Shown: piece after piece, positions 1 through 64,000 of the stretch
Layout: every line of letters starts with the position of its first letter
Position numbering within the stretch: position 1 is the stretch's first letter
From: Candidatus Magasanikiibacteriota bacterium
Lineage (GTDB): Bacteria; Patescibacteriota; Patescibacteriia; Magasanikbacterales; UBA922
Reading direction: 5' to 3'
NCBI GenBank assembly: GCA_021648085.1
Contig: JAKITS010000001.1
Location: forward strand, 746,759 to 810,758
DNA length: 64,000 nucleotides
The notes under the pieces: generated by a model
Seen by the model: only the letters and a program-made list of their open reading frames with translations
Database searches by the model: none
What the model was told of the DNA's origin: nothing
Position numbers and translations under genes: made by a program

Positions 1-26
1 CAAAGAAAGATCACAACTTTTAGCTG

Positions 27-971
27 ATGTCAGGAAATTGGAAAAAGCTATCAGAATCGAAATCAAGTAATATGAAAAAGAAAGTTTACCTACTCACAAC
101 CTGTAAACCTGAAAACTCTTCAGTAAGTACAAGAATCTTGGGAGAGTCTGCAAAAAAATTAAATATAGAACTAAAAACAATATATACTGAACATTGTCAT
201 TTAAAAATAGAAGATGGAAAACTTACCCTTTTTGAAAATGACAAAATACTAAAAGGAATAAAAAAAATATTATTCAGAAAAACTGTATCATCTACAAGTA
301 GTGTTTTCCACAAATCAATACTTCATCAATTTGAACTTAACGGTACAAAAGTTATAAACAGAATTCAAGGAATTTCTCAAACACGAGATCAATTTCACAC
401 ACTTCAAATATTGGCAAAATATAGCATACCAACACCAAAAAGTTTTCTTTTAGGATCTATAAAACAAATAGATTCTATCATAAAAGAAATTGGAAAACCG
501 CCCTATATTGTAAAAATTCTAGATAGCAAAAAAGGTAGAGGGGTTTTTATTTTGGAAAGTAAAAGAAGTCTAATTTCTTTTGCGAGTATAATAGTCGGTA
601 GCAGAGAATTTCCACCACTTTTAATTCAAGAATTTATAGCAGAAGCAAAAGGAAAAGATATAAGAGTTTTTATAATAGGAAACAAAGTCGTAGCTTCAAT
701 GGAAAGAAAAGCAATGAAAAAAGGAGAGTTTCGTTCAAATTATAAACTTGGTGGAAGTGTAAAAAAAATAAAAATTACAAAAGAAGAAGAAAAATTAGCA
801 TTAAAAGCGGCAAAAGTATGCGGGTTACAAATAGTAGGTGTAGATATTATAAGAAGCAAAAAGGGTCCACTAATAATAGAGTTAAACTCGAATCCAGGAC
901 TGGAAGGAATTACAAAAGCAACAGAAAAAGATATTGCTGGCGAGATTTTAAAATATGCAATAAATCGATAA
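27..971 (+). CDS. ATP-grasp ligase, RimK (ribosomal protein S6 glutamate ligase)-like
   Basis: 314 aa with ATP-grasp motifs (KPPYIVKILDSKKGRGVFI ... IRVFIIGNKVVASMERKA ... GEFRSNYKLGGS ... VDIIRSKKGPLIIELNSNPG). It is followed by an intrinsic terminator. Confidence 0.6.
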   Translation: MSGNWKKLSESKSSNMKKKVYLLTTCKPENSSVSTRILGESAKKLNIELKTIYTEHCHLKIEDGKLTLFENDKILKGIKKILFRKTVSSTSSVFHKSILHQFELNGTKVINRIQGISQTRDQFHTLQILAKYSIPTPKSFLLGSIKQIDSIIKEIGKPPYIVKILDSKKGRGVFILESKRSLISFASIIVGSREFPPLLIQEFIAEAKGKDIRVFIIGNKVVASMERKAMKKGEFRSNYKLGGSVKKIKITKEEEKLALKAAKVCGLQIVGVDIIRSKKGPLIIELNSNPGLEGITKATEKDIAGEILKYAINR

Positions 972-1055
972 TATTTAGTATATCGCCTAGTTTAATGAAT
1001 TAGTAAACTTTGTTTGCTTTGATAAATCTCTTCACTTAAATTAGAACAAAAATAA

Positions 1056-1085
1056 AAAAAGAGTTTTAAAACTCTTTTTTTATTT
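1056..1085 (+). terminator. rho-independent terminator (aaagagttttaaaactcttt palindrome plus T-run)
   Basis: Perfect 20-bp palindrome followed by TTTTTTTATTTT, lying downstream of the RimK-like gene. Confidence 0.6.
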
Positions 1086-1107
1086 TCTATCATCCTGAAT
1101 ATATGCC

Positions 1108-1240
1108 TGTCTATTATTTTTAACTTGATCGGGGATCCAAGGTTTGCATAGTAATGTAATTATTATAGTTTATATATTTTTATATAAAATAATTCTAATT
1201 TATAGACTCTGAATTCCCGATCAGGGTCGGGAATGACAAA
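1108..1240. mobile_element. MITE-like element, family B (termini ...TTGATCGGGGATCC / GACTCTGAATTCCCGATCAGGGTCGGGAATGACAAA)
   Basis: Nearly identical to copy 1418-1556, and to 56534-56665 in reverse complement. The internal core is TTTGCATAGTAATGTAATTATTATAGTTTATATATTTTTATATAAAATAATT. Confidence 0.6.
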
Positions 1241-1248
1241 ATAAAATA

Positions 1249-1372
1249 CACGTCATATTGAGCGGAACGGAGTGGAGTCGAAATATCTCGGGATTGTATC
1301 ATTAGAACTTTGAGTATTTTGTGTTTTAATGATCCTGAATCGAGATCCTTCGGCTTCGCTCAGGATGACGTG
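1249..1372. mobile_element. MITE-like element, family A (CACGTCATATTGAGCGGAACGRAGTGGAGTCGAAATATCTCG ... CGAGATCCTTCGGCTTCGCTCAGGATGACGTG)
   Basis: About 125 bp with imperfect terminal inverted repeats of roughly 35 bp. The same unit recurs at more than 20 loci in this window. Confidence 0.7.
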
Positions 1373-1417
1373 ATGGAAAACTCCCCTCAGGATGATGTGT
1401 GGGATTTTTGTCATTTT

Positions 1418-1556
1418 TAATTTGATTGAGGGTCCCAGCCTGCCGACGGGCAGGCAGGATTTATATTACAATGTAATTATTATAGTTTATATATTTTTAT
1501 ATAAAATAATTATATTTTGTAGACTCTGGATTCACAGTCAAGCTAGGAATGACAAA
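1418..1556. mobile_element. MITE-like element, family B copy with an inserted GC hairpin (CCTGCCGACGGGCAGGCAGG)
   Basis: Direct repeat of 1108-1240, about 320 bp away. It carries an extra GCCGGCAGGC-type palindrome. Confidence 0.6.
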
Positions 1557-1587
1557 TATTAATTTAGTATAAATGAACCTTTATTTT

Positions 1588-4500
1588 TTAAATCCCCAAT
1601 TCACCAACCCATGAGAATGTTTCCTCAATGTTCTTCAAAATAACTTGGAACACACTTTCTTTTTGTTTTGGTGTTAGAATTGTGAATGTTCTTGATTTTG
1701 TTATGTTTCCAGTTGAGTCTTTGCTTTCTACTTGAAACTGGTAAACAGAGCCTGGTTCAAAATTTGTAAGAACCAGAACGTGCCTCTTTACATAATTTGG
1801 ATCTAGTGCTGTCTTACTTTTCAATGTGTCTGAAGTGCTAAATCCTTTTTGAAAATAAATCTGACTTGTTGACGGCTCATTTGTAGCCCAAGAAATCACA
1901 GCTTGAATTCTTTGATCATCTCCAGGCAGCATTGCAGAATCTGTTTGAACTTGTGAAATTATAGGTGCCATGTCTATATCAGTAGTAGAATATGTTGGGA
2001 TTACCTTTGAGACTATGTTTCCGGAAACATCTTTTCCAGAAAGTTCTATTTGATACACAATTCCCCCTTCAAAATCTCTGATCTCAATTTCGTGAATTGT
2101 TGTCATAGCTTTATCATCTTTTGAAACTGCCTCATCAAATGACAACACACCATCTCTATATGGAGTATATGTAACTTTTGAGTCTGCAATTACACTTGTC
2201 ACCCAATAAAAATTGGCTTGATCCATAGCGGAAGAGTCTATTCTATAATTTGTAATTTCCACCTCTTCTTGTCTTGTGATAAATATAAAATTTGGTGATT
2301 TTGAAAGAGGGCTTACTGGAGTTTTACTTTGCACTTGATAATTATAGGATGTTCCTGGACTTAGCTCATTTACTACCACAGTATGTTCTGTCACATCTGC
2401 ATCTGAATTACCTACAACCTGGCTATATTTTCCTGTATTCCCAAAAATATTAGATTGGGCAAAAGCTACCAAAGAATTAGAGTTTTTATCTGTTGTCCAC
2501 GAAATACGCGCAGAAGTTGCCCCCGCATCAACCACTGGCTGACCTCCGATAAGTGGTGACGGAATTAATCGCGCCAATTCTCGCAATGATTTATATTGTG
2601 TATTTACCTCCCTTTCAAGTGCTGCTACAGAAACTTGTGTTGCCATTTTTGCAATCAACTCACGAGTTCTTTGCAATAGGTTTGCAAATGAACTTTCAGA
2701 CGTGCCTTCATCGTCTATTTCTGCCAAATCTTCTTCCGACAAAAATGTTTTTGTCTCAAAAGTAAAATCTTCCGAATTTGTTCTATTTCCACCTGCATCT
2801 AATGTCGTCACACGGTAATGATATGTTGTTCCAGCAGACAAATGAAGTATTGTGACTTCATGATTAGTAACATTTGCAACAGAACCAGCAATACTTCCAT
2901 AAGAATCAGAAAGTCCAAACTCCACAATACTATCTCCAACCTCATCACTTTCCCAAGTCATTACAGCAGAATCCATTGTTATGTCTTTTACATTTATATT
3001 AAATATTGATGGTGGGATTGAATCTCCTCCTTGAATAATTATCATTCCTCCAGAAGATGCATTTGCCTGACCTGTCGCTTCTGCTGCTGCTTCTCTAATT
3101 TCTACAGCTGACTCTTCTGATAACAACTCCAAAGTTGTAAATGTATATTCTGTAGAAGTTGAAGTATTACCAGAACCATCTGTTGAAACAACAATATAGA
3201 AATAAGGTGTATCTACAGTAAGCCCTGTCAAAGTAACAGCATGATTTGTATTTAAATTGGAATTTTCTATTGTAATAGTATCGTACACTCCAGTTGCAAC
3301 CCCATATTGAACTTGCGATGTTGCCCCTTCGTTTGATGTCCAAGTAATTACAGCATCGTCGTCTGTGACGCCAATTGCGGTAATCGCTGTTAAAACTGGC
3401 GCGACCGTATCATTTGATGTAGTAAAAGAATAATAACTTCCGCCATTATTATCTACAGCAACACCAGAAACAACATAATAGTAATATGTTGTAGCCGCGA
3501 CAAGCCCAGTCACATTTGCGGTATGTTCTGTCACACTTTCAGAAACTGTAAGCTCTGTTGCCTCAGAAAGATCTGAATTTGTTGAATAAAATATAGAAGT
3601 ATTCGATGATTGATCTGTATTCCAAGTAATTGTAGCATTTGTGTTTAAAACTGTTTTAGTTGTTACAGCCGAGATAGAAGGTCCATCTACTGTTGTAAAT
3701 GAATAGCCATCTCCACCATTTACCTCTGTTCCTATATTTCCAGAAGGGTCTACCGATTTTGCTTGATAATAATAGGTAGTATTTGGAGTAAGCCCTGTTA
3801 TTGCAACCGAATGCTGATCTCCACTTGCAGAAACGCTATCCACCATAGTTGAAACACCCACAGAAGTTGTAAATGTAGCAGGAGTTGTAGAATAAGTAAT
3901 TGTAGAATCAGAAAGCTCATCTGTATCCCAAACTATAACTACAGATTGAGTGGACAGTGTGGAGGTTGTCACATTTGTAATGGTTGGAGATGTAGCATCA
4001 GAACCACCCTGCCCATTTGGTTGGTCGGACAAAACAGAAGAGAAAAAAGAAGCATTTCCATCATCATCTACTGTATTTGCTTTATAATAATATTCCGATG
4101 AGGAAACCAAACTACGATTAAAATAATAGTTTGTCGTTCTTGTGGTCACCTCTGTCAAAATAGAAAAGTCTGTACCATTTGTCGATTGCCACACTTGATA
4201 CCTATTAAATGGTTCAGATACAGTTCTCCATGCAAAGAAATGTTGATATTCATCTGTACTTACATTTGAAAGATCTCTCAAAATAATTAGCTCTGGTGTC
4301 TCGGCAGTTGATGCACTTGCAGAATATGTGTTTTGATAAGCATCTTTAAATCTCACATATCCTGTGTCTGGGTCTGTCACAAATGATAATGATGATGTTG
4401 TGTTGTAGTCAGTGTAGCTACTACAATCTGAATAATCGCTTTGGATAGTCACGCACATTTGCAAACCAGCGCTATCATCTGATCCTGAAAGTGTTACCAA

Positions 4501-7500
4501 TGCTGGTGTGGATGTAGCCTCCACATATATTGGAATAATACCTGGAGTTGGATCTTTTACATCCACAGTAAAGACAGTAGACGAGCTAAGTGCTGTATTA
4601 TTTGCACCTTCTCCATCGTTTATTGTCACGCGAATTGCAAATGTTGTGGAGTATGTCCCATCTATTTGAGCTTTTGAATTCCATGTTGGGGTATATGTTG
4701 TATAGTTGGTAGTTGTAACAGTTTTTGTAGATGTTGCATTTGCAGAAAGTCCGGTGGTAATTGGAGTCCAATTGTTTCCACTATCTGTAGAATAATGAAA
4801 AGACGGTGTAACACATTCAGCACAGTTTACACCACTTGATGCAGTGTCAGTATCACGAACAGAATATGCTATGTTTATATAACCAGTACTTGTAGCCTGT
4901 ACAGCAGTAATTGTGCTTTCAAAATTTGGAGCATCATTTACCACATATGTCATATTTAAATCTGAAAGTATTGGCACATTTATTCCATCGGAAGTTAAGA
5001 TAGCCTTATACTGAACCCACTGATCATTTACTCCATCTGTATTTGTGCTGTTTATTGTGTGTCCGCCAGCAGGAGTAGAATAATAATCTGCATCACTAGT
5101 TGGGCCCAACCAAGAAGTCCATGTTCCGGGAGAGCCACTAGAATCTGGTGCTGTACGAAGTTGAAACCTCACATTTGAACCTGTTGGTTTTGTCTCTATC
5201 CAAGACATATCACCCATTACATTTGCAGAGCTTCCAGTGTCATAAGCAGAAGATATTAGGCTTTGATTTGTGAGTGGATAGCTTTGGTGAACTATTGTGA
5301 TATCTTCTATTGTTGGTGTTGCGTCCACATCGCTTGATGTTAGAATAGCTTGGTATTGCACATACCTATTCGTATCCGATACACAAGTAGCGTCATCTGT
5401 GATGTCTGTGCCAGAACTTAGAGAAGTACATGTTCCCCACTCTCCTGCTCCGCTCATACCAGAATCATCAGATGTTCTGGCTTTTACTGTTAGAGTTGTA
5501 TTTGATGGGAGAGCACCATTCCAAGAAAGTGCGCCAAAAGAAACATTTGCAGTTGTATCTATTATTGAGGAGGTGAAAGTTCCTGAAGTTTTGTAATTTT
5601 GTACTTTTATTATATCTAAATAGCTAGTACTGTTTTTTGAATTGTACACATAAAGATAATTATCCAACACAAAGACATCTGAAAGAGTATTGTACGATCT
5701 ATTTGAAGCGTGAGTTATATTAGCAGGATCAGATATGTTTATTACAGCAAACTCTTTTGAACTTGATAAATAAGCGTAATCTCCAGAAACTGAAATATTT
5801 CTAACCACTACTCCAATATTTATAGAATCAGATAGTGTTGGTGCAGTAGAGCTAGAAACATCTACAACATATAATCCATTTACCCCACAAGCAAGGTAAG
5901 CATAATTTCCTATCACACTCAAATCATAAACATTACTTCCACAAGCAGTATATGAACCAACAATTGATGGTGCAGTAGAGCTAGAAACATCTATTATTTG
6001 AAGTCCTCCCGTATTATCATCTGCTACATATGCAATTGTGCCAGAAACCACAACAGCATACGCAAGACCTGGTGTATCTTGTGTCGCCAAAAGAGTTGGT
6101 GCAGTAGAGCTAGAAACATCTATTAAATGAAGCCCTGCAGAAAAATCTGCCACATATGCAATTGTGCCAGAGACAAAAATATCATAAGCATAATTAGTTG
6201 TATTATAAGTTCCCAAAATAACAGGTGCCGTAGAGCTAGAGACATCTACTATTTTAAGACCAGAACTTCTTGCAGCTACATATGCAATTGAACCAGAGAC
6301 AAAAACATTGTTTGTGCTATCTCCCATTGTTGCTGTAGTCCCCAAAACAACCGGTGAATTAGGATTAGAAATATCTACTATTTTCATCTTATTAAAAGTA
6401 CTTTGCACAACATATGCCAAGTCTCCAGAAACAAAAAGTTCTCCAGAATAATTATCTTCAAAATTAACACTTCCTGTTTTACTTAAAGATGTAAAACTAG
6501 ACACATCTAAAATACTTAAAGTACCATAAGAGGTACTTCCCAAATATACAATATCATTAAAAACATTTAAATATCTTATCGAATAAAAAGACATATTTCT
6601 TGCTATTACAATAGGATTGGTAGAGCTAGAAACATCAATTATTATTACACCTCCATCAGTACCACTATCTTCTGCAAGATAGACATTTGTACCAACCAAA
6701 TCTAAACTGTAAGAACTTCCTTCAACAACATCAAAAGTAGTCGAAAGATTAATATTAGTAGAACTGGCAATATCTACAATTTTTAAACCATTTGTATAAT
6801 CTGCCACATAAGCAATAGTATTAGAAACAACAACATCATAAGCCCTGGTCATAGCTAAACTATCTAAAACTGTTGGGTTTGTAGAGCTAGACACATCTAT
6901 AGTTCTAATATTATAATAATCTGCTAAATATGCAACTGTACCAGAAACAGTGACGGAGTAAGCTATACCAGAATCTAGATAAGTTCCAATAATATTGGGA
7001 GTAGTAGGGTTAGAAATATCTATTATCCTTAAGCCGCCAGTACTATCTGCAACATAAGCGATAGTACCAGAGACAAAAACATCTTGAGCACCAACAGTTG
7101 CAACACTACCGATAATAGAAGCTGTTGCGTAATTAGCTACATCTATAATAACTAAACCGTCTGTTCCAGCAGCCACATAAGCCAAAGTACCCACAAGTTC
7201 AACACCATACCCCTTATTTGTAAGTGTTATACTTTTCAAAATATTAGGATTATAAGGATCTGTCACATCTAATATTCTAAAATCTCCACTACCGTCTGCC
7301 AAATATGCGAGTGTGCCTGATACAAAAATATCATATGGACCTGAGACAGGAAAATATGTATTAGAAGACCTGTCGGATAAATCCGTAAAACTTATATCTG
7401 TTCCTAAATTTAAAGTATCATTAGACGCAGTGGTAGAAGAGTGAGTCCCACCATCAAAATCTGCGTTTGATGTTTGTGTGTTGTTTGTGTCTGCTAGACT

Positions 7501-7866
7501 TAGTGTAAGCTCTGTTCCTGTTGATATTGAACTAGAAGCAGAATCATAAAGTGTCCAACCTGTTTTGTTTGTTGGGTGTACTCCTGTTGCGGTAGTACTC
7601 GCTGCTGTCCATTCTGTCTGCACAAAATCATAAGTAGCAGCCCAAATTGGTGGTGCTTTGTCTACAAAATAAATAGTGGCTTGAATCATAACTACAAGAA
7701 AGAATACCCAAGAAACAAAAGCAACTCGCAAAGGGTGAAACTTCTTTGATATAAATATTTCTTTTAAGTTTGTCCAAAGATTTACATTGCCTTTAAAGAA
7801 GTTTGGTGTGAAAAAATGAAGGATAAACAAAGGAAAAAATACAATACTTTTCAAATAGTGCACCAA
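1588..7866 (-). CDS. giant surface protein (~2090 aa): N-terminal TM/signal anchor, Thr/Ser-rich region, multiple LVIVD beta-propeller repeats, Ig/FN3-like domains
   Basis: LVIVD-type repeats such as GTLAYLADGSGDFRILDVTDPYNPN, GTLAYVAAGTDGLVIIDVANYATA and GTIAYVADSTGGLRIIDISNPTTPN recur many times. The C-terminal half has FN3-like modules. The likely true start is TTG/GTG at 7866/7863, preceded by AGGA. The ORF-track extension to 8508 reads in frame through two family-A MITE copies and is an artefact. Confidence 0.7.
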   Translation of the reverse strand: MVHYLKSIVFFPLFILHFFTPNFFKGNVNLWTNLKEIFISKKFHPLRVAFVSWVFFLVVMIQATIYFVDKAPPIWAATYDFVQTEWTAASTTATGVHPTNKTGWTLYDSASSSISTGTELTLSLADTNNTQTSNADFDGGTHSSTTASNDTLNLGTDISFTDLSDRSSNTYFPVSGPYDIFVSGTLAYLADGSGDFRILDVTDPYNPNILKSITLTNKGYGVELVGTLAYVAAGTDGLVIIDVANYATASIIGSVATVGAQDVFVSGTIAYVADSTGGLRIIDISNPTTPNIIGTYLDSGIAYSVTVSGTVAYLADYYNIRTIDVSSSTNPTVLDSLAMTRAYDVVVSNTIAYVADYTNGLKIVDIASSTNINLSTTFDVVEGSSYSLDLVGTNVYLAEDSGTDGGVIIIDVSSSTNPIVIARNMSFYSIRYLNVFNDIVYLGSTSYGTLSILDVSSFTSLSKTGSVNFEDNYSGELFVSGDLAYVVQSTFNKMKIVDISNPNSPVVLGTTATMGDSTNNVFVSGSIAYVAARSSGLKIVDVSSSTAPVILGTYNTTNYAYDIFVSGTIAYVADFSAGLHLIDVSSSTAPTLLATQDTPGLAYAVVVSGTIAYVADDNTGGLQIIDVSSSTAPSIVGSYTACGSNVYDLSVIGNYAYLACGVNGLYVVDVSSSTAPTLSDSINIGVVVRNISVSGDYAYLSSSKEFAVINISDPANITHASNRSYNTLSDVFVLDNYLYVYNSKNSTSYLDIIKVQNYKTSGTFTSSIIDTTANVSFGALSWNGALPSNTTLTVKARTSDDSGMSGAGEWGTCTSLSSGTDITDDATCVSDTNRYVQYQAILTSSDVDATPTIEDITIVHQSYPLTNQSLISSAYDTGSSANVMGDMSWIETKPTGSNVRFQLRTAPDSSGSPGTWTSWLGPTSDADYYSTPAGGHTINSTNTDGVNDQWVQYKAILTSDGINVPILSDLNMTYVVNDAPNFESTITAVQATSTGYINIAYSVRDTDTASSGVNCAECVTPSFHYSTDSGNNWTPITTGLSANATSTKTVTTTNYTTYTPTWNSKAQIDGTYSTTFAIRVTINDGEGANNTALSSSTVFTVDVKDPTPGIIPIYVEATSTPALVTLSGSDDSAGLQMCVTIQSDYSDCSSYTDYNTTSSLSFVTDPDTGYVRFKDAYQNTYSASASTAETPELIILRDLSNVSTDEYQHFFAWRTVSEPFNRYQVWQSTNGTDFSILTEVTTRTTNYYFNRSLVSSSEYYYKANTVDDDGNASFFSSVLSDQPNGQGGSDATSPTITNVTTSTLSTQSVVIVWDTDELSDSTITYSTTPATFTTSVGVSTMVDSVSASGDQHSVAITGLTPNTTYYYQAKSVDPSGNIGTEVNGGDGYSFTTVDGPSISAVTTKTVLNTNATITWNTDQSSNTSIFYSTNSDLSEATELTVSESVTEHTANVTGLVAATTYYYYVVSGVAVDNNGGSYYSFTTSNDTVAPVLTAITAIGVTDDDAVITWTSNEGATSQVQYGVATGVYDTITIENSNLNTNHAVTLTGLTVDTPYFYIVVSTDGSGNTSTSTEYTFTTLELLSEESAVEIREAAAEATGQANASSGGMIIIQGGDSIPPSIFNINVKDITMDSAVMTWESDEVGDSIVEFGLSDSYGSIAGSVANVTNHEVTILHLSAGTTYHYRVTTLDAGGNRTNSEDFTFETKTFLSEEDLAEIDDEGTSESSFANLLQRTRELIAKMATQVSVAALEREVNTQYKSLRELARLIPSPLIGGQPVVDAGATSARISWTTDKNSNSLVAFAQSNIFGNTGKYSQVVGNSDADVTEHTVVVNELSPGTSYNYQVQSKTPVSPLSKSPNFIFITRQEEVEITNYRIDSSAMDQANFYWVTSVIADSKVTYTPYRDGVLSFDEAVSKDDKAMTTIHEIEIRDFEGGIVYQIELSGKDVSGNIVSKVIPTYSTTDIDMAPIISQVQTDSAMLPGDDQRIQAVISWATNEPSTSQIYFQKGFSTSDTLKSKTALDPNYVKRHVLVLTNFEPGSVYQFQVESKDSTGNITKSRTFTILTPKQKESVFQVILKNIEETFSWVGELGI

Positions 7867-8034
7867 TACACTTGTCCTAACTCCTAGAACTTCTTGGTTT
7901 GGTCTCACCGCATATTTCTTCGCCAAATTTCTGAGTTTCTTTTTTCTGTCCTTTTTTGAAACTATTTCATGATTTTGAGAACCATCCCATCTTCGAACAA
8001 TCCCCTCTTTAATCACGTCATCCTGAGCGAAGTC

Positions 8035-8157
8035 GAAGGATCTCGCTTTTGTATCACAAGACTTTGAATATTCACAATTCTGGTTATTCTTTTTCGAGAT
8101 ATTTCGACTTCGTTTCACTACGCTCAATATGACGTGTTTTTTACCGCCATTCTTTGA
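8035..8157. mobile_element. MITE family A copy (reverse orientation)
   Basis: CACGTCATCCTGAGCGAAGTCGAAGGATCTCG ... CGAGATATTTCGACTTCGTTTCACTACGCTCAATATGACGTG. Together with 8234-8376 it forms a tandem pair. Confidence 0.7.
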
Positions 8158-8233
8158 TTTAAAAATGTTCAAGCGATTCCTAACTTCGTTCGAAATGACA
8201 GAAATAAAACTTACTTTTGTATCACCATTCTTC

Positions 8234-8376
8234 CCGTCATCCTGAGCGGAATGGAACGAAGCGGAATGCAATCGAACGGATCTCGCTTTTGTATCACAAG
8301 ACTTTGAATATTCACAATTCTGGTTATTCTTTTTCGAGATATTTCGACTTCGTTTCACTACGCTCAATATGACGTG
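8234..8376. mobile_element. MITE family A copy (reverse orientation, tandem to 8035-8157)
   Basis: The internal 95 bp are identical to the copy at 8035-8157. Confidence 0.7.
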
Positions 8377-8770
8377 TTTTTTATTACTTCTTTTTTTCTT
8401 TGTTTTTGAAAGAAAATTTATATCATTCCTTTTTCTTTTTCCAAAACCAAAAGAACCACCAAGTTTCCTTAGGTATTTTTGTACTTTTTTATTTATTTTA
8501 TGAAGCACAATTCTTTTAGTTTATTTCCAAATATAAACAAATCGCCTCTGTTTAGAGCCATGTAAATATTATACCATTTTTTGAGCCTTTTTTTAAGACG
8601 CTTTCACGATAGTTATCCACATTTTTTACAATAAAAAATAACTCTTTTAAAAAGTTATTTTTTATTTTTATTTTAAACCCGTTTCTTATCACCAACAACT
8701 CATTTTTCTATTATGTTTAAACATTTTTATCTGTTTAATTCACTATTTTTTGTTTTGTGATACTTTCACG

Positions 8771-8900
8771 AGATCCTTCGGCTTCGCTCAGGATGATGTG
8801 TGAGTATTTTATGCTTCGATCAGGATAACGTGTTTTTTTATTCACATCATATTGAGTGGAGTGAAACGGAGTCGAAATATCTCGTGTTTGTTTCACTATT
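8771..8900. repeat. family A MITE fragments (R half-site followed by L half-site)
   Basis: CGAGATCCTTCGGCTTCGCTCAGGATGATGTG ... CACATCATATTGAGTGGAGTGAAACGGAGTCGAAATATCTCG. Confidence 0.5.
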
Positions 8901-8957
8901 TATATTTTATCTTTTTTTTCATTACTTAATCTACTTATTCCGCACAACTTACTTCTT

Positions 8958-9632
8958 TTATTTATTCCCCGCATCAATTTGACCTTGATAAAAATCAATT
9001 TTCCCTTGTATTTTTTCTACAGTTGGACGCTCTTCTATTTCTGCAAAACCTTTTTTAAAAAAATCAATTTCTACATCAATTTCCTCTACCCATTTTGATC
9101 CCGCTTTTTTTAATCCTCGCAATTCTTCTATTTTCTGTGTCATTTCTTCTTGCTCACTTTCCAGTTTTTCTACCAATTTTCTGTATTCATCTTTTTTTTC
9201 ATTTTGTGCCAAATCCAAAATATATTCTTTCAGTTTACTGTTTGCTTCCACTTCTGCTTTTTCTATTTCCAAATCCTCTTCCACAGAAAAATAATTTTCA
9301 TATTTATCCCCTTCTCTATAATTATGCATTTCTCCACCTTCAGACTCAAACCTATTCCACTTTTCCTTTAAGTTTTCTGGCAGTAAATCTAGAAAAAAAC
9401 CTTTTCTTTTTTCTTCTCCATAAAGCTCCAAAAATTTATTTTGCGCCTGCATAAATGGCCAAACTTTTTTTCCATAACTTATCATAGAAAACTCTACTTG
9501 CTCTGGAGTTTGTGCTTCTTTTTCCAAACGCTTATAGTCTTTCTGCCCTTCTGTAAAAACAGCAACAGGCAATCCAGCCGGTTTTTGGTCTAACAATAAT
9601 TTATATAAATCTAATGAATATTTCGGTACCAT
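8958..9632 (-). CDS. hypothetical protein (paralog of 9635-10336); acidic, coiled-coil C-terminus
   Basis: It shares an N-terminal domain of about 110 aa with the adjacent gene (VWPFMQAQNKFLELYGEEKRKGFFLDLLPENLKEKW versus LWPFWRSFYDLIGEHHKNLGEGFFVDKLENNLKSKY). No recognised family. Confidence 0.4.
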   Translation of the reverse strand: MVPKYSLDLYKLLLDQKPAGLPVAVFTEGQKDYKRLEKEAQTPEQVEFSMISYGKKVWPFMQAQNKFLELYGEEKRKGFFLDLLPENLKEKWNRFESEGGEMHNYREGDKYENYFSVEEDLEIEKAEVEANSKLKEYILDLAQNEKKDEYRKLVEKLESEQEEMTQKIEELRGLKKAGSKWVEEIDVEIDFFKKGFAEIEERPTVEKIQGKIDFYQGQIDAGNK

Positions 9633-9634
9633 AT

Positions 9635-10336
9635 TTATCTATTAAAAATTTGTTTTTCTTTTTTTCTATTGCAAAAATGTTCTTCTGCTCCAAATACTTC
9701 TCTATAATCTAACTCTGGTGCAAACCTGCACAATGAATTTTCAAAATACTGAACTTTTGAAATTATTTCTTCACTCAAACTTGGACAATCTTTCTCGTTT
9801 TCTTCTGCCATTTTTCTCAATTTTTCCAAAGTTTTATCCACCTCTTTCAAAATTTTACGATATTTTTCTATATTTTTTCTATATTTTTTATCTGAGGTGC
9901 TATAAATAGACTGTTTCGTAAATTTTTTAATATCCCCACCAACTTCTACCAAAAACTCATTCAAAAGTCTGCGTTCTTCATAAGAAAAATCCTCTATTCC
10001 TCTTCCTTTTTTAATATCGCTGAAGGTTTTTCCACTGTGTTTATAATCTCTATATTTAGATTTTAAATTATTTTCCAATTTGTCCACAAAAAAACCTTCT
10101 CCCAAATTTTTATGGTGCTCACCTATCAAATCATAAAAAGACCTCCAAAAAGGCCACAGATATCTACCAAAAAAAATAGCTATTTGCTCCAATTCTTGCA
10201 AATCAGCCTCATTTTTTCTAGCACTTTTTAAAACCTGCCCCATCCTATCCTCCACCTCGACAGGAACCATTGGTGGCAAATCATTATAAAAAAGCTCCAA
10301 CAAGTTCAAAGTATGTTGTGAATTAAAATTATTCAT
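9635..10336 (-). CDS. hypothetical protein (tandem paralog of 8958-9632)
   Basis: See the paralog at 8958-9632. The 3-bp gap between the two genes suggests an operon. Confidence 0.4.
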   Translation of the reverse strand: MNNFNSQHTLNLLELFYNDLPPMVPVEVEDRMGQVLKSARKNEADLQELEQIAIFFGRYLWPFWRSFYDLIGEHHKNLGEGFFVDKLENNLKSKYRDYKHSGKTFSDIKKGRGIEDFSYEERRLLNEFLVEVGGDIKKFTKQSIYSTSDKKYRKNIEKYRKILKEVDKTLEKLRKMAEENEKDCPSLSEEIISKVQYFENSLCRFAPELDYREVFGAEEHFCNRKKEKQIFNR

Positions 10337-10374
10337 ATAACTATTATATCACTAATTTTAAATTCAAAAAAATA

Positions 10375-10833
10375 TTAATTAATCTGACTAGCTATTTCAT
10401 ACATTGCAATCCCAGCAGCAACACTTACATTTAGACTTTCTTTTCTACCTTGCATATTTATATGAACCACTTCGTCACACATTTTCAAAATTTCAGGATT
10501 TACTCCATCCACTTCATTCCCTACCACAAGTGCAATTGGCCCGCTAAATTTTGCTTTTTGAAGAAGTACGCTTTTTTCACTTTGCTCCAAGGCAACGATT
10601 TTTACACCTTTCTTTTTTAAAATATTTATACAACGCTTCGCGCTTTTGTAATGTTTCCATTTCATCCATTTTTCTGCACCCAAAGAAACCTTGTCTATTT
10701 GTGGTTTTGGAGGACAAGCTGTATATCCACACAAAAAAAGTTTGGAAACACCAAAAGCGTCCGCAGTCCGAAACATTGCACCCACATTGTGGCACGACCT
10801 TATGTTTGGCAAAATTAAATAAAATTTATTCAT
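10375..10833 (-). CDS. SpoU/TrmH-family (SPOUT) RNA 2'-O-methyltransferase, minimal TrmL-like size
   Basis: 152 aa. Motifs LVVGNEVDGV and VHINMQGRKESLNVSVAAGIAMYE are typical of the SPOUT knot. Confidence 0.7.
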   Translation of the reverse strand: MNKFYLILPNIRSCHNVGAMFRTADAFGVSKLFLCGYTACPPKPQIDKVSLGAEKWMKWKHYKSAKRCINILKKKGVKIVALEQSEKSVLLQKAKFSGPIALVVGNEVDGVNPEILKMCDEVVHINMQGRKESLNVSVAAGIAMYEIASQIN

Positions 10834-10919
10834 ATCTAAACATTAAACCATAAAAAAGACAAAAAATAAAGAGCCACATAGCTTGTGACTCTTTCGGATA
10901 ATATTTAAATCAAAAGATA

Positions 10920-11228
10920 TTAAACCGCATCCTTGTTTTCCCAATCCTCATTTCTCTTAATATAAAACAACTCACTAGCAGGATATCTATCTTCTAAATA
11001 TTTATCCAATTTATCTTGCTCTTCTATAGAAAGTGTCTTATATAATTTTTTAAACTCCTCTTTTGCTATCACAGATTTATTCCAACCAATAGAAACTTCT
11101 TCAGACATAATTTCAGAAGTCCAAACTTTGACAGCTTCAACATAGTCTTTTAAAAACCCTAACATTTGTTCATTAGTTACTTTGTTTTGTTCAGGATTAT
11201 TTAATCCTGTTTCATAATTATTATTCAT
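10920..11228 (-). CDS. hypothetical protein
   Basis: 102-aa ORF with no recognisable motifs. Confidence 0.3.
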   Translation of the reverse strand: MNNNYETGLNNPEQNKVTNEQMLGFLKDYVEAVKVWTSEIMSEEVSIGWNKSVIAKEEFKKLYKTLSIEEQDKLDKYLEDRYPASELFYIKRNEDWENKDAV

Positions 11229-12026
11229 AAAATTATTATTTTTTATAACGCTTAAAATGAAAACGGAATTAAATTGTAAAAAGAACTATTTAAAAATTTA
11301 AGAAAAAACTTTTTTTGTTGCCTTAACTCAAGGTTAAGATGTTTGAGAAAAAATGTTTATAATTAAATTTTAAGGATTACGAACCGAAATGAAATGAATT
11401 GTGAAGCATGAAAACTAACTTTGAATTGTATTTAGACTCACTACATAATTGTTTGTAGCCAATTTTATAAAACATTGGCTAAAATGAATTATGTAGTGAG
11501 CCTACTCTAAAAATCTAAGGAAACTAACTTATACAACCAAACTTACGCTACGGAACTACGAGGTAGAAATAAAAAAACAGCAACTGAAACTAACAGGGCT
11601 GCCGTAAGATAATAGTAAACTACAGTAAAATTTTCTGAGCTAATTAGCTCTTGTTTATTTTGCATATGGATTTTATTTTTATTTTTGTTTTTTTGCCGTA
11701 ATTACGGACTTGTTGTCTACTCTTGGTTAAGAGTTAATTTTGAAACTTCTTTATTTTTGAAGTTCCTTTTAGAACCTGTTCATAATATTTTTTTGAGTCA
11801 ATTTTATTATATTTTGAGCGAAAATTTTATAAAAAAGTGAAGGATAATGGTATTATATTAAACTTTTTTATAGGATTTGTAGCCAAAATAAAATGAATTG
11901 AACGAAAAAGGATTATGAACAGGTTCTATGTAGACATTGTTCGACCTTTATAAATACAGTATATCACAAAATTGACCCTTTGTCAATGATGTCGTACAAT
12001 ATAATAAAGTCCCCTAACAAAGATAT

Positions 12027-12998
12027 ATGAGCAAAAATTTATTAGAGTTCCTACAAGAATTCCTTGAGCACTTAGAGATAGAAAAAAATCGTAGTCCAAA
12101 AACACTACAAAATTATGAGTTTTATGTAAACCGTTTTATAGAATGGTTTGGCGACAAAAAACCAGAAAAAATTAATTTAGAAGAAGTTAGAAAATATAGA
12201 ATTTGGCTAAACCGATTGGAAGATGTTCATGGCGACCCTCTCAAGAATAATACACAAAATTATCACCTTATTGCTTTGCGCTCATTTTTGAAATACTTGG
12301 CAAAACGAGATGTAAAAACGCTTACGCCAGAAAAAATTGAACTAATGAAAATGCCAGACCGTGATATAACTTTTCTAGAAGCATCGGATTTGAATAGAAT
12401 TTTGGAAGCACCAGAAAAACATTTAAAAACTCAGCAAACAAAAAACCCAAAAGTCTCCAGAACAACCAAGCTTATCGCCTATCGCGACAAATCTATTTTG
12501 GAAATGTTGTTTAGCACAGGACTTCGCGTCTCTGAATTGGCAAAATTAAAAAAAGAAAATGTAAATGTAAAACGCGATGAATTTACTGTAAAAGGAAAAG
12601 GTCAAAAATCTAGAATTGTATTTTTATCCGAACAAGCAAAACATTGGGTAAAAAAATATATCGCTGAACGCAATGATATGAATCCTTATTTATTTATCTC
12701 TCACAATCCAAATAAAACTGGTGAAAAAATAGAACACGCACCAATCACACCACGCTCTATTCAGAGACTAACAGAAAAATACGGAAAACTAGCAGGAATT
12801 ACAAAACAAGTGACACCGCACACACTTCGCCATTCTTACGCCACAGACCTACTCCGCAACGGCGCAGATATACGAAGCGTACAAATAATGCTGGGCCACA
12901 CCTCTATCACAACTACGCAAATTTATACTCATATTTCTGACAGAGAGTTGAAATCTGTTTATAAAAAGTTTCATAATAAAGATAAAGAAAGCGGATAA
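12027..12998 (+). CDS. site-specific tyrosine recombinase, XerC/XerD family
   Basis: 323 aa. The N-terminal SAM-like domain is LLEFLQEFLEHLEIEKNRSPKTLQNYEFYVNRFIEWFG. The C-terminal catalytic region is RVSELAKL ... HTLRHSYATDLLRNGADIRSVQIMLGHTSITTTQIYTH (R-H-R-Y). Confidence 0.85.
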   Translation: MSKNLLEFLQEFLEHLEIEKNRSPKTLQNYEFYVNRFIEWFGDKKPEKINLEEVRKYRIWLNRLEDVHGDPLKNNTQNYHLIALRSFLKYLAKRDVKTLTPEKIELMKMPDRDITFLEASDLNRILEAPEKHLKTQQTKNPKVSRTTKLIAYRDKSILEMLFSTGLRVSELAKLKKENVNVKRDEFTVKGKGQKSRIVFLSEQAKHWVKKYIAERNDMNPYLFISHNPNKTGEKIEHAPITPRSIQRLTEKYGKLAGITKQVTPHTLRHSYATDLLRNGADIRSVQIMLGHTSITTTQIYTHISDRELKSVYKKFHNKDKESG

Positions 12999-13066
12999 AT
13001 CGCTGTATCGTCCACTTTGTTCGCTTGGATTATAATAGGAACAGAGAAAATATAATACAAATTATA

Positions 13067-13103
13067 AAACCCCAAACGATAAATCGTCTGGGGTTTGTTT
13101 TTT
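13067..13103 (+). terminator. rho-independent terminator downstream of the recombinase gene
   Basis: ACCCCAAACGATAAATCGTCTGGGGTTTGTTTTTT. A second hairpin (ATCCCTCTCCAAAAG ... CTTTGGAGAGGGAT) lies at 13122-13160. Confidence 0.55.
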
Positions 13104-13872
13104 AAAGAGGAGTAATCCCTCTCCAAAAGAAAAATATTTTGTTTATCCTTTGGAGAGGGATCCAATATTACTTACAAACAAGGGCTGTTTCCAAACACAT
13201 TTTTAATTGAACTAACTTAACAAAATTAAAGAAAAAAAGTTGTATTAAATTATCGGAAAATCTTTTCTTTATATTGTTTTTACGAATTTTTAAAAAATAG
13301 TGTTTGGAAACAGTCCTGCAAGTTTATCAAAAAAATAAATTCTTTCAATAAACAAATATGGGCTTACCTTTTAACAACATCAAAAGTGCAAGAAATTCCA
13401 TATGTAGTTAATTTTAGAAAACTCCTCCCAACTTTAGTTACAATTTTTTGTAAATAAAGTTGGGGTGAGTTGAAGCCTCTGATGAACCTCAAACTTAAAT
13501 AAGTTAGAAATTCATTTGAGGTCAAGAGTCACGGCAACTACTAGCATATTTTTTACCAACCTCTTTCCCTCCAAAGTTTATAAAGGGATTTAATTTCTCT
13601 CTTGCAAACCTAAACTTACGAAAAAAGTGGTTTTTGAAAAAAACACGCTGTTTTTAACTTTTTTAGCTAAATTTAGCCAAAAACAGTCTTTTTTATCATT
13701 TTTAGGAACATTTGTGAAACAATTCTGTTTCAAACCTAACTTTCTAATTATTTAATAAATAAGTATACCACAAAAAAGTCCTTTTGTCAAGGATTTTAGG
13801 TGTTAGACTAAGTATATAAAGTAAAAAATTAGAAAATTTTATAACAAAAAAACACCTTATTAAAATGTTTGA

Positions 13873-14020
13873 CTAAAAACTCTATCATTTCGAATCCAAG
13901 AATATGAATGAGAAATTGCTTAAATGTTGTAATTAAATATATTTAGTGTTTTAAAAATGTTTAAAGGGTTCCCGTCTGCCGGCGTGCCGGCCTCACTATC
14001 GTTCGAAGTGCCGGGAAAAG
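13873..14020. mobile_element. MITE-like element, family C (CTATCATTTCGAATCC ... AAATGTTTAAAGGGTTCC + GCCGGC hairpin ... TTCGAACGATAG)
   Basis: It is related to 57407-57555, and a fragment lies at 54003-54075. The imperfect terminal inverted repeats are TCTGTCATTTCGAA / TTCGAAATGACAGA. Confidence 0.5.
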
Positions 14021-14211
14021 ACGTTTAATTTGTCAGTTTTATGCTTTGGTGAACCAAATTAGGGAACCCGTGCCGGCAGGCAAATATCCCTGTGCAGTAT
14101 CACTATTTATAATCTATTCCACTTTCACAAAATCCCTCTTTGACGCTCGGGATGACATGTATTTTTTGTATCATGTTATCTACATCATGTATTTTGTATT
14201 TGTTTGTCATA

Positions 14212-15873
14212 CTATTCTTCTATAAAAACAATAACTTTTTGACCCTCTTTCAACCCACTTACTATTTCTATACTTCCATCTACTCCACGAATTCCTGTTT
14301 CTACTGCAACCTCCACGATCATTTCTCCTTGCAAAACACGGACATATTTATCTCCACTTCTCCTAATCACAGCTCTTTGTGGAATTGCGATTACATTTTC
14401 TTTCGTTTTGTTTACAATGTCAATATTTGCCGTCATTCCAGAACGAATTCTTTCATCTTCTTCTATAAAATCAAATGTTGTTCTGTATGTTGCCACACCT
14501 TCAAACACGGTTTCTGCAGGATCTATAAAAGAAACAATAGCATCAAAATGTGCATCGTTTCCATAAGCGTCCAGTGTGACATTTGAAATATTTCCCAAAG
14601 CAACACTAGAAATATCTACTTCTGGGATATTGGCTTCAATTTCAAATTTTGTCTCAGAAATAAGTGTAATTATAGGACTGTTTGCTGTCACAATTTCACC
14701 TTTTTCTATTCCTACTTTTGTCACCAAACCTTTTATCGGAGAAATGATAATATCTTTTGTATATTGTGCTTGCAAATTTTGTATATTTGCTCGCGATGCG
14801 TTCACATTCGCTTTTTGAGCATTTATTTGTTCTATAGATGACCCAGATTTTTTTATATTTAAATTGTCTTTTTCTATCGCCAAAGTATTTTCTGCAGTAC
14901 TTATCGCCATTCGTGCAGTAAGTATAGAATTTGTATTTGTAGCTTTTTGAACTACTATAGACTGTTGCGCCAATGTAAGATTATAAATTTCAGTTGTCAC
15001 ACTTGTTTTTGCACTCTCTACAGATGATTTGTCTGAGGCAGAAAAAGAAGATGTCACTTTTATTTTTTCAACCGCTTTTAACACGTCTTGTAGTGCTGCA
15101 ATTGCTCGAACAGACGAATCTTCTATATCCACTCTATCTTGAGTATCTATTGCATTTTGAACTTCTCCATATGCTCCTCCGGTCAGTGGACTTATAAATT
15201 CAGAAAGCCAACCTCCAGCCGACGTACCAAGCAAACTTTGAAGTGCTTTGGATTGAAAATCTTCCAACTCCAAAACAACCAAATCATTGGAAGACCCATA
15301 ATATGTTGATTGGATATTTGCTATAAAAACTATAGCATTTTTACCAACTCCTACAGCTTTTTGTGCTGTCACCAGTGTTGTAATATAAGAATTATCTAAA
15401 TCAGTTTCAGCTTTTGATTTTACATTTTCCAAATTTTTCCTAGCTTCCAATAAATTTTTATTTGCATTAAATACTTTTGTTTCTGCCAATTGAATTTCTT
15501 CTGGTCTTGTTCCTCTTTCCAACTCAGCAAGTCTTGCCAACTCTGCCTGCAAATTTGCATTTGCTTGAGCAATCTGTGCTGACAAAATAGGATTAGACAC
15601 TCTTGCAAGTACTTGCCCCAAATAAACATCATCTCCAACTTCTACGTTTACTGCCCCAATTTTACCAGATTTTTCAAAAGCCAATTCCACTTGATTGCTA
15701 GAAATTACTTTTCCTGTTACACTTACATCTTGAGAAATGTCTGATTTTTCTGCAACAACAAATCTATAAGGTAAAATCTCTTCTTTGCTTAAAGAGTAAG
15801 CAGTCATAATTGAACCTAAAATAATAATAATTCCAAAAATTATCAAAGGAATTTTGAATTTTCCTAGTTTCAT
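14212..15873 (-). CDS. HlyD-family periplasmic adaptor (membrane fusion protein) of an efflux/ABC export system
   Basis: 553 aa. It has an N-terminal TM anchor, the HlyD N-terminus SQDVSVTGKVISSNQVELAFEKSGKIGAVNVEVGDDVYLGQVLARV, a long coiled coil and a C-terminal beta-barrel segment (GMTANIDIVNKTKENVIAIPQRAVI). No cognate transporter gene is adjacent. Confidence 0.65.
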   Translation of the reverse strand: MKLGKFKIPLIIFGIIIILGSIMTAYSLSKEEILPYRFVVAEKSDISQDVSVTGKVISSNQVELAFEKSGKIGAVNVEVGDDVYLGQVLARVSNPILSAQIAQANANLQAELARLAELERGTRPEEIQLAETKVFNANKNLLEARKNLENVKSKAETDLDNSYITTLVTAQKAVGVGKNAIVFIANIQSTYYGSSNDLVVLELEDFQSKALQSLLGTSAGGWLSEFISPLTGGAYGEVQNAIDTQDRVDIEDSSVRAIAALQDVLKAVEKIKVTSSFSASDKSSVESAKTSVTTEIYNLTLAQQSIVVQKATNTNSILTARMAISTAENTLAIEKDNLNIKKSGSSIEQINAQKANVNASRANIQNLQAQYTKDIIISPIKGLVTKVGIEKGEIVTANSPIITLISETKFEIEANIPEVDISSVALGNISNVTLDAYGNDAHFDAIVSFIDPAETVFEGVATYRTTFDFIEEDERIRSGMTANIDIVNKTKENVIAIPQRAVIRRSGDKYVRVLQGEMIVEVAVETGIRGVDGSIEIVSGLKEGQKVIVFIEE

Positions 15874-15946
15874 AAATGTTTTATTAAGTTAGTTTACATC
15901 ATACCATAAAAAATATAAAATATGATACAAAAAAATAAAAACTTCT

Positions 15947-16045
15947 AATTTGTCATTCTCAGCTTGACTGGGAATCCAGAAGTTTAAATAACCAGAATGT
16001 TGACACAAATCCTGGATCCTCAATCAAGTTGAGGATGACAATTAA
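15947..16045. mobile_element. short family-B-related MITE variant (TTTGTCATTCTCAGCTTGACTGGGAATCCAGAAG ... CCTGGATCCTCAATCAAGTTGAGGATGACAAT)
   Basis: Its termini match the reverse complement of the family B ends. Confidence 0.45.
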
Positions 16046-16181
16046 AATGAAGAAGGACAAAAAATTATTATTTTTTATAATTATTTTTTTAAAAAAATAC
16101 AAAAATTTTCATTTTCATTGACAAAAAGCTAAAAATAAGCTATTATTTCCTATGAATACAACTGTAAAAAAGTTGTCTCAT

Positions 16182-16253
16182 GCCCTTATAGTTCAACGGA
16201 TAGAACATCGGCCTTCTAAGCCGAGGATGTAGGTTCGATTCCTGCTGGGGGTA
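16182..16253 (+). tRNA. tRNA-Arg (anticodon TCT)
   Basis: Cloverleaf by hand: acceptor GCCCTTA/TGGGGGT (with G-U pairs), D-arm GTTC-AACGGATA-GAAC, anticodon stem TCGGC/GCCGA, loop CTTCTAA, T-arm GTAGG-TTCGATT-CCTGC. Confidence 0.8.
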
Positions 16254-16471
16254 CTGGGGACTATTTTCAAATACCATTTCTATTAAAATTTCTAAATTCC
16301 GCCTACGACTTCAAGAAAATAGTTAGATTATGCTATGGCATAAGCGAAAAATTTTCTTTTTGTCTCGGCAGAAATTTAAAAACTTTAATAACGAAAGCGT
16401 ATTTAAAAACAGACTTAATGATCTATTTTTAAATATTCTATTTCAAAAAAAATTATTCATAACATATTTAT

Positions 16472-17254
16472 ATGTACACAGTACTTATACTAGTTCTAGT
16501 TATCGTATTAGTGAGTATTCGCCAAATCAACGAATACCAAAGAGGAGTTAAATTTCAACTTGGTAAATTTACAAAAGTTTTAAATCCAGGTTGGAACTTG
16601 ATAATTCCTATTTTCCAAAGCATGACAAAAGTGGATATTCGTATCCGCACAGCAGATGTGCCTTTTCAAGAAGCAATTACAAAAGATAATGTTTCTGCGA
16701 AAATTAACGCTGTAATTTATTACAAAGTATCAGATCCCGCAAAAGCTATTCTTGAGATTGAAAACTTCAAATTTGCAGTGAGCCAGCTAGCTCAAACTAC
16801 AATGAGGAACATTGTTGGTGAAATGGAACTAGATGAGTTGCTTGCAAACAGAGAAATTGCTGCAAAAAGTATTAAAGAAATCGTCGACAAAGCTTCTGAC
16901 CCTTGGGGAATTGAAGTTGAGTCAGTAGAATTAAAAGATATTATTTTGGCAGATGACATGCAAAGAGTAATTGCAAAGCAGGCCGAAGCTGAGCGTGAAA
17001 AGAGAGCTGTAATCATCAAATCTACTGGTGAGGTGATGGCAGCAGAAAACTTGGCAACAGCAGCAAAAATGTTGGCTGTGACTCCAGGAGCATTACACTT
17101 AAGAACTTTAAACACTTTGAACGACTTAAGTTCAGATCAATCAAACACAGTTATCTTTGCACTTCCACTAGAAGTACTTAGAGCTTTCGAAAGAGTTGGA
17201 ACAGATCCAAAAGAAATTAAAGATGCAATTGAAAAAGTAGGAAAATTACTTTAA
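16472..17254 (+). CDS. SPFH/band-7 (stomatin/prohibitin-like) membrane protein
   Basis: 260 aa. It has an N-terminal TM helix and the SPFH core IDIRIRTADVPFQEAITKDNVSAKINAVIYYKVSDPAKA. The C-terminal region is coiled coil. Confidence 0.8.
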   Translation: MYTVLILVLVIVLVSIRQINEYQRGVKFQLGKFTKVLNPGWNLIIPIFQSMTKVDIRIRTADVPFQEAITKDNVSAKINAVIYYKVSDPAKAILEIENFKFAVSQLAQTTMRNIVGEMELDELLANREIAAKSIKEIVDKASDPWGIEVESVELKDIILADDMQRVIAKQAEAEREKRAVIIKSTGEVMAAENLATAAKMLAVTPGALHLRTLNTLNDLSSDQSNTVIFALPLEVLRAFERVGTDPKEIKDAIEKVGKLL

Positions 17255-17273
17255 AGTAAAATCCAAAAAATAA

Positions 17274-17300
17274 AAAACTCGCAAAAATGCGAGTTTTTTA
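17274..17300 (+). terminator. rho-independent terminator (AAAAACTCGCAAAAATGCGAGTTTTTTATTTT)
   Basis: Hairpin plus T-run directly after the SPFH gene. Confidence 0.65.
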
Positions 17301-17333
17301 TTTTAGGGTCGCCTACTGAAGGAAGTTAGAATT

Positions 17334-18371
17334 TTAATTATTCAAAAACAAATCAATATATTTTTTATAACTATAACTTTTATCATAAATTTCATTTTCA
17401 TCTAATAGTTGTAAGATACCAAGATCTATAAATCTATATATAACCCTATCAGCACCCGAACGAGTATAGCCAGTCCATTCCATTATAATTTTAGACGATA
17501 TAATTGGCTGTCCATACAACTTTTTTAAAACCTTTACACCACTTTCTGATTCTCGCTTACCCAAAGATCTTAACTTACACATATCTTCTTCATATAATTC
17601 AGTAATATTTTTACATATATTAATAGATTTATTACTAATTTCTATAATACCATCCAAAAAAAAGTTAACCCATGCTTCAACTTCTCCTTCATGATAATTG
17701 TTCAGTTTTTGATAATATATTTTTTGATGTTTCTTAAAATAAGACGATAGAAATAAAACGGGCGATTCCAAAAGTCCCCTATTAATTAGCATCATTGTAA
17801 CAAGTAAACGACCCGTTCTTCCGTTTCCATCAAGAAATGGATGTATTGTTTCAAAATGTGCATGCATTAATGCAATATGAATTAAAGGTAGTGTCGCTTT
17901 TTTATTATGTAAAAATTCTTCAAAATCACCTAAAGCACGCCTCATATCTATTACTGGTGGAGGTACAAATGAAGCGTTAAGCGGATTTGTTCCTCCAATC
18001 CAATTTTGTGAAACACGAAAATCTCCCGGATTAGGATATTGTGTAAATCTTGCCCCAGTCATCAATTTTTTATGTAATTCTTTTATAAACCTTAATGAGA
18101 AAGGAAAATTCTTCAATCTATCAATTCCATATTTAAAAGCCTTTATATAATACAAAATATCATCAGCATCAGAATCATCAACTTCTAGTCCAACCTTTGC
18201 TCCCAAAGCTTCTGCCATCGTCGCCTTTGTTCCTTCTATTTGGGCAGACGATGTAGCATCTTTTGCAACAAACATATTAAGAAAAAAATCTGTGCTAGGC
18301 AACTTATGTGTTATTCCGTCTAATTTAGAAACTGAACCTCTTGCTTCATCTGCTTTTATCATTGTTTCCAT
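17334..18371 (-). CDS. fic: Fic-family protein (class II, N-terminal inhibitory motif), probable AMPylase / adenylyltransferase
   Basis: Canonical Fic motif HPFLDGNGRTGRLL. The N-terminal SxxxEG inhibitory motif (SAQIEGT) is present, and there is a C-terminal winged-helix-like tail. Confidence 0.85.
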   Translation of the reverse strand: METMIKADEARGSVSKLDGITHKLPSTDFFLNMFVAKDATSSAQIEGTKATMAEALGAKVGLEVDDSDADDILYYIKAFKYGIDRLKNFPFSLRFIKELHKKLMTGARFTQYPNPGDFRVSQNWIGGTNPLNASFVPPPVIDMRRALGDFEEFLHNKKATLPLIHIALMHAHFETIHPFLDGNGRTGRLLVTMMLINRGLLESPVLFLSSYFKKHQKIYYQKLNNYHEGEVEAWVNFFLDGIIEISNKSINICKNITELYEEDMCKLRSLGKRESESGVKVLKKLYGQPIISSKIIMEWTGYTRSGADRVIYRFIDLGILQLLDENEIYDKSYSYKKYIDLFLNN

Positions 18372-18620
18372 TGAAAAAATTAAAAATATCCTTCACTGGA
18401 AAAGAATGTGGAATAAAAGCAGAAAAACCTTTTTTTTGCTTAACGTTTTTACCTATTTCGATATTCATAGTTAGTATACTTTAATTCTTTATACATATAC
18501 TATCTTAGTATTTAGTATATATTTTGTCGAGCAATGTATACTAAATATTTTTTCTTTAAAACTTAATAGTTCTTATTTTATATAAAAAACAGCCTTTTTC
18601 AAAGCTGTTTTTTGTTTTTG

Positions 18621-18693
18621 GGTGGTATTCGGGAATTGAACCCGAATTTTCGGCACCACAAGCCGAAGTAATAACCATTATACCAATACCACC
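18621..18693 (-). tRNA. tRNA-His (anticodon GTG) with a genomically encoded G-1
   Basis: In the reverse complement: the acceptor GTGGTAT/ATACCAC is perfect, G-1 pairs with discriminator C73, the anticodon stem is TCGGC/GCCGA with loop TTGTGGT, and the T-arm is TCGGG-TTCAATT-CCCGA. A palindromic terminator follows at 18580-18615. Confidence 0.75.
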
Positions 18694-19002
18694 ATATAAT
18701 AGGCCTAGTCTCTATTTACGTAAAAATTATACAACATTTTTAACTATAAGTCAAGACTATGTGTAAGAACTAAAATATTATACATATTAGTTTTGGTAGT
18801 TTTCTAAAAACTTTGAATGTTTTTTGTTTTTGTAATACTTTCACGAGATCCTTCGGCTTCGCTCAGGATGACGTGTGAGTATTTTGCCATTCTCAGCTTG
18901 ACTGGGGCAAAGGTTTATATCATTGTTCATTGACTAAAGACTCCTGGATTCCCGGTCAAGCCGGGAATGACAATATGAACAAGAACTTTATAAACTTTTA
19001 TT

Positions 19003-19036
19003 AAAAAAGCTGGCAGTTTTACACTGCCAGCTATAT
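19003..19036 (-). terminator. rho-independent terminator (AGCTGGCAGT ... ACTGCCAGCT) after the gene ending at 19038
   Basis: Perfect hairpin with flanking A/T runs. Confidence 0.6.
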
Positions 19037-19037
19037 T

Positions 19038-19844
19038 TTAGATTTGCACAGAAAAACCGTGCATCATTTCATTATACATTCCAAAAGGAAACGGAATCGG
19101 GAAAGCCCAAATTTCTCTGGAGACAAAAACAAGCGTTGGTGGCTCCAATTTTCCCAACCATTCAGGTTCAAAATCTTGAGTAAAAGTAGTTAGACTTCCA
19201 GAGGTTGCACCTATAAACACCTCTGTAAGACTGTAATCTACCAAAATCCGAGCACACTTGAAATTCGGCTGAACTCCATATTTTAACGGAACATCTGGGT
19301 GTTCTGTATACACAAATTTTCCTCTAGAAATATGCTTGGCATAACCAAATTGAGCCGGTGAATCTTCTGGATAACACCAGATAAGCACTTCGCTCATACA
19401 TATTTCATCTTCAGAAAGAGGCTTCATTGGACAGGGATCCCAGTAGTTTTCACGCTCATCGCCATCCATATCCATATCACAAGTATCTCCAAAACCATCA
19501 CCATCTAAATCATCCTGTCCGGGATTATACTTACCTGAACAATTATCAAAAAATGCTGGAATTCCATCTTCATCTGCATCATGGCAAATATCTTCGATTT
19601 CATCGTTCCCAGATGGGCAGTCCACAACCCCATCACAAACAACATCTTCTGGCTTCCAATCTGTTTCGCCGTAAAAATCTCCACAATTGAAAAGTTTATA
19701 AATTTCTGCGGTAATATCACTTGAAGGATACTCCCTAAATTGTTCTGGAAGTTCCGGTCTTTCGGTTGCTAATTCTGGAAGTTCCAACTTGTCGCAACTA
19801 AATATTGCAATAAGTATCATAAATAAAACACCAAACCATTTCAT
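19038..19844 (-). CDS. secreted or lipo-protein with thrombospondin type-3-like Ca-binding repeats
   Basis: The probable start is the ATG at 19844, preceded by AGGAGA. The signal peptide MKWFGVLFMILIAIFSC has a lipobox-like Cys. Acidic DxDxDG repeats follow (DGVVDCPSGNDEIEDIC, DADEDGIPAFFDNC, DDLDGDGFGDTCDMDMDGDE). Confidence 0.5.
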   Translation of the reverse strand: MKWFGVLFMILIAIFSCDKLELPELATERPELPEQFREYPSSDITAEIYKLFNCGDFYGETDWKPEDVVCDGVVDCPSGNDEIEDICHDADEDGIPAFFDNCSGKYNPGQDDLDGDGFGDTCDMDMDGDERENYWDPCPMKPLSEDEICMSEVLIWCYPEDSPAQFGYAKHISRGKFVYTEHPDVPLKYGVQPNFKCARILVDYSLTEVFIGATSGSLTTFTQDFEPEWLGKLEPPTLVFVSREIWAFPIPFPFGMYNEMMHGFSVQI

Positions 19845-19951
19845 TCTTCTCTCCTTTTTTGAATGAATAAATTTAAATGAACCATACATAAAAATAACAT
19901 ATTTTATTTATTTTGTCAATAAAAAAACTTAGGTTTTTAATCTAAGTTTTT

Positions 19952-20656
19952 TTACTCTCTAATTCCTACTTTTTCTACCACTTTTTCAAATTTCTTTTTT
20001 ATTTCCTCTATTTCCAATTCACTAAAACTATTATATTTTGAAAATTCTTCTTTTAAAATTTTTCTTGGTCTAAATTGTTGCAAATAAAAACTTTTTGAAC
20101 CTTTTAAAAGTTCCAGCATTTTTTTTACAACTTCTTCTGTGTGCAATTCTTTTACCATTGTTGTTCGGAATTCATAATCAACTCCACAATTTTTTATAAA
20201 ATCTATACTTTTTTGGACATCCTCTACATTTACCAAATTTCCTGATACATTTTTATATTCTTCCAAACTTGTTTTTATGTCCATCGCAATAAAATCCAAT
20301 AAATTTTTATCAACCAAATTTTTTAAATTATCAAATCTATTTCCATTTGTATCGAGCTTTACCAAAAATCCTTTTTCTTTTACTTTTACAATAAAGTTTT
20401 CTAAATCTGGCATTAAAGTAGGTTCGCCTCCAGAAATCACAACACCGTCTAACAAGCCAACGCGTTTATCCAAAAAATTAAAAAATATTTCTTCGGGAAT
20501 AAAACTATCTTTTATTTCTTTTATTTTTTCTGGCAACACAAACTCTGGGTTGTGGCAATAACCACACCGAAAATTGCAACCAGGCGTAAAAACTATACAA
20601 GAAGTTTTTCCAGGATAGTCAAGCAAAGTAAATTTTTGTACTGCGCTAATTAGCAT
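19952..20656 (-). CDS. nrdG: anaerobic ribonucleoside-triphosphate reductase activating protein (radical SAM)
   Basis: It carries the CNFRCGYCHNPEF (CxxxCxxC) radical-SAM cluster motif. At 234 aa, and lying downstream of nrdD, it is consistent with nrdG. Confidence 0.85.
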   Translation of the reverse strand: MLISAVQKFTLLDYPGKTSCIVFTPGCNFRCGYCHNPEFVLPEKIKEIKDSFIPEEIFFNFLDKRVGLLDGVVISGGEPTLMPDLENFIVKVKEKGFLVKLDTNGNRFDNLKNLVDKNLLDFIAMDIKTSLEEYKNVSGNLVNVEDVQKSIDFIKNCGVDYEFRTTMVKELHTEEVVKKMLELLKGSKSFYLQQFRPRKILKEEFSKYNSFSELEIEEIKKKFEKVVEKVGIRE

Positions 20657-20789
20657 AAAAGGAAATAATTAAGGATATGCCATTTTTATTCACACTATAT
20701 TGAACTTGATTGGTAATTTTATTTTGACTCAATGCTTATGTATTTTGACTCTGAATTCCCGATCGGGATCGGGAATGACAAAAGGTTTA

Positions 20790-20935
20790 TTGCGTCATGT
20801 TGAGCGGAACGAAGTGGAGTCGAAATATCTCGGGATTGTATCATTAGAACTTTGAATATTTTATGTTTTGGTTAAATTGCCACGAGATCCATTCGACTAC
20901 ATTCCGCTTTGCTCCATTTCGCTCAGGATGACGTG
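20790..20935. mobile_element. MITE family A copy, preceded by a family-B terminus at 20748-20785
   Basis: TGCGTCATGTTGAGCGGAACGAAGTGGAGTCGAAATATCTCG ... CGCTCAGGATGACGTG. Confidence 0.65.
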
Positions 20936-21064
20936 TAGGAAAAGCAGATTATGCAGATTAAGTAGGAGGTGACTTTCAACTTTATGAACCTTACAAACTT
21001 TTAACTATTTTTAAACCATTAGTCAGCCCTTTTACAAGCTGACTAATAGACCACGACAAGATGA

Positions 21065-21268
21065 TTAGTTCGAATAAGCTTCGCAAAATTGAGAATTTGC
21101 GGCTACACACTCCTTGAAATGTTTACGAGAAATGTGTTCTGACTTTTTCCCAATATTAAAATGGGAAACCGGTCTGTGATAACCCATTACGCGGGTCCAA
21201 ACTTCACAGCGAGTCCTTTCTTCGTTGCTAGGCATAAGCTTTATTGGAGTCTCTGATAAATATACCAC
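21065..21268 (-). CDS. nrdD: detached C-terminal glycyl-radical segment of NrdD (TRVMGY ... FNIGKKSEHISRKH)
   Basis: It aligns to the NrdD C-terminus (E. coli TRRVCGYLGSPDARPFNAGKQEEVKRRVKH). It is separated from the main nrdD ORF by stop codons and 168 nt of spacer. The only in-frame starts are GTG at 21268 or ATG at 21235. Confidence 0.65.
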   Translation of the reverse strand: MVYLSETPIKLMPSNEERTRCEVWTRVMGYHRPVSHFNIGKKSEHISRKHFKECVAANSQFCEAYSN

Positions 21269-21404
21269 CTACTACAATCTCTAAATTTTGACTAGGACTT
21301 CAAGAAAAAATATTTCCGAAGCTAAAGCTGGGCAAAGATTTTTTCTTTTTGTCTCGCTCAAAATTTAAAGATTTCGCTACGATGTTACACTTATCAGAGA
21401 CTCC
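21247..21404. repeat. 158-bp element flanked by a perfect 14-bp inverted repeat (GGAGTCTCTGATAA / TTATCAGAGACTCC), lying between the two nrdD segments
   Basis: The inverted repeat is seen directly. The internal sequence shares a motif of about 60 nt with 16296-16400. Confidence 0.6.
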
Positions 21405-21436
21405 TTAATTAATTAATAAATAAATTTATCTTATTT

Positions 21437-23557
21437 TTACTTCTCACTTTCTGTATTCAAATATTTTTCTCTAAAATCTCCGTCCAATCTATTTACCTCC
21501 TGTTCTATTCCCAATTCTTTATCACACTTTGGACAAAAATCATATTCTCCTGTCAAATATCCATGCTTTGGACAAACAGAAAATGTTGGTGTAATTGTGA
21601 TATAAGGAAGTTTGAAATTAGTTAGAATTCTTTTTACCAGAGACTTACAAGCACTGGCTTCACCTATCCTCTCATTCATATAACAATGCAAAACAGTTCC
21701 TCCGGTATATTTGGTCTGAAGTTCATCTTGAAGTTGCAGAGCCTCAAACAGATCGTCTGTATAACCAACTGGAAGCTGGGAAGAGTTTGTATAATAAGGT
21801 GCATCTTCTGTACCAGACTGTAAAATTCCTGGAAACCTCTTTTTATCTTCTTTTGCAAATCTATAAGTTGCCCCTTCTGCCGGTGTTGCCTCCAAATTAT
21901 ACAAATTTCCAGTTTCTTCTTGGTAAACCATCAATTTTTCACGCATATAATCCAAAATTTCTTTTGCAAATTCTTGACCAAATGGAGTCGCAATATTTTC
22001 TTTGTCATCTGTAAAATTTCTTATAGCTTCATTCATTCCATTTACACCAATTGTAGAAAAATGATTATTTAAATGTCCCAAATAACGTTTTGTAAAAGGA
22101 AATAATCCTCTGTCTATCCATTTTTGAATCTCAACTCTTTTTATCTCTAAAGTTCCTTTGCCAAGTTCCATTAAATATCCTATTCTATTTAGAAATCCTT
22201 CTTTGTCACCTTTGAAATTGTATCCAATTCTAGACATTGGAATTGTCACGACACCAATTGAACCTGTCATCTCGGCAGAACCAAACAAACCACCTCCACG
22301 CTTTTTTAACTCTTTTAAATCCAACTGCAAACGACAACACATAGAACGCACGTCAGAAGGATTCAAGTCTGAATTTATAAAATTTTGAAAATAAGGAGTT
22401 CCATACTTTGCAGTCATTTCAAAAAGCTCCAAAGTTTGTGGATCATCCCAATTAAAATCCTTTCCAATATTATAAGTAGGGATTGGAAATGTGAAAGTTC
22501 TACCTTTTGAATCTCCCGCTATCATTACAGCAATAAAAGCTTTATTTACAACGTCCATTTCTTTTTGCAATTCTCCAAATTTATATTGAAATGGTTTTCC
22601 ACCCAAATCCAATCTTTTCTCTTTCAAATCATTTGGGCAAACCCAATCCATTGTAATATTTGTAAATGGAGTTTGTGTTCCCCACCTAGACGGCACATTT
22701 AAATTGAAAACAAATGATTGTAAATTTTGATAAACATAATTATAAGTTTTATCATCTATATATTTTTGTCTTTCTATCTCTGTCGCAAAAGATGCATTTA
22801 CTTTTTGTAATTCTTCTTCAATTTCCATTGAATATTTTTTTACATAAGGCGCCATATAAGTATCGAAGCTAGAAAATGCCTGTGCTCCTGCCCACTCATT
22901 TTGAAGTGTTCCCAGAAAATTTACCATTTGCGCTACAGCGGAACTCAAATGTTTTGGCGGTTTTGACTCTACTTTGTCTGGAACGCCGTTGAAACCTTCC
23001 TCCAAAATTGCTCTCAAACTCCAACCAGCACAATATCCTGAAAACATATCTAAATCATGAATATGCATATCACCATTTCTATGTGCTGATCCTGCTTCTT
23101 CTGAATAAATATGTGAAAGCCAATAGTTTGCTGTCACTTTTCCTGCTGTGTTCAAAATCATTCCTCCCAAAGAATACCCTTGGTTTGAGTTTGCGTTTAC
23201 TCTCCAATCCAATTTTCCCAAATACTCACTTATTGTTTTTCCAACCTCCACAACAACATTTCTATCTTCTCTAATTTCTGAATGTTTGTTTCTATATAAA
23301 ATATATGCCTTTGCTGTAGTTGCGTGCCCACTTTCAATTAAAACTTTTTCCACAACATCCTGCACATCCTCCACTGTTGGAATTGCACCATCGAACTTTT
23401 CTGACACCATATTTACAACTAAACTTGTTATGTTTTTAACCTGCGACATATCAGTACCGCCAACAGCTTCCACCGCTTTTGAAATAGCTTTTTCTATCTT
23501 TTGTGGATTAAAATCTACAATACTTCCATTCCTTTTTTGCACCTTAAACACAGCCAT
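21437..23557 (-). CDS. nrdD: anaerobic ribonucleoside-triphosphate reductase (class III RNR) large subunit, main body
   Basis: 706 aa. It has an N-terminal ATP-cone (MAVFKVQKRNGSIVDFNPQKIEKAISKA), the class III catalytic core and the C-terminal Zn-ribbon CPKHGYLTGEYDFCPKCD. The glycyl-radical motif is absent from this ORF and is encoded downstream at 21065-21268. Confidence 0.9.
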   Translation of the reverse strand: MAVFKVQKRNGSIVDFNPQKIEKAISKAVEAVGGTDMSQVKNITSLVVNMVSEKFDGAIPTVEDVQDVVEKVLIESGHATTAKAYILYRNKHSEIREDRNVVVEVGKTISEYLGKLDWRVNANSNQGYSLGGMILNTAGKVTANYWLSHIYSEEAGSAHRNGDMHIHDLDMFSGYCAGWSLRAILEEGFNGVPDKVESKPPKHLSSAVAQMVNFLGTLQNEWAGAQAFSSFDTYMAPYVKKYSMEIEEELQKVNASFATEIERQKYIDDKTYNYVYQNLQSFVFNLNVPSRWGTQTPFTNITMDWVCPNDLKEKRLDLGGKPFQYKFGELQKEMDVVNKAFIAVMIAGDSKGRTFTFPIPTYNIGKDFNWDDPQTLELFEMTAKYGTPYFQNFINSDLNPSDVRSMCCRLQLDLKELKKRGGGLFGSAEMTGSIGVVTIPMSRIGYNFKGDKEGFLNRIGYLMELGKGTLEIKRVEIQKWIDRGLFPFTKRYLGHLNNHFSTIGVNGMNEAIRNFTDDKENIATPFGQEFAKEILDYMREKLMVYQEETGNLYNLEATPAEGATYRFAKEDKKRFPGILQSGTEDAPYYTNSSQLPVGYTDDLFEALQLQDELQTKYTGGTVLHCYMNERIGEASACKSLVKRILTNFKLPYITITPTFSVCPKHGYLTGEYDFCPKCDKELGIEQEVNRLDGDFREKYLNTESEK

Positions 23558-23594
23558 AAGCTAGAGATTAGTAAATAAACAGTATTTCTATTAT

Positions 23595-23642
23595 ATACTA
23601 TATATAGTATATAAACCACATTTTAAACACTATATATAGTGT
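23595..23642. promoter_or_regulatory. tandem NrdR boxes (ATACTATATATAGTAT and ACACTATATATAGTGT), 32 bp centre-to-centre
   Basis: Two perfect 16-bp palindromes match the NrdR-box consensus acaCwAtATaTwGtgt. They lie 38-85 bp upstream of the nrdD start at the canonical three-helical-turn spacing. Confidence 0.6.
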
Positions 23643-23737
23643 CCAAAGGTATTTACTAGTATACATTAAAAAATAAATAACTTCAAAGTAGTTTAGTTTT
23701 TAGTTAGACTTAGCCGAAAAAAATGAAAAAATAAAAG

Positions 23738-23758
23738 TTATCCACCGTTTTATCCACA
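23738..23758. promoter_or_regulatory. pair of DnaA-box motifs (TTATCCACC, TTATCCACA) in the nrdD / glycosyltransferase divergent spacer
   Basis: Seen directly. The second box is a perfect TTATCCACA. Confidence 0.35.
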
Positions 23759-23781
23759 GTTAAAAAAAATTATAAAATTTA

Positions 23782-23912
23782 TGTCATATTGAGCGGAACG
23801 AAGTGGAGTCGAAATATCTCGATGCTGTATCATTAGAACTTTGAATATTTAAAACCTTATTATACACTCCCGAGATCCTTCGGCTTCGCTCAGGATGACG
23901 TGAATATTTTTT
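23782..23912. mobile_element. MITE family A copy
   Basis: TGTCATATTGAGCGGAACGAAGTGGAGTCGAAATATCTCG ... CGAGATCCTTCGGCTTCGCTCAGGATGACGTG. Confidence 0.7.
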
Positions 23913-23981
23913 TCTGACTTTCTACTTTATAAACTTTACAAACTTTTAACTTTTTCATCTTTCCTGATAAACTATAGCCAT

Positions 23982-25094
23982 ATGAAAAAAAATAAAATAC
24001 TAATTATTTCCATCTCTGCTGGCACTGGTCATATTATGGCTGGCAACGCTTTGGAAAAAACTGCAAAAGAAAGTTTCAAAAATCTAGATGTAAAACATAT
24101 AGATATTGCAGACTTTATGCCAAAACCAATAAAAGCATTATCTGTAAATTCTTATGAGTTAATGGCGAAAAAAATGCCTGAGCTTTGGGGATTGCTTTAC
24201 GACAAAACAGACAATACCAAAGCGTCTACTCTATTAAATAACATATTAAAACTTTCAAAATATTTTTCTGTAAATCAATTTCTTTCGGAGATAAAAAAAA
24301 TAAATCCAGATTATATTATCTGCACACATTTTTTACCAGCATATTTTATAAATCATTCCCCAAAAAAAACTAAACCAGAATGCCCTTTGGCTATGGTTAT
24401 CACAGATTATGAACTGCACTCACTTTGGTTATCTAAAAATATCAGTCATTATTTTGTCGCAACAGACAAAATGAAAAAAAGTATAGAAAAAAAGTATATA
24501 AAAAATATAAAAATAACCGTGAGTGGAATTCCACTTCGTCCAGAATTTTACAAGAAAAAATCTGTAATAGCACTTAAAAAGAAACATAAACTACAAAAAG
24601 ATAACTTCACAATTCTAGTCTTGGCAGGAGGACACGGACTTATTAAAACAGATAAAATAGTTAAATTATTATCAAAAACTTCTTTGGATTTAAATATAAT
24701 AGCGGTTGCTGGAAAAAATTTAAAACTAAAAAATAATTTAAAAAAGATAAAAACAACAAAAGGTAAGGAAATAAAAGTAATGGGTTGGGTAAACAAAATA
24801 GACGAGTTAATAAGAATATCTGATATTGTAATAACAAAACCCGGAGGAATTAGTGTTTCAGAATGTATTGCTTTAAATAAGCCTATTTTTGCAGTACGTC
24901 CAATACCAGGTCAAGAAGAAAAGAATGTGCAGTTTATACAAAAAAACAAACTAGGTAAGCTAATAGGCACACCTGAAGACCTTTTGCAATATATACGCGC
25001 CTTCAAAACAGGAAAGCTGAAATTCTCAAAGCTCAAAGTTCAAAACTCTTCCAAAATAATACTCGGAGAAATAAAAAAGGAGATGAATCGCTAG
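23982..25094 (+). CDS. GT28-family glycosyltransferase, UgtP / MGDG-synthase-like (diacylglycerol glycosyltransferase)
   Basis: 370 aa. The N-terminus KILIISISAGTGHIMAGNALEKTA resembles UgtP/MGDG synthase (RVLILTANYGNGHVQVAK). A terminator lies at 25160-25195. Confidence 0.65.
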   Translation: MKKNKILIISISAGTGHIMAGNALEKTAKESFKNLDVKHIDIADFMPKPIKALSVNSYELMAKKMPELWGLLYDKTDNTKASTLLNNILKLSKYFSVNQFLSEIKKINPDYIICTHFLPAYFINHSPKKTKPECPLAMVITDYELHSLWLSKNISHYFVATDKMKKSIEKKYIKNIKITVSGIPLRPEFYKKKSVIALKKKHKLQKDNFTILVLAGGHGLIKTDKIVKLLSKTSLDLNIIAVAGKNLKLKNNLKKIKTTKGKEIKVMGWVNKIDELIRISDIVITKPGGISVSECIALNKPIFAVRPIPGQEEKNVQFIQKNKLGKLIGTPEDLLQYIRAFKTGKLKFSKLKVQNSSKIILGEIKKEMNR

Positions 25095-25199
25095 GCTTTG
25101 TCTGCTTGATAAATCATTTATTTTGTTCGCTTGGATTAGAAAGAAAAAATAACAAAACAAAAAAAGAACTTTCTGAAAAGTTCTTTTTTTGTTTTCAAC

Positions 25200-25440
25200 A
25201 CGTCATATTGAGCGGAGTGAAACGGAGTTGAAAATCAAAGTTCACGTCATATTGAGCGGAACGGAGTGGAGTCGAAATATCTCGATGCTGTATTATTAGA
25301 ACTTTGAATATTTTATGTTTTGGTAATACTGTCCCGAGATCCATTCGACTCCATTCCGCTTTGCTCCATTTCGCTCAGGATGACGTTATGAAAGGTGATA
25401 CTATCTCGAGATCCTTCGGCTTCGCTCAGGATGGCGTTAT
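25200..25440. mobile_element. cluster of family A MITE copies: an L half-site, a full copy and an extra R half-site
   Basis: It contains repeated CACGTCATATTGAGCGG ... and ... CGCTCAGGATGGCGTTATGG segments. Confidence 0.65.
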
Positions 25441-25539
25441 GGAATAATAAATTAACAAATAAGCAGATTAACCTAAAGAAACAAAAAAGAACCTCTAAAA
25501 GATTCTTTTTGTTTAAATTCTATTTAATTTATTACCCCA

Positions 25540-25839
25540 TTAAACCAAAGCCTCAAAAACAAAAGTTGTAATAGCGTAAGCGCTCAAGATTATAAATAAT
25601 CCTATTATTGAAGACATTAAAATCTTTTTTGCTTTTCCCACTTTCTCTTCATTTCCTGCAGAAGTCATCCACAAAAATCCACTATAAATAATAAGAATTA
25701 CAAATACTATTCCAAGTAAACCCAAAGCAACTTGAACAACCTGCCCAACTATTTGTCCTATACTTGCGTTAGATAATCCTGTTCCGCCGACAGCTTGGTC
25801 CAAAACAGAACTTGCATCTTTTATATTACTATTTGGCAT
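25540..25839 (-). CDS. T4SS-pilin-like (VirB2/TrbC-fold) small membrane protein, bare pilin module
   Basis: 99 aa with two hydrophobic helices flanking the conserved loop GFLWMTSAGNEEKVGKAKK. This is the architecture of VirB2/TrbC pilins and of the Patescibacteria 'T4SS_pilin' family. Confidence 0.6.
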   Translation of the reverse strand: MPNSNIKDASSVLDQAVGGTGLSNASIGQIVGQVVQVALGLLGIVFVILIIYSGFLWMTSAGNEEKVGKAKKILMSSIIGLFIILSAYAITTFVFEALV

Positions 25840-25842
25840 ATA

Positions 25843-26517
25843 TTATTTAGCTAAACAAGAATATTCAGCACCAATATATGTTTTACAATCATCCCTCCCT
25901 ATAACACAAGGTTGGGTAGTTTCACACCTATATTTATTATAAATTTCACCTCTATCTGTACAAACTTTTTCTGCTTCTGTTATTGGAGTTTCAGTTCTTA
26001 TAATACTTTTACAAACACCATTAGGAGAGGTTCCTAAAACACAAAGAGAATCAATACATGTTTCACCAGAAGAACAATCTGAATTTTCTACACAAAATTC
26101 ATCAGCAAAAGGAAGATTGTTTATATTACCCCCTCCACCACCCACTCGCCCATCCAAACTACTAAAAATAAAACTAGTCAAAGCGTAAGATGCAAATACA
26201 ATTATAAGACCAATTACAGCTGCAATAATTGTATCTTTTGCTTTGTTTACAATGTCTTCTTTTCCGCGTGCGGTCATCCAAAGAAATCCACCGTAAACCA
26301 TTAAAATAAAAAATACAACTCCCACCAAAGAAAGTGCGCTTCCTATAATATTTCCCACCAAAGCTGTAAGATCGCTATTTCCTGCAAGTCCAGCGGCACT
26401 AGCAGTTTTGCTCAGCCCATAATCATCTGCCAAAACCAAAACTGGTGCAAACAAAATTGCACTAGCTCCAAACAAAGTCAAAAATTTTCTTGATAAAAGT
26501 TTACTTATTTTTTTCAT
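25843..26517 (-). CDS. T4SS-pilin-like module (N-terminal) fused to a C-terminal Cys-rich domain
   Basis: It has a signal-like N-terminus, then the pilin core VYGGFLWMTARGKEDIVNKAKD, then a poly-Gly linker and a domain of about 100 aa with at least 12 Cys (CVENSDCSSGETCIDSLCVLG ...). Confidence 0.6.
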   Translation of the reverse strand: MKKISKLLSRKFLTLFGASAILFAPVLVLADDYGLSKTASAAGLAGNSDLTALVGNIIGSALSLVGVVFFILMVYGGFLWMTARGKEDIVNKAKDTIIAAVIGLIIVFASYALTSFIFSSLDGRVGGGGGNINNLPFADEFCVENSDCSSGETCIDSLCVLGTSPNGVCKSIIRTETPITEAEKVCTDRGEIYNKYRCETTQPCVIGRDDCKTYIGAEYSCLAK

Positions 26518-26544
26518 AATTTTAATAAAAACAAAATTTTTATG

Positions 26545-26875
26545 TCATCCTGAGCGACAGCCGAAGGATCTCGGGAAAGCATCACAAGGTTTTAAATATT
26601 CAAAGTTTTAATGTTCTTGAATCGAGATATTTCGACTCCACTTCGTTCCGCTCAATATGACGTGACTGAATTTTGTCATTCTCAGCGGGAAAACATGATT
26701 AAAATACACGTCATCCTGAGCGAAGTCGAAGGATCTCGGGAAAGCATCACAAGGTTTTAAATATTCAAAGTTTTAATGTTCTTGAATCGAGATATTTCGA
26801 CTCCACTTCGTTCCGCTCAATATGACGTGACTTAAAAAACGTTATTCTAAATTCACTTCGCTCAATATGACATAA
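26545..26875. mobile_element. two tandem family A MITE copies (reverse orientation) separated by a family-B terminus fragment
   Basis: The sequence GTCATCCTGAGCGA ... CCGCTCAATATGACGTGACT is repeated twice, and TTTTGTCATTCTCAGCGGG lies between the copies. Confidence 0.7.
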
Positions 26876-27032
26876 TTAATTTTAATAGAAACAAAATTTT
26901 TAATATTTTGCCGATATACAGCAAAATATTAAAAAGTTCATTCTGGGGCTACAGCACAATACGATTTCACTTGAAGTGATATTGTGCCGTAGCCCTAAAG
27001 ACGAGTTTCCCCGCCTCTTTCCTTTTTATTTA

Positions 27033-27464
27033 TTATAGATAACCTGAAACATCAGCATTTGAACCTGTCGCAGTCGATAATTGTGCGATTACAAATGTAG
27101 CAAGTGCCCATGCACTCATAATAATTGCCAAACCTATAATACCAGAAAAAATGATTTTCTTTGCTTCTCCAACTTTTTCTTCACTTCCACCAGCAGTCAT
27201 CCATTTAAATCCACCCATTAGTATAATCACTACAGCGACAACACCAAGCAGACTTAAAGCAATATTGATAACACTAGCAATAGTTGTTTGGATCGATTCA
27301 CTTCCCAAACTACCGGCTAGTCCAGTTTCAACCTCTTCCAAACCAAAAGTATCCTGAGCGAAAACTACAGGTGCCATAGCAAAACTGAAAGCAAATACTA
27401 CTATCATGGCTACAACTGCCTTTTTTTCTATTAACTTTACTATTAATTTATTCATTGTTTTCAC
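27033..27464 (-). CDS. T4SS-pilin-like membrane protein
   Basis: Its core MGGFKWMTAGGSEEKVGEAKK is flanked by two TM helices, and the N-terminus is signal-like. Confidence 0.6.
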   Translation of the reverse strand: MKTMNKLIVKLIEKKAVVAMIVVFAFSFAMAPVVFAQDTFGLEEVETGLAGSLGSESIQTTIASVINIALSLLGVVAVVIILMGGFKWMTAGGSEEKVGEAKKIIFSGIIGLAIIMSAWALATFVIAQLSTATGSNADVSGYL

Positions 27465-27520
27465 CTCCCTTCCTTTTTTGGATATTGTACATAATTTAAT
27501 TTATAAAAATTATTTTTAAT

Positions 27521-28396
27521 TTAAAGTAAACAAGATACTAAAACGGTCTGTTCCCACAAAGACAAAACATCTCCATTTATAAGCTCCTTAATCCTTTCTA
27601 GATCTAAATAATCCACTACACATATTACAACATCAGAATCAACAGTCACACCACTATAATCACCAGCATAACAACTTTCTGCTTTTTTAATCTCTTGTGA
27701 TGTTGGTTTTCTTGTTGCATTTTTAATTTCTTCTGCTTCAGCTCCTCCAATTTCATTGGATACACAAGTTATAAGAGAAGACATTGATATATTTAAAGAT
27801 TTTTCTTCATTTTTTTTACTATTTCCCTCTCTTGTTTTACAACAAACAATGTTATTTCCACCTTTACACAAATTTACTTTACATGTATTTGGATTTTGTT
27901 CACACAAACCTCTATCCAAATCTACATCTTCAAAAGCTAAACTAGGCAAGTCGCATTCTCCTATATTCCTACAAGAAAACCCATCTCCAATGTCTTTACA
28001 GACAAGTTCTGGATTATTACCACCACCATTTAAAGAATCGCCAGTAATTCCAGATAATACCATATTAAGTATAGCATAACTAGAAAAAATAATGAAAAGT
28101 CCAACAACTGCATAAATCATAGTATTCCAACCCTTTTTTATCTTTTCTTGGTTGCCAGCAGAGGTCATCCACAAAAAACCACCATACATAAAAACAGCCA
28201 AAGTGACAGAACCTACAACACCCAAAGCAACCTTTACCCCACCTCCCAAAATTGTATTTAAATCTGTTCCTGCACCAATTGGATTTTCCAATTTAACTAT
28301 TTCTCCAGCTTGTGCAAAAACCTTATCTATATTTAAAAATAAACCAAAAATAGTAAAACTTATAAATGTGTATATTTTTTTAAAATCTTTTTTCAT
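27521..28396 (-). CDS. T4SS-pilin-like module (N-terminal) fused to a C-terminal Cys-rich domain
   Basis: The core is MYGGFLWMTSAGNQEKIKKGWN. The C-terminal domain is rich in Cys (VCKDIGDGFSCRNIGECDLPS ... CEQNPNTCKVNLCKGGNNIVCCK). Confidence 0.6.
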   Translation of the reverse strand: MKKDFKKIYTFISFTIFGLFLNIDKVFAQAGEIVKLENPIGAGTDLNTILGGGVKVALGVVGSVTLAVFMYGGFLWMTSAGNQEKIKKGWNTMIYAVVGLFIIFSSYAILNMVLSGITGDSLNGGGNNPELVCKDIGDGFSCRNIGECDLPSLAFEDVDLDRGLCEQNPNTCKVNLCKGGNNIVCCKTREGNSKKNEEKSLNISMSSLITCVSNEIGGAEAEEIKNATRKPTSQEIKKAESCYAGDYSGVTVDSDVVICVVDYLDLERIKELINGDVLSLWEQTVLVSCLL

Positions 28397-28455
28397 ATTT
28401 ATTTAAAACAATTTTTTTTATTATACCAACTTTTTTTCATATAACATATTTAGTC

Positions 28456-28733
28456 AAGTGGAGTGGAGTTGAAAATCAAAGCTCACGTCATATTGAGCAA
28501 AACGCAGTGGAGTCGAAATATCTCGATGCTGTATTATTAGAACTTTGAATATTTAAAACCTTATTATACACTCCCGAGATCCTTCGACTTCGCTCAGGAT
28601 GACGTGATGGAAAGGTGATACTATCCCGAGATCCTTCGGCTTCGCTCAGGATGACGTGATGGAAAGGTGATGCTATCCCGAGATCCTTCGGCTTCGCTCA
28701 GGATGACGTGATTTTTTAATCACACTATATTGA
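28456..28733. mobile_element. family A MITE copy followed by a tandem array (2.7 x 52 bp) of the R half-site unit CCCGAGATCCTTCGGCTTCGCTCAGGATGACGTGATGGAAAGGTGATRCTAT
   Basis: The tandem units lie at 28573-28624, 28625-28676 and 28677-28713. Similar two-unit arrays occur at 39105-39205, 25395-25440 and 49730-49790. Confidence 0.65.
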
Positions 28734-28828
28734 GCTCCACCTCATAAAATCAACGTATCTCAGGACTAAATTACAAATAATTAAATAAGATATTAACCTT
28801 CTTTTTGTCTCATGCTTTTCTATCCTAG

Positions 28829-29329
28829 CTATTTTATAACTCTAAATTCTCCGGTCACGCTTAATGCGTCCAAAATAAAATCTATCATCATATAAGCTCC
28901 AAAAGCTATTACCAATCCAACAACTGCTGCGACCATCACATTTTTTCCCTCTTTGAATTTTTCTGGATTTCCAAAAGATAAAATCATTTTAAAGCCACCA
29001 TAAATAAACATAGCAAAAGCTAAACCACCAATAATAGAAAAAAGGAACTGTCCAACTTTTATACCAAACTCCACCAAATCACTAACATCATCGCAATACT
29101 GTCCTTTTACATCTCTGGTAAGCGCACAGTCTGGAATTAATTTTGAACTTTTTGGTGGATTTTTTATAGTTTGTGGTGCTGTTGGGGTTGCTGGAGTTGT
29201 TGAAGTTGGAGTTGGGGTTGTTGTAGTAGTAGGTGCGCCACTTACAACTAGAGGACTAAACAAAAATCCACCAATTATAAAACCTGGTAAAACCAACCAA
29301 ATTAAAAGTTTATTTTTAAAATTTTTCAT
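28829..29329 (-). CDS. T4SS-pilin-like protein with an N-terminal Thr/Pro-rich linker
   Basis: The TTTTTPTPTSTTPATPTAPQ linker is followed by the pilin core IYGGFKMILSFGNPEKFKEGKN between two TM helices. Confidence 0.55.
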   Translation of the reverse strand: MKNFKNKLLIWLVLPGFIIGGFLFSPLVVSGAPTTTTTPTPTSTTPATPTAPQTIKNPPKSSKLIPDCALTRDVKGQYCDDVSDLVEFGIKVGQFLFSIIGGLAFAMFIYGGFKMILSFGNPEKFKEGKNVMVAAVVGLVIAFGAYMMIDFILDALSVTGEFRVIK

Positions 29330-29344
29330 AATAATATTTTATGT

Positions 29345-29545
29345 TCTAATGTTTTTGAATCGAGATCCGTTCGACTCCACTTCGTTTCGCTCAATATGAC
29401 GTGAGTAAAAATACGTCATATTGAGTGGAGTGAAACGGAGTCGAAATATCTCGTGTTTACATCATTAGAACTATGAATATTTTATATTCTTGTGATATTG
29501 CCCCGAGATCCTTCAGCTTCGCTCAAGATGACGTGTTCTATTCCT
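29345..29545. mobile_element. family A MITE copies (reverse-orientation copy plus L and R halves)
   Basis: CGAGATCCGTTCGACTCCACTTCGTTTCGCTCAATATGACGTG ... CGTCATATTGAGTGGAGTGAAACGGAGTCGAAATATCTCG ... CCCGAGATCCTTCAGCTTCGCTCAAGATGACGTG. Confidence 0.65.
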
Positions 29546-29588
29546 AAATTTCTACTTTACAAACTTTATGAACTTTCAACTTTCTTTT

Positions 29589-30962
29589 CTAAAGTGTTTG
29601 CTGAATAATTTGTGCTGCTCTCTGCACTGCCTGAGCCTGAATCTTCAAAAAGTCTCCGCTATTTTCCAAAGGTTGCGAATAAACATCTACCATATCTGCA
29701 AAAGCTGTGTCCGCTGCGTCTATATCTTTTCCGTGATACCAATTTTTTGCAGTTAGAGCCTGAAAAGCGAACGCTTGCATCTCCACATCTTTTTGTTGCT
29801 GTGCAATTTGAGCTCTAAACGGACTTGGCTGGCTTGTTTTATCTGTATATTTTTTTACATTATTTTGTGAGGCGATAAATCTTACAAAATCCCAAGCCAA
29901 GTCTTGGTTTTCAGACTTGTTTACAACAGACTCAACCCAATAATTTGCTATATTTGTAGGTACCGCTTCATTTAACTGTGGAACAGGAATAACATTCAAA
30001 TTCATTTGTGGTGCACCTGCTTTTATTCTATTTTTGTCGAAAGCAAACCCAAGATAAAATACTGAAGATCCTCTCATAAAATCTTGCAGCGCATCACCTT
30101 TTCTTTTATTCCAAGAATATACATCGCGCGTAGATCTAGCAAAATCTGTATAAAATCCCAATGCCTTTAGAGTTGGGTGGTCTGGAGACGGTCTTTGCAA
30201 ACCTTCTGCAAAACGAACAGAAGAACCGTTTACCATATCCACTCCGCTTTGCATCATCAAAAGAGATAAAATATCAAAAGAATTATCTATATTTTTTGAT
30301 GTTCCAAGCGCAATTCCAGATTGCACAATATCTCCCGCAACATTAAATTTTGTAGATTTTATGACTGCATCTCTCAACTCTTCCCAATCTCTTGGCGCAA
30401 GAGGCACTCCAGACTTATCCAACAAATCTTTGTTATAATAAAGCGCCAAAGTATCTACCGCCAGAGGAAGTCCAAAAATATCTCCGTCTAATATTACATC
30501 TTCTGCAACAGTTCCTATATATTGAGAACGAATGGTGTTTATGTTTGGCATTGCCAAAGTCTCACTTGTTATAATTGTTTCTTTCGCCAAAGTTCCTTTT
30601 ACCTCTACATTTGCAACATTTATACTTCTTGGCATTGGTGCAAGCCTGCTTTTATATTTACCAAGCCAACGGGTGTGAAGAGATACAACATCTGGCCCAA
30701 CATCATCTGCTAGTGCGTTTGCAAATAATTTATCAAATTCATCGTAGCGAACCTGTCTTACATTTACTTTTACATAAGGACGAAGTTGTTGATATGCTAC
30801 AGCCATGTCTCTTAAATGGTCTACATCGTTGAAAACCGTCCAATAATTTAAAGTGACCGGTCGAATAGACTGTTGCTGTTCTTTGGACAAACCCTTACAT
30901 CCAAGACCGGTGGTAATGAGTAAGGAAAAAATTATAGAAAAAATGACAAGCTTGTTTTTCAT
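29589..30962 (-). CDS. ABC-transporter substrate-binding lipoprotein (extracellular solute-binding family 1, sugar-type), orphan
   Basis: 457 aa. The lipobox is LLITTGLGC. The SBP_bac_1 hallmark segment is GLPLAVDTLALYYNKDLL. It overlaps the upstream gene by about 4 bp. No permease or ATPase gene is nearby. Confidence 0.65.
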   Translation of the reverse strand: MKNKLVIFSIIFSLLITTGLGCKGLSKEQQQSIRPVTLNYWTVFNDVDHLRDMAVAYQQLRPYVKVNVRQVRYDEFDKLFANALADDVGPDVVSLHTRWLGKYKSRLAPMPRSINVANVEVKGTLAKETIITSETLAMPNINTIRSQYIGTVAEDVILDGDIFGLPLAVDTLALYYNKDLLDKSGVPLAPRDWEELRDAVIKSTKFNVAGDIVQSGIALGTSKNIDNSFDILSLLMMQSGVDMVNGSSVRFAEGLQRPSPDHPTLKALGFYTDFARSTRDVYSWNKRKGDALQDFMRGSSVFYLGFAFDKNRIKAGAPQMNLNVIPVPQLNEAVPTNIANYWVESVVNKSENQDLAWDFVRFIASQNNVKKYTDKTSQPSPFRAQIAQQQKDVEMQAFAFQALTAKNWYHGKDIDAADTAFADMVDVYSQPLENSGDFLKIQAQAVQRAAQIIQQTL

Positions 30963-30966
30963 AGAT

Positions 30967-31902
30967 TTATTTAAATGCTTGAAATATAAAATTTACAAGT
31001 GCATAACTAGAAAGTATAACCAAAATTCCAATACTCGCCCACACAAGTGTATCCATTGCTTTCTTTTGTCGTTCCGAATTTCCATGAGCTGTCATCCACA
31101 AAATACCTGCGTAAATGAAAATTATCAAAGCCAATGTTCCAACTACTCCCATTATAGTTTTGATAACTCTTCCTATTAAAGCCGGAATATCTGTTCCAAG
31201 TTTATTTAAAGATTCAGCAGGCGGAAGCTTAAATGGTGTTTCTTTTTCATCTTTTGGTGCTGGTGGCGTGGGTGGTTTAGTTGCAGAATAAAAAGCTACA
31301 GAATGATCTTTCGCACAATTATAGCTTCTCTGATATTTTTGTACCAAATCTTGACAATCTGATGCTGTATTACAAGTCTTTTTTTCATCTGCACAATATT
31401 TAAAAAATGGATCTTTAGATGGTACACATACTTGAGAATTAGGACAAACACCTGTTTGCTCACATGATTGTGTGGCTGCTAAAAAACAAAAAAAATCTTC
31501 TTGTTTAATCTGACAATTATTGATTTCAGCTTTATAATAATAATGAAGAAAAGCCGTATCCTCTATAAACCCTTCAATGTTTGTATTATCACATGAACTC
31601 TGATCTTTAATTATTTTTTGCGAAAATAATATTATATTATTTACTATTTGCGGTTTATAAGGATAACAACTATTTTCGGGTATCATATTATTAATCATAT
31701 CAACAAAAGAAAACCCCTTATTTATAATAAATTTAGTTCCTGGATGATTTTTTGTACAATCTTGACCTGGAGAAGATGTAGATGATGCTGTTTTACCTGA
31801 TAAGTTAACATCACAAACACAATCCTCTGCTTTAACATTCCCACCAACAAAAAACACCCCAAAAACAACAAATCCTAAAATTAAAAACCTAAAATTCCTC
31901 AT
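30967..31902 (-). CDS. Cys-rich domain (N-terminal) fused to a C-terminal T4SS-pilin-like module
   Basis: The signal/TM start MRNFRFLILGFVVFGVFFVGG is followed by a Cys-rich domain of about 200 aa (EDCVCDVNLSG ...), a PPTPPAPK linker and the pilin core IYAGILWMTAHGNSERQKKAMD with a final TM helix. Confidence 0.55.
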   Translation of the reverse strand: MRNFRFLILGFVVFGVFFVGGNVKAEDCVCDVNLSGKTASSTSSPGQDCTKNHPGTKFIINKGFSFVDMINNMIPENSCYPYKPQIVNNIILFSQKIIKDQSSCDNTNIEGFIEDTAFLHYYYKAEINNCQIKQEDFFCFLAATQSCEQTGVCPNSQVCVPSKDPFFKYCADEKKTCNTASDCQDLVQKYQRSYNCAKDHSVAFYSATKPPTPPAPKDEKETPFKLPPAESLNKLGTDIPALIGRVIKTIMGVVGTLALIIFIYAGILWMTAHGNSERQKKAMDTLVWASIGILVILSSYALVNFIFQAFK

Positions 31903-32747
31903 AATAAACCTTCTTTTTTAGCAAAATGTATTGATGTCTTTAATAATGCCAATTTATTTCCTGTGTCAAAATATTCTCCTTCATATTCATAAGCCAAAAA
32001 TGTATTTTTCCTCGCCATATCGTCTGCTGCGTCAGAAAGCCAAACTTCACCATCTTTTCCACGACGAGTTTTTTCTAAATATTTCCAAATTTCTTTTGTA
32101 AAAACATATCTCATTCCACCCACAATTAATCCTTGCGGTGAAACCTTTTTTTCTACTGGTTTTTCTACAAATTTTCTAACCCTAAATGTTTTTTTACCAT
32201 CAACCAAGTCTGCATACACATTTCCATATTTTGTCATTGCTTTTGTGTCTGTAATTCTTTGAACTCCAATTACACTATGTCCTTTTTTCTTGAAAACTTT
32301 CAAAAGTTGTTTTATAACCGGAACTTTTGCATCTATAATACTGTCTCCATCTGAAAATGCAAAAGGTTCATCTCCTACAAAATTGCGCGCACAAAGAAGA
32401 GCATCCCCATTTCCGAGAGGCTCTCTTTGTCGTGTATAAAAAAATCTAACTTTTTTTGTAAGATTTACCAAATCTTTTATTCTATCGTATTTACCTTTTT
32501 CTTTTAAAAACTTTTCAAATGATAAATCTCTATCAAAATGATCCTCTATCGCTCTTTTTTGTGAACTTGTGACGAAAATTATTTCTGTAATTCCACTTTT
32601 TGCCATTTCCTCTACAATATATTGCACAACTGGTTTGTCCAAAACAGGAAGCATTTCTTTTGGCATTGCTTTTGTTGCAGGCAAAAATCTGGTTCCAAGA
32701 CCAGCCACCACAATCACACCTTTTTTAACTTTTTGCACTTTTGGCAT
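31899..32747 (-). CDS. galU: UTP--glucose-1-phosphate uridylyltransferase
   Basis: The GalU signature is VVAGLGTRFLPATKAMPKEMLPV, and there is a VEKP motif near the C-terminus. It overlaps the next gene by 4 bp, consistent with an operon. Confidence 0.85.
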   Translation of the reverse strand: MPKVQKVKKGVIVVAGLGTRFLPATKAMPKEMLPVLDKPVVQYIVEEMAKSGITEIIFVTSSQKRAIEDHFDRDLSFEKFLKEKGKYDRIKDLVNLTKKVRFFYTRQREPLGNGDALLCARNFVGDEPFAFSDGDSIIDAKVPVIKQLLKVFKKKGHSVIGVQRITDTKAMTKYGNVYADLVDGKKTFRVRKFVEKPVEKKVSPQGLIVGGMRYVFTKEIWKYLEKTRRGKDGEVWLSDAADDMARKNTFLAYEYEGEYFDTGNKLALLKTSIHFAKKEGLL

Positions 32748-32877
32748 AACTAAAGAATTATTCTTGTAAAAAGCTATTTTAAAATAGTCCTGCTATTATA
32801 CCACAAAAAATAAATGCGCAATAAAAGACAGAAGTGCGAAGTGAATAAAACCCTGGATTTTCAATCGAGATGAAGAT

Positions 32878-33100
32878 GGTAAAAATCCCACACGCCATCC
32901 TGAGCGGAATTTTCCACACGTCATCCTGAGCGGAGTCGAAGGATCTCGAAATAAAAACACTAGAACGCAAAATATTCAAAGTTCTAGTGATGCGGCATCG
33001 AGATATTTCGACTCCACTGCGTTCCGCTCAATATGACGTGAGCTTTGATTTTTAACTCCACTGCGTTCCGCTCAATATGACGTGAACTTTTATTTTTAAC
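32878..33100. mobile_element. family A MITE copies (R-type half in reverse, then a full copy with duplicated L halves)
   Basis: CACGCCATCCTGAGCGGAATTTTCCACACGTCATCCTGAGCGGAGTCGAAGGATCTCG ... CGAGATATTTCGACTCCACTGCGTTCCGCTCAATATGACGTG, repeated twice. Confidence 0.65.
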
Positions 33101-33174
33101 TCCACGAGGTGAAACTTATAATATGATCTATGCTAATTTTTTAACTCCGCTTTGTTTTATTCAAAATAATATAA

Positions 33175-33207
33175 TAAAAAAAGAACCTCTTTAGAGGTTC
33201 TTTTTTT
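33175..33207. terminator. palindromic bidirectional terminator (AAAAAAAGAACCTCTTTAGAGGTTCTTTTTTT)
   Basis: It serves the rpsF-ssb-rpsR operon, which ends at 33219. Confidence 0.65.
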
Positions 33208-33218
33208 ATTTTTTGTTT

Positions 33219-33446
33219 CTATTTAGGAACAAAAGCAATTAACCCTGCAATTCTAGCCTGTTTGATAGCTTTTGCGGTTCTTCTCTGGTGTTTAGAACAA
33301 AGCCCTGTTCTACGCCTTGCACCAATCTTCAAAAAAGATGAAACAAAACGACGAAGTGTTTGCACATCTTTATAATCTATTTCTTGAGAGTTATTTTTAC
33401 AAAAATAACAATACTTCTTTTTTTGATTTTTAGCCTTTCTAATCAT
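33219..33446 (-). CDS. rpsR: 30S ribosomal protein S18
   Basis: CYFCKNNSQEIDYKDVQTLRRFVSSFLKIGARRRTGLCSKHQRRTAKAIKQARIAGLIAFV is a canonical S18 sequence. Confidence 0.9.
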   Translation of the reverse strand: MIRKAKNQKKKYCYFCKNNSQEIDYKDVQTLRRFVSSFLKIGARRRTGLCSKHQRRTAKAIKQARIAGLIAFVPK

Positions 33447-33462
33447 AACTATTTAAAAAATT

Positions 33463-33936
33463 TTAAAATGGTATATCTTCTACCTTAATTTCCTCTGTGT
33501 CGTTTGCTTCTACTTGCTGAGTTTTGCTTGTAGATTCCTGTTGAATTACTGGAATTGGTGCCGGAGTGCTTTGATCTGCATTTCCTGCATTATTTGTGTT
33601 TCCTCTAGAGCCACCGCCTAGCATTATCATTTGGTTTACAACAATTTCTGTTCTATATCTTTTCACCCCGTCTTTACCTACCCAGTCTCTTGTCTCAATC
33701 CTACCCTCCAAATATATCTTCTGTCCTTTTGATAGATATTGACCAGCAATTTCAGCCAAACGCCCCCACAATACACAGTTGTGAAATTGAACTTTTTCTT
33801 GCTTATTTCCACTCTTATCTGTCCAAGTTTGGTTTGTTGCAACAGATAAAGTTGCTACAGTTTGCCCACTTGGTGTTGTTTTTACCTCTGGGTCAGCAGT
33901 AAGTCTCCCCAAAATTGTTGCCCTATTTAAATCCAT
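33463..33936 (-). CDS. ssb: single-stranded DNA-binding protein
   Basis: OB-fold N-terminus MDLNRATILGRLTADPEVKTTPSGQTVATLSVATN, a Gly/Asn-rich tail and the C-terminal acidic tip EDIPF. Confidence 0.9.
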   Translation of the reverse strand: MDLNRATILGRLTADPEVKTTPSGQTVATLSVATNQTWTDKSGNKQEKVQFHNCVLWGRLAEIAGQYLSKGQKIYLEGRIETRDWVGKDGVKRYRTEIVVNQMIMLGGGSRGNTNNAGNADQSTPAPIPVIQQESTSKTQQVEANDTEEIKVEDIPF

Positions 33937-33945
33937 AGAATTAAA

Positions 33946-34452
33946 TTAAACTTTTTCTAAATCACTCTCTAAAATTTTATCCAAATTTTTATCGATTTCT
34001 TTCAAGTCTATCTTTTCAGCTTCTTTTTTTATTGCAACCGGAGTTTTACTTCTTTCCCTTCTATTATTTCTTGGTCTTTCCTTTGGTGCATCTCTATCAA
34101 TCTTTGAAAGTGTTTCCATTGAAGTTTTTGGACCACCAGCTTTTCTTTCTCTTTCAGTTCTTACTTTTGCATCAAACTTTGTAATTATTGCCCTCAAAAG
34201 TTCTCTAACTTCATTTAATTTTTTTCTAACATCTGCAAATTCGCCTCCTTTTGCTTCAAATTGGATTATTTGAAAATATCCGTAACGAATATGCTTGATA
34301 GGATAAGCCAAACGACTCTTTCCTAAATTTTGCACAGTCATATTTTCAATACCACTTTTTGACAAAATTTCTTTTACATTTTCAATCACCGGCTTCACTT
34401 CTTCTTCTGTAAGAGTCCCCGGTAATACGCACAATAACTCGTAATTCTGCAT
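33946..34452 (-). CDS. rpsF: 30S ribosomal protein S6 with an extended charged C-terminal tail
   Basis: MQNYELLCVLPGTLTEEEVKPVIENVKEIL ... QFEAKGGEFADVRKKL. The start is probably the Met at 34452 rather than the upstream ORF start at 34473. The order rpsF-ssb-rpsR is conserved. Confidence 0.85.
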   Translation of the reverse strand: MQNYELLCVLPGTLTEEEVKPVIENVKEILSKSGIENMTVQNLGKSRLAYPIKHIRYGYFQIIQFEAKGGEFADVRKKLNEVRELLRAIITKFDAKVRTERERKAGGPKTSMETLSKIDRDAPKERPRNNRRERSKTPVAIKKEAEKIDLKEIDKNLDKILESDLEKV

Positions 34453-34549
34453 AATACTTGATAAAACCACCAAAATGTGGTAAATTATTAACTATGTTGT
34501 GAAATTATTTTAACTGAATTTAAAAAACTAAGCCAAAATAAAACGCACA

Positions 34550-35722
34550 ATGGAACTAATATATCAGATTAGATATAAAAAGTCAAGAAAAACAACTATG
34601 AAATACATATTTAACCTTGGGCATCAGCCAAAAATTTCTTTTGAAGAGATAGTCGCAATACTCGAAAGAGATAGAATTTCTCACGAAATATACTTTGAAA
34701 ATGAAAAATTTCTAATTTTAGAGCTGGATAAAGAAATAGATTCAGAAAAAATGCTAATGAAATTAGGCGGAACAATAAAAATTGGAAAAGAAATAGAAAA
34801 AATAGAAAGTGTAGAAAATACTGCAATAGAATATTTAAACAGAACCCAACCAGAAGGAAAAATTCAATTTTCAATAAATGGTGACGATAAGAAAAATATC
34901 GCACTTAGTGTGAAAAAGGGATTAAAAAAAGAAGGGCGTTCTGTAAGATTTGTAGAAACAAACACAAGTGCATCTGTTGTATACAATAAACTTATGCAAA
35001 AAAATAGTGATCTTATGGTATCAAAAGGATTACTTTTTGTGACAACTGCAATACAAGATTTTGAAGGATTTAGCAAAAGAGATATGAACCGCCCAGCAAT
35101 AGACAAAAAAAGTGGAACACTACCTCCAAAACTTTCAAAAATAATGATAAATTTGGCAAAAGGAAGCCCAACAAAAAATGTATTATTAGATCCATTCTGC
35201 GGTTCTGGTACAATTTTAAACGAAGCAATAGTTTTGGGATACCACAAATTGGTAGCAAACGACTCTAGCAAACAAGCAATAGAGGACACAAAGAAAAATG
35301 TAAAATGGATAGGCCGTGAGCTTGATAAACACCCAAATGTACGCTTTACTACCGCAAGAGCTGAACAGATAGAAAAAACATTAACAGAGGAATCTGTAAA
35401 TATTATTGTCACAGAGCCTTTTATGGGAAAACCCTTGCTCGGTAGAGAAACAGAGAAAGAGTTGCAAAACCAAGCAAATGGACTTTCCGATATGTATCTT
35501 GCCTCATTCAGAAGTTTCCATAAAATACTTGCAGCAAACGCAACCGTTGTTTTTATATTTCCTCAATTTAGATTTGAGGGCGATTGGATAAAAACAGAAA
35601 GAATAGAAGAAATTAAAAAACTTGGATACAAAGTGATGCCTTTCTCAAAAAATGAATCACTACTTTACTACCGCAAAGGTCAGTTTGTAGCTAGAAATAT
35701 CTGGCGCTTTAGAAAAGTTTAA
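34550..35722 (+). CDS. class I SAM-dependent methyltransferase, UPF0020 / Trm11-RlmL-like (putative N2-guanine RNA methyltransferase)
   Basis: Motif I is DPFCGSGTILNEAIVLG and motif IV is the variant VTEPFMG. The N-terminal region of about 190 aa may be a THUMP-like RNA-binding module. The start is possibly the ATG at 34598. A terminator lies at 35734-35764. Confidence 0.5.
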   Translation: MELIYQIRYKKSRKTTMKYIFNLGHQPKISFEEIVAILERDRISHEIYFENEKFLILELDKEIDSEKMLMKLGGTIKIGKEIEKIESVENTAIEYLNRTQPEGKIQFSINGDDKKNIALSVKKGLKKEGRSVRFVETNTSASVVYNKLMQKNSDLMVSKGLLFVTTAIQDFEGFSKRDMNRPAIDKKSGTLPPKLSKIMINLAKGSPTKNVLLDPFCGSGTILNEAIVLGYHKLVANDSSKQAIEDTKKNVKWIGRELDKHPNVRFTTARAEQIEKTLTEESVNIIVTEPFMGKPLLGRETEKELQNQANGLSDMYLASFRSFHKILAANATVVFIFPQFRFEGDWIKTERIEEIKKLGYKVMPFSKNESLLYYRKGQFVARNIWRFRKV

Positions 35723-35774
35723 AACTTAAAATAAAAAACTACCGTTTTAACGGTAGTTTTTTTATATTTTATGT

Positions 35775-36115
35775 TTTGGTGATTCTATTGCGAGATCCAT
35801 TCGACTTCATTCCATTTCATTCCATTTCACTCCATTTCGCTCAGGATGACGTGATTTAACATACGTCATATTGAGCGGAGTGAAACGGAGTCGAAATATC
35901 TCGATTCAAAATCATTAGAATTATGAATATTTAAAACCTTGTGATATTGTCCCGAGATCCTTCGACTTCGCTCAGGATGACGTATGTGTGTTTTCCGCTC
36001 AGGATGACGTTTTTTTGTTCACATTATATTGAGCGGAGTGAACTTAGGATGACGCGTGTATTTTACGTCATCTTGAGCGGAACGAAGTGGAGTCGAATGG
36101 ATCTCCGTGCAATAT
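35775..36115. mobile_element. compound cluster of family A MITE copies and half-sites (at least three nested or tandem copies)
   Basis: It contains repeated CGAGATCCATTCGACTTCATTCC ... GCTCAGGATGACGTG, CGTCATATTGAGCGGAGTGAAACGGAGTCGAAATATCTCG and CCCGAGATCCTTCGACTTCGCTCAGGATGACG segments. Confidence 0.6.
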
Positions 36116-36204
36116 AACCAGAATATAAATAATTAAATTAAAACATTAGTCCGTCTTTCTTTTTGTTTTTCTGTCTAATGTTATTTGCATAACGTATCAT
36201 GTCC

Positions 36205-37278
36205 TTATGTATTCACATGAAAGTAAATAACATCTCCATCTTGAACTTCATAATCTTTTCCAGCCAAACGCATTTTTCCTGTGCTTTTTATATCATTCCA
36301 ACCACCGTTATCTACAAAATCTTGCCAACCCACTACATCTGCCTTTATAAAACCTTTTATGAAATCTGTATGAATTACTCCAGCGGACTCTGGCGCAAAT
36401 GTATTTTCTTTTACAGTCCAGGCTCTAGTTTCCTGCACTCCACTTGTAAAAAATGTTACTAATCCTAAAATTTCATAGCCTTTACGGATCAACTTATCCA
36501 AACCAGTTTCTGATACTCCACTTTCTTTTAGGTATTCAAGTGCTTCTTCCTCACCCAATTCTGCAAGCTCTGCTTCCAATTTTGCACTTACATAAATATG
36601 TTGAATTTCATTTTCTATTACAACTTTTTCTTCTTCTTTGAAGTCCTCGCTTACATTTACTATATACACCATCGGTTTAAGTGTAATTAGTTGCAATTCT
36701 TTCAAAATAACCTGCTCTTCTTCATTATATTCCAAAGATCTGGCAGGCTGATCCGCCTCCAAAGTTGTATTTATTTTTTCCAATAATGCCAAGTTTGATA
36801 TTAATTCTTTTGCATTTGAACTTTTCAATTGTTTTTTTGTAGCTTCCAAACGTTTTTGCACTACCTGCCAATCTGCCAAAATCAATTCTGTATTTATAAC
36901 TTGAGCATCCTTTTTAGGATTTGCTTCGCTGTCTACATGAGTTACATTTGAATCTGCAAAACTACGCACCACATGTACAATAGCATCTACCTCGCGAATA
37001 TGAGAAAGGAATTTATTTCCCAAACCTTCTCCTTTTGAGGCACCTTCTACCAAACCTGCAATATCTACAAATTTTATAGCTGTAGGAATTATTTTCAAAG
37101 ATTTTGAAGAATCACTAAGCGCAGAGAGTCTTTCGTCTGGAACCTCAACAATACCAACATTTGGTTCGATGGTACAAAAAGGATAATTTTGCGCTTCTGC
37201 CTGCTTACTTCTGGTAAGCGCATTAAAAAGTGTTGATTTGCCGACATTTGGCAACCCAACGATTCCTATTGATAACAT
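36205..37278 (-). CDS. ychF: ribosome-binding ATPase YchF (Obg-family GTPase)
   Basis: The P-loop is GIVGLPNVGKSTLFNALT, followed by AEAQNYPFCTIEPNVG, and there is a C-terminal TGS domain (AGKDYEVQDGDVIYFHVNT). Confidence 0.9.
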   Translation of the reverse strand: MLSIGIVGLPNVGKSTLFNALTRSKQAEAQNYPFCTIEPNVGIVEVPDERLSALSDSSKSLKIIPTAIKFVDIAGLVEGASKGEGLGNKFLSHIREVDAIVHVVRSFADSNVTHVDSEANPKKDAQVINTELILADWQVVQKRLEATKKQLKSSNAKELISNLALLEKINTTLEADQPARSLEYNEEEQVILKELQLITLKPMVYIVNVSEDFKEEEKVVIENEIQHIYVSAKLEAELAELGEEEALEYLKESGVSETGLDKLIRKGYEILGLVTFFTSGVQETRAWTVKENTFAPESAGVIHTDFIKGFIKADVVGWQDFVDNGGWNDIKSTGKMRLAGKDYEVQDGDVIYFHVNT

Positions 37279-37302
37279 GTTTTAAAATTAAAGTTTATAA
37301 AG

Positions 37303-37435
37303 AGTTCACGTCATATTGAGCGGAACGCAGTGGAGTCGAAATATCTCGATGCTGTATCATTAGAACTTTGAATATTGATATTCTGGTGATACTTTCCCGA
37401 GATCCTTCGGCTTCGCTCAGGATGACGTGATTGTT
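37303..37435. mobile_element. MITE family A copy
   Basis: CACGTCATATTGAGCGGAACGCAGTGGAGTCGAAATATCTCG ... CCCGAGATCCTTCGGCTTCGCTCAGGATGACGTG. Confidence 0.7.
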
Positions 37436-37509
37436 TATCTTACAATTCCTTATAGTTTACACAAAAAAAACCGCGCTGTCTAGTATGACAACGCGAGTAT
37501 TAAAGAATT

Positions 37510-37956
37510 TTACATAACCCATTGAGGATCGGCCGATTCTGCCTCATCATCTTGCAATTGGCGGTTGCAAGATAAAACTTGGCCGAAAGACCACTCAAGA
37601 GCCTCTTTTTTTTCAAAAAAAGTTTTAACCAAAAGCCTATTTTTATTTACCAAAGCCTGTTCTCCAGGCTTAATAAATTGCCAATGTGTGTTAGTGTGAA
37701 TCTTCCAATTCACACTAAGCAAACCATCTGCATTCAGAAAAAAACTTACTCCATTTAGTACTAGCTCATTTTCTTTTTTCAAAAATTTATGAAGACCATT
37801 ATGACCTTTCATAAAATTCAACTCTACATCCAACATTACAACAAAAAGTCCACAAACGGACTTTGCAACCTTTTCTCTTTGGCGACAAAGAAAGACTTCG
37901 GACGCCTTTAATACAGCCATCTCAATGTTTTCAAGAACTTTCCACTTACCCATCAC
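37510..37956 (-). CDS. hypothetical protein inside a GC-elevated segment
   Basis: 148-aa ORF. The local GC is visibly higher than the surroundings. A terminator hairpin (CCGCGCTGTC ... GACAACGCG plus a T8 run on the minus strand) lies at 37468-37497. No family assignment. Confidence 0.3.
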   Translation of the reverse strand: MMGKWKVLENIEMAVLKASEVFLCRQREKVAKSVCGLFVVMLDVELNFMKGHNGLHKFLKKENELVLNGVSFFLNADGLLSVNWKIHTNTHWQFIKPGEQALVNKNRLLVKTFFEKKEALEWSFGQVLSCNRQLQDDEAESADPQWVM

Positions 37957-38805
37957 TCCCCTCCTAATATTGTAAAGCCAGAAAATTCTGGCGACAAAGA
38001 TCTTCCTTGATCTCTTTTCTTTAAATTCTACTATTAAAAGCTAAAGAAAAAAGCAGTTTTTTAAGGAAAAACTGCTAAAACCCATACTACTGAATAAACC
38101 CTTTTAACTAGTTAGAAGCTTGTTTACATCGCGTACGCCGACATAACTTCTAAAAAGTAGAGTAAAGCCAGAAACTTTATTTTTCGATAGGTAAAGTTTG
38201 TAAACCTATTCTTTGCCAATCCCAATCGTCTAAGTTTTCGCAGCCTGATGTCGACCAACAAGAATACTTAACTCCATGGTTTTGGTTTTTTGTCTTGTTT
38301 TTAGTCCGAATATGTAAATGACTGCAAACAAGATCCCTTCGAAATGACTTTTGGTTTTCTCTCCAAGGCGTCAAAGACCTCAGTATTTGCCTATTAGGCT
38401 TTGTGTTATAGCGACCATACTGTGGACACTCAAGCCAATCGCCTGTTCACCAATTTCTCCTTTTCGTTCGGCGATTCGGATTTTTTGAAATCATGATAAT
38501 AACTATACCCCATTTTTAAACTTTTGTCAAGTCTTTTGACCCAAAAACCTAAAATTCTTCCTCAAATTTGACTTATTTTAGCGAAAAACTTAAAATATAC
38601 CATTTTAAACAAAACGAAACTTATTATATAATACTAAATAAAATAAAACGGAATCAAAATGACATTTTTTTGTTCACGTCATATTGAATGGAACGCCTGC
38701 CTGCCGGCAGGCAGGAAGTAGAGTCGAAATAACATGACTTAACATACGTTATCCTAAGCAGAGCAAAGAGGAGTCGAACGGATCTCGTATTTATTTCACT
38801 ATTTA

Positions 38806-39090
38806 TTAATCCCCAAACAAATCTCTCATTTCTGGATTTAATTTTTTAATTAAATTTAGTTTTTTAGCACGCACCCAACCTTTCAATTGTTTTTCACGTT
38901 GAATAGCATATAATGAACTATCGTGTTCTTCAAAATATAAAAGTTAATTTATATTATATTTTGCAGTAAAACTATTTTTGTCTTTTTTATATTTATGTTC
39001 TATTGCTCTTCGTTCTAGTTTATTTGTAATACCAATATAATATACTGTTTTGCGAGAGTTGGACATTATGTAAACATAAAATTTTTTCAT
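38806..39090 (-). pseudogene. GIY-YIG nuclease family (UPF0213-like) gene interrupted by a single in-frame TAA at 38944-38946
   Basis: The minus-strand translation is MKKFYVYIMSNSRKTVYYIGITNKLERRAIEHKYKKDKNSFTAKYNIN*LLYFEEHDSSLYAIQREKQLKGWVRAKKLNLIKKLNPEMRDLFGD. It shows GIY ... YIG and the conserved R/E/K pattern of small GIY-YIG proteins in a single frame. Confidence 0.6.
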
Positions 39091-39206
39091 AATTATATTC
39101 TGGTGATTTTATCCCGAGATCCTTCGGCTTCGCTCAGGATGACGTAACGGAAAGGTGATACTTTCCCGAGATCCTTCGGCTTCGCTCAGGATGACGTGTG
39201 GAAAAT

Positions 39207-42200
39207 TTAAATAGCAGGAACTGTATCTACAGCCACAGGTTCTATCACTGGAGCAGGCTCTACCACAACCACTGGTTCTGGAATTGGTTCTTCTACAATT
39301 GGCTCAGGAATCACAGGTTCTGGTGTCGGTTCTATAATAGGCTCCGCAACAACAGGCTCAGGAGTTGGTTCTGGTACAGGCTCTATTAGAGTTGGAGTAG
39401 TCGTAGGTGTTTCCACGACAGGAACAGTTGTAGTTGGTGTTTCTACCAGAATTTCAGGTGTTGTTGTTGGGGTTGAAGTAGGAACTATAGGCTCTGGAAT
39501 TGGCTCTACTACCACAGGAGCTGGTCCAATTCTACGGCTAGCGATTACAACCCAGTCAAAAGTCGCATTACTTGTTCCACTTTGAAGTTCTTTTACGGTA
39601 AACCCGCTCACATCTTTTTGGCTTACAAAAATTCCATTTGCCTCGGCTGTAAGAGTAATAGAAACTTTAATTGGCTTGTCTGCATCTATAATTTCGCTTT
39701 CTACCGCGCTAAATAAAACTTTAAACTCACCATCTACCAAAGTTCCAGATCCAGAATATATGAGTTCAGTATCTTGAGATTGAAGCGCGTACAAATTCTT
39801 GTCTCCTTCTGTTGTTATAATCTTTGTAATAAATCTACCTTCCACATCTACACTCCATGTATTATCTATAGCTATTAGGCTTCTTACATTTATAATAGAA
39901 AAGTTATTTAAATTTAGATCATTTGAAATTGGCAAAATACTACTTCCGCTTGGTACTACTGTCAATTGAGATGGGTCTGCTTGAATATTTATTGCGTTGT
40001 CTTGAGCTACAGAAATTAAGTCTTGTTGCATTTGAGCGATAGTTTGGTTCTTATTATTTACCCAACCAGTTTTGATAAGTCCCATTATTTTTCCAGTTGA
40101 AGTTGTAAGTGAATCTAGTGCAATTCCCACAATTCCCACCACATTGTCGCCAGTGTCTTTTGTAGGATCATATCTCATAGCATGCCCTGGGACAGAAGCG
40201 GTAATGAGTAAATCTCCACGCTCAATTTGTCCATTTTCTGCACTTACTTTAATAGGAACACGACCAACCATTGCCATTACTGCGGTATGTTGTGTCTTAC
40301 CATTACCTACTGTAATTGTAGGATTTGTAGAAACCACACCCGCCACTTCTTGCACATAAGAACCTTGGCTTTTTGTATACATATCACTAGAACTAGAATC
40401 TACCACTAAAACATCTCCAGCTTCTACAATATAAGCTGGGTTTATATCTACTCGCTCTGCCAAGTCTCCCGGTGCTCCTGGAGTACCAACTGTTGCAGAA
40501 GATGCAAACAATTGTCCAGCAGCGCGAACAGTACCATCTCCTTCTACAGAGAATTTTGCAGTTCCGCCAGTTCTTACAGAAAATAGATAATCACCTGGAG
40601 AAGTGAAAGCTGTATCTGTGTCAAAAATATGTGCTGCGTCTGGAATAGAACCAGCTGTAAATGTAATTGCACCTCTTAATATTGTTTTGGTAATACTTGC
40701 ATTACCCAAAGTTACAGAATTACTTCCGTTTCCTGTTGTGGTATGTCCTATCACTATTTCATTTGTATCTCCACTCGCAAAGGCTCTTGTGTTATACCCA
40801 AGATAAAGAGAGTTGGTTGATGTTGCATTTGCTATTGAACCACCAGTTATAGATCTACCCGCCCCATAACCAACGGCTGTATTATCATCTCCTGTAGTAT
40901 TTGAAGAGAGAGCATATGAACCAAATCCAGTATTATTGTCCCCTGTGGTGTTAACCATAAGAACTGAACTACCTATTCCAGTATTATCAGTACCTATTGT
41001 ATCCCTAAGAGTTTCTGTACCAAATGCTGTATTTCCAGAAGTACTAGTAACAGACTTTAAAGTATTAAACCCAACTGCTGTATTATAGAATCCGGTAGTA
41101 TGGCCTTCACCTGAATTTATACCTACGAAAGTATTATAATATCCTTCAATTCCTGAAGTATTAGACAAATTAGTCCCCCCATCTCCTATTATCAATGAGC
41201 CTGTCATTGCGGTTGGGCGGTAAAGGACAACTGTTCCATCCAATGCTACTTTTCCTGATATGTCTAGTGCATAGCTAGGAGTAGTAGTATTTATTCCCAC
41301 AAATCCTGTTGCAGGTCTTAGGTTTAAGTCTCCATATCCTGTGTTGATACTTGCTACTTCACTTTCTACTTCGAATACTGATATGTCGTCAAATTCAACA
41401 TAACCTGTGGAAGCTGATTGCCCCAACACAAGGCTTGTCCCTCCTGCTCCTACAAAGGTTATATCGAAGTATTGCCAATCTGTTGAACTTGTTCCTGTCC
41501 ATAAACTAGATGCAAAATTCACAACCCTAGGGGCATTTGTTCCATTACCTCTTGCCCAACCTGTAAGTCTATATGTTTTTCCAACCACTATTATTGACTG
41601 AAAAGCTCCAGCATTTGCAATTCCTGTTCCTGCTACTCTTAATATTTGCAGTCCACCATGAGGATTAGTTGTTTCTTTTGTTATTGTAGGAAAAGATGTT
41701 TCACTCCATTCCCCAACTCCACTCTTTTCCATATCCCCATCAATCAATACACTCTTTCCATTCAAAGTAAGCTCATTCCCCATATTTATAGTCCTAGAAA
41801 CATAAGCATTTCCATCTACTTCCAAATTATAATTTGCTGTTGTTGTGTTTATTCCCACATATCCTGTTGCAGACATCAAATTTATATCTCCAGCTCCAGT
41901 ACTGATAGTTCCGTCTGTTTGATTGTGATACATTTCTATATATTGAGTTTTTGATGTCGCAGCCGCTGTTGCAGAATAAACTCTAAAATGTGTATTTGTA
42001 GTAGTTGCAACAGAATAATCATTAGTTTTATTTGCATTCGCAACAACACTAATGCCATAATCATTTCCTCCAGCTATAATATTTAAAGATTTATATAAAC
42101 CAGCAGCATTTGCGCCATATAACCCAGGATTTGCAACAGAAGCCCCAAAATAAATTGGTTTGAAATTCATTAATACTTGGTCGTACATTGATATTGCTCC

Positions 42201-45200
42201 AAGCGCAGAATCCAAAACTAAATACCCTTTTCCTGTTGTTATATATCCATTTGTTTGATCGTGGGTGAGGCTTAACCACTCAGATGTACTTTGATTTGCA
42301 GAATGGATGAATACTGTTGGGTTTGTTTGTAGGGTGTGAGAGAAATTATAAGTATAATCATTAAGCTCTGATATTAATATTGAATTGGCTGTTATGCCTG
42401 TATGTAATGTGACCGATGGTAACGTTTGAAAACTATTTCCTGGCATAATAGAACCATAAGCTGCTGTTGATCTTATATCTTTATTTTGTGTTATATATGT
42501 TATGCCCGCAATAAAAGTATTTCCATCAAAATAAGCAGCCCCATCAACCTCAAGTTTTCCACTTACAAATAAATCGTCATTTGCATTTAATGTGTGTGAA
42601 GTAGAACCAGCATCACCAATTACTGTAATTCCTGTTGTGTCTGGGATTAAGTTGATATCATAAGCTCCATAAGTAATCAGATTTAATGAATCTGCGTCCA
42701 GACCAAGCCCTCCTCTTGTTGCTGAATTATACATAAAAGCTATACCAATTTGACCTGCGGCATTAATTGTAAGCGGAGTTATTGTGGTATCTGTTAGAGT
42801 TGTAATCATAAGAGCTCTTGCACCCGGATCCCAATTTGTCCCAGCAGCAGTAATATCCAAAATTGTATTTGTATTTCCCAAAGTAGGAGTTTGAGTAAGA
42901 GAAATCATTGGTGAGGTTTGGTTTATTCCAGCAATATTCAAAGTTCCGTCAAAATATGAATCCCCATTTACACCCAATTTATCATGTACATAAAAGTCTT
43001 GCCCGTTCATCACAAAATTTGCGTCTGCGATAGATTCAGCAGGGGAACCTACCAAGAAGTTGCTCGTTATATATGAATCCACCGAAGATGTTGCGGAAAA
43101 AACAACCCTCCCATTATTAGATTCATCTATCAAATTAATTTGACCATATCTTCCATTTCCACCCGCACCAATTCTAGCTGATATAGAACCATTATTTGCT
43201 CTAAATGTTATTTGTGCATTTCCATTTGTATCATAAAATTCACCTGTTCCTTCTCTATTTATTACAAAAACATCAGAGCCAGCTTCTGTTATTTTAAATA
43301 AGTTTGAAGTCCCAAATGAATTTGTATTAAATGTAAATGCAGTATCGCTAGCGCTAGCATCTGTAAGGTTCGATGTAAACAAAGTCGAACTTGCAAAAGT
43401 TAAAGTTGAGGAGTTTGTGCCGTTGCTCATTCCAAAGTTTCCGTTTAATAACAACCCACTTCTTCCAATACTCAAACCTCCTTTGATGTCTACTCCATTC
43501 TCAAAACGAGAGAAATTGAATACCTGCAAATTGTCAATTTGTGCTGTACCTATCTCTGTATTTGAGATTGTTGCTCCTGTGATGTCTATTATTAATAAAC
43601 TATCATTTGAAGTGGCAGTCTGATAAACATAATTTCCCTTTAATGCCAATCCACCAGGTCCAGACACACTTAGAGACGAAACAATTGATAAATTTGATTT
43701 ATCTGTTATGTCTATTATTTTTAGTGTAGCATTAGAATAAGTTGACACATAAGCATAATTTCCTGAAATTTCTATATGTTCAGGTGCATATAAATCTGCT
43801 GTTCCTGGTTTAAAAATAGATATTGTAGTTGGACTTTCTGGATTTGAAACATCTACTACAGCAATACTATTATTACTAAAAGCTGTAAGATATGCATAAT
43901 TTCCTACAACTCTTACATCACGCGTACCATCCAAATCTCCACCAACTCCATTTGGTTGATAAGTTGAGACAAGCGAAGGATTGTATGGATCTGAAATATC
44001 TGCTATTACCATTTTATCATTCACAGAAGTTGTCAAATATGCATAATTTCCTACCACATCAAAACCAAACATATTTGTTAAAGTTCCACTTGCATTAAAT
44101 GTAGAGACCAAGGTTGGATTATATGGATCTGAAATATCTACTATTGTCATTTTTCCTCCTAATAATGCTGCAATATATGCATAATTCCCTACTATTTTAA
44201 TCGTTCTTGCTCCATTTAAATCCCCATTTAATCCTCCTGGTTGAAAAATTGCTGTTGTGGTTGGACTTGCTGGATTTGTTATATCTATTATTACAAGTTG
44301 ATCTTTATCATAAGAAAGAGCATAAGCGTAATTATTTGCAATAGCAACATCTGATATATTATCCAAATCTCCATTTAAACCTCCAGGTTGAAAAATTGCT
44401 GTTGTGGTTGGACTTGTTGGATCTGCAATATTTATTATTACAAGCTGATCTTTCGCTCCAGCGCTAGTATAAGCATAATTACCAGAAATTCTTACTTTAG
44501 ATATTCCATCCAAATCTCCATTTAAACCCCCAGGTTGAAAAGTACTTACTATTGTAGGATTTAAAACATTACCTTTTGTTAAAGTCTGCCCAGCAAAAGT
44601 AGAGGCGCCACTTATATATGCAGTTCCACTTACTGTTAAACCATAACCAGGTGTTGTTGTATTTATTCCCACAAATCCTGTGGCAGGTCTTAGGTTTAAG
44701 TCTCCATATCCTGTGTTGATACTTGCTACTTCACTTTCTACTTCGAATACTGATACATCGTCAAATTCTACATATCCTGCACTGGTACAATCAGACTCTA
44801 AAAAAATGCTTGCCCCTGCTGCAACAAATGTAATATCAAAGTATTGCCAAGTTGTTGATGTTGTTCCATTCCACTGTGCAGTTGCATTTGGAGAATCTAT
44901 ATTAGGTTTGAACGTCCCATCACCCCTCGCCCATCCTCTAACCCTGTATTTCTTACCACTCGTAACGATACTTTGAAAAGCTGAAGGTTGATTAGTACCA
45001 TTGTAAGCTATTCTTAAGTTTTGAACTCCTGTGACTGGGTCTGTTGTTTCTTTTGTAAGAATTGCATTTGAACCTACAGCCCAAGCACCTACCCCATCAG
45101 TCTCCATATCCCCATCAATCAATAGACTCTTTCCATTCAAAGTAAGCTCATTCCCCATATTTATAGTCCTAGAAACATAAGCATTTCCATCTACTTCCAA

Positions 45201-48200
45201 ATTATAATTTGCTGTTGTTGTGTTTATTCCCACAAATCCTGTTGCAGACATTAAGTTTATATCTCCAGCTCCAGTACTGATAGTTCCGTCTGTTTGATTG
45301 TGGGTGAGGCTTAACCATTCAGATGTACTTTGATTTGCAGAGTGAATGAATACTGTTGGGTTTGTTTGAGCTGAATGAGCAAAATCATATCCTCTATCTG
45401 CTGTTTGTGTAAAAATAATTGAATTAGCCACATCATCCAATCCCCAAATCATAGTATCTACAGTTTGACCTGTCGACCAATCTAATCTTGAATCTTGAGA
45501 ATTACCAAATTGTAATTCTGTGTTATTCAACATTACAATATCTCCATTCGCACCAATAGTTGTAAGACCATCAAAAACAGCTGTTGAGTCAAAATAAGCA
45601 GCCCCATCAACCTCAAGTTTTCCACTTATAAATAAATCGTCATTTGCATTTAATGTGTGTGAAGTAGTCCCAGCATCACCAATTGTGATAACAGTTGAAT
45701 TTCCTATTATTTGATCTACTCCTGTGATGTCATTTCCTGCCAACGACATTACACCACCCAATGTCACACCTGCTGTAAATGAAGCGGAACTATCAAAAAA
45801 TGAATAGCCGTCAACCTCAAAAGCTCCACTTACAAACAAATCATCATTTGTGGTTAGATCATGACTGTCTGTTCCAGCGTCACCAATTGTCACATTATTT
45901 AAATTTCCTATTATTTGATCTACTCCTGTGATGTCATTTCCTGCCATCAAAATATTCCCCCCCATTGATAAAGTACTTGCGATATATGCTGTTCCGCTTA
46001 CAGTTAATTTATATCCAGGTGTTGTTGTGTTTATTCCTACATTGCTACCAAGAATAGTCATTGCCTCATTGCCACCACCATCCGCAGAATTTGAAACAAA
46101 GAACCGCATTCGTCCTTTTTCAGCGCCAGCAGTCATATCTTGATTTAGCATCAGGATTGAACCATATTTAGTGCGTGTACCTACTGAATTTGCTAAGAAG
46201 TATTCAATACCAACATTGTTTAAACTATTATATTGTGAACCATCAAGATTTATTTTAGTTTTATTTACTGATGTACTCTGTATATCCAATATACTTTGCG
46301 GTGTAGAAGTTCCAATACCTACATTACCAGCAGCTAATATCGTCATTTTTGGAGAATTATTTGTCCTAAAAGTCAAATTGTGGTTGCTAACCGCTCCCAT
46401 AAAAACATTGGACCCGCTTGCATTTGTTCCAAAACCCCCTTCAACATCATTTGTAGTATCTCTGAAAATCATTAAACTATTTCCAGCATTGTAAAAACCA
46501 GCTTGTGCTGTAGTCCCAATTGGTGTTTCAGGAGTACCCATAGTGAAAAGATGATTTGGTATATTTGTCCCAATACCCACATAACCAGCATTATCAATTA
46601 TCATTCTATCTTGTAGTACAGCACTACTATCAGCTGTGCTAAATTTCATCCAACCACCATTTACACTTGCACTTCTATCTTGAACGAGAATTGACCCTTT
46701 TATAGCATTATTATAACCACGAAAATTAAGTGTTGGTTCATATGGACTAGCAGTTGATCCAGCAGACCCTTTTGTACCAATAGATATTGCAGCGCCACCA
46801 CTAGCTTCAACATTTAATTCATTAGTTAAAGTAGAAGTTGTTCCTATTCCTACATTTCCCTTTAGGAAAGTGTCAGTAATATTATCATTCCCCAAAGTAA
46901 CGGAATTACTTCCGTTTCCTGTTGCGTCGTATCCTATTACTATTTCATTTGTGCCACCATCTGCGAGTGCTTTTGTGTTATAACCAAGATAAAGAGAATT
47001 ATTTCCATTTATATTTGCTGATGTACCATTTGTTAAATATCTACCAGAACCCCAACCTAAAGCTGTATTATTAGATGCTACATTTGCATATAAAGACGCT
47101 CGTCCTATTACTGTATTACCACTTCCTCCTATATTAGCTGCAAGAGCAACAAAACCAATTACCACATTTTGATTTCCTATAGTCAATGCCTTAGCAGTAT
47201 TATAACCAATTAAGGTATTTTCAAGACCTGCTGTATTTGCACTTCCAGATCCAAGTCCTACAAAAGTATTATAATATCCTTCATTTCCAGTAGTATTTGA
47301 CAAATTTGTTCCTCCATCTCCTATTATCAATGAGCCTGTCATTGCGGTTGGGCGGTAAAGAACAACTGTTCCATCCAATGCTACTTTTCCTGATACATCT
47401 AGTGCATAGCTAGGAGTAGTGGTGTTTATTCCCACAAATCCTGTTGCAGACATTAAGTTTATATCTCCAGCTCCTGTTGAAATTACTCCATTTGTTTGGT
47501 CGTGCGTTAAGCTTAACCATTGAGTATTATCTGAATCTGGATCTGTGGCAGAATGTATAAATATTGTTGGGTTTGTCTGATTTCCATGGTCAAAACTTTT
47601 TGTCTGATTTCCAACTTTTGTAAATACTATTGATTGTGAATTTGTACCCAAAGCCCAAATTAAAGTTTCTGCTGTTGCTTCATTTGTGCTCCAGTCCAAA
47701 AATGAATCACTAGATCCACCAAAAGTTATATTTCCGTCATCCAACATAAATAAATCTGAAGTTGAAAGCCTTCCATCAAAAAACGAATTACCATCTACTT
47801 CTAGCCTACCACTTACAAATAAATCATCATTTGTGGTAAAAGCACGACTAGAACTTCCGGCATCTCCAACTGTAATATATGTTGAATTTCCTATTATTTG
47901 ATCTACTCCTGTGATGTCGTTTCCTGATAATGCCAAATTTCCACCTAAAGTGGATAAACCACTAATATACGTAGTACCGCTCACAGTAAGAGCGTAGTTT
48001 GGTGTACTTGTTCCAATTCCAAAATTTCCAGTTCCAATTACTACATTTTGGTTGTTTGTTGTATTTAAACTTAATGTACTTGCCGAATCTATTGTAAGAG
48101 CTCCACCAGTCATTGAAATAACTCCACCGTCCACATCGCCATTCAAGTGAAGTGTGCTAGTTCCAATATATAAATCGTTTTCAATAAATACTGCGTTTCC

Positions 48201-49280
48201 TACTCCAAGCATATCAGCCACATACATATCATTTCCACTCAAAGCAAATGTTGAAGTTGTAATAGCTTCTGAGCCAGTAGTTCCAATAAACAAGTTCTGA
48301 TTTATATAAGAATTACTATCAGCAGATAATTTAATTCCTGTTAAATTTGTACTTTTTTTAATATAAAGAGAACCTGCTTGATTTAACGCACCAATATAAT
48401 TAGTAACATAATTAGATGCTTGAGATATTTGAAATCCAACACTATTACCATTTTGAACTTTAAGATGTGCTCCACCAGAAGTTTCACCTTGTACTGTCAA
48501 GCTTGTAGTGTCGTTACTTACCACTTTCAATAAAACATTTGAATTTGTAGAAGTTCCAACCTCCATACTTCCTGCGAGAAATCCATCTCCGTCTTCGTCT
48601 ACTCGGAATTTTTCTGCGCCGTTTAAAGCTATTCCAAACAAAGTTTCATTTGCATCGGCAGAAGCAGGATTGATATAAACCAAACCACCACTCACTCCGC
48701 TAGATTGAGGATCGCCAGAAAAAGTTAAGTTTCCGTTTGAATCTGAGAGAGGAATGTAAACCGAGCTAGAAGCAGTCGCGGTCTCGTAGCCCATAAGGTA
48801 TTTACTGTTCATTGCAAAAGGCGATGCTGTGATTTGTTTTCTAGGAGAAAGTGCAGTGCCATCTACCCAAACTTCCAAGTAAATTGTTGAATTATTTTTA
48901 AAAATCGTAGAATCTATACTATTTGTAATTCCTGATCCCAAATCTACAGAGAAAATACCTTGGCTTGGTGTTATAGAAACTGTAGAAGTACTTGCCAAAG
49001 TTCCACCAGCAGTATAAAGCAAACTTCCTCCGCTAGATGCGTCGTAAAGCAAAAATGCCATTGATTTTGTAGTAGTCACAGAAGCACCGCTTTCCAAAAG
49101 TTTACCTTGATAAGAAATGATAGTTGGCGGAGTTGCAGTTTTTACTGTATTGGTTAGGAGGAGGCCTCCTAAGACAAAAAGTGAAATTAGAAAAGCAAAA
49201 GCAAGCCGTGTAAAGGCCATTTTTGGCAATCTAAAGAGTTTAGTTTTTACAACCCAATTACTTTGTGGCATGTTTTTCAC
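39207..49280 (-). CDS. giant surface protein (3357 aa): N-terminal TM anchor, Gly/Thr/Asn-rich beta-helix-like repeats, two copies of a CBM-like module, LVIVD beta-propeller repeats, C-terminal Pro/Glu-rich (PEPV) tail
   Basis: The N-terminus is MKNMPQSNWVVKTKLFRLPKMAFTRLAFAFLISLFVLGGLLL. LVIVD repeats are present (GNYAYTSAGAKDQLVIINIADPTSPTT ... DKDQLVIIDITNPASPTT ...). A module of about 170 aa ending VEFDD(V/I)SVFEVESEVASINTGYGDLNLRPATGFVGINTTTP is duplicated. The C-terminus is PEPIVPTSTPTTTPE ... PEPVVAEPIIEPTPEPVIPEP. Confidence 0.75.
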   Translation of the reverse strand: MKNMPQSNWVVKTKLFRLPKMAFTRLAFAFLISLFVLGGLLLTNTVKTATPPTIISYQGKLLESGASVTTTKSMAFLLYDASSGGSLLYTAGGTLASTSTVSITPSQGIFSVDLGSGITNSIDSTIFKNNSTIYLEVWVDGTALSPRKQITASPFAMNSKYLMGYETATASSSVYIPLSDSNGNLTFSGDPQSSGVSGGLVYINPASADANETLFGIALNGAEKFRVDEDGDGFLAGSMEVGTSTNSNVLLKVVSNDTTSLTVQGETSGGAHLKVQNGNSVGFQISQASNYVTNYIGALNQAGSLYIKKSTNLTGIKLSADSNSYINQNLFIGTTGSEAITTSTFALSGNDMYVADMLGVGNAVFIENDLYIGTSTLHLNGDVDGGVISMTGGALTIDSASTLSLNTTNNQNVVIGTGNFGIGTSTPNYALTVSGTTYISGLSTLGGNLALSGNDITGVDQIIGNSTYITVGDAGSSSRAFTTNDDLFVSGRLEVDGNSFFDGRLSTSDLFMLDDGNITFGGSSDSFLDWSTNEATAETLIWALGTNSQSIVFTKVGNQTKSFDHGNQTNPTIFIHSATDPDSDNTQWLSLTHDQTNGVISTGAGDINLMSATGFVGINTTTPSYALDVSGKVALDGTVVLYRPTAMTGSLIIGDGGTNLSNTTGNEGYYNTFVGLGSGSANTAGLENTLIGYNTAKALTIGNQNVVIGFVALAANIGGSGNTVIGRASLYANVASNNTALGWGSGRYLTNGTSANINGNNSLYLGYNTKALADGGTNEIVIGYDATGNGSNSVTLGNDNITDTFLKGNVGIGTTSTLTNELNVEASGGAAISIGTKGSAGSTASPYEPTLNFRGYNNAIKGSILVQDRSASVNGGWMKFSTADSSAVLQDRMIIDNAGYVGIGTNIPNHLFTMGTPETPIGTTAQAGFYNAGNSLMIFRDTTNDVEGGFGTNASGSNVFMGAVSNHNLTFRTNNSPKMTILAAGNVGIGTSTPQSILDIQSTSVNKTKINLDGSQYNSLNNVGIEYFLANSVGTRTKYGSILMLNQDMTAGAEKGRMRFFVSNSADGGGNEAMTILGSNVGINTTTPGYKLTVSGTAYIASTLSMGGNILMAGNDITGVDQIIGNLNNVTIGDAGTDSHDLTTNDDLFVSGAFEVDGYSFFDSSASFTAGVTLGGVMSLAGNDITGVDQIIGNSTVITIGDAGTTSHTLNANDDLFISGKLEVDGAAYFDSTAVFDGLTTIGANGDIVMLNNTELQFGNSQDSRLDWSTGQTVDTMIWGLDDVANSIIFTQTADRGYDFAHSAQTNPTVFIHSANQSTSEWLSLTHNQTDGTISTGAGDINLMSATGFVGINTTTANYNLEVDGNAYVSRTINMGNELTLNGKSLLIDGDMETDGVGAWAVGSNAILTKETTDPVTGVQNLRIAYNGTNQPSAFQSIVTSGKKYRVRGWARGDGTFKPNIDSPNATAQWNGTTSTTWQYFDITFVAAGASIFLESDCTSAGYVEFDDVSVFEVESEVASINTGYGDLNLRPATGFVGINTTTPGYGLTVSGTAYISGASTFAGQTLTKGNVLNPTIVSTFQPGGLNGDLDGISKVRISGNYAYTSAGAKDQLVIINIADPTSPTTTAIFQPGGLNGDLDNISDVAIANNYAYALSYDKDQLVIIDITNPASPTTTAIFQPGGLNGDLNGARTIKIVGNYAYIAALLGGKMTIVDISDPYNPTLVSTFNASGTLTNMFGFDVVGNYAYLTTSVNDKMVIADISDPYNPSLVSTYQPNGVGGDLDGTRDVRVVGNYAYLTAFSNNSIAVVDVSNPESPTTISIFKPGTADLYAPEHIEISGNYAYVSTYSNATLKIIDITDKSNLSIVSSLSVSGPGGLALKGNYVYQTATSNDSLLIIDITGATISNTEIGTAQIDNLQVFNFSRFENGVDIKGGLSIGRSGLLLNGNFGMSNGTNSSTLTFASSTLFTSNLTDASASDTAFTFNTNSFGTSNLFKITEAGSDVFVINREGTGEFYDTNGNAQITFRANNGSISARIGAGGNGRYGQINLIDESNNGRVVFSATSSVDSYITSNFLVGSPAESIADANFVMNGQDFYVHDKLGVNGDSYFDGTLNIAGINQTSPMISLTQTPTLGNTNTILDITAAGTNWDPGARALMITTLTDTTITPLTINAAGQIGIAFMYNSATRGGLGLDADSLNLITYGAYDINLIPDTTGITVIGDAGSTSHTLNANDDLFVSGKLEVDGAAYFDGNTFIAGITYITQNKDIRSTAAYGSIMPGNSFQTLPSVTLHTGITANSILISELNDYTYNFSHTLQTNPTVFIHSANQSTSEWLSLTHDQTNGYITTGKGYLVLDSALGAISMYDQVLMNFKPIYFGASVANPGLYGANAAGLYKSLNIIAGGNDYGISVVANANKTNDYSVATTTNTHFRVYSATAAATSKTQYIEMYHNQTDGTISTGAGDINLMSATGYVGINTTTANYNLEVDGNAYVSRTINMGNELTLNGKSVLIDGDMEKSGVGEWSETSFPTITKETTNPHGGLQILRVAGTGIANAGAFQSIIVVGKTYRLTGWARGNGTNAPRVVNFASSLWTGTSSTDWQYFDITFVGAGGTSLVLGQSASTGYVEFDDISVFEVESEVASINTGYGDLNLRPATGFVGINTTTPSYALDISGKVALDGTVVLYRPTAMTGSLIIGDGGTNLSNTSGIEGYYNTFVGINSGEGHTTGFYNTAVGFNTLKSVTSTSGNTAFGTETLRDTIGTDNTGIGSSVLMVNTTGDNNTGFGSYALSSNTTGDDNTAVGYGAGRSITGGSIANATSTNSLYLGYNTRAFASGDTNEIVIGHTTTGNGSNSVTLGNASITKTILRGAITFTAGSIPDAAHIFDTDTAFTSPGDYLFSVRTGGTAKFSVEGDGTVRAAGQLFASSATVGTPGAPGDLAERVDINPAYIVEAGDVLVVDSSSSDMYTKSQGSYVQEVAGVVSTNPTITVGNGKTQHTAVMAMVGRVPIKVSAENGQIERGDLLITASVPGHAMRYDPTKDTGDNVVGIVGIALDSLTTSTGKIMGLIKTGWVNNKNQTIAQMQQDLISVAQDNAINIQADPSQLTVVPSGSSILPISNDLNLNNFSIINVRSLIAIDNTWSVDVEGRFITKIITTEGDKNLYALQSQDTELIYSGSGTLVDGEFKVLFSAVESEIIDADKPIKVSITLTAEANGIFVSQKDVSGFTVKELQSGTSNATFDWVVIASRRIGPAPVVVEPIPEPIVPTSTPTTTPEILVETPTTTVPVVETPTTTPTLIEPVPEPTPEPVVAEPIIEPTPEPVIPEPIVEEPIPEPVVVVEPAPVIEPVAVDTVPAI

Positions 49281-49934
49281 AATTCACAGAAAATATATAA
49301 ATTCGGCCCAACAAGCTAAACCGCGAAAAACTCTTCCACGGACGAGGACTACCCTCTTTGGGTTATTTTCTGCGTACTAATAAAAAACATTTGTAAACTT
49401 AGAGTATATTGTATTCTTGTAATTCTATCTCGAGACCCTTCGGCTTCGCTCAGGATGACATACTAGAAAAACACTTTTTATCTCAGTAAAATAGCTGACT
49501 GAGCTAAAATAGTTTTCTAGCTATACTCTTACTATATTTTAACATAAAATGAAAGATTTTTCACACACAAACTGTGGATAAGTTTTATACTTTTTTTCTT
49601 CCTTAGGAAATATTATTTAAAAACGCTTTTTTATAGTAGAATAAGCTATAAAAATAAAATTAGAAAAATATATTTTTTGGTGTTTTTTGTATATTATGCT
49701 TCGCTCCGTTCGGGGGATGACGTGATGGAAAGGTGATGCTGCCCCGAGATCCTTCGGCTTCGCTCAGGATGACGTGAATAGTTTCTGTCTCATGCTATAT
49801 GTATCGTATCTCATAATTATTTTTATTTTTAATTTAAAAACTTGACATATAAAATTAAAGGTTCTAAAATTTAAATACCGCTCATTTACAATATTTTACA
49901 CAGATGTTTTGTGTAAAAAAAGGAGGAATTCAAA

Positions 49935-50324
49935 ATGAAAAAGCTTCTAGGTTTTATTCTCTTACTTTCCATCTTCACATTCCCTACTTTTCTTGTATCT
50001 TGCGGAGACGAAGGATCTCCACCGTTTACTCTTTACAACAACACCGCTGAAGATGTAGAGCCTTATATTGATGTAGTTTTGGATGTTAATCTACATAACT
50101 GCGATGAGCTTGCGTGGGTAGAAAATGTTCAAGAATGTTGTGCCGATGACACAGGTTGTCTACCAGCTACATGTAGTTTGGAACAAAAAAAATACGAGTG
50201 CTGGATCTCTTGCCCAAGCAGATTTGCAGGAGCACCAACTACAAATACACGCTTTTCATTTGATCACGAACATCATTCTTTTAAAGTTGACTACAGAGAA
50301 TTTGGAATTCTCACCTGCAACTAA
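49935..50324 (+). CDS. small Cys-rich lipoprotein
   Basis: A strong AGGAGG ribosome-binding site lies 7 nt upstream of the ATG. The signal is MKKLLGFILLLSIFTFPTFLVSC with lipobox LVSC. The mature part has 10 Cys. A terminator lies at 50330-50360. Confidence 0.5.
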   Translation: MKKLLGFILLLSIFTFPTFLVSCGDEGSPPFTLYNNTAEDVEPYIDVVLDVNLHNCDELAWVENVQECCADDTGCLPATCSLEQKKYECWISCPSRFAGAPTTNTRFSFDHEHHSFKVDYREFGILTCN

Positions 50325-50357
50325 GACTCAAAAACCCTCGTTTTTAACGAGGGTTTT

Positions 50358-50545
50358 TTTATTCACGTCATATTGAGCGGAACGAAGTGGAGTCGAAATA
50401 TCTCGTGTTTGTTTCACTATTTTATGTTTTGGTGATACTTTCGCGAGATCCTTCGGCTTCGCTCAGGATGACATATTTTTATTTACGTCATATTGAGCGG
50501 AACGAAGTGGAGTCGAAATATCTCGTGTCTATTTCACTACTCCCG
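50358..50545. mobile_element. family A MITE full copy plus an adjacent L half-site
   Basis: TCACGTCATATTGAGCGGAACGAAGTGGAGTCGAAATATCTCGTGTTTGTTTCACTATTTTATGTTTTGGTGATACTTTCGCGAGATCCTTCGGCTTCGCTCAGGATGACAT, then a repeated L half. Confidence 0.7.
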
Positions 50546-53500
50546 TCTCAAAACATCGTCACTTTTTTTATGCAATTTTTCTCCTTTTTTCTTCATTTTT
50601 TGCACCCATTTATTTTCTTTATTTTCCATTTTAATTTTCTTTTTTTCTAATCTTTTTTCTACACTTCCTTTTTCAATAACTTTTTCACTTTTTTTGTGCA
50701 ATTTCTCTCCTTTTTTCTTCATTTTTTCTGCCCATTTATCCTTCTTTTCCATTGGTTTTTGAGCTGCTTCAAACTTCACAAAACCTTCTTTTGGATTTCC
50801 ATGCTCATCTACTTTTTGTGCCGAGTGAATAGCTTTATTTGCACCAGATTCTAAAACAACATTTTTACCAATAAATCCTTCTTTTTTAATTTCAGCGCTC
50901 AAAATATCTTCTGTTTTTGTGTTTTTAAATCCAACCTTTTCAAAAGTCACATAATAATCACTTGGACCAACCAAAAATGCATAGCGTCCTTTTGTGTCTG
51001 TAATTCTTGTTTCAATAAGTTTATTAAATTTCTTTGAAAACAAACGAGCCACAGCTTTTCCAATAGGTTTTTTATTTGATTTCTCGGATACAATCCCCCA
51101 ACCAGTTGGCTCTTTTGGTTTTATAAATCTATTAAATCCAACATATAAGCCTATTTGAATTACCAAAAATACTCCAATATACCATTCTGGTGTTATATAT
51201 AATGCCAAAGCCGTACCTAAAACACCAAGCAAAGAAATAGCGTGCTGCAAAAATACCAAACGCCCACGCCAAACAATTTTCCAAGGAATATGTTCTTTTT
51301 TACCTGAAAATTCAATTGGTATGCTTGGTGTAATTACAGTATCTTCTTCTGTCACTTTTATTGACTCACCGTGATAAACATCAAAAAATTCTCCATCTTC
51401 TTTTTTTCCTTTTAACAAACTAGATGGAAATTTGAAACCGCTTTTTGAAATTTGCATTAAGTATTCTCCAGGATCCGCAATAAACAAAAACCTACCTTCT
51501 CTGTCTGTCACTCTAGATTGAATAATTTTGTTTGTCTTTGCATCGAGCAAGCGCACAGTCGCTAAGTCAACAGGAAGCTTTGTAAGTGCATTGTAAACAA
51601 CCCCCCACTTTTTCCTCTTCCTCCTCCAAAACAAAAGTACTGGCTGGAAAAATATAAATCTAAATAGTGGTATTGCAGTAGTCCACAAAGATGGAATGAC
51701 AGCTGCAGCAGAAACACCAATTACACTTGGAGCCACAATAGTTTTAGTTAAAACTTCTATCTCTGGATCATCTGCTAACTGCTCCACTTTCAGAACTGCT
51801 TCGCCAAAAAATTCTGACAACACCCTACTTTGTTCTATAAATTTATCATTCAAATTTTCTGCAACATTTTTTATATTTTCCAAAACTGGAGCGTCTGGAT
51901 CTATAACATCTATCAAAGGCTTTGGCTTTTTAATTAAAGTTAAGTTTCTATTTACAATTCTATTTGCAACCACAAAACTCAAGGTCTCTTTTGGTCTATA
52001 TCCATCTCTTTGTGCCACAACTTTATACTGACCTGGAGGCACTATAAATGCATATGCTCCTCCTGCACTCGTAGACTGCGGATTTACCTGTCTATAGTTT
52101 GATGACGCCCACACCTGCTCCCCTGTATCCATATCAAGCAATGTAACACTTGCGTCTATTAAAATTTCTCTAGAAATATTGTCTCGTACCACACCATAAG
52201 GCAGTGAGTTTAATTCAAAACTACTAGAATCAAAAGTGCCGTCTGAAAACTCAATTTCTACATACGCAGAATACACACCAATTTGTGGCGTCACAAAATC
52301 CGAATAATACCAACCGTCTGAACTATCAAAATTGAAATTATATGAATTTCCCGCAACTTTCAAATCTATATTATCTACATCTTTCAAAGCTAAAGCTGAT
52401 TCTGATATTCCAATTGTGGTGTGATCGCCAGACAATGCACTAAGCACTCCTCCAATTAAAGTTGTATCTATTGTTCTCTCCGAAAGCCAAAAAAACAAAC
52501 TAGACTGTGGTAATTGCTCTCCAGACCCAACCGTGTCTGCTGGCGGATTGTACTCTTCTGTGTCATTTTTATTTTCACAACCCGGATCTTGCAAATCTAC
52601 TAGACCATCTCCATCATTGTCTAACCCATCATCACAAGCTGGACCCAAAGCAATACAAGCACTATTAGACGAACAATCCAAATCTGAGCAATCCACCGCA
52701 CCATCATTATCATTGTCTATTCCATCGGTACAGATCTCAACTCCAAGCGCGCAAGATGGTTCACTAATACATTCCAGATCTGCACAATCTGTAAAACCGT
52801 CGTTATCATTGTCTATTCCATCGGTACAAATCTCAACTCCAGAAATACAAACAGGCTCAAGTGCACAATCTATATCAGCGCAGTCGGTAGTACCGTCCAA
52901 ATCATTGTCCAAACTATCTGTACAAAAATTTACTTCACTATCCAAATGAGGAATAGCGGAAGCCGACACACCTGCACTATAATTTCCAGATGTATCAAAA
53001 ACAAAAATTGTATAAAAATATTCTGTCAAATTAGTTCGTCCTGTATTCAATAAACTCACACTATTTGGATTTGAAATCCTCATTATCTCTACTCCTTGAG
53101 TTATATTTGAAACAGGCGAAAGCCCACGACGAACCATAAAGTAATCAAAATCACTCAAAGAAACTGTATAATCCCAATTTAACTGGATCTGTCTATCTGC
53201 CCCAACCGCAGAAAAATTGGAAATATCAGGTGGTGGCGTAGTATCTGAAAGTGTTTCAAAAGAACTTATATGCGAAACCGTATTTCCCGAAGGGTCAATA
53301 CAAGAAATTTTGTAATAATACCTTGTATTTGGAAGTAAATTTCCAAAAGAAGATTCATAATATTGCCCACCAACATTGAAAGCACTGGCTGAAAGATCGA
53401 ACGGCTCTAGCGAATCATCCAGATCGTAACCAAAACTACACGAATCCACCAAAACATTATCCACTGCTGACCAACTTACATCTGCTGTTGTTAAATCAGA

Positions 53501-53998
53501 CACCACGCTTACACTAGAAATTACTGGTGGCTCATTTTCTCTTGTTGAAAAAATATCTGTTGAAACACTAGAATTACCAGCCAGATCTGCACAAGTAATT
53601 TTGAAAAAATAAAGTGTACCGGGTAATAAAGAAGTTAAATTTGAAGAATAATTTCCACCAACACCAGTCGCAGAAGCTGTAGTTCCATAACTTGAAGATA
53701 ACCCATACTCAAAATCACAATACAATACTCCCACATCATCAGTAGCACTCCACGAAACAGTAGCAAAAATATCCAACGCAGAAACGGAAACCGAAGAAAT
53801 AATTGGCGAAGCAGTATCTACAGGAGGATCTGGCGGATCTGGAATAACAACAGTATCCTCTTCGCCACCAGCATAATTTGCATTTACAGAAACAACCCCT
53901 GTTTCTGTGTCTGCCAAAACAACAGAAAATCCAGAAAAAACAAAGGTAAACAAAAATATAAAAAAAGTAAGAACTAATTTTTTAAAAAATTTAATCAT
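50537..53998 (-). CDS. large multi-domain surface/membrane protein (1153 aa): signal peptide, FN3/Ig-like domains, Cys-rich DGxDNDxDG (TSP3/dockerin-like) repeats, carboxypeptidase-regulatory-like (transthyretin-fold) domains, internal TM segments, Lys-rich repetitive C-terminus
   Basis: The signal is [49 protein letters not shown] occurs three times. CarbopepD_reg-like segments are present ([45 protein letters not shown]). The C-terminus carries [11 protein letters not shown] twice, encoded by a tandem DNA repeat abutting a MITE. Confidence 0.55.
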
Positions 53999-54109
53999 AT
54001 TTTGTTATTTATTAAATTGATATTTTTAAAATGTTTAAAGGATTTCTCGCTTTACTGAGAAATGACAGAAGACCATACACACCATCCCGAACAAGACGGA
54101 ACAAAGTGT

Positions 54110-54350
54110 AGTGGAGTCGAAAATCAAAGCTCACGTCATATTGAGCGGAGTGAAACGGAGTCGAAATATCTCGATGTTGTATCATTAGAACTTTGAATAT
54201 TTTGCGTTCTAGTGTTTTTATCTCGAGATCCTTCGACTTCGCTCAGGATGACATGAATGTTATGCTTCGCTCCGTTCGGGGGATAATATATTTTTTATTC
54301 ACGTCATATTGAGCGGAACGAAGTGGAGTCGAAATATCTCGTGTTTGTTT
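54110..54350. mobile_element. family A MITE copies (two, with fragments), preceded by a family C fragment at 54003-54075
   Basis: CACGTCATATTGAGCGGAGTGAAACGGAGTCGAAATATCTCG ... CGAGATCCTTCGACTTCGCTCAGGATGACATG, then TCACGTCATATTGAGCGGAACGAAGTGGAGTCGAAATATCTCG. Confidence 0.65.
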
Positions 54351-54411
54351 CACTATTTTTCTCTTTTTTATACTAATCCAAGCGAAATAATTCATCAAAC
54401 GAAATTATATA

Positions 54412-55317
54412 TCACTTACGAAAACGCTTAACAATACGCCCTCCAATAGTAAACACCAAAATAAAACTGGTCAAAACCCCAGTCATTACATAAATAAGCC
54501 ACAAAGGAATATACCAAAAACTTTCTACATCATGAATTTGGTTTTGTGTAAGACCATATACCACAGTAAGCTCGACTCTTAACGGCCCTATCGCACCAAT
54601 ACCAACATCTTCTATTTTTAAAACTTCATGCCAAACACCTCTTGGTAAAACCTTGCGTTGATCCAAATTTATATAAACTTTACCAACCTCTTTTCCAAAA
54701 ATATTTTTTAAAACTACCTGCCCACGCGGACTAACATGAATTGTTCCTTTGTTTTGCAAACCCAACGCAAACTCAAATTCTGGTGTAAAAAATAATTTTT
54801 TACTAACACTAAATGTAGTTCGCACCAAATCTTCACTTACCTCGCCTTCTACATACAAAAACAAAAGTGAACCAATCCTAGATGAAAGCGCTACTTGCCC
54901 ACCACTGTTTACCTTTTTTGCAAAAAGCCCAAGATAATATGCTCCAGGCTGTGCCGATTCTGGAATAGTAAACAAAAACCTTATTTTACCTTTTTCTCCA
55001 GCCTTAAGTACCAATTTTGAAGATTCTGTGTTTACCCAGTTTTGTGCGTCTGAAAATTGACCAAATTTAGCAATTCCTGTCTCTGAATCTATTATAAAAC
55101 CATCTACTTCTTTTATAAAAGATGATTTTTCATCTGAATCATTTATAATATCAACAAAAAATTCTACCTCTTCTCCAGGTTTTACTATATTAGTCTGTTT
55201 CAACGGCGAAACACTAAAAGCAAATACATCTGGAGTACTCAATACAAAAAAAGAACTTATTACCAAAAAAGCAATCGTCAATAATTTAATTTTTCTACTT
55301 AAATTAAACAAAATCAT
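54412..55317 (-). CDS. cell-surface protein with an N-terminal signal peptide and a C-terminal TM anchor with a basic tail (DUF916-like architecture)
   Basis: The signal is MILFNLSRKIKLLTIAFLVISSFFVLSTPDVFA. The C-terminus is WLIYVMTGVLTSFILVFTIGGRIVKRFRK. Its start overlaps the upstream gene by 4 bp. Confidence 0.4.
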   Translation of the reverse strand: MILFNLSRKIKLLTIAFLVISSFFVLSTPDVFAFSVSPLKQTNIVKPGEEVEFFVDIINDSDEKSSFIKEVDGFIIDSETGIAKFGQFSDAQNWVNTESSKLVLKAGEKGKIRFLFTIPESAQPGAYYLGLFAKKVNSGGQVALSSRIGSLLFLYVEGEVSEDLVRTTFSVSKKLFFTPEFEFALGLQNKGTIHVSPRGQVVLKNIFGKEVGKVYINLDQRKVLPRGVWHEVLKIEDVGIGAIGPLRVELTVVYGLTQNQIHDVESFWYIPLWLIYVMTGVLTSFILVFTIGGRIVKRFRK

Positions 55318-56033
55318 GGATTTACAGTCAAAGTAAATGTAACATCGTGAGAATAGTCACCAACCGGTGTTTCTTGAATTACAGCAGCTTTAAATGTAAC
55401 TGTCGATTGACTTCTCACGGCACCACCGTTTACAGAGACAATAGCCAATCCGTTTACAATCGCTTGATCGTCATTAAACAAAAATCCAGCCCCACTTACT
55501 GCGACACCATATTCTTCAAAATTTGCTGTCACCTGACTATCCAAAACATCGTTTATAATATTTACTCCAGATCTAAGGTCTCCATCTTCTGTCATAGAAA
55601 TAGAATAACCATTTTTAGAGTCAGTAGTCACTGTTAAATCAACTTCTGCACTAACTACAGCTGTTTTTGTAAGAGAACCCAAATCAATTGAGTTTGAACT
55701 TTGTGTAAAAGCTAATACTCCTTTATCTTGAGCTTGAAAACCAGACTTTAGTGTAAAAGTATTTCCTGTTGAAGTTGTCACCCCAAACTCTCCCATAGTG
55801 TCGTAAAGTGTGAACACTCCACCAGTACTAGAAACAGTGGAGACTACATTGAAAGCATCAGCATAAACCTCAAAATTACCGCCAGTCATAGCAGTATTTA
55901 CAGGCGAAGCCCATACAAATAATAGCGCAACCGCTAAAATGTTTATTTGAAACTTTTTAATATTCATACCGTTTGAAAGATTGTTATTAAATATGCTTTC
56001 GTTGGTGATATTGTTAAATTTTGAGCAAGACAA
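55314..56033 (-). CDS. secreted protein with a WxL-like C-terminus (variant ...GDYSHDVTFTLTVNP)
   Basis: It has a signal peptide and a Thr/Ser/Gly-rich beta-rich body. The C-terminal pattern G.Y...VTFTLT..P resembles the WxL motif (GTYTG.ITWTL.DAP), with W replaced by F. It is co-operonic with the DUF916-like gene. Confidence 0.4.
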   Translation of the reverse strand: MSCSKFNNITNESIFNNNLSNGMNIKKFQINILAVALLFVWASPVNTAMTGGNFEVYADAFNVVSTVSSTGGVFTLYDTMGEFGVTTSTGNTFTLKSGFQAQDKGVLAFTQSSNSIDLGSLTKTAVVSAEVDLTVTTDSKNGYSISMTEDGDLRSGVNIINDVLDSQVTANFEEYGVAVSGAGFLFNDDQAIVNGLAIVSVNGGAVRSQSTVTFKAAVIQETPVGDYSHDVTFTLTVNP

Positions 56034-56399
56034 AAAGAAAAATTTTACTGATATATTTATAAGTTAACTTTTTTCTTGAAGTTGTAGTCAAAATTTAATA
56101 ATATCAATAGAAATGATATTTAATATTAACTTTTTCATTATAACATAAATACAAAAAGCAAAAAATAGCCCAAATAAGTATATAAATTGAATTAAGGATA
56201 TTTCAATAAATCATCCCCATATCAAGACCCAGGGTATTTTTTTGTATTTAATATTATGGATTAAATAAATAATTCCCAAAATAGAATTTTAGAATATTTT
56301 TGTAATAATTATTGCAATATCGAAGCAAGCTTTGATGTATTAATATGAATAAAAGAAACCCCATCAAGATAAGGATTATAAAAATCTTATATATTATCC

Positions 56400-56500
56400 T
56401 AAACGAAGCCGAAGGATCTTGGGAATATATCACCTTTCCATAACGTCATCCTGAGCGAAGTCGAAGGATCTCGGGACAGTATCACAAGAATGTAAAATAT
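56400..56500. mobile_element. family A MITE copy (reverse orientation), followed by a family B copy at 56534-56665
   Basis: CGAAGCCGAAGGATCTTGGGAATATATCACCTTTCCATAACGTCATCCTGAGCGAAGTCGAAGGATCTCGGGACAG. Confidence 0.6.
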
Positions 56501-56823
56501 TCATAATTCTGGTAATACAAACCCTAAACTTCCTTTGTCATTCCCGACCTAGATCGGGAATTCAGAGTATATAAACTAAAATTGTGTTTATATAAAAATA
56601 TATAAACTATAATAAATTATACTATTATTTAAACCTTGGATCCCCAATCAAATTAAAAATAACAAAAGAAAAAACATTAAGACATTATGCAGATAATATG
56701 ATAGAAAAATAGCCAAAATAAGTAGATAAATTGAATTAACGGATTGACAAAAGTGCTTTTTTGTAGTAATACTAAAAAGTTCACTCAACCAATCTCGAAA
56801 GAGATTACACCACAAGGTATAAA

Positions 56824-57036
56824 ATGTCTCAACAACTTCTGACTTCTACTCTGGAAGCTTACTCGCCTTTCAGTAAAGAAGGTGCTATTGTCGTCAAAGA
56901 TCGAAGAACAGGTCTAACAATCGCCATAGAAATATCTGGCAATGAACTTGATATCAATTACCAGCCAGAAGAAACAAGCCATGATCAAGAGGTCGTAATT
57001 AATCCCAAAAAACCCAACGTATTCATAGTGCGTTAA
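56824..57036 (+). CDS. small hypothetical protein (70 aa)
   Basis: The ORF is followed by a hairpin terminator (GAGGATTTTGTCTTTCTAGGCAAATCCTCCTTTTT) at 57050-57088. It is flanked by duplicated segments of about 100 bp. Confidence 0.35.
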   Translation: MSQQLLTSTLEAYSPFSKEGAIVVKDRRTGLTIAIEISGNELDINYQPEETSHDQEVVINPKKPNVFIVR

Positions 57037-57406
57037 ATCAAGAGATTTTACCCAAAGAGGATTTTGTCTTTCTAGGCAAATCCTCCTTTTTCCCTTCTCA
57101 TTATACATAAATATTGTACGACCAAGCTTCTGCTTTAAAATAAATTATTTTTAGAGTAAGTCCTTAAATATTTTTCAAAATAAAATTTTAGAATATTTTT
57201 GTAATCATTAACACCACACCAAAATAAACCTAAATGTATTAATATGAATAAAAAGTTTCTTCCCTTTGAAATAAATAAATCATAGACTTTTTTCTATTAT
57301 ACTAAAATAAAGTATTTTTATTCACATTATATTGAGTGTAATGCCAGCAGGCAGGAAACAAAGTTGAACGATCGCTGTGCAGTATAACCAAAATATAAAT
57401 AGTTAG

Positions 57407-57555
57407 TCTCCATTTTTTTCTGTCATTTCGAATCCGAGAGTACGGATAAGAAATGGCTTAGATATTTTAATTAGTATGTTCTACATTTTTGAAATGTTTA
57501 AAGAATTCCAGTCTGCCAGCGGACGAATCTAACTTTATTCAAAATAACAGAATTC
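57407..57555. mobile_element. MITE-like element, family C (TTCTGTCATTTCGAATCCGAGAG ... AAATGTTTAAAGAATTCCAGTCTGCCAGCGG ... TTCAAAATAACAGAATTC)
   Basis: It is homologous to 13873-14020 and has imperfect terminal inverted repeats. Confidence 0.5.
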
Positions 57556-58753
57556 TTGTGTTTTTTTATTTTGGTGATATAAATTGTAGAATCTTTCGAC
57601 TTCATTCCGCTTTACTCCATTTTATTTAAGCTAGTGTAATTTTTCCACAAAGTTAAACCCAACACATACCATATCCTGGGTAGAATACCAACCTTCCTAC
57701 AGACAGAGCTTCGGCTATTGCTCAAGATGTTATAGTTTTTAATCCGGTTATACTGAGCAAAAGAAAAGAAAACAAAGCTTGAAGGATTTTGTGAAATAAA
57801 AAAGAACTCTGAATATTTTACACTCTTCTTCTTAAACCTACTTAATCGTTTGTCTAACTTACTTATTACCAAAACAGTTTGGTCAATCAAAAAATAGAGA
57901 AACAGGCGTTAAAAGGGAATATAATGGGCTTTGACGGCTTTTTTATCTTCAACAGTTTCGTATGAAACTAACTTTTTATTTTTTAAAATAGTTAACAGTT
58001 TATGTGGATAACTTTATAGAAATAAAAAAGTTTCTAAAGCCTTTAAAACAACTAAACTAAGCGTTTTTTGTGCGAAGACTAAAAATTAGTCTTAGAAAAA
58101 ATAAAAGTTATTAACATGTTATCAACAATACAAAATTATCGCTAAACAATGCTTTAATCTGATAAAATACTCATTATTTTGGATATACAAATTTTCTACT
58201 CCTTATTTTTTATATTTTTCCGCCATTATTAGTATTTTTTTGTCTACTATCTTCATCGCCGTCCTTTTTACTGTCCCCAACATTTTTTCTATTTATCATT
58301 TTTAGTACTTTTTTTGTGATCCTCAGCCTGATTTAGGATCTAAAAAATTATATTACTATTTATTATTTTTTACTAAGGTTAAGGATAGTAGATAAAGTAT
58401 TAAGACTAAAAACTCCTGAATTCCTGGTCAAACTAAGAATAATAAAGGCGATAAAGATTTTAAGCCTTACGAACTTTCTAATTTTCCTTTGCTTATCATT
58501 CCCGATCGGGGTCGGGAATGACAAAAGGGATTTAAGGTTTAGACTCTGGATTCTCGATTAGCGCAGTAATAACAAAAAAATACGGTTAATAATAACAAAA
58601 AAGATATATATAATTTTTATACATTATTTTTAAAAAATAAATCATTTTTAGGATGGAATCCCAGCGTATTTTTTTAAGAATTATTATTATATTAAGACAA
58701 TCCTCGGTGTATATTATTGTAAGTAAAAAACCCGCAAGTATTTGCGGGTTTAC

Positions 58754-59215
58754 TTAGTGTATGTTTTTATAACTCTCTTTTATTATCTCTTTTGCCATCT
58801 TAGAATCTGGCTGAACCTGCATTCTCTCGACACTGGACAACCAAAGCCGCTTGTTCAAACTGTAAATAACAATTTCTACACAAAATCCCTCTATAATTAC
58901 ACCAGAATAAAGTGAAGAAGATCCGGAAATTGACACAGCACCTTCTATTCTACATCGTACTGGTTTTGAAAAAAACTCTTTGTTAGTTCCACAAATAACG
59001 CAAACACCAGTCTTAGGATCTATTAATGCAATTTTATAACTAGAATTAGTTGTTTTCAAACAAATAAGTGTGTATATTTTTAAATCCTTTATCTTTATTT
59101 TTTTGTAGTCCTTAAGGATATCTACCAAAGTTTTAAAGTCTATACCAAGCTTTCCCTCTTCATTTTTTACTGTCTTTTCTTTTTTTCTGCTTCCCATTTT
59201 AGCCTCCCTGTTCAT
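58754..59215 (-). CDS. hypothetical protein (possible PilZ-like fold, very uncertain)
   Basis: 153-aa ORF. Weak resemblance to RxxxR ... SxSG motifs. No firm assignment. Confidence 0.3.
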   Translation of the reverse strand: MNREAKMGSRKKEKTVKNEEGKLGIDFKTLVDILKDYKKIKIKDLKIYTLICLKTTNSSYKIALIDPKTGVCVICGTNKEFFSKPVRCRIEGAVSISGSSSLYSGVIIEGFCVEIVIYSLNKRLWLSSVERMQVQPDSKMAKEIIKESYKNIH

Positions 59216-59411
59216 TGTACGACATTTTTATTTGTCTTATTCTAGTTTTTTTTGAAAAATATTCCTAACTACTTTCTATTACTTTTGCTTTATGTTTTAG
59301 CCCAAAGATAAACTAGAATTTATAAACATTCTTGCCTACTTTCAAAAAATAAAAACTTTTTATAAGTGATAGGTATTAATTGAAATTCTTAGCTAAAATA
59401 AGAATAAAAAC

Positions 59412-59770
59412 TGTGGATAAGGTATGGATAAACTGTGGATAAGTTTTATTTTTGTTTTTACCAAATCTATAGAAATAAGTATTTTTTTATAAAAAACCAG
59501 AAAACTAAACACTTAATTTAATCAATTATAAACTTATTTTTTAGCTTTATTTAGATTAAATACCTATTTTAAAAGTGTGGATAAGGTGTGGATAAGTTTT
59601 ATTTTTGTCTTGTATAACAAAAATAAACCAGCGAACTGCTACAGATGTCTTTTTTTATTTTATTAAACTTTTTTAAAGTTTATTTCTACTTTAGATCTAA
59701 ATTAAAAAACTGTTTATAACTTGTGTATAAACTGTGTATATCTATAAAAATACTGTGTATAACATTTTTA
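59412..59770. promoter_or_regulatory. DnaA-box cluster: four perfect TGTGGATAA boxes (59412, 59434, 59576, 59587), one TATGGATAA (59423) and four TGTKTATAW variants (59715-59768) around an AT-rich spacer; candidate oriC or DnaA-regulated region
   Basis: The boxes are seen directly. The two box pairs are separated by about 135 bp of sequence that is more than 80% AT. The 18-mer ACTGTGGATAAGTTTTAT recurs at 49567 and, as a reverse-complement variant, at 23750. Confidence 0.5.
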
Positions 59771-59830
59771 AACAGATAATTTTAAGGAGCTTTTTTGTCC
59801 ACAACCAAATTTTAATTATTTTGGACATTT

Positions 59831-59902
59831 GTCCTCTCGGCAGGAATCGAACCTACATCTAGGCATTAGGAGTGCCTCGTTCTATCCATTGAACTACGAG
59901 AG
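59831..59902 (-). tRNA. tRNA-Arg (anticodon CCT)
   Basis: In the reverse complement: the acceptor CCTCTCG/CGAGAGG is perfect, the D-arm is GTTC-AATGGATA-GAAC, the anticodon stem is AGGCA/TGCCT with loop CTCCTAA, and the T-arm is GTAGG-TTCGATT-CCTGC. Confidence 0.75.
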
Positions 59903-60055
59903 GATAGATAAAATTCTAAATATTTATTGTTCTAGTGATACTATCTAAAGATCCCTACCTACCGGCAGGCATTCTTTTTTTTCTTGCTCACACCATTATT
60001 TTATACTATAATTCTCTTATAAATTCAAGTCTTAAATATAAATATTACACTAACT

Positions 60056-61132
60056 ATGGAAGTTTTACTAACTGTTGGTTTCGTTGTCTTACTAATTATT
60101 TGTGTAGGTTTAGCAATAATTCTACATAAACAAACAAAAAAAAGTGGTGGAAACAACGAACAAGTCTTCTCAATGCTTCAAAATCAAATACAGGAACTAA
60201 ATAGAACTTTAGACACAAAAATAGGTGAGTCGAACAAATCTATAAGCGATTCACAAAAACACCTTCACAACACAATTCAACTACAATTTGGGCAAAGTTC
60301 AAAGATAATTGGCGAGGTTTCCGAGAGGCTCACAAAACTGGACGAGACAAATAAGCAAGTGGTTGGGTTTGCACAACAACTCCAAAGCTTGGAAAATATT
60401 CTAAAAAACCCAAAACAAAGGGGGATACTGGGCGAATATTTCTTGGAAACAACCTTAAAAAATGTTTTACCTCCAAATTCATATAAAATGCAGTATAAAT
60501 TTAAAGATGGAAATATTGTTGATGCTGCGATTTTTTTGCCAAACAACAAGATTGTACCGGTAGACTCCAAATTTAGCCTAGAAAACTATAATAGACTAGT
60601 TGTGGAGAAAGATCCAACGCGTAAACTTCAATGGGAGAAGCAACTTAAACAAGATTTGAAAAATAGAATCGATGAAACTGCAAAATATATTAAACCGTCT
60701 GAAGACACTATGGATTTTGCTTTGATGTTTATTCCGTCCGAAGGAATTTATTACGATTTACTAATTAGTACAGTTGGAGCTGTGGATACTCACGATTTGA
60801 TTGAATATGCTTTCAATAAAAAACATGTGATAATAGTGTCGCCAACAAACTTTTATGCTTATTTGCAAACCATAATGCAAGGAATGCGCGCACTGAAAAT
60901 AGAAGAAAGTGCAAAAGAAATAAGAAAAAATGTAGAAAAGTTGAGAAAACATCTCGTAACTTACGAGGATCAAATGCGAAAATTGGGAGGGCATATGCAA
61001 ACTTCTGTAAATTTTTACAATAGAAGTTACAAAGAATTTGGGAAAATAGATAAAGATGTAATGAAAATAACTGGCGCCGAAAAAATGTTAGACGATGTAC
61101 CACAGTTAGATGGAGTACAGGTTGATGATTAG
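60056..61132 (+). CDS. rmuC: DNA recombination protein RmuC
   Basis: 358 aa. It has an N-terminal TM helix, a long coiled coil and the RmuC C-terminal nuclease-like domain (GILGEYFLETTLKNVLPPNSYKMQYKF ... DAAIFLPNNKIVPVDSKF ... MFIPSEGIYYD). A bidirectional terminator lies at 61300-61340. Confidence 0.8.
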   Translation: MEVLLTVGFVVLLIICVGLAIILHKQTKKSGGNNEQVFSMLQNQIQELNRTLDTKIGESNKSISDSQKHLHNTIQLQFGQSSKIIGEVSERLTKLDETNKQVVGFAQQLQSLENILKNPKQRGILGEYFLETTLKNVLPPNSYKMQYKFKDGNIVDAAIFLPNNKIVPVDSKFSLENYNRLVVEKDPTRKLQWEKQLKQDLKNRIDETAKYIKPSEDTMDFALMFIPSEGIYYDLLISTVGAVDTHDLIEYAFNKKHVIIVSPTNFYAYLQTIMQGMRALKIEESAKEIRKNVEKLRKHLVTYEDQMRKLGGHMQTSVNFYNRSYKEFGKIDKDVMKITGAEKMLDDVPQLDGVQVDD

Positions 61133-61356
61133 TAAAACAAACACGAGATATTTCAATTTTTTTTATTTTGTTCAATATGACGTAAGTTATTGTTGTCATC
61201 CTCAGCTCGACTAAAAATCCAGGGTCTACAAAAATGACAGAAGAGAAAGGTGTTTTTAACTCCAAATTCCTGATTAGCTCGAGAATAATAATATAGAATT
61301 AATATAAAAAAAACGATAGTTTAAATGACTATCGTTTTTTTATTTTGTGTAATTGT

Positions 61357-62109
61357 TTATTTTGTAAACAAAAGTGAATTTAATATGCCTTTGAGTATTG
61401 GCTCCATATCTTTTCCGCCTTCATCAAATCCAAATCTAAACATATATTCCTGACTATTAAAATCTTTTACAACATTACTTCCAATTTGGATTTTTCCATC
61501 TGTATTTTGCTCATTTACAAGAATTTTTTCTATTGAATTTACAACAATCTTTCCAGTAGAATTCATTGACAAATCATAAGTTTTATCATAGAAAAATGGT
61601 CCATATCCGTCTGGATTTATATCTATATTAAAATAGGTATTTTCCGTTCCAGAAATATCAATAAGTGTAATTTGATACCAATTTTTTGCACTTGAATTTC
61701 CAGAATATATTACTTTTACAGCATCTTTTACTATTGCAAAACCCTCTGGATAAGAAAAAGAAAATCCATAACTATCATTTGTGTAAACTTTCCAATTACT
61801 TGTATTAATAGCCAAATACTTCGTCTCTAGCACATCTTTTTTTATTACATTTAGTGTTTTTGATGTTTCAGCTACTTCTGGAATAACACCAACATCTTCT
61901 TTATTTTTATTCAATTCTTTTATTTGCGTTTGTAGTTCTTGAATTTGTGTTTGAAAAGCTTTTTCTGTATTTTTTGTACTAAGTTGTTGCAAAAAATACA
62001 TTCCAATTCCTACAATTAAAGCTGTAAGTAAAATAGACAAAACTAAAATCCAAATATTTTTTGGATTGTTGTACGATTGATTTATTTCTGTTTGTATTTC
62101 TTCATTCAT
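61357..62109 (-). CDS. hypothetical membrane-anchored protein (N-terminal TM helix, coiled coil, beta-rich C-terminal domain)
   Basis: The TM helix is IWILVLSILLTALIVGIGMYFL. The coiled coil is TEKAFQTQIQELQTQIKELNKNKE. No family assignment. Confidence 0.4.
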   Translation of the reverse strand: MNEEIQTEINQSYNNPKNIWILVLSILLTALIVGIGMYFLQQLSTKNTEKAFQTQIQELQTQIKELNKNKEDVGVIPEVAETSKTLNVIKKDVLETKYLAINTSNWKVYTNDSYGFSFSYPEGFAIVKDAVKVIYSGNSSAKNWYQITLIDISGTENTYFNIDINPDGYGPFFYDKTYDLSMNSTGKIVVNSIEKILVNEQNTDGKIQIGSNVVKDFNSQEYMFRFGFDEGGKDMEPILKGILNSLLFTK

Positions 62110-62372
62110 ATTTTTGTATTAATTATAAAATAGTATAACAAATTCTATTATTTTATAAAAATACTTCGCAAAAATACGAAGTGTTTTTATATCCTCAAAT
62201 CGACCAGCATGATCTTGCGAAAACTGCTTTACAAGGAGAGAGAGAGAGTTCAATTAAGAACAATTTGTAACGCTATTTGCGCGCGATCTCTCCAACAAAA
62301 AATGCTGAATTACTGGCCGATTTGAAAATATAAATGATAGAGTTTTTACTGAACAGAGCAAAATATTTTTTG

Positions 62373-62495
62373 TTCACGTCATATTGAGCGTAGTGAAACG
62401 GAGTCGAAATATCTCGTGTTTGTTTCACTATTTTTTGTTTTTGTGATACTTTCGCGAGATCCTTCGACTTCGCTCAGGATGGCGTGTGTATTTTT
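62373..62495. mobile_element. MITE family A copy
   Basis: TCACGTCATATTGAGCGTAGTGAAACGGAGTCGAAATATCTCGTGTTTGTTTCACTATTTTTTGTTTTTGTGATACTTTCGCGAGATCCTTCGACTTCGCTCAGGATGGCGTG. Confidence 0.7.
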
Positions 62496-62720
62496 TATAT
62501 TTGATTTTAAATAATAATATATACTTTGTTGAGAACTCAACCTTTTGGTTAAAAACTCAATGAAGTCCTCCAATTTTACTGTGTGTAAAATTGGAGGAAT
62601 GTTTCTGTGCTATTTATTCCTTGTTGTGCAACAAGCTGGTTAAACGAACCAGTTGGGATATGAACTACCTCCTTTTTCTCACGAATCCCGTTGTGAGGAA
62701 GGGTTGATCTTTTTTTGCGC

Positions 62721-63938
62721 TCAATGATTATTGAACATCGCCTGAAGATCATTCAGACTTCGATTGCCTTTGGAAGTTTGTTGCGCTGGCTTATTAACTT
62801 TTGCAACTTTCTTTTTTCCATTACTTTTACTCTTCACGACAGTTGTCGAGTCAAGATAAGTAATAGCCAACTGCAACCACAAATCCAAGTCTCTGGCGCG
62901 ACCCAAAGAAAAGAATTCGTCTCCCTGACAACACCAATCTAAATTGGATACTTTGTCAGCGATTGCGTCTTGCCGGCGAGCGCGTCCATAAGGAGCGTTC
63001 AGTTCGCCGTTAAAGATTTGTGTAGCTTTTTCTTTGCTACCCAAAATCTCAACAACTTTGTCGGCAAACGCACGAATCTGACGCGCCTGATCAAGATTAT
63101 CGCCATTCTCCCGAAGGATTACAGCAATTACCTCTTGTTCAAGCTCCAGATCCGCTTCCAACTTTTCAAACAGCACCTCAACTTCAGTGATAATCACTTT
63201 AGTTTCAGCAATCCATTTGGAAAGCTCTTCGACCGAAGATGATAGATAGCAATACCTTCTATCTCCAGCCTGTTTTTTGGAGTCACACTCTTTCAAATCA
63301 TACCAACCTTTACGGCCAATAAGTTTTCCGAGTGTTTCTTGAAGCTTTTTAGCTTCAAATTTCCCACGATTCTGAATCTTCAACTCTGCGAGCTGAAGAA
63401 CAGAATTTTGGAAAACCTCCTTCGCCTCGTTGAGATCCTTAACTCTCTTATTCTCGAAGATTCCATAACTGGAACTCCAAATAAGAGTACTATAAATAAA
63501 GAGATCTTCTCCTGTCACAACACACTGTCCGTAAACAGAGGTCACAAAAGGAATTGAAGAGTCTTCATCCAATAGTTCAGGAAACTTAACTTCTGGCTTT
63601 TTGTTGCCACCCAAAAACTCATGCCACTGATCAACATTAAGATATTCGCACATCTTTTTCTTGAGCGTAGGCACATCAGTTTCCTTGAAAGTTGCATAAT
63701 AGCCGAAACTAGCAACAACTTCCAACAGACGACCGCCAGGAAGGCGAACACCCTCGTCCGACAATTGGATCCAGCTATTCGCCTTCACCATCTCATCGGT
63801 AAGTTTCACTTGAGGAATATCAAAACTATTATTATAGTCACGATACTTCACCACAAGATCACTTCCGAAAAGGTTGATTGTGTCTGGATTTTCACCCAAA
63901 ACCAATTCAACAAGCTCCTCGTCGAGAGCCGGAAGCAA
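62721..63938 (-). CDS. hypothetical protein encoded in a GC-rich island; the 5' end may extend past the window edge
   Basis: The ORF of at least 405 aa begins at a TTG and has no in-frame stop upstream as far as position 64000. Local GC is markedly higher (about 45-50%) than the window average (about 30%). No recognisable domains. Confidence 0.4.
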   Translation of the reverse strand: MLPALDEELVELVLGENPDTINLFGSDLVVKYRDYNNSFDIPQVKLTDEMVKANSWIQLSDEGVRLPGGRLLEVVASFGYYATFKETDVPTLKKKMCEYLNVDQWHEFLGGNKKPEVKFPELLDEDSSIPFVTSVYGQCVVTGEDLFIYSTLIWSSSYGIFENKRVKDLNEAKEVFQNSVLQLAELKIQNRGKFEAKKLQETLGKLIGRKGWYDLKECDSKKQAGDRRYCYLSSSVEELSKWIAETKVIITEVEVLFEKLEADLELEQEVIAVILRENGDNLDQARQIRAFADKVVEILGSKEKATQIFNGELNAPYGRARRQDAIADKVSNLDWCCQGDEFFSLGRARDLDLWLQLAITYLDSTTVVKSKSNGKKKVAKVNKPAQQTSKGNRSLNDLQAMFNNH

Positions 63939-64000
63939 AATTGCTCCCGGATTTTTGATCTCGCGCGCGCACTTTGCTCCGTCGAGTTGAGCGAGGTAAA

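Follow-up and report, generated by a model that had tools for sequence, protein, structure and literature searches.

Intergenic family A repeats are probably gene-less derivatives of a GIY-YIG nuclease cassette with CGTC-tagged hairpin ends

The ~125-bp intergenic repeat described here (family A) probably consists of paired, CGTC-tagged hairpin sites of the REP/Ssn-related motif type, which are gene-less derivatives of a cassette of ~0.4-0.5 kb encoding a 94-aa stand-alone, Ssn-type GIY-YIG nuclease. The GIY-YIG gene was found bracketed by family A ends, and the repeats therefore look like gene-less copies of the cassette and not like classical transposase-driven MITEs. Judged by their sequence, the arms of the repeat belong to the CGTC-tagged REP/Ssn-related hairpin class (Neisseria dRS3/NTS, Rickettsia RPE-4/-6).

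Copies of family A and their placement

Family A amounts to 16 full copies and some 20 partial ones in the window, that is the whole stretch of 64,000 nt that was analysed, which was searched with blastn and, on the basis of a profile built from 13 full copies, with nhmmer. The repeat is real: matches to the arm consensus with three or fewer mismatches amounted to 12 left and 22 right arms, compared to 0 expected from 100 shuffles. All copies are intergenic and occupy 18-19 of the ~38 gene gaps, confirming the original prediction of an unusually dense family between genes. The family covers 3,552 bp, or 5.5% of the window, which is of the predicted order but slightly lower than the 6-7% given before. 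Every copy located earlier was recovered, although the match at 61130 is weak and degenerate. The host is a Candidatus Magasanikbacteria (CPR) genome. The copies, whose end sequences are CACGTCAT.../...ATGACGTG, were as follows.

1249-1372, +: full dimer (left unit, spacer, right unit)
8014-8136, -: full dimer
8235-8376, -: full dimer with an expanded loop in the right unit
8742-8898, +: half-sites, namely spacer and right unit (8742-8800) and left unit and spacer (8843-8898)
18805-18875, +: solo spacer and right unit
20791-20935, +: full dimer with an expanded loop in the right unit
23780-23902, +: full dimer
25199-25437, +: array of a truncated left unit (25199-25233), a full dimer whose right loop is expanded (25243-25386) and one more spacer and right unit (25395-25437)
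26542-26829, -: two tandem full dimers (26542-26664 and 26707-26829), 96% identical to each other
28484-28710, +: full dimer, then two more repeats of spacer half and right unit with a period of 52
29333-29535, mixed: left unit and spacer (29333-29403, -) back-to-back with a full dimer (29413-29535, +)
32917-33105, -: full dimer (32917-33040) and a period-44 array of truncated left units (33011-33105)
35764-36131, +: array of a right unit with an expanded CATTCCATTT-repeat loop (35764-35853), a full dimer (35863-35984) and a left unit and spacer (36065-36131)
37307-37429, +: full dimer, the best-scoring copy
49396-49776, +: two solo spacer and right units (49396-49460 and 49733-49776)
50364-50539, +: 112-bp dimer (50364-50475), the form nearest to the cassette, then a left unit and spacer (50485-50539)
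54132-54355, +: full dimer (54132-54255), then a left unit and spacer (54300-54355)
56396-56524, -: right-unit fragment, and spacer and right unit (matches at 56396 and 56443)
61130: degenerate weak match from the profile search (E=0.004)
62375-62486, +: 112-bp dimer

The tandem and half-site arrays that had been predicted are real, with a period of 52 repeated 2.7 times at 28572-28712 and a period of 44 repeated 2.2 times at 33011-33105. A classical TGTCATTCCCGAT unit lies directly upstream of the 20791 dimer, at 20750-20779, and a classical TGTCATTCCCGA unit adjoins the 56396-56524 copy, at 56537. The copies are concentrated near the genes for six pilin-like paralogues and two giant proteins.

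All 13 clean full copies can be aligned as a single family, with a median pairwise identity of 78% and thus above 70%; mean identity was 91.7% in the arms compared to 61.3% in the spacers. In a relative (L121), with ~77-85% DNA identity in the genes that it shares, family A copies were present in the same intergenic regions. Because of this and of the divergence of the spacers, the recent burst suggested in the original prediction is not supported. The shared positions fit old, vertically inherited and decaying copies, and equally fit ongoing mobility; no clean pair of a filled and an empty site was recovered for family A.

Hairpin structure of the arms

Each arm consists of an unpaired CGTC tag, a 5-bp Watson-Crick stem starting with AT, a conserved structured "loop" and then C. 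All units read CGTC-ATCCT...AGGAT-C (right) or CGTC-ATATT...AATAT-C (left), and the two arms face each other with the tags outward. The predicted inverted-repeat-bounded, non-coding units were thus found, but each supposed TIR is itself a tagged hairpin and not an ordinary terminal inverted repeat. Loops are 12 or 22 nt in size. The GA...GA "loop" reads as tandem G.A mismatches, a 2-bp GC stem and a GNA triloop cap, which brings the helix to nine tiers with a 3-nt loop when these non-canonical pairs and the GC stem are included; the left arm has in addition a GGA/GGA internal loop and a second mini-hairpin. Since the self-complementary stems differ between left (ATATT/AATAT) and right (ATCCT/AGGAT), left-right pairing is weaker and each unit's own hairpin is kept.

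GTCA was followed by a hairpin at 61 of 308 sites, compared to 1-11% for control tetramers. The stems covary across phyla: among 52 partner units, which the search had not selected for, at least four of the five stem pairs formed in 38, compared to at most one in shifted controls. These cross-phylum units comprised more than 20 stem types and carried the tag TGTC in 31 cases and CGTC in four. The apical stem was closed in 201 of 238 distinct GA...GA units from different loci (shuffled mean 50, maximum 69), the GA steps lie in Y-GA-R context, and C follows the stem in 218 of the 238. At least 120 genomes, spread over many phyla, contain the right-arm 23-mer without any change; the arm sequence is shared widely among bacteria and is not specific to this genome.

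The GIY-YIG cassette and its homologues

No DDE or HUH transposase, and likewise no Y1 transposase, was found among the ORFs of the window by Pfam. The earlier statement that no transposase gene is present nevertheless needs amending, since it overlooked an ORF for a 94-aa GIY-YIG (Ssn-like) protein with family A arms on its flanks. A longer, gene-bearing relative with the ends of family A therefore exists in the window, and it is made up as follows.

38675-39198, +: gene-bearing cassette of left-type hairpin units, GIY-YIG ORF (-) and right-type hairpin units
38675-38801, +: left end, in which the mini-palindrome CCTGCCTGCCGGCAGGCAGG (38695-38714) splits a left-type unit; another, degenerate unit and the left half of the spacer, TATTTATTTCACTATTT, follow
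38806-39090, -: 94-codon ORF for the GIY-YIG (Ssn-like) nuclease, with one in-frame TAA at 38944-38946
39091-39198, +: right end, with the 5' flank of the ORF and two right units (39115-39146 and 39167-39198)

Family A matches within this region start at 38675, 39075 and 39155 (blastn/nhmmer), and each right unit is preceded by the spacer half GGTGAT(A/T)(C/T)TTTCC. The ORF, which has the same length as N. meningitidis SsnA, was identified by jackhmmer (E=1.4e-18) and by Pfam PF01541 (E=8.9e-15, covering positions 1-78 of 78). Its two halves around the TAA match profile positions 1-47 and 49-92, and the family-invariant Y, G, R, H, E and N residues are all kept in the alignment. Alignment of the 112-bp copy at 50364 to the cassette covers 38671-38694, 38715-38730 and 38782-38803, passes over 38804-39092, which holds the ORF, and resumes with 39093-39143. 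The spacer of the 112-bp copies is the 3' flank joined to the 5' flank of the GIY-YIG ORF, and these copies are the cassette minus its ORF.

The closest intact homologue (P0121; 94 aa, 77% identity) is also from Magasanikbacteria and has a short-loop unit at the 5' end and a long-loop unit at the 3' end, matching the cassette in the window. Units also flank the homologue loci L131, L132 and L050, and inverted hairpin repeats on both sides of the gene were found in the window cassette, L123, L131 and L050. Among 80 metagenome loci encoding homologues, 60 of 78 had a tag-outward unit upstream of the gene and 62 of 76 had one downstream; 48 of 74 had them on both sides. Units numbered 5.2 per kb near the gene compared to 0.70 per kb farther off, and the median tag-to-tag span was 397 bp. 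In a homologue of 49% identity (L207), the gene is flanked by a strict Neisseria-type NTS.

As to the mode of spread, we infer that the Magasanikbacteria enzyme, encoded by this copy before its nonsense mutation or by an intact copy elsewhere in the genome, would recognise the family A arms and nick them when the DNA is single-stranded, either at replication forks or on its entry into the cell. Repair of such nicks, with other copies as the template, would disperse the ends, keep them uniform and give rise to tandem repeats of them. The ORF may have been lost from most copies through deletion between short TTAT repeats, and the 112-124-bp dimers and the half-sites would be maintained since nothing but the arms is required in cis. 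Several observations count against the cassette reading, among them the shared positions in L121 and the lack of a clean filled and empty pair of sites. The only visible ssn copy has an in-frame TAA and so could not act unless another copy exists, and identical Ssn proteins always occur in the same gene neighbourhood. To our knowledge, GIY-YIG enzymes only cleave, and we know of no strand-transfer activity among them.

Alternative explanations and comparison with known systems

A possible, though clearly less probable, explanation keeps the same pairing of Ssn and hairpins but takes the repeats as host-domesticated marks and not as selfish copies. By cutting single-stranded DNA that bears such marks, for example DNA being taken up by the cell, the nuclease would adjust recombination in the vicinity of certain genes, a role already suggested for the NTS of Neisseria. 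In the presence of SsnA, DNA flanked by NTS is less efficient in transforming N. meningitidis, whose NTS are concentrated close to genes for surface proteins (PMC11893778). The clustering around pilin-like paralogues and giant proteins, the conservation of arms between genomes while spacers drift, and the fixed locus of identical Ssn proteins agree with host marks. However, the visible ssn copy is inactivated, and the half-sites, the nested copies and the truncated ends in tandem resemble by-products more than designed sites.

A primary role at the RNA level, in which the repeats are terminators, attenuators, mRNA stabilisers or a small-RNA family and the nuclease link is secondary, appears improbable. 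Whole elements do fold into long hairpins (z-scores -3.2 to -8.6), with -51.9 kcal/mol and z = -6.8 for the copy at 37307-37429. The left-to-right strand is the more stable in 12 of 13 copies, by a mean of 5.2 kcal/mol, which indicates a G.U/G.T asymmetry. Orientation is biased as well (13 gene gaps +, three - and two mixed), and T-runs follow some copies. The stabler strand is, however, mostly antisense to the neighbouring genes, and copies are found in all positions, upstream and downstream of genes as well as between divergent ones. No Rfam family matched the elements at gathering score or at E<5; only three tRNAs reached gathering score in the window, and the sub-threshold matches on elements were plant or animal miRNA hairpin models far under the cut-offs. 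Tandem G.A steps in Y-GA-R context, like C-GNA-G triloops, are known as typical features of stable hairpins in DNA. Finally, SsnA does not bind RNA (PMC11893778).

The original MITE interpretation is partly supported by the inverted-repeat ends and by the small, mid-AT-rich, non-coding, intergenic and densely packed copies. A classical MITE, that is an internally deleted DDE-type IS with TIRs recognised in trans by a transposase encoded elsewhere, is nevertheless very improbable, even though the window is 64 kb of a contig of ~984 kb and leaves room for such an IS. No target-site duplication was found at the 17 full or near-full copies inspected, and the window has no DDE transposase. Each arm folds by itself into a tagged unit and shows compensatory changes within its own stem, and the identical arm sequence occurs in many phyla, unlike IS-specific TIRs; the same-ended gene-bearing relative encodes a GIY-YIG nuclease and not a transposase. 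Least probable of all are REPIN-like doublets mobilised by a RAYT (REP-associated tyrosine HUH Y1 transposase) encoded elsewhere, which would account for the two inverted tagged hairpins with spacer, the decaying singletons and the lack of duplication (PMC3733652) but not for a CGTC tag in place of GTAG, for the lack of a Y1 transposase in the window and of any transposase with CGTC repeats in the study of Di Nocera et al. (PMC3733652), or for a GIY-YIG gene as the one bracketed by units both here and in 48 of 74 other loci.

The cassette reading can be set beside several known systems. Family A has in common with REPIN-RAYT (Bertels and Rainey 2011, PMC3116915) inverted tagged-hairpin doublets folding into one long hairpin, singletons as decay products, a repeat-flanked cognate gene and the absence of target duplication. 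REPIN-RAYT, in contrast, has the tag GTAG and an HUH Y1 transposase that cleaves and rejoins. As in IS-derived bacterial MITEs, short non-coding copies share ends with, and outnumber, a longer gene-bearing element, but here target-site duplications are absent, the ends are self-folding and the gene is not a known transposase. The 'peel and paste' elements IS200/IS605 also have sub-terminal hairpins recognised in single-stranded DNA and cleavage beside the hairpin. In those elements both hairpins are on one strand and an HUH enzyme acts on them, whereas the two family A units are inverted; with one cleavable site per strand, IS200-like excision is not obvious, which counts against the cassette reading.

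The CGTC-tagged REP superfamily (Di Nocera et al. 2013, PMC3733652), which includes Neisseria dRS3 and Rickettsia RPE-4/RPE-6 and whose criterion also admits a CCTC tag, likewise resembles family A. Common features are the unpaired CGTC/TGTC terminal tag, a stem starting AT (A-T, T-A pairs), a short tail after the stem, intergenic placement, and a predominance of inverted dimers, with heterodimers with conserved structured spacers being common. The described members have an 8-9-bp stem, a 4-5-nt loop and a CCA tail, whereas family A has 5 bp plus non-canonical pairs and a CTC tail; according to the authors, bulged or short-stem members would escape their search, which found no enzyme associated with CGTC repeats (PMC3733652).

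In the Ssn system (Chenal et al. 2025, PMC11893778), Neisseria and Wolbachia SsnA bind such a hairpin only in single-stranded DNA, require the C after the stem and nick that strand only, a few bases 5' of the tag. The pattern of Ssn-related motifs, HGTCWYN(0-2)YYVSBRHN(0-5)WNVSBRGN(0-2)RNCYNB, is matched by neither the left nor the right family A unit, which counts against assignment to the Ssn class; it was matched once in the window (18945-18972, -) and at 7 of the 80 homologue loci, with 73 lacking a match. Family A units have a 5-bp Watson-Crick stem and a GA...GA structured loop compared to an 8-9-bp stem and a 4-5-nt loop in the Ssn motif, and they mostly form fixed heterodimers of ~112-124 bp with a spacer from the gene flanks. 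The host also differs, being a CPR bacterium, as does the stop codon in the local gene copy. The GTC directly 5' and the C directly 3' of the palindrome, the bases critical for cleavage and binding in the Ssn system, are nonetheless present in family A units. Both systems have a 94-aa single-domain GIY-YIG protein, a gene bracketed by inverted hairpin repeats, a (C/T)GTC tag before a hairpin whose stem starts AT and is followed by C, and many gene-less copies in intergenic DNA.

Distribution and anatomy of the family A repeats

The window is bacterial, with 33% G+C and three tRNAs, and its NrdD shares 100% identity with a protein encoded on a 984-kb contig of a Candidatus Magasanikbacteria MAG (CPR/Patescibacteria). 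At no more than three mismatches, 12 left and 22 right consensus arms were found in it, compared to a chance expectation of 0. With a profile of 13 clean full copies, every family A position of the original prediction was recovered, the copy at 61130 alone being marginal. The copies covered 3,552 bp and thus 5.5% of the window; the predicted high density was real, and the predicted share of about 6-7% was slightly too large. All copies lay between genes, where nearly all had been placed in the original prediction, and they occupied 18-19 of the approximately 38 gene gaps. The full copies aligned as a single family with a median identity of 78%, which was strongly uneven (91.7% in the arms and 61.3% in the spacers). 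Sixteen copies were complete dimers of 112-145 bp, consisting of a left arm, a spacer and an inverted right arm with the tags outward. The others were half-sites (one arm accompanied by the adjoining, matching spacer half), truncated arms and tandem reiterations. The tandem and half-site arrays noted earlier are thus present, the tandem arrays having periods of 52 and 44:

28572-28712: tandem array of spacer half plus right arm, period 52
33011-33105: tandem array of truncated left arm plus linker, period 44

The + orientation was found in 11 of the 16 gene-less full copies and 10 of the 12 solo right arms; counted per gene gap, it was + in 13, - in 3 and mixed in 2. GC skew was negative all along the window and the majority of the genes were on the - strand. 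Taken together, these would put the right unit, as the cleavable one, on the presumed template of the lagging strand, a placement that is confounded with, and cannot be separated from, the direction of transcription. Folded as a whole, the element forms a long hairpin (z-scores of -3.2 to -8.6). In 12 of 13 full copies, the fold of the left-to-right strand was more stable than that of its complement, by a mean of 5.2 kcal/mol under RNA parameters, and this strand was antisense to the adjoining genes in most copies.

Six paralogous T4SS-pilin-like (PF18895) genes form a row at 25843-31902 that includes a solute-binding protein gene, and the gaps between the six are mostly occupied by family A arrays. 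Copies were also found at the borders of two giant ORFs (2,306 and 3,357 aa). The 2,306-aa ORF, a mechanical call at 1588-8508 (-), has a frame open across two copies at 8014-8376, which translate as ...HVILSVVKRSRNISKK...RSFDFAQDD..., and its true start is probably downstream of both. This frame, open but not necessarily coding through family A, recalls in-frame RPE insertions.

A relative (L121/L122) with a 90% identical NrdD is syntenic with the window at approximately 19.9-28.4 kb. Its corresponding intergenic regions also contain family A copies, of which some are complete and others show a different decay; the arms of its full copy are essentially equal to the window consensus. The copies common to these intergenic regions argue against a very recent burst, which had been put forward as one origin of the family. 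Comparison of the NrdD-NrdG gap in the window and L121 gave diverged units at the same place and not presence or absence of family A. A true presence/absence polymorphism was seen for another small element of approximately 150 bp with near-perfect inverted ends (AAATCCTCCTACAAAATAATT...), which is present at approximately 8115-8260 of L121 and cleanly missing at the orthologous window site (approximately 21060). A small and conserved separate ORF at 21065-21268 (-), located downstream of NrdD (21437-23557), carries a glycyl-radical motif (TRVMGY) and cysteine pairs. Its DNA is 88.7% identical in L121/L122 and the L122 product matches Pfam NRDD, so that the anaerobic ribonucleotide reductase appears to be split into proteins of 706 aa and approximately 56-67 aa.

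Tagged hairpins in the arms

The two ends had been described as imperfect inverted repeats of each other. The inverted arrangement holds, but the arms are not plain inverted repeats, each being its own tagged hairpin with a 5-bp stem. Read tag first, the right arm is CA-CGTC-ATCCT-GAGCGAAGCCGA-AGGAT-CTCG and the left arm is CA-CGTC-ATATT-GAGCGGAACGAAGTGGAGTCGA-AATAT-CTCG. Because the self-complementary stems of the two arms differ, they produce mismatches in the long hairpin, and the hairpin of each unit is kept. GTCA was followed by a hairpin of this kind at 61 of 308 window sites compared to 1-11% for control tetramers. Single arms folded under nearest-neighbour DNA parameters were no more stable than shuffles; this result speaks neither for nor against the unit hairpin, as G.A and GNA motifs are not covered by these parameters.

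The right-arm 23-mer (CCTTCGRCTTCGCTCAGGATGAC) occurred at no fewer than 120 loci across many phyla. Among the matches listed, the hosts were Flavobacteriia, Sphingobacteriia, Verrucomicrobiota, Acidobacteriota, Chloroflexota, Saccharimonadales, Gammaproteobacteria, Clostridia, Rickettsiales and others, and an inverted partner often lay 50-60 nt off. When partner units, which the search left unconstrained, were inspected, at least four of the five stem pairs were present in 38 of 52 compared to no more than one in shifted controls. The 52 partners had more than 20 distinct stems and a TGTC or CGTC tag, and the stems therefore covary. A phage vector for the units is not indicated, because the 23-mer was found in only six stretches of five viral contigs (IMG/VR, L220-L225), a presence that is rare and not due to chance, and 16-mer left-arm matches in viral contigs were within chance expectation by the present estimate. 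A literature search for the arm sequence returned unrelated primer matches only.

All fetched loci together held 238 distinct 5-bp-stem units with a loop starting and ending in GA. The bases just inside GA...GA paired to close an apical stem in 201 of them (shuffled mean 50, maximum 69), and a C directly followed the stem in 218. The GA steps were in a 5'-Y-GA-R-3' context on both sides (TGAG/CGAA in 153, CGAG/CGAG in 32 and TGAA/TGAA in 23 units). Tandem mismatches in Y-GA-R context and C-GNA-G triloops are structures of unusual stability in DNA. Given the apical-stem closure and the Y-GA-R context across units, the "conserved loop" is best read as tandem G.A pairs and a short stem capped by a GNA triloop, which in the right arm would be GC-GAA-GC; d(ATCCTGAGCGAAGCCGAAGGAT) is proposed to form such a G.A/GNA hairpin. 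The left arm has in addition a GGA/GGA internal loop and a second mini-hairpin, the stem of which switches between AC/GT and GT/AC among copies, equal to four compensating transitions.

The GIY-YIG cassette and its gene-less derivatives

A profile search was seeded with the GIY-YIG gene of a Verrucomicrobia MAG (L050), which lies between two inverted right-arm-type units, and it matched the window at 38806-39090 (-). This ORF of 94 codons has a single in-frame TAA at 38944-38946 and translates as MKKFYVYIMSNSRKTVYYIGITNKLERRAIEHKYKKDKNSFTAKYNIN*LLYFEEHDSSLYAIQREKQLKGWVRAKKLNLIKKLNPEMRDLFGD. It matched Pfam GIY-YIG across the whole domain (E=8.9e-15), with the two halves matching profile positions 1-47 and 49-92. 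Every invariant residue is kept, and homologues carry K, E, D or N at the stop position. The cassette (38675-39198) is composed as follows:

38675-38801: left-arm-type units, just 3' of the gene, tags outward
38806-39090 (-): interrupted GIY-YIG ORF
39115-39146 and 39167-39198: right-arm units, just 5' of the gene, tags outward

The original prediction held that the window has no transposase gene. Neither a DDE nor an HUH transposase was found there, but the GIY-YIG ORF between family A arms had been overlooked. A crude GIY-YIG regular expression also gave 0 genes in the window and 1 in the 120 loci listed, the interrupted ORF being found later by the profile search. Profile and tblastn searches of the window gave no further credible GIY-YIG remnant; a second decayed candidate at 56596-56709 (E=0.43) was dropped, since tblastn gave no support.

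The closest intact homologue (P0121; 94 aa, 77% identity) is from another Magasanikbacteria MAG and has a short-loop unit 5' and a long-loop unit 3', the same as the window cassette. It is located between SpoU and an XerC-like gene, both of which the window has without a cassette between them. Alignment of this gap with that of L123, where the cassette is intact, gave no clean empty site. A strongly conserved stretch between the two genes (window approximately 11540-11790, L123 1196-1470) holds a hydrophobic-looking small ORF of approximately 40 aa, called in L123 and related contigs; the Ssn cassette of the relative adjoins this stretch. The L131 and L132 homologues are flanked by units too. 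At 80 metagenome loci with homologues of 46-58% identity, a tag-outward GTC+hairpin unit was sought within 250 bp and was found upstream in 60/78, downstream in 62/76 and on both sides in 48/74. The unit density was 5.2 per kb near the gene compared to 0.70 per kb beyond 400 bp, and the median tag-to-tag span was 397 bp. These findings demonstrate that the gene and the units are associated. Two unit classes were present at the homologue loci, the 5-bp stem with GA and a classical one with an 8-bp stem and a 4-5-nt loop. The published Ssn-related motif (SRM) pattern matched at only 7 of the 80 loci, and one locus (L207) carried a strict NTS, the Neisseria hairpin.

When the 112-bp copy at 50364 was aligned to the cassette, the left arm was followed by 22 nt of the ORF 3' flank (20/22 identical), a jump over 38804-39092, which omits the ORF, and 51 nt of the ORF 5' flank and right arm (45/51 identical). 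The breakpoints had TTAT in common. The 112-bp repeat is thus the cassette without its ORF, a concrete parent-offspring pair, and evidence of the same kind established the MITE-IS relationship. In the 123-bp variants, an extra remnant aligned over the start-codon region (57/67 identical). On these alignments, the family A repeats are best filed as gene-less derivatives of the nuclease cassette in the same window.

A second family in the window consists of classical NTS/dRS3-like tagged hairpins, TGTC-ATTCCCGA-N4-6-TCGGGAAT:

1207-1240 (-): NTS/dRS3-like hairpin
14128-14156 (-): NTS/dRS3-like hairpin
16012-16039 (-): NTS/dRS3-like hairpin
18945-18972 (-): NTS/dRS3-like hairpin
20750-20779 (-): NTS/dRS3-like hairpin
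56537-56565 (+): NTS/dRS3-like hairpin
58495-58522 (-): NTS/dRS3-like hairpin

Several directly adjoin the left end of a family A copy and form copied composites with it. The published SRM pattern fits only the one ending at 18972 (-), and its TGTCATTCCCGGCTTGACCGGGAATCCAG is the single strict SRM of the window. A GC-rich mini-palindrome, CCTGCCTGCCG(R)CGGCAGGCAGG, recurs at 1437-1460 and 38695-38714, the latter inside the left unit of the cassette; in an unrelated metagenome contig (L194), a near-identical GC-rich hairpin forms the loop of a flanking tagged unit. An AT-rich repeat (TATAGTTTATATATTTTTATATAAA...) that accompanies TGTC units at 1170-1200, 1470-1500 and 56570-56620 is probably another small repeat family.

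Possible mode of spread and relation to known systems

SsnA is a 94-aa GIY-YIG protein that binds the NTS hairpin (CGTCATTCCCGCGMAVGCGGGAATCYRG) only as single-stranded DNA (PMC11893778). Binding depends on the C that follows the palindrome and cutting on the three bases that precede it; the nick falls a few bases upstream, exclusively on that strand (PMC11893778). The gene is commonly arranged as NTS-ssnA-NTS, and the idea of an IS-like element was merely raised by the authors (PMC11893778). By analogy, an Ssn-like enzyme of Magasanikbacteria would recognise the family A arms and nick at the fork or in incoming DNA, and the nick would be repaired by copying from other family A copies. Such nick-triggered copying would explain conserved mosaic arms beside drifting spacers, reiterated ends and composite copies. 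That the cassette is a genuine pan-bacterial IS-like mobile element with a single-stranded-DNA nuclease as its sole protein, and family A its MITE-like non-autonomous offspring propagated by nick-triggered copying, is a tentative and rather doubtful reading. If true, it would represent a class of prokaryotic mobile DNA without DDE, HUH, serine or tyrosine recombinase chemistry, and an element that has grown to approximately 5% of a reduced CPR genome. For CPR bacteria, streamlined genomes and a dependence on DNA uptake are generally assumed.

A classical MITE, moved in trans by a transposase encoded elsewhere, had been predicted and does not fit: target-site duplications were searched around family A copies and none was found, the arms are tagged hairpins, and the gene-bearing relative encodes a GIY-YIG nuclease. 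The recurrent TTTTTTRTT before left ends and the AATCAAAGCT junctions are not duplications but parts of larger copied composites. A REPIN-RAYT system was rejected, the window having no HUH transposase. A known RNA family was dismissed, as the elements had no Rfam match at gathering score or at E<5.

CGTC-tagged REPs are characterised by an unpaired CGTC/TGTC tag, a stem that begins with AT and a short tail. They are found mainly as inverted dimers, often heterodimers whose spacers are conserved and structured, and include Neisseria dRS3 and Rickettsia RPE-4/-6 (PMC3733652). The 2013 catalogue gave no enzyme for this class, which "apparently lacks a dedicated transposase" (PMC3733652); in 2025, Ssn nucleases were found to cut beside one subclass of CGTC-tagged palindromes (PMC11893778). 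Family A has the tag, the AT stem start and the 3' C in common with the CGTC-REP/Ssn hairpins. In contrast, its units fall outside the published degenerate SRM pattern. Family A is best filed as a structural variant, so far undescribed, of the known CGTC-REP/Ssn-related hairpin system, densely represented here in a small CPR genome (approximately 1-Mb contig). With a 5-bp stem, tandem G.A pairs and a GNA mini-hairpin, it defines a second hairpin class of distinct structure, which flanks most of this Ssn clade and offers additional candidate enzyme/site pairs for single-stranded-DNA tools. Because this second class escapes the published search pattern, the spread of the Ssn/hairpin system has probably been underestimated.

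Follow-up and report, generated by a model that had tools for sequence, protein, structure and literature searches.

A row of T4SS_pilin genes with variable cysteine-rich outer domains inside a conserved envelope gene block of Magasanikbacteria

The stretch of DNA analyzed here (64 kb of a Candidatus Magasanikbacteria MAG, hereafter the window) carries a row of six pilin genes, accompanied by genes for a GalU-like enzyme, a substrate-binding protein (SBP) and a GT28 glycosyltransferase. The row had been proposed in an initial annotation and is real, all six ORFs being found on the minus strand exactly where they had been placed. The features of the locus are the following.

23982..25094, plus strand: GT28/MGDG_synth-type glycosyltransferase resembling UgtP/YpfP (diglucosyl-diacylglycerol synthase); PF06925, 90.6 bits; PF04101, 29.6 bits
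25100..25539, no strand: spacer filled with copies of a genome-wide intergenic repeat
25154..25195, no strand: palindromic terminator-like hairpin between the array end and the convergent GT28 gene (19-pair stem and T-run)
25540..25839, minus strand: pilin1, a 99-aa pilin module; PF18895, 47.5 bits
25843..26517, minus strand: pilin2; PF18895, 31.6 bits
26518-27032, 28397-28828, 29330-29588 and 32748-33218, intergenic: further spacers with the same repeat
26897..26935, minus strand: terminator-like hairpin and T-run 3' of pilin3, from a consensus scan only
27033..27455, minus strand: pilin3, a short conserved pilin; PF18895, 53.6 bits, the best of the six
27521..28396, minus strand: pilin4; PF18895, 34 bits
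28829..29329, minus strand: pilin5, array position +1; PF18895, 39.5 bits
29589..30962, minus strand: SBP_bac_1 sugar-type substrate-binding protein; PF01547, 75 bits
30967..31902, minus strand: pilin6, a modular pilin, array position -1; PF18895, 39.1 bits
31221..31847, minus strand: hypervariable segment coding for the pilin6 ectodomain (blastn against relatives)
31899..32747, minus strand: GalU-like UTP-glucose-1-phosphate uridylyltransferase, the first gene of the block; PF00483, 111 bits

Tight linkage is confined to galU-pilin6-SBP, pilin4-pilin3 (56-nt gap) and pilin2-pilin1, where pilin1 begins 3 nt past the pilin2 stop (TAA) in the same frame. The SBP gene, described before as overlapping the last paralog by about 4 bp, begins 4 nt past the pilin6 stop; it is the galU stop that shares 4 nt (31899-31902) with the pilin6 start. 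Since the remaining units are set apart by spacers (259, 432 and 515 nt) occupied by the genome-wide repeat (core, CACGTCAT[AT/CC]TGAGCG), the term “co-operonic” with SBP and galU is true of pilin6 and does not extend to the other five paralogs. The GT28 gene, thought to lie upstream of the array, is on the opposite strand and converges with its downstream end. The hairpin at 26897..26935 has a stem of 17 pairs (3 G-C) followed by TTTTGTTTCT, and the palindromic one was scored by the scan on the minus strand only.

All six proteins belong to the Patescibacterial T4SS_pilin family, as expected from the initial annotation, with 31.6-53.6 bits against PF18895 (gathering cut-off, 26.6); so do all 10 array genes sampled from a related locus. 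At least pilin3, pilin4 and pilin6 already carry the NCBI label “pilin.” Pairwise identity among the paralogs is 26-44%, and they share a core of ca. 78 aa in which two hydrophobic helices flank G-G-F-(L/K)-W-M-T-x-x-G-N-x-E-K, the motif noted originally, which aligns in 6/6 and deviates in pilin5 only (KMILSFGNPEK). A short, K/R-rich, net-positive loop separates the two hydrophobic segments in every case, and a leader was predicted in five of the six, pilin1 having no hydrophobic one. Because this topology is consistent in all six, N- and C-terminal additions are both expected outside the cytoplasm, in agreement with TraA, whose termini are both outside the pilus with the loop in the lumen (PMC5018250). 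The direct link to classical TrbC/VirB2 that had been suggested turned out to be weak: scores against PF04956 were all below cut-off (pilin6, 24.8 bits), hhalign gave P=0.005 with a probability of 6.8%, and neither Foldseek nor a sequence-profile search of the PDB returned a match. NF045849 matched 6/6 (E of 1e-11 to 1e-4), its cut-off being passed by pilin1 only (44.1 bits versus 40), and there was no hit in the six proteins to the Pfam N_methyl family or to the pattern G-[FYW]-[TS]-x-x-E.

Paralog order is position-specific across related loci, judging by best-hit positions: pilin6 corresponds to position -1 in 29 loci and +2 in 26, pilin5 to +1 in 72/75, pilin4 to +2 or +3, pilin3 to +3 or +4, and pilin2 to +5 and +6. 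The start of pilin3 is most likely the ATG at 27455 (140 aa, the NCBI call) and not the GTG at 27464, because the former is preceded by a Shine-Dalgarno site (GGGAGGTG), the only strong one in the locus. This pilin has 1115 homologs at 50-84% identity and is 83% identical to its ortholog in a close relative (L089), versus 59-67% for the other pilins. In its AF2 model, two helices (H58-89/H95-133) form a hairpin; block-mean pLDDT ranges from 86 to 98, most of it >90. The only strong Shine-Dalgarno site, the terminator-like hairpin that follows and the highest conservation make pilin3 look like a candidate major subunit.

Cys-rich domains in three genes and a Thr/Pro linker in one had been pointed out, and all of these are present. 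pilin2 is composed of leader, pilin module (nt 26152-26385), Gly linker and a C-terminal ectodomain with 10 Cys (nt 25846-26151), and pilin4 of leader, module (nt 28043-28276) and a C-terminal ectodomain with 12 Cys. In pilin6 the order is leader (aa 1-25), N-terminal ectodomain (aa 26-215, with 14 Cys and opening with a CxC motif), Pro-rich linker and module (aa 234-311, nt 30970-31203); pilin5 has a leader, the Thr/Pro-rich linker (ca. nt 29141-29236), one Cys pair and the module (nt 28859-29092). From pilin1 to pilin6 the Cys counts are all even (0, 10, 0, 12, 2 and 14), none of them inside the module. Across the class, Cys content is 0.1% in the module, 5.2% in N-extensions and 8.6% in C-extensions (background, 0.7%), and 151/151 C-extensions have an even count. 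These domains could not be assigned to any family before, and neither Pfam nor NCBIfam gave a match to them above cut-off, the DPY/EB/Myxo Cys-repeat matches of pilin2 being weak and below it.

The ectodomains are hypervariable. Those at either terminus are found in ca. 44% of 682 array pilins (381/682 have none) and are unrelated between species: 688 pilin cores formed one BLAST cluster, and 309 ectodomains fell into 218, of which 188 were singletons. Even in L089, the C-terminal half of the pilin2 ectodomain is unalignable, and a Cys-rich mini-domain takes the place of the Thr/Pro run of pilin5. The final 103 aa of pilin4 (nt 27524-27832) occur in this genome alone, with no homolog among the fetched related loci; its orthologs (P0127-P0129 and L088-L090) stop at ...CCKAK after 188-190 aa. 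In pilin6, blastn alignments to relatives end at 31848 and restart at 31220, leaving the ectodomain segment between the conserved signal-peptide coding region on one side and the conserved linker and module on the other. The segment has the GC content of its flanks and no second copy within the window, and among 1.84 billion representatives the only homologs of the ectodomain were itself and one marginal hit. This situation is well represented by two related loci, L001 and L007, which are 97.8% identical in galU, 93.7% in SBP and 96.8% in the pilin core. Their galU-linked pilin ectodomains have no significant similarity; DNA identity is 92.7% and 90.3% on the two sides of an unalignable stretch of ca. 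680-770 nt, beginning 57 nt after the gene start. The ectodomain has thus been wholly replaced between strains with flanking genes 94-98% identical, and the L001 allele was identical in 5 independent samples.

The surroundings of the array are also conserved. The block galU > (N-ectodomain pilin) > lipoprotein SBP > pilin array < UgtP-like GT28 was found in ca. 80 Magasanikbacteria-type genome loci, and galU-(pilin)-SBP-array in further metagenome loci, so that the linkage already remarked upon recurs across the class and is not accidental, while genes outside the block vary between lineages and related arrays reach 13-16 genes. A scan for SBP relatives gave 236, and in the 80 loci kept, a pilin array follows SBP in almost all. 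galU is upstream of SBP or a pilin in nearly all related loci, and 39 related genome loci have a GT28 homolog, mostly convergent, at the downstream array end or inside it; so do L088/L089. By NCBIfam standards neither enzyme reaches its cut-off (galU, 283 bits versus 326.8 for TIGR01099; GT28, 209 versus 500 for PRK13609). SBP keeps a lipoprotein-like Cys (G-(L/F)-G-C-K-G), with a Cys after a hydrophobic leader in 75/84 orthologs, and the solved structures closest to it are those of sugar SBPs (E no better than 1e-13). Its position within the pilin locus is fixed, and it adjoins neither a permease gene, as noted originally, nor an ATPase gene. We found no gene for VirB4, VirB6, VirB3 or a coupling protein in the 64-kb window or in 8 related loci inspected, and no relaxase gene in the window. 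The literature lists VirB4 for two Magasanikbacteria genomes, one of them GW2011_GWC2_37_14 (locus L048).

Taken as a whole, the locus is probably the form that the Patescibacterial array of VirB2-like pilins takes in Magasanikbacteria (GTDB class ABY1), so that the earlier interpretation is supported in part. Each pilin would enter the membrane as a two-helix hairpin with the net-positive loop in the cytoplasm and both ends outward, the leader being cleavable in five of the six. pilin3 may provide the abundant backbone subunit, and the other paralogs would be ancient, position-specific minor pilins, several of them modular, with a disulfide-rich ectodomain grafted on whichever terminus faces outside. 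These ectodomains may be ligand- or host-contact surfaces under strong diversifying pressure, that of the galU-linked paralog seemingly swapped as a cassette among nearly identical strains. The array would be one part of the conserved envelope block, and the genes of the polymerizing machine (VirB4 and partners) presumably lie in another part of the genome. A VirB2-type helical lattice is tightly packed and would be crowded by outer-face ectodomains of 100-200 aa; therefore, subunits that carry them could enter a filament only at low density or at the tip. In the literature, arrays of this kind are widespread among Patescibacteria, and S. epibionticum requires its own. The lack of T4SS machine genes nearby, the link to VirB2/TrbC, weak by every test run, and the leaderless pilin1 count against this explanation. 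We infer polymerization into a filament and an adhesive role; glycan sensing or decoration, contact with a host and a functional coupling to UDP-glucose or glucolipid metabolism or to SBP may likewise be suggested.

It is also possible, if rather unlikely, that the paralogs never polymerize and the PF18895 hairpin is a mere membrane anchor, displaying the variable disulfide-rich domains, with the lipoprotein SBP alongside, as a receptor/adhesin set on the cytoplasmic membrane of a monoderm cell. Bulky ectodomains on so many array genes, the missing T4SS machinery, the lack of significant structural or sequence links to polymerizing VirB2, and neighbors that are a lipoprotein gene and envelope-biogenesis genes (galU, UgtP-like GT) would all fit. 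However, a short, highly conserved pilin3 with strong translation signals suits a structural major subunit better than an empty anchor, the majority of array genes have no ectodomain to display, and the homologous array of Saccharibacteria is essential and located within a T4SS cluster.

The synteny could alternatively reflect a single functional pathway, in which GalU and the UgtP-like GT28 supply UDP-glucose and glucosyl-diacylglycerol, the lipid joins the pilins in a 1:1 assembly (like phospholipid in F/T pili) or sugars are placed on the Thr/Pro linkers, and SBP serves to sense or bind the corresponding glycan of the host. In Firmicutes, GalU (GtaB) followed by UgtP is the two-step route to glucolipids. 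Class-wide, galU and GT28 bracket the array with variable genes beyond, and VirB2-type pili are stoichiometric pilin-lipid polymers (PMC5018250). Still, this coupling, which we consider improbable, is read from synteny, with GT28 on the opposite strand, and the conservation could be historical rather than functional; galU and ugtP are general envelope genes needed regardless of pili. Besides, linker P+T+S content (0.23) is barely above background (0.19), and the RP4 pilus reportedly needs no lipid (PMC13434634). Mating-pilus genes of an integrated conjugative element for DNA transfer seem very improbable. The family name, the weak TrbC/VirB2 hits, the likeness to NF045849 and a tyrosine recombinase gene at 12027-12998 point in that direction, but relaxase, VirB4 and coupling protein genes are missing from the window, GC content is uniform, and the locus lies between housekeeping genes (S6-SSB-S18 and NrdD/NrdG) at a position conserved class-wide. 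Also against it, most Patescibacterial T4SS clusters have no relaxase (PMC12102498).

The pilin array as such is not new, since arrays of 2-11 divergent VirB2-like pilins have been published for Patescibacteria (PMC12102498, PMC10633639, PMC12857230): Quinonero-Coronel et al. (2025) described 441 of them, the T4SS cluster of S. epibionticum ML1 has 6 pilins, and versatility toward host strains has been proposed as their role. The window array resembles these in its PF18895 pilins, tandem same-strand paralogs of low identity, chromosomal location and monoderm CPR host. It differs in not being beside virB4, in lying inside the galU-SBP-...-GT28 block, in relatives whose arrays reach 13-16 genes, in the position-specific paralog order, and in the hypervariable Cys-rich ectodomains of nearly half of the genes. 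What appears to be new is the swappable disulfide-rich outer domains on several pilins, and the keeping of the row class-wide within a block with galU, a sugar-binding lipoprotein and a glucolipid-type glycosyltransferase. The literature searched contained no description of such an array away from virB4, of arrays of 13-16 genes, of this block with its paralog order, of such ectodomains on nearly half of array pilins, or of galU-linked ectodomain replacement between strains.

The flanking enzymes correspond to consecutive steps of the Firmicutes GtaB(GalU)-UgtP pathway (UDP-glucose synthesis, then transfer to diacylglycerol), although both fall below their equivalog cut-offs. PrgZ of pCF10, a T4SS-bearing plasmid, is an earlier example of an orphan SBP whose gene is separate from that of its permease; we know of no biochemical or genetic link of GtaB/UgtP or orphan SBPs to pilins. 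With TrbC/VirB2/TraA pilins (PF04956; F, T and RP4 pili) the window pilins share a leader and a predicted termini-out, loop-in hairpin, and their W-M-containing turn after helix 1 is in register with the VirB2 “ISWMF”; they differ in the profile and structure comparisons and in having no adjacent T4SS genes. To our knowledge, large grafted domains are not a feature of classical VirB2 pilins. The Mycoplasma ICE pilin-like conjugal transfer proteins Mbov_0395 and MMCAP2_0565 (NF045849) provide a VirB2-like hairpin protein from a second monoderm lineage, although 5/6 window pilins are below the equivalog cut-off and their context is not an ICE. The same design logic is found in the modular type IV pilins PilB and PilC of Streptococcus sanguinis, a small polymerizing module with a grafted, very diverse module, probably tip exposed and adhesive (Raynaud et al. 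2021, PMC8179133). Their pilin family and machine are unrelated to those of the window, type IV pilins being marked by a class III leader or N_methyl motif. Bartonella and Anaplasma carry multiple, divergent copies of VirB2 with a putative role in antigenic variation or in widening the host range (cited in PMC12102498), and the variation reported for them is in the pilin itself. In contrast, window-type arrays keep their cores as conserved, position-specific orthologs and concentrate the variation in the appended ectodomains.

The six minus-strand pilin genes (pilin1 to pilin6) were found exactly where the initial annotation had placed them, as a tandem array of same-strand paralogs with 26-44% identity to pilin1, accompanied by genes for a solute-binding protein (SBP), GalU and a GT28 glycosyltransferase:

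23982-25094 (+): GT28 glycosyltransferase gene
25540-25839 (-): pilin1
29589-30962 (-): SBP gene (SBP_bac_1, lipoprotein-like)
30967-31902 (-): pilin6
31899-32747 (-): galU

Membership in the T4SS_pilin family, proposed from the sequence alone, is firm, since all six exceed the PF18895 gathering score of 26.6 bits (47.5, 31.6, 53.6, 34.0, 39.5 and 39.1 bits for pilin1 to pilin6). They also match a Mycoplasma-ICE pilin-like model (NF045849; pilin1 above its cut-off), and for pilin3, pilin4 and pilin6 NCBI has identical proteins under the name "pilin", which come from a Candidatus Magasanikbacteria MAG. The shared core of ca. 78 aa consists of a helix, the motif G-G-F-(L/K)-W-M-T-x-x-G-N-x-E-K and a further helix. 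By hydropathy, all six paralogs have two hydrophobic helices around a short K/R-rich loop, preceded by a leader in five of them (pilin1 lacks a hydrophobic one). Related genomes have arrays of 8 to 16 pilins.

The link of this core to the VirB2/TrbC fold, which was also claimed, is weak, although homology to VirB2 is plausible. The hhalign comparison of a 56-sequence pilin alignment against annotated virB2 genes from Ti-type plasmids gave an alignment in register, pairing the pilin turn FKWMT with ISWMF of VirB2 (P=0.0053; probability 6.8%, i.e., weak). While PF04956 (TrbC/VirB2) matched pilin6, pilin2, pilin4 and pilin5 (24.8, 20.6, 20.3 and 11.8 bits, three with E < 0.001), none of the six pilins reached its gathering cut-off (27.9 bits), and pilin1 and pilin3 had no match. 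The family HMM (A2) found no PDB sequence, even at E <= 10. AF2 modeled pilin3 (113-sequence alignment) as a helical hairpin (residues 58-89 and 95-133) with block-mean pLDDT of 86-98, mostly >90. Foldseek with this model retrieved nothing from the PDB at E <= 0.001, only generic helical hairpins at E > 1; so simple a fold does not tell families apart. TrbC/VirB2 pilins are assembled into extracellular filaments by a T4SS that depends on VirB4, in most cases together with lipid in stoichiometric amounts; the window pilins may polymerize likewise or may only decorate the membrane. As for other pilin types, PF07963 (N_methyl, IPR012902) matched no window pilin, and the class III-type motif G[FYW][TS]xxE is absent from all window ORFs of at least 50 aa.

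There is an overlap of 4 nt between galU and pilin6, and 4 nt separate pilin6 from the start of the SBP gene; the initial annotation had pilin6 overlapping the SBP gene and the latter overlapping galU. The co-operonic arrangement proposed for the paralogs applies only to pilin6, with galU and SBP; the other units are set apart by spacers of 259, 432 and 515 nt. Further close pairs are pilin4-pilin3 (gap of 56 nt) and pilin2-pilin1 (3 nt); read-through between the latter two in one frame was discarded, as a TAA stop and one codon precede the ATG, i.e., ordinary tight coupling. The GT28 gene, described as lying upstream, instead faces the downstream end of the array in convergent orientation. 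Every spacer of the locus is filled by a genome-wide intergenic repeat with the core CACGTCAT(AT/CC)TGAGCG, which has 44 matches in the window versus 0 expected (sites include 1249-1372, 8014-8800, 25199-25387, 26649-26829, 28484-28710, 29388-29535, 32891-33084, 35838-36079 and 54132-54315). It builds composite inverted units of ca. 110-145 nt, with 88-97% identity on related contigs, and matches no Rfam family.

When species-representative genomes were scanned for the SBP, 236 relatives came up, of which 80 loci were kept and read with our own pilin-core HMM (10 of 10 genes of locus L022 checked against Pfam were above the cut-off). In essentially every locus with enough flank the layout is the same: galU, zero to three pilins with an N-terminal ectodomain (extension outside the pilin module), SBP and then ca. 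8-15 pilins on the same strand. A GT28/MGDG_synth homolog lies at or within the downstream array end in 39 loci, mostly convergent, and likewise in the close relatives L088 and L089. On metagenome contigs, every pilin6 ortholog has galU on one side and the SBP gene on the other, with spacers of 4-5 nt. Outside this block, the gene content varies by lineage. The linkage of galU, SBP and GT28 to the array, first noticed in the window, recurs across the analyzed loci. Some loci have additional genes. Just upstream of galU in L055 (5218-9015), and alike in L013, L020, L058, L062 and L085, there is a trio coding for proteins of ca. 600 aa (N_methyl and CarboxypepD_reg), ca. 204 aa (N_methyl) and ca. 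460 aa (unknown), so that type IV pilin-like genes adjoin the VirB2-like array in many Magasanikbacteria; the window has S6-SSB-S18 there. A GT2 glycosyltransferase or the GT28 itself can also be found inside the array, on the same strand and followed by one more pilin (L055, 16956-17693; L062, 16272-17402). The MAG records of L012, L013, L016, L019, L022 and ca. 40 other loci are titled "uncultured Gammaproteobacteria bacterium", very likely a mislabeled taxonomy, as they carry this Magasanikbacteria-type locus.

The SBP matches PF01547 (75 bits), and its PDB matches are sugar, maltose and acarbose SBPs (E of 2e-13 to 1e-3). It is consistent with a lipoprotein because the motif G-(L/F)-G-C-K-G is kept after the leader in 75 of 84 orthologs. 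It was described as lacking a permease partner, and this was borne out: no permease family was detected in the window and none adjoins the SBP in the loci analyzed, its flanks in the window and nearly all 80 loci being galU or a pilin upstream and pilins downstream. The galU product, with a full-length TIGR01099 score of 283 bits, under the equivalog cut-off of 326.8, and a Pfam NTP_transferase domain above threshold, is best called GalU-like. The GT28 product scores 209 bits against PRK13609 (UgtP/YpfP; cut-off 500), while its MGDG_synth N-terminal and GT28 C-terminal domains pass the Pfam cut-offs.

The window pilin cores have their best matches elsewhere at preferred array positions:

pilin6 core: position -1 or +2
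pilin5 core: position +1 in 72 of 75 loci
pilin4 core: position +2 or +3
pilin3 core: position +3 or +4
pilin2 core: position +5 or +6

The type of ectodomain follows position as well, with N-terminal grafts at -1, +1 and +2, short pilins at +3 and +4, and C-terminal grafts at +5 and +6. Therefore, the paralogs are old and specialized and not recent duplicates. The window has a condensed five-gene form of the downstream array, common to its close relatives. Among the paralogs, pilin3 is the candidate major subunit: its Shine-Dalgarno site (GGGAGGTG ahead of the ATG at 27455) is the one strong site of the locus, a terminator-like hairpin lies 3' of the gene, and it shows the highest ortholog identity (83% versus 59-67% for the other pilins), the best PF18895 score and 1115 database homologs.

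In a census of 682 array pilins, 155 had an N-terminal extension (at least 100 aa) and 151 a C-terminal one (at least 50 aa). Cysteine makes up 5.2% of the residues in the former and 8.6% in the latter, versus 0.1% in the pilin modules and a background of 0.7%, and the cysteine number was even in all 151 C-terminal extensions. The window pilins have 0, 10, 0, 12, 2 and 14 cysteines (pilin1 to pilin6), all even and none within the module. This is the pattern that fully disulfide-bonded extracytoplasmic domains would show. About half of the N-terminal grafts at -1, +1 and +2, which otherwise cannot be aligned, open with a CxC motif, ca. 5-12 residues past the predicted leader cleavage site (aa 28-30 in window pilin6; also in the pilins P0002-P0004 and in many genome loci). 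All 688 cores fell into one BLAST cluster; the 309 ectodomains formed 218 clusters, 188 of them singletons. The initial annotation could not name a family for the Cys-rich modules, and for pilin6 we could not either: among 1.84 billion representatives, its ectodomain retrieved only itself and one marginal match, an Ig-repeat (Big_3_5) protein (E=7.5e-4), a hint of a possible Ig-like subdomain. AF2 with a five-sequence alignment gave pLDDT < 50 over residues 18-236 of pilin6 and no usable ectodomain model.

The turnover of these domains is cassette-like. Between loci L001 and L007, GalU is 97.8%, SBP 93.7% and the pilin core 96.8% identical, and the ectodomains (254 and 226 aa) have no significant similarity. 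Their nucleotide sequences match at 92.7% as far as nt 57 of the gene, ca. 680-770 nt are then unalignable, and identity returns at 90.3%. The L001 allele was identical in five independent samples and, therefore, is not an assembly artifact. The strain-level count of cassettes rests on four alleles (window, L001, L006 and L007); scanning metagenomes with an alignment of pilin6 orthologs gave only one close relative, again the L001 contig. A similar replacement was found between the window and L089 (NrdD 90% identical), where L089 has a Cys-rich mini-domain in place of the Thr/Pro run of pilin5, the pilin2 ectodomain is unalignable in its distal half and pilin4 has gained a unique C-terminal piece of 103 aa. 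Silent donor cassettes or a diversity-generating retroelement (DGR) were considered as a source and rejected: neither the window nor the fetched loci had a second copy of any ectodomain, composition did not shift, and the window ORFs scanned included no reverse transcriptase. Besides, a DGR mutates a domain and does not replace it. The ends of the 7-kb L001 contig (1-867 and 6146-7012) are inverted copies, each with a 173-aa pilin gene, which is probably an assembly artifact, and the left-hand pilin was left out of the count.

Housekeeping genes flank the array, with S6, SSB and S18 on its upstream side and NrdD and NrdG on its downstream side; two giant LVIVD-repeat proteins and further surface proteins are also encoded in the neighborhood. 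Features of the window outside the locus include:

1588-8508 (-): large predicted surface protein, 2306 aa
12027-12998 (+): XerC/D-like tyrosine recombinase
17334-18371 (-): Fic/DOC protein
19038-19889 (-): thrombospondin type-3 repeat protein
39207-49280 (-): large predicted surface protein, 3357 aa
50537-53998 (-): large predicted surface protein, 1153 aa

The three large proteins, with LVIVD repeats, fn3/purple-acid-phosphatase-N and CarboxypepD_reg domains, add to the candidates for surface or adhesion proteins in this genome segment. The 2306-aa LVIVD/fn3 ORF starts with GTG, and its true start is probably downstream of ca. 8000, as copies of the intergenic repeat fall within its N-terminal part (especially 8014-8376). 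The recombinase, Fic/DOC and thrombospondin genes are 6-13 kb off the array and nothing ties them to it. An ICE or prophage origin of the array was rejected from gene context and conserved synteny. The VirB4- and VirB6-like genes, whose possible presence elsewhere the initial annotation had raised, were not found among the window ORFs of at least 110 aa, nor were T4CP or relaxase families. PF18895 pilins are near virB4 or other T4SS genes in 1135 of 1948 assemblies, a frequent but not universal association. The T4SS motor is likely encoded elsewhere in the genome, since two other Magasanikbacteria genomes are VirB4-positive in a literature table and one of them, GW2011_GWC2_37_14 (L048), carries the same locus as the window.

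On the best-supported interpretation, the locus encodes a VirB2-like pilin system, clearly split into a single conserved backbone subunit and position-specific modular minor pilins. The outward-facing, disulfide-rich and rapidly exchanged domains of the minor pilins would be its contact surfaces; the cassette-like turnover of this hypervariable layer points to direct contact with changing partners (hosts, phages). Should the ectodomains serve in host recognition, host range in uncultivated CPR populations could be marked by their alleles. A more elaborate scheme, which we consider improbable as a whole, would combine a VirB2-type pilin-glucolipid co-polymer, strain-swapped adhesin cassettes and a glycan-reading SBP. 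GalU and the UgtP-like GT28, which bracket the array, would provide the lipid. Disulfide-rich adhesin cassettes at the tip or on the surface would be interchangeable, strains swapping them so as to follow changes in host surfaces, and a host glycan would be read by the lipoprotein SBP embedded in the block. Were this true, the conserved block would be a self-contained host-contact organelle locus, apart from the T4SS motor. Returning to the modular pilin system, its class-wide frame (galU, an orphan sugar-type SBP and a glucolipid-type glycosyltransferase) suggests testable biochemical partners and may be functionally coupled to it, for instance through co-assembly of a glucolipid, as with the lipid of F and T pili, or through glycan sensing.

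The window array is a member of a kind of pilin array already published for Patescibacteria. In S. epibionticum, six essential pilins are found inside a T4SS cluster (PMC10633639; PMC12857230). These array papers make no mention, in this connection, of galU, a solute-binding protein, glycosyltransferases or Magasanikbacteria, and full-text literature searches gave nothing further on T4SS_pilin or on Cys-rich VirB2 in CPR. The role of the T4SS in Patescibacterial epibionts has been called "completely unknown" (PMC11665869). The modular type IV pilins (PMC8179133) have a design similar to that of the window pilins, although the two are analogous and not homologous.

Follow-up and report, generated by a model that had tools for sequence, protein, structure and literature searches.

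The closest described systems are the Bdellovibrio MAT fibres and S74 phage fibres, in which β-helix fibre units are closed by capping loops with the consensus V-G-G/N-pi-x-x-P-x-x-x-L (Caulton et al. 2024, PMC10769870). MAT fibres are of mosaic build, with a conserved presentation end, varied binding domains at the C-terminal tip and lectin- or CBM-type domains on the fibre, and they are encoded in the cellular genome of a bacterium that is likely dependent on other cells. For the distal tail fibre gp37 and the adhesin gp38 of T-even phages, PMC3157838, citing Tetart et al. 1996 and 1998, describes recombination between conserved motifs (His boxes and glycine-rich motifs) by which specificity segments are swapped or duplicated; this exchange takes place between phage genomes and was shown experimentally. 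In Gram-positive bacteria, size-variable repeat adhesins (alpha C/Rib family and the like) carry long tandem identical repeats that can expand or contract by RecA-dependent recombination, and Neisseria pilE/pilS and Borrelia vlsE display a patchwork of identity made of short converted tracts within conserved bounds.

A giant ORF of a Patescibacteria (CPR) bacterium that is probably related to Magasanikbacteria (39207–49280, minus strand, as are all features below; 3357 aa, ~10 kb) shares with the MAT fibres the mosaic build, the CBM-type domains and the location in the cellular genome of a bacterium likely dependent on other cells. From N to C terminus it comprises a hydrophobic segment (aa 21–45, located by eye in the translation), a conserved N-terminal domain, three fibre-module arrays with an LVIVD propeller, then a C-terminal domain that is likewise conserved, and a Pro-rich tail. 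The N-terminal domain (aa 1–200; 48681–49280) is 48–61% identical in 18 complete relatives and has no match in the PDB. Array 1 (aa 323–810; 46851–48314) has the order X-B-C-E and is a paralogue of array 3 without the C-CBM unit; it is followed by β-helix fibre segments with capping-loop motifs (aa 810–1101; 45978–46853) and by array 2 (aa 1100–1573; 44562–45983), ordered B-B-C-junction-CBM1-junction. The LVIVD β-propeller (aa ~1570–1900; 43581–44573) is single-copy, with 147-nt blades that are 61–80% identical; Pfam LVIVD (PF08309) matches seven stretches with 138.5 bits (cutoff 20.2), so tandem LVIVD repeats are present. Array 3 (aa 2068–2872; 40665–43079) reads X-B-C′-C-junction-CBM2-junction-E. 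The C-terminal domain (aa 2900–3250; 39531–40583) is 44–57% identical across 43 loci, mostly of Ca. Magasanikbacteria, and its model (mean pLDDT 66) gives weak fold matches to C-terminal domains of phage tailspikes and tail fibres (3SUC, 1.1e-3; 7EEA, 1.3e-3).

The β-helix segments provide the link to MAT fibres. Residues 967–1098 align to the fibre tip of Bd3182 (PDB 8OJN, E 1.9e-6), with both capping loops covered, and also match Bd2133 (8OND, E 2.3e-6); the border motif ATGFVGINTTTP aligns to the capping loops of Bd3182, and the pattern [VI]G[IV][GN]T..[PAT] occurs nine times in the giant protein. These alignments suggest that the protein contains β-helix fibre units closed by capping loops; an AF2 monomer model of the junctions is of low confidence (pLDDT <50). 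The protein would be a trimeric, surface-displayed fibre. In contrast to MAT fibres, the giant protein is 3–4 times longer and lacks the Peptidase_S74 chaperone (no Pfam S74 match at E ≤1), and its N-terminal domain matches the NCBIfam model Bdello_MAT_N (NF053851) only weakly (13.8 bits, E 0.037, cutoff 60). Both of its ends are conserved and its middle is variable, whereas MAT proteins vary at the tip, and its CBMs and LVIVD propeller are inserted mid-fibre. It has no PHROGs match at E ≤0.01.

The sequence-only reading had described a duplicated protein module with a CBM-like domain, and this is supported. The peptides GWARG(D/N)GT and VEFDD.SVFEVESEVASINTGYGDLNLRPATGFVGINTTTP that it had quoted are present in both module copies. 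The two copies of the domain (aa 1383–1517, 44730–45134; aa 2508–2641, 41358–41759) score 25.8 bits (E 1.5e-5) and 21.7 bits (E 2.7e-4) with Pfam CBM_4_9 (PF02018), just below the gathering score of 25.9; 23 of 43 database homologues of the domain carry a precomputed PF02018 match. An AF2 model of aa 1383–1517 (pLDDT mostly >90) was compared with the PDB using Foldseek, and the best matches were CBM16 (2ZEY), CBM22, CBM61 and CBM4 (E 4e-7 to 7e-6, probability 1.0, target-normalised TM 0.5–0.73), so that a β-jelly-roll CBM fold is predicted. Binding of glycans or a host by these modules is putative.

Self-BLASTN and a repeat scan revealed five direct, in-frame repeat pairs within the giant ORF (84–221 nt, 90–98% identity), each offset by a multiple of 3 nt. 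Near-identical repeats inside the gene had been proposed previously, with coordinates that agree with ours to ~15 nt (the segment placed at 47390–47480 falls within 47257–47477). Island 1 pairs 42526–42621 in the B module with 45589–45684 (96.9% over 96 nt, offset 3063 nt). Island 2a pairs 42246–42329 in the C′ module (QTNPTVFIHSANQSTSEWLSLTH) with 45285–45368 in the C module of array 2 (QTNPTVFIHSANQSTSEWLSLTH; 92.9% over 84 nt, offset 3039 nt). The latter copy overlaps island 2b at 45285–45302. Island 2b (41728–41927 and 45103–45302; 196/200 = 98%, E 1e-97, offset 3375 nt) encodes HNQTDGTISTGAGDINLMSATG(Y/F)VGINTTTANYNLEVDGNAYVSRTINMGNELTLNGKS, a stretch that takes in the C-module end, the capping loop, a linker and the first CBM strand. 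Island 3 (41270–41407 and 44642–44779; 93% over 138 nt, offset 3372 nt) runs from the last CBM strand through ATGFVGINTTTP, and this pair extends to 231 nt at 84% identity. Island 4 joins 41122–41342 to the C/E junction of array 1 at 47257–47477 (90.5% over 221 nt, offset 6135 nt) and reaches from the capping loop into the first part of module E. The longest exact runs between copies are 109, 73, 47, 40 and 23 nt; contrary to what had been stated, the repeats are not perfect, but they are direct, in frame and long enough to act as the recombination substrates that the same reading took them for. Chance is excluded, since 20 off-diagonal HSPs were observed as against none in 20 codon-shuffled versions of the gene.

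The islands coincide with two module-border motifs, LTH(N/D)QT(D/N)G-I-(S/T)TG and ATGFVGINTTTP-x-Y-x-L-x-V-x-G, and the similarity partner changes exactly at these motifs. Islands 3 and 4 overlap at 41270–41342, a three-way chimeric joint: the 90 nt upstream of ~41300 match the aa 1537 junction (CBM end) at 87–100% identity, the 165 nt downstream match the aa 616 junction (module E start) at 80–100%, and the switch between the two partners sits within ATGFVGINTTTP. A second switch, from array-3 C′ to array-3 C, lies at ~45299–45311, beside the overlap of islands 2a and 2b, where the register passes from +1013 aa (75–100% identity) to +1125 aa (100%) within SLTH|NQTDG.

Synonymous and nonsynonymous divergence between module copies was calculated segment by segment using the Nei–Gojobori method. 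Within the islands dS is 0.095 (aa 1200–1232), 0.071 (aa 1326–1392), 0.31 (aa 1504–1547) and 0.28 (aa 602–675), compared to saturated values of 1.69 for the CBM core and 1.90 for the C-module body (aa 1233–1300), a contrast of more than 15-fold. The earlier description of the duplication as recent therefore holds for the islands, the best of which have dS 0.07–0.10, but not for the stretches between them, where nucleotide identity is 40–65%. The CBM core (copy 2 versus copy 1; dN 0.47, dN/dS ~0.28) is ~55% identical, with changes at every codon position over ~330 nt. At positions of identical amino acids the same codon is used in 94/102 cases in the islands and in 23/51 in the core (Fisher p = 3e-10, with island boundaries picked after the identity profile had been seen); a run-length permutation that is free of this problem showed that the longest run of identical codons, 44, was reached in 0/20,000 permutations. 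Constraint on the protein is not sufficient to account for the islands because other VGI(G/N)T..P copies (aa 810, 901, 987 and 1081) have diverged in DNA, with just 31–51% identity to any other junction copy.

These data probably reflect a modular fibre adhesin made of ancient paralogous modules, the borders of which were homogenised by homologous recombination at conserved joints. The giant gene would encode a tail-fibre-like (MAT-like) surface fibre assembled from anciently duplicated B, C, CBM_4_9-like and E modules; recent recombination between paralogous modules of the one gene, by short-tract gene conversion or unequal crossover, could have kept or made the borders alike, whereas the interiors of the modules diverged until saturated. 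Recombination at the joints may also have produced the chimeric junctions and led to gain, loss and exchange of modules, which would explain the variable content and length of the middle of this protein family. In the relatives L023, L050 and L051, too, the high-identity intragenic repeats are units with NVGIGTTTP-type motifs at their bounds. Neither a recombination event nor copy-number polymorphism was seen directly, because the gene is known from one sequence and no close strain was found in genome or metagenome collections; continuing size variation within the population may be expected from such a mechanism.

The island–core–island pattern and chimeric junctions resemble the T-even gp37/gp38 arrangement (PMC3157838), in which short conserved motifs around divergent binding segments serve as joints, with the difference that the exchange proposed here would be between paralogous modules of one chromosomal gene and is deduced from a single sequence. 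As in the alpha C/Rib adhesins, direct repeats that lie in frame within a gene could undergo expansion or contraction, and relatives such as L023 carry tandem units of 216 nt with 98.5% identity, but the repeats of the giant gene are dispersed (3–6 kb apart), no longer than 221 nt and found at module borders only. A tandem-repeat, size-variable adhesin was rejected, since the units that do stand in tandem (LVIVD blades, B-B) share only 55–80% identity and the near-identical pieces are the dispersed borders. The patchwork of identity is reminiscent of pilE/pilS and vlsE; unlike those systems, which draw on silent donor cassettes, the giant gene would have its donor and its recipient within a single expressed ORF, and antigenic variation by cassette gene conversion was rejected as no nucleotide similarity to the giant gene was found elsewhere on either strand of the window (the whole 64-kb stretch of DNA analysed). 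The phase variation suggested previously has no support from this result, nor from the search for inverted repeats, which found none, nor from the repeat scans, which reported no simple-sequence tract. Invertible or shufflon-type variation was rejected: the sole inverted pair, 33 nt with 76% complementarity, is consistent with chance, and all repeats are direct and in frame.

A variant of homogenisation at the joints, which relies on identical joints and machinery and is not a true opposite, is that the C-junction-CBM-junction unit was duplicated fairly recently and that the CBM core and upstream C body of one copy were later swapped for a divergent allele from another gene or genome through homology arms at the borders. 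This would account for CBM borders that are 93–98% identical on both sides of a core of ~55%, tandem arrays of such CBM domains are known in other genes, and phage tail-fibre/gp38 adhesins are reported to evolve in this manner with conserved motifs around hypervariable segments (PMC3157838). We nevertheless regard it as unlikely: at least two separate replacements are required, no donor was found, the window holds no similar DNA elsewhere, and the two cores are mutual nearest relatives among the database matches inspected. Gene conversion of an old duplication and a younger duplication with core replacement are indistinguishable here.

An error of assembly or polishing, in which cross-mapping of paralogous reads or a graph misjoin made the islands too alike or the number and order of modules wrong, is improbable. 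An exact repeat of 109 nt is within the range that confuses short-read assemblers, an intact ORF is no proof of correct assembly because a misjoin at in-register repeats leaves the frame open, and among public MAGs 18/43 homologous genes are cut by a contig end, with three contigs of JBAZKA01 breaking within the shared C-terminal domain. The repeats are thus a plausible assembly hazard, as had been cautioned. Against such an error, the copies are 90–98% and not 100% identical, with mismatches particular to each pair, polishing is unable to raise ~55% identity to 98%, and the order of N-terminal domain, LVIVD, mid region and C-terminal domain agrees with that in relatives. Moreover, motif-bounded, high-identity repeats of the same kind are present in relatives on contigs as long as 255 and 771 kb.

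Still less probable is an origin that does not involve recombination, with the islands held by direct selection on DNA or mRNA (translation pausing, RNA structure, a binding site) or the cores hypermutated by a targeted mechanism, for example a diversity-generating retroelement (DGR). DGRs are reported to be common in CPR genomes, and the islands do match structurally important motifs. However, the mismatches between copies have no adenine bias, the core changes affect all codon positions with dN/dS ~0.28, the peptide motif is encoded elsewhere in the gene by DNA that is not conserved, and selection leaves the switching of partners at the joints unexplained. A DGR target was rejected on these mismatches together with a Pfam search that found no reverse transcriptase in 31 window ORFs, among them 27 of the 39 that are ≥120 aa long.

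The single recent duplication of ~3.4 kb put forward by the sequence-only reading, with the near-identical stretches as its remnants, is very hard to sustain. In its favour, three repeat pairs share offsets of ~3.37 and ~3.05 kb, and each CBM copy has a nearer relative in the other (58–66% aa identity) than in the database matches inspected (~57% at most). However, 3.4 kb is the spacing between copies that themselves span ~0.9–1.1 kb (aa 1200–1573 and aa 2221–2697), and between them lie the LVIVD propeller and a mid region (aa 1900–2068), the former single-copy and the latter mostly so. The CBM core and C-module body are saturated where the islands are not, and the five offsets differ and switch within modules, a pattern that one contiguous duplication cannot produce.

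The 43 loci that share the C-terminal domain retain the synteny orf301-CarboxypepD_reg-fibre-YchF-methyltransferase, and complete syntenic genes at the Magasanikbacteria locus range from 727 to 3816 aa, with the N- and C-terminal domains kept. We tentatively propose, as a possibility that is less likely than not, that this locus (orfX-CarboxypepD_reg-fibre-YchF) encodes the host-recognition fibre of presumed episymbionts, a cellular counterpart to the tail fibres of phages and the MAT proteins of Bdellovibrio, and that the sequences coding for capping loops double as recombination joints for duplicating, deleting and exchanging glycan-binding cassettes (CBMs, propellers) within and between genes. 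If so, joint-driven cassette exchange would reprogramme host range and give rise to the five-fold range in length between species. The B, C and CBM modules occur in none of the relatives; they are found in other combinations in unrelated metagenome genes, one with four CBM domains (L006), one with two C modules (L009) and one with B, C and a junction (L010).

Self-BLASTN and a repeat search recovered near-identical repeats within about 15 nt of the positions given by the sequence-only reading, all of them inside the single minus-strand ORF at 39207-49280, which encodes the 3357-aa giant protein. The repeats, which we call islands, are 41728-41927 / 45103-45302 (98% identity over 200 nt, offset 3375 nt; island 2b), 41270-41407 / 44642-44779 (93% over 138 nt, offset 3372 nt), 42526-42621 / 45589-45684 (96.9% over 96 nt, offset 3063 nt), 42246-42329 / 45285-45368 (92.9% over 84 nt, offset 3039 nt) and 41122-41342 / 47257-47477 (90.5% over 221 nt, offset 6135 nt). 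Every offset is divisible by three, and the real gene gave 20 off-diagonal matches versus none in 20 codon-shuffled versions. The repeats had been described as perfect and assigned to a recent duplication of about 3.4 kb; their identities are instead 90.5-98%, exact matching extends over 109 nt at most, and 3.4 kb is the spacing of two module copies of about 0.9-1.1 kb with unique sequence between them. A 102-aa plus-strand ORF (41646-41954) lies antisense across island 2b; it is probably spurious, because no plus-strand ORF of at least 100 aa is present at the second copy of that island.

Chunked self-BLASTP resolved three paralogous arrays of modules: array 1, X-B-C-E (aa 323-810); array 2, B-B-C-CBM (aa 1100-1573); and array 3, X-B-C'-C-CBM-E (aa 2068-2872). 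A single-copy, seven-bladed LVIVD propeller (aa ~1570-1900 by Pfam) and most of the mid region (aa 1570-2068), whose C-terminal end is overlapped by the array-3 X unit, separate the arrays, and conserved N- and C-terminal domains lie outermost. The duplicated CBM-like module is real: both copies (aa 1383-1517 and 2508-2641) fall slightly below the CBM_4_9 gathering threshold, and the AF2 model of aa 1383-1517 (pLDDT >90) has CBM16, CBM22, CBM61 and CBM4 as its closest PDB folds. Database homologues of this domain are short proteins built of tandem PF02018 domains. Residues 967-1098 align with the crystal structure of the Bd3182 mosaic adhesive trimer (MAT) fibre of Bdellovibrio (8OJN; E 1.9e-6) and also with Bd2133 (8OND). 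The 8OJN alignment includes two capping loops (VGIGTstP... and VGINTttPgYkLtVsG), a motif described by Caulton et al. (PMC10769870) that occurs nine times in the giant protein. Sequence searches of the PDB gave nothing significant for the N- and C-terminal domains, the AF2 model of the C-terminal domain (mean pLDDT 66) gave borderline fold matches, and a PHROGs search returned no match.

Codon-aware alignment of the copies revealed islands of 93-100% nucleotide identity alternating with stretches of 40-65%. Nei-Gojobori dS was 0.095 for the island at aa 1200-1232, 0.071 at aa 1326-1392, 0.31 at aa 1504-1547 and 0.28 at aa 602-675, compared with 1.69 in the CBM core (dN 0.47) and 1.90 between islands at aa 1233-1300, values that do not fit a recent duplication of the whole module. 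Among positions that share an amino acid, the codon is also shared at 94/102 in the islands versus 23/51 in the core (p = 3e-10), and none of 20,000 permutations reached the observed run of 44 identical codons. Other copies of the capping-loop peptide have just 31-51% of nucleotides in common with any other junction copy, so protein-level constraint cannot account for the island identity. With constraint excluded, the low dS of the islands and the divergence of the interiors argue that the module duplication is old and that only its borders are young.

Two of these borders are chimeric. At the junction near 41300, the upstream 90 nt match the aa 1537 junction, at the end of a CBM (87-100%), and the downstream 165 nt match the aa 616 junction, at the start of module E (80-100%), with the change of partner falling within ATGFVGINTTTP. 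The array-2 C module pairs with array-3 C' up to SLTH (register +1013 aa, 75-100%) and with array-3 C from NQTDG onwards (register +1125 aa, 100%). Sharp in-frame partner switches of this kind at two conserved motifs are the trace that unequal crossover or short-tract gene conversion at the borders of modules would leave. DGR mutagenesis was rejected as unlikely, since mismatches between the repeat copies lack an adenine bias and the window ORFs covered by the Pfam scan include no reverse transcriptase. Within the window, donor cassettes were ruled out as well: a search of both strands found no further copy of giant-gene DNA outside the gene. Inversion or a shufflon was dismissed because no meaningful inverted repeats were found.

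Recombination at the islands is the preferred reading, and the earlier suggestion that the repeats are recombination substrates holds. Module borders would be the sites where recombination rebuilds the variable middle of the protein; as computed from the offsets, exchange between the present islands would yield in-frame products lacking 1013-2045 aa. PMC3157838, citing Tetart et al. (1996, 1998), describes how specificity segments of phage tail-fibre and gp38 adhesin genes are swapped or duplicated through recombination between conserved motifs. By analogy, these genes and the mosaic Bdellovibrio MAT fibres are the closest functional counterparts. The giant protein likewise has capping-loop and beta-helix units, as judged by alignment; its N-terminal domain scores far below the MAT N-terminal model cutoff and it has no S74 domain, which at the sequence level makes its membership of the MAT family only partial. 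The giant gene probably encodes a previously uncharacterised mosaic fibre adhesin, of a class evolving through recombination at conserved joints, and the repeat pattern marks out the two CBM cores as the likeliest carriers of differing specificities.

Host recognition and attachment by ultrasmall Patescibacteria are for the most part poorly understood. The giant gene belongs to an uncharacterised family at a conserved chromosomal position, whose proteins vary greatly in their lectin-rich middle but keep conserved ends, and this family has fibre building blocks in common with Bdellovibrio prey-recognition fibres and phage tail fibres. Species-level comparison was made through the C-terminal domain, which picked out 43 close loci across GTDB genomes; where the record names a lineage, it is mostly Candidatus Magasanikbacteria or unclassified Patescibacteria. 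About half share the window's gene order, orf301-CarboxypepD_reg-fibre-YchF-methyltransferase, and complete genes at the syntenic position encode 727 to 3816 aa. Across relatives, the N-terminal domain is 48-61% and the C-terminal domain 44-57% identical, and many contain the LVIVD propeller and mid region. The B, C, junction and CBM modules occur in none of the relatives compared and stand alone in unrelated metagenome genes. When the island peptides were used as queries, GTDB genomes yielded no relative and metagenomes only distant genes, each with single module types; the exact product, taken from three alternative start codons, had no identical match, and the literature on giant genes in Patescibacteria yielded nothing specific to this fibre family.

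High-identity intragenic repeats in the relatives L023, L050 and L051 are again bordered by NVGIGTTTP-type motifs; those of L023 are tandem 216-nt units (98.5% identity) bordered by NVGIGTT(T/S)P. Two long-contig genomes each carry two giant paralogues of 2546-3229 aa about 13 kb apart (L023/L024 on CAWJAS010000001.1 and L029/L051 on CAWDHY010000002.1). L029 has a 399-nt repeat (99% identity) whose 740-nt offset is not a multiple of three, and the repeat may therefore run across the true start codon or across a frameshift. The syntenic relative L005 (3584-8781) consists of two adjacent ORFs separated by 62 nt, of 1158 aa (N-terminal domain and LVIVD) and 552 aa (C-terminal domain), which could be two genuine genes or the result of a frameshift or sequencing error. 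Many 'MAG TPA_asm' loci, among them L016, L018, L020 and L022, bear the record title 'uncultured Gammaproteobacteria bacterium'. They have the same fibre C-terminal domain and synteny as Magasanikbacteria MAGs, with YchF 64-68% identical to that of the window, and the titles are probably wrong.

The sequence-only reading also saw the repeats as an assembly hazard, which fits, in general terms, the contig-end breaks in relatives: 18/43 homologous genes reach a contig end, a raw count without a baseline for genes of this size. In the MAG JBAZKA01, three loci (L056, L057 and L059; contigs 1, 9 and 4) all break in the shared C-terminal domain at query residues ~101-140, which suggests that paralogous fibre genes split the assembly at a repeat common to them. 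Because MAG assemblies often break genes of this kind, lengths and module counts from short-read bins need long reads before they can be trusted.

A separate intergenic repeat, GATCCTTCGGCTTCGCTCAGGATGAC, occurs at 22 sites in the window at <=3 mismatches (0 expected), 18 of them on the plus strand. Copies lie just past the giant gene's stop (39118-39143 and 39170-39195), upstream of the gene (49434-49459, 49748-49773 and 50447-50472) and as three in tandem at 28578-28707. The repeat sits in 95-150-nt elements sharing 90-99% identity (such as 26544-26667 / 26710-26832 and 8033-8143 / 8272-8383) and resembles a REP- or MITE-like family flanking many genes. It had no match in Rfam, and the pair downstream of the giant gene folds no better than shuffled sequence (z = -0.46). 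Adjoining two copies is a 48-aa minus-strand ORF (38944-39090; MKKFYVYIMSNSRKTVYYIGITNKLERRAIEHKY...) that, by eye and motif search, resembles a small GIY-YIG nuclease in its N-terminal half.

Two further minus-strand genes encode very large predicted surface proteins: one of 2306 aa (1588-8508), in which fn3 domains accompany eight LVIVD repeats and five Pur_ac_phosph_N domains, and one of 1153 aa (50537-53998), with CarboxypepD_reg and SdrD_B-like domains. The order of the latter gene, the fibre, YchF and the methyltransferase is conserved across Magasanikbacteria MAGs. Three minus-strand genes with T4SS_pilin / TrbC-like domains (25843-26517, 27521-28396 and 30967-31902; PF18895, E 2e-7 to 8e-10) cluster close to a solute-binding protein and GATCCTTCGGCTTCGCTCAGGATGAC copies.
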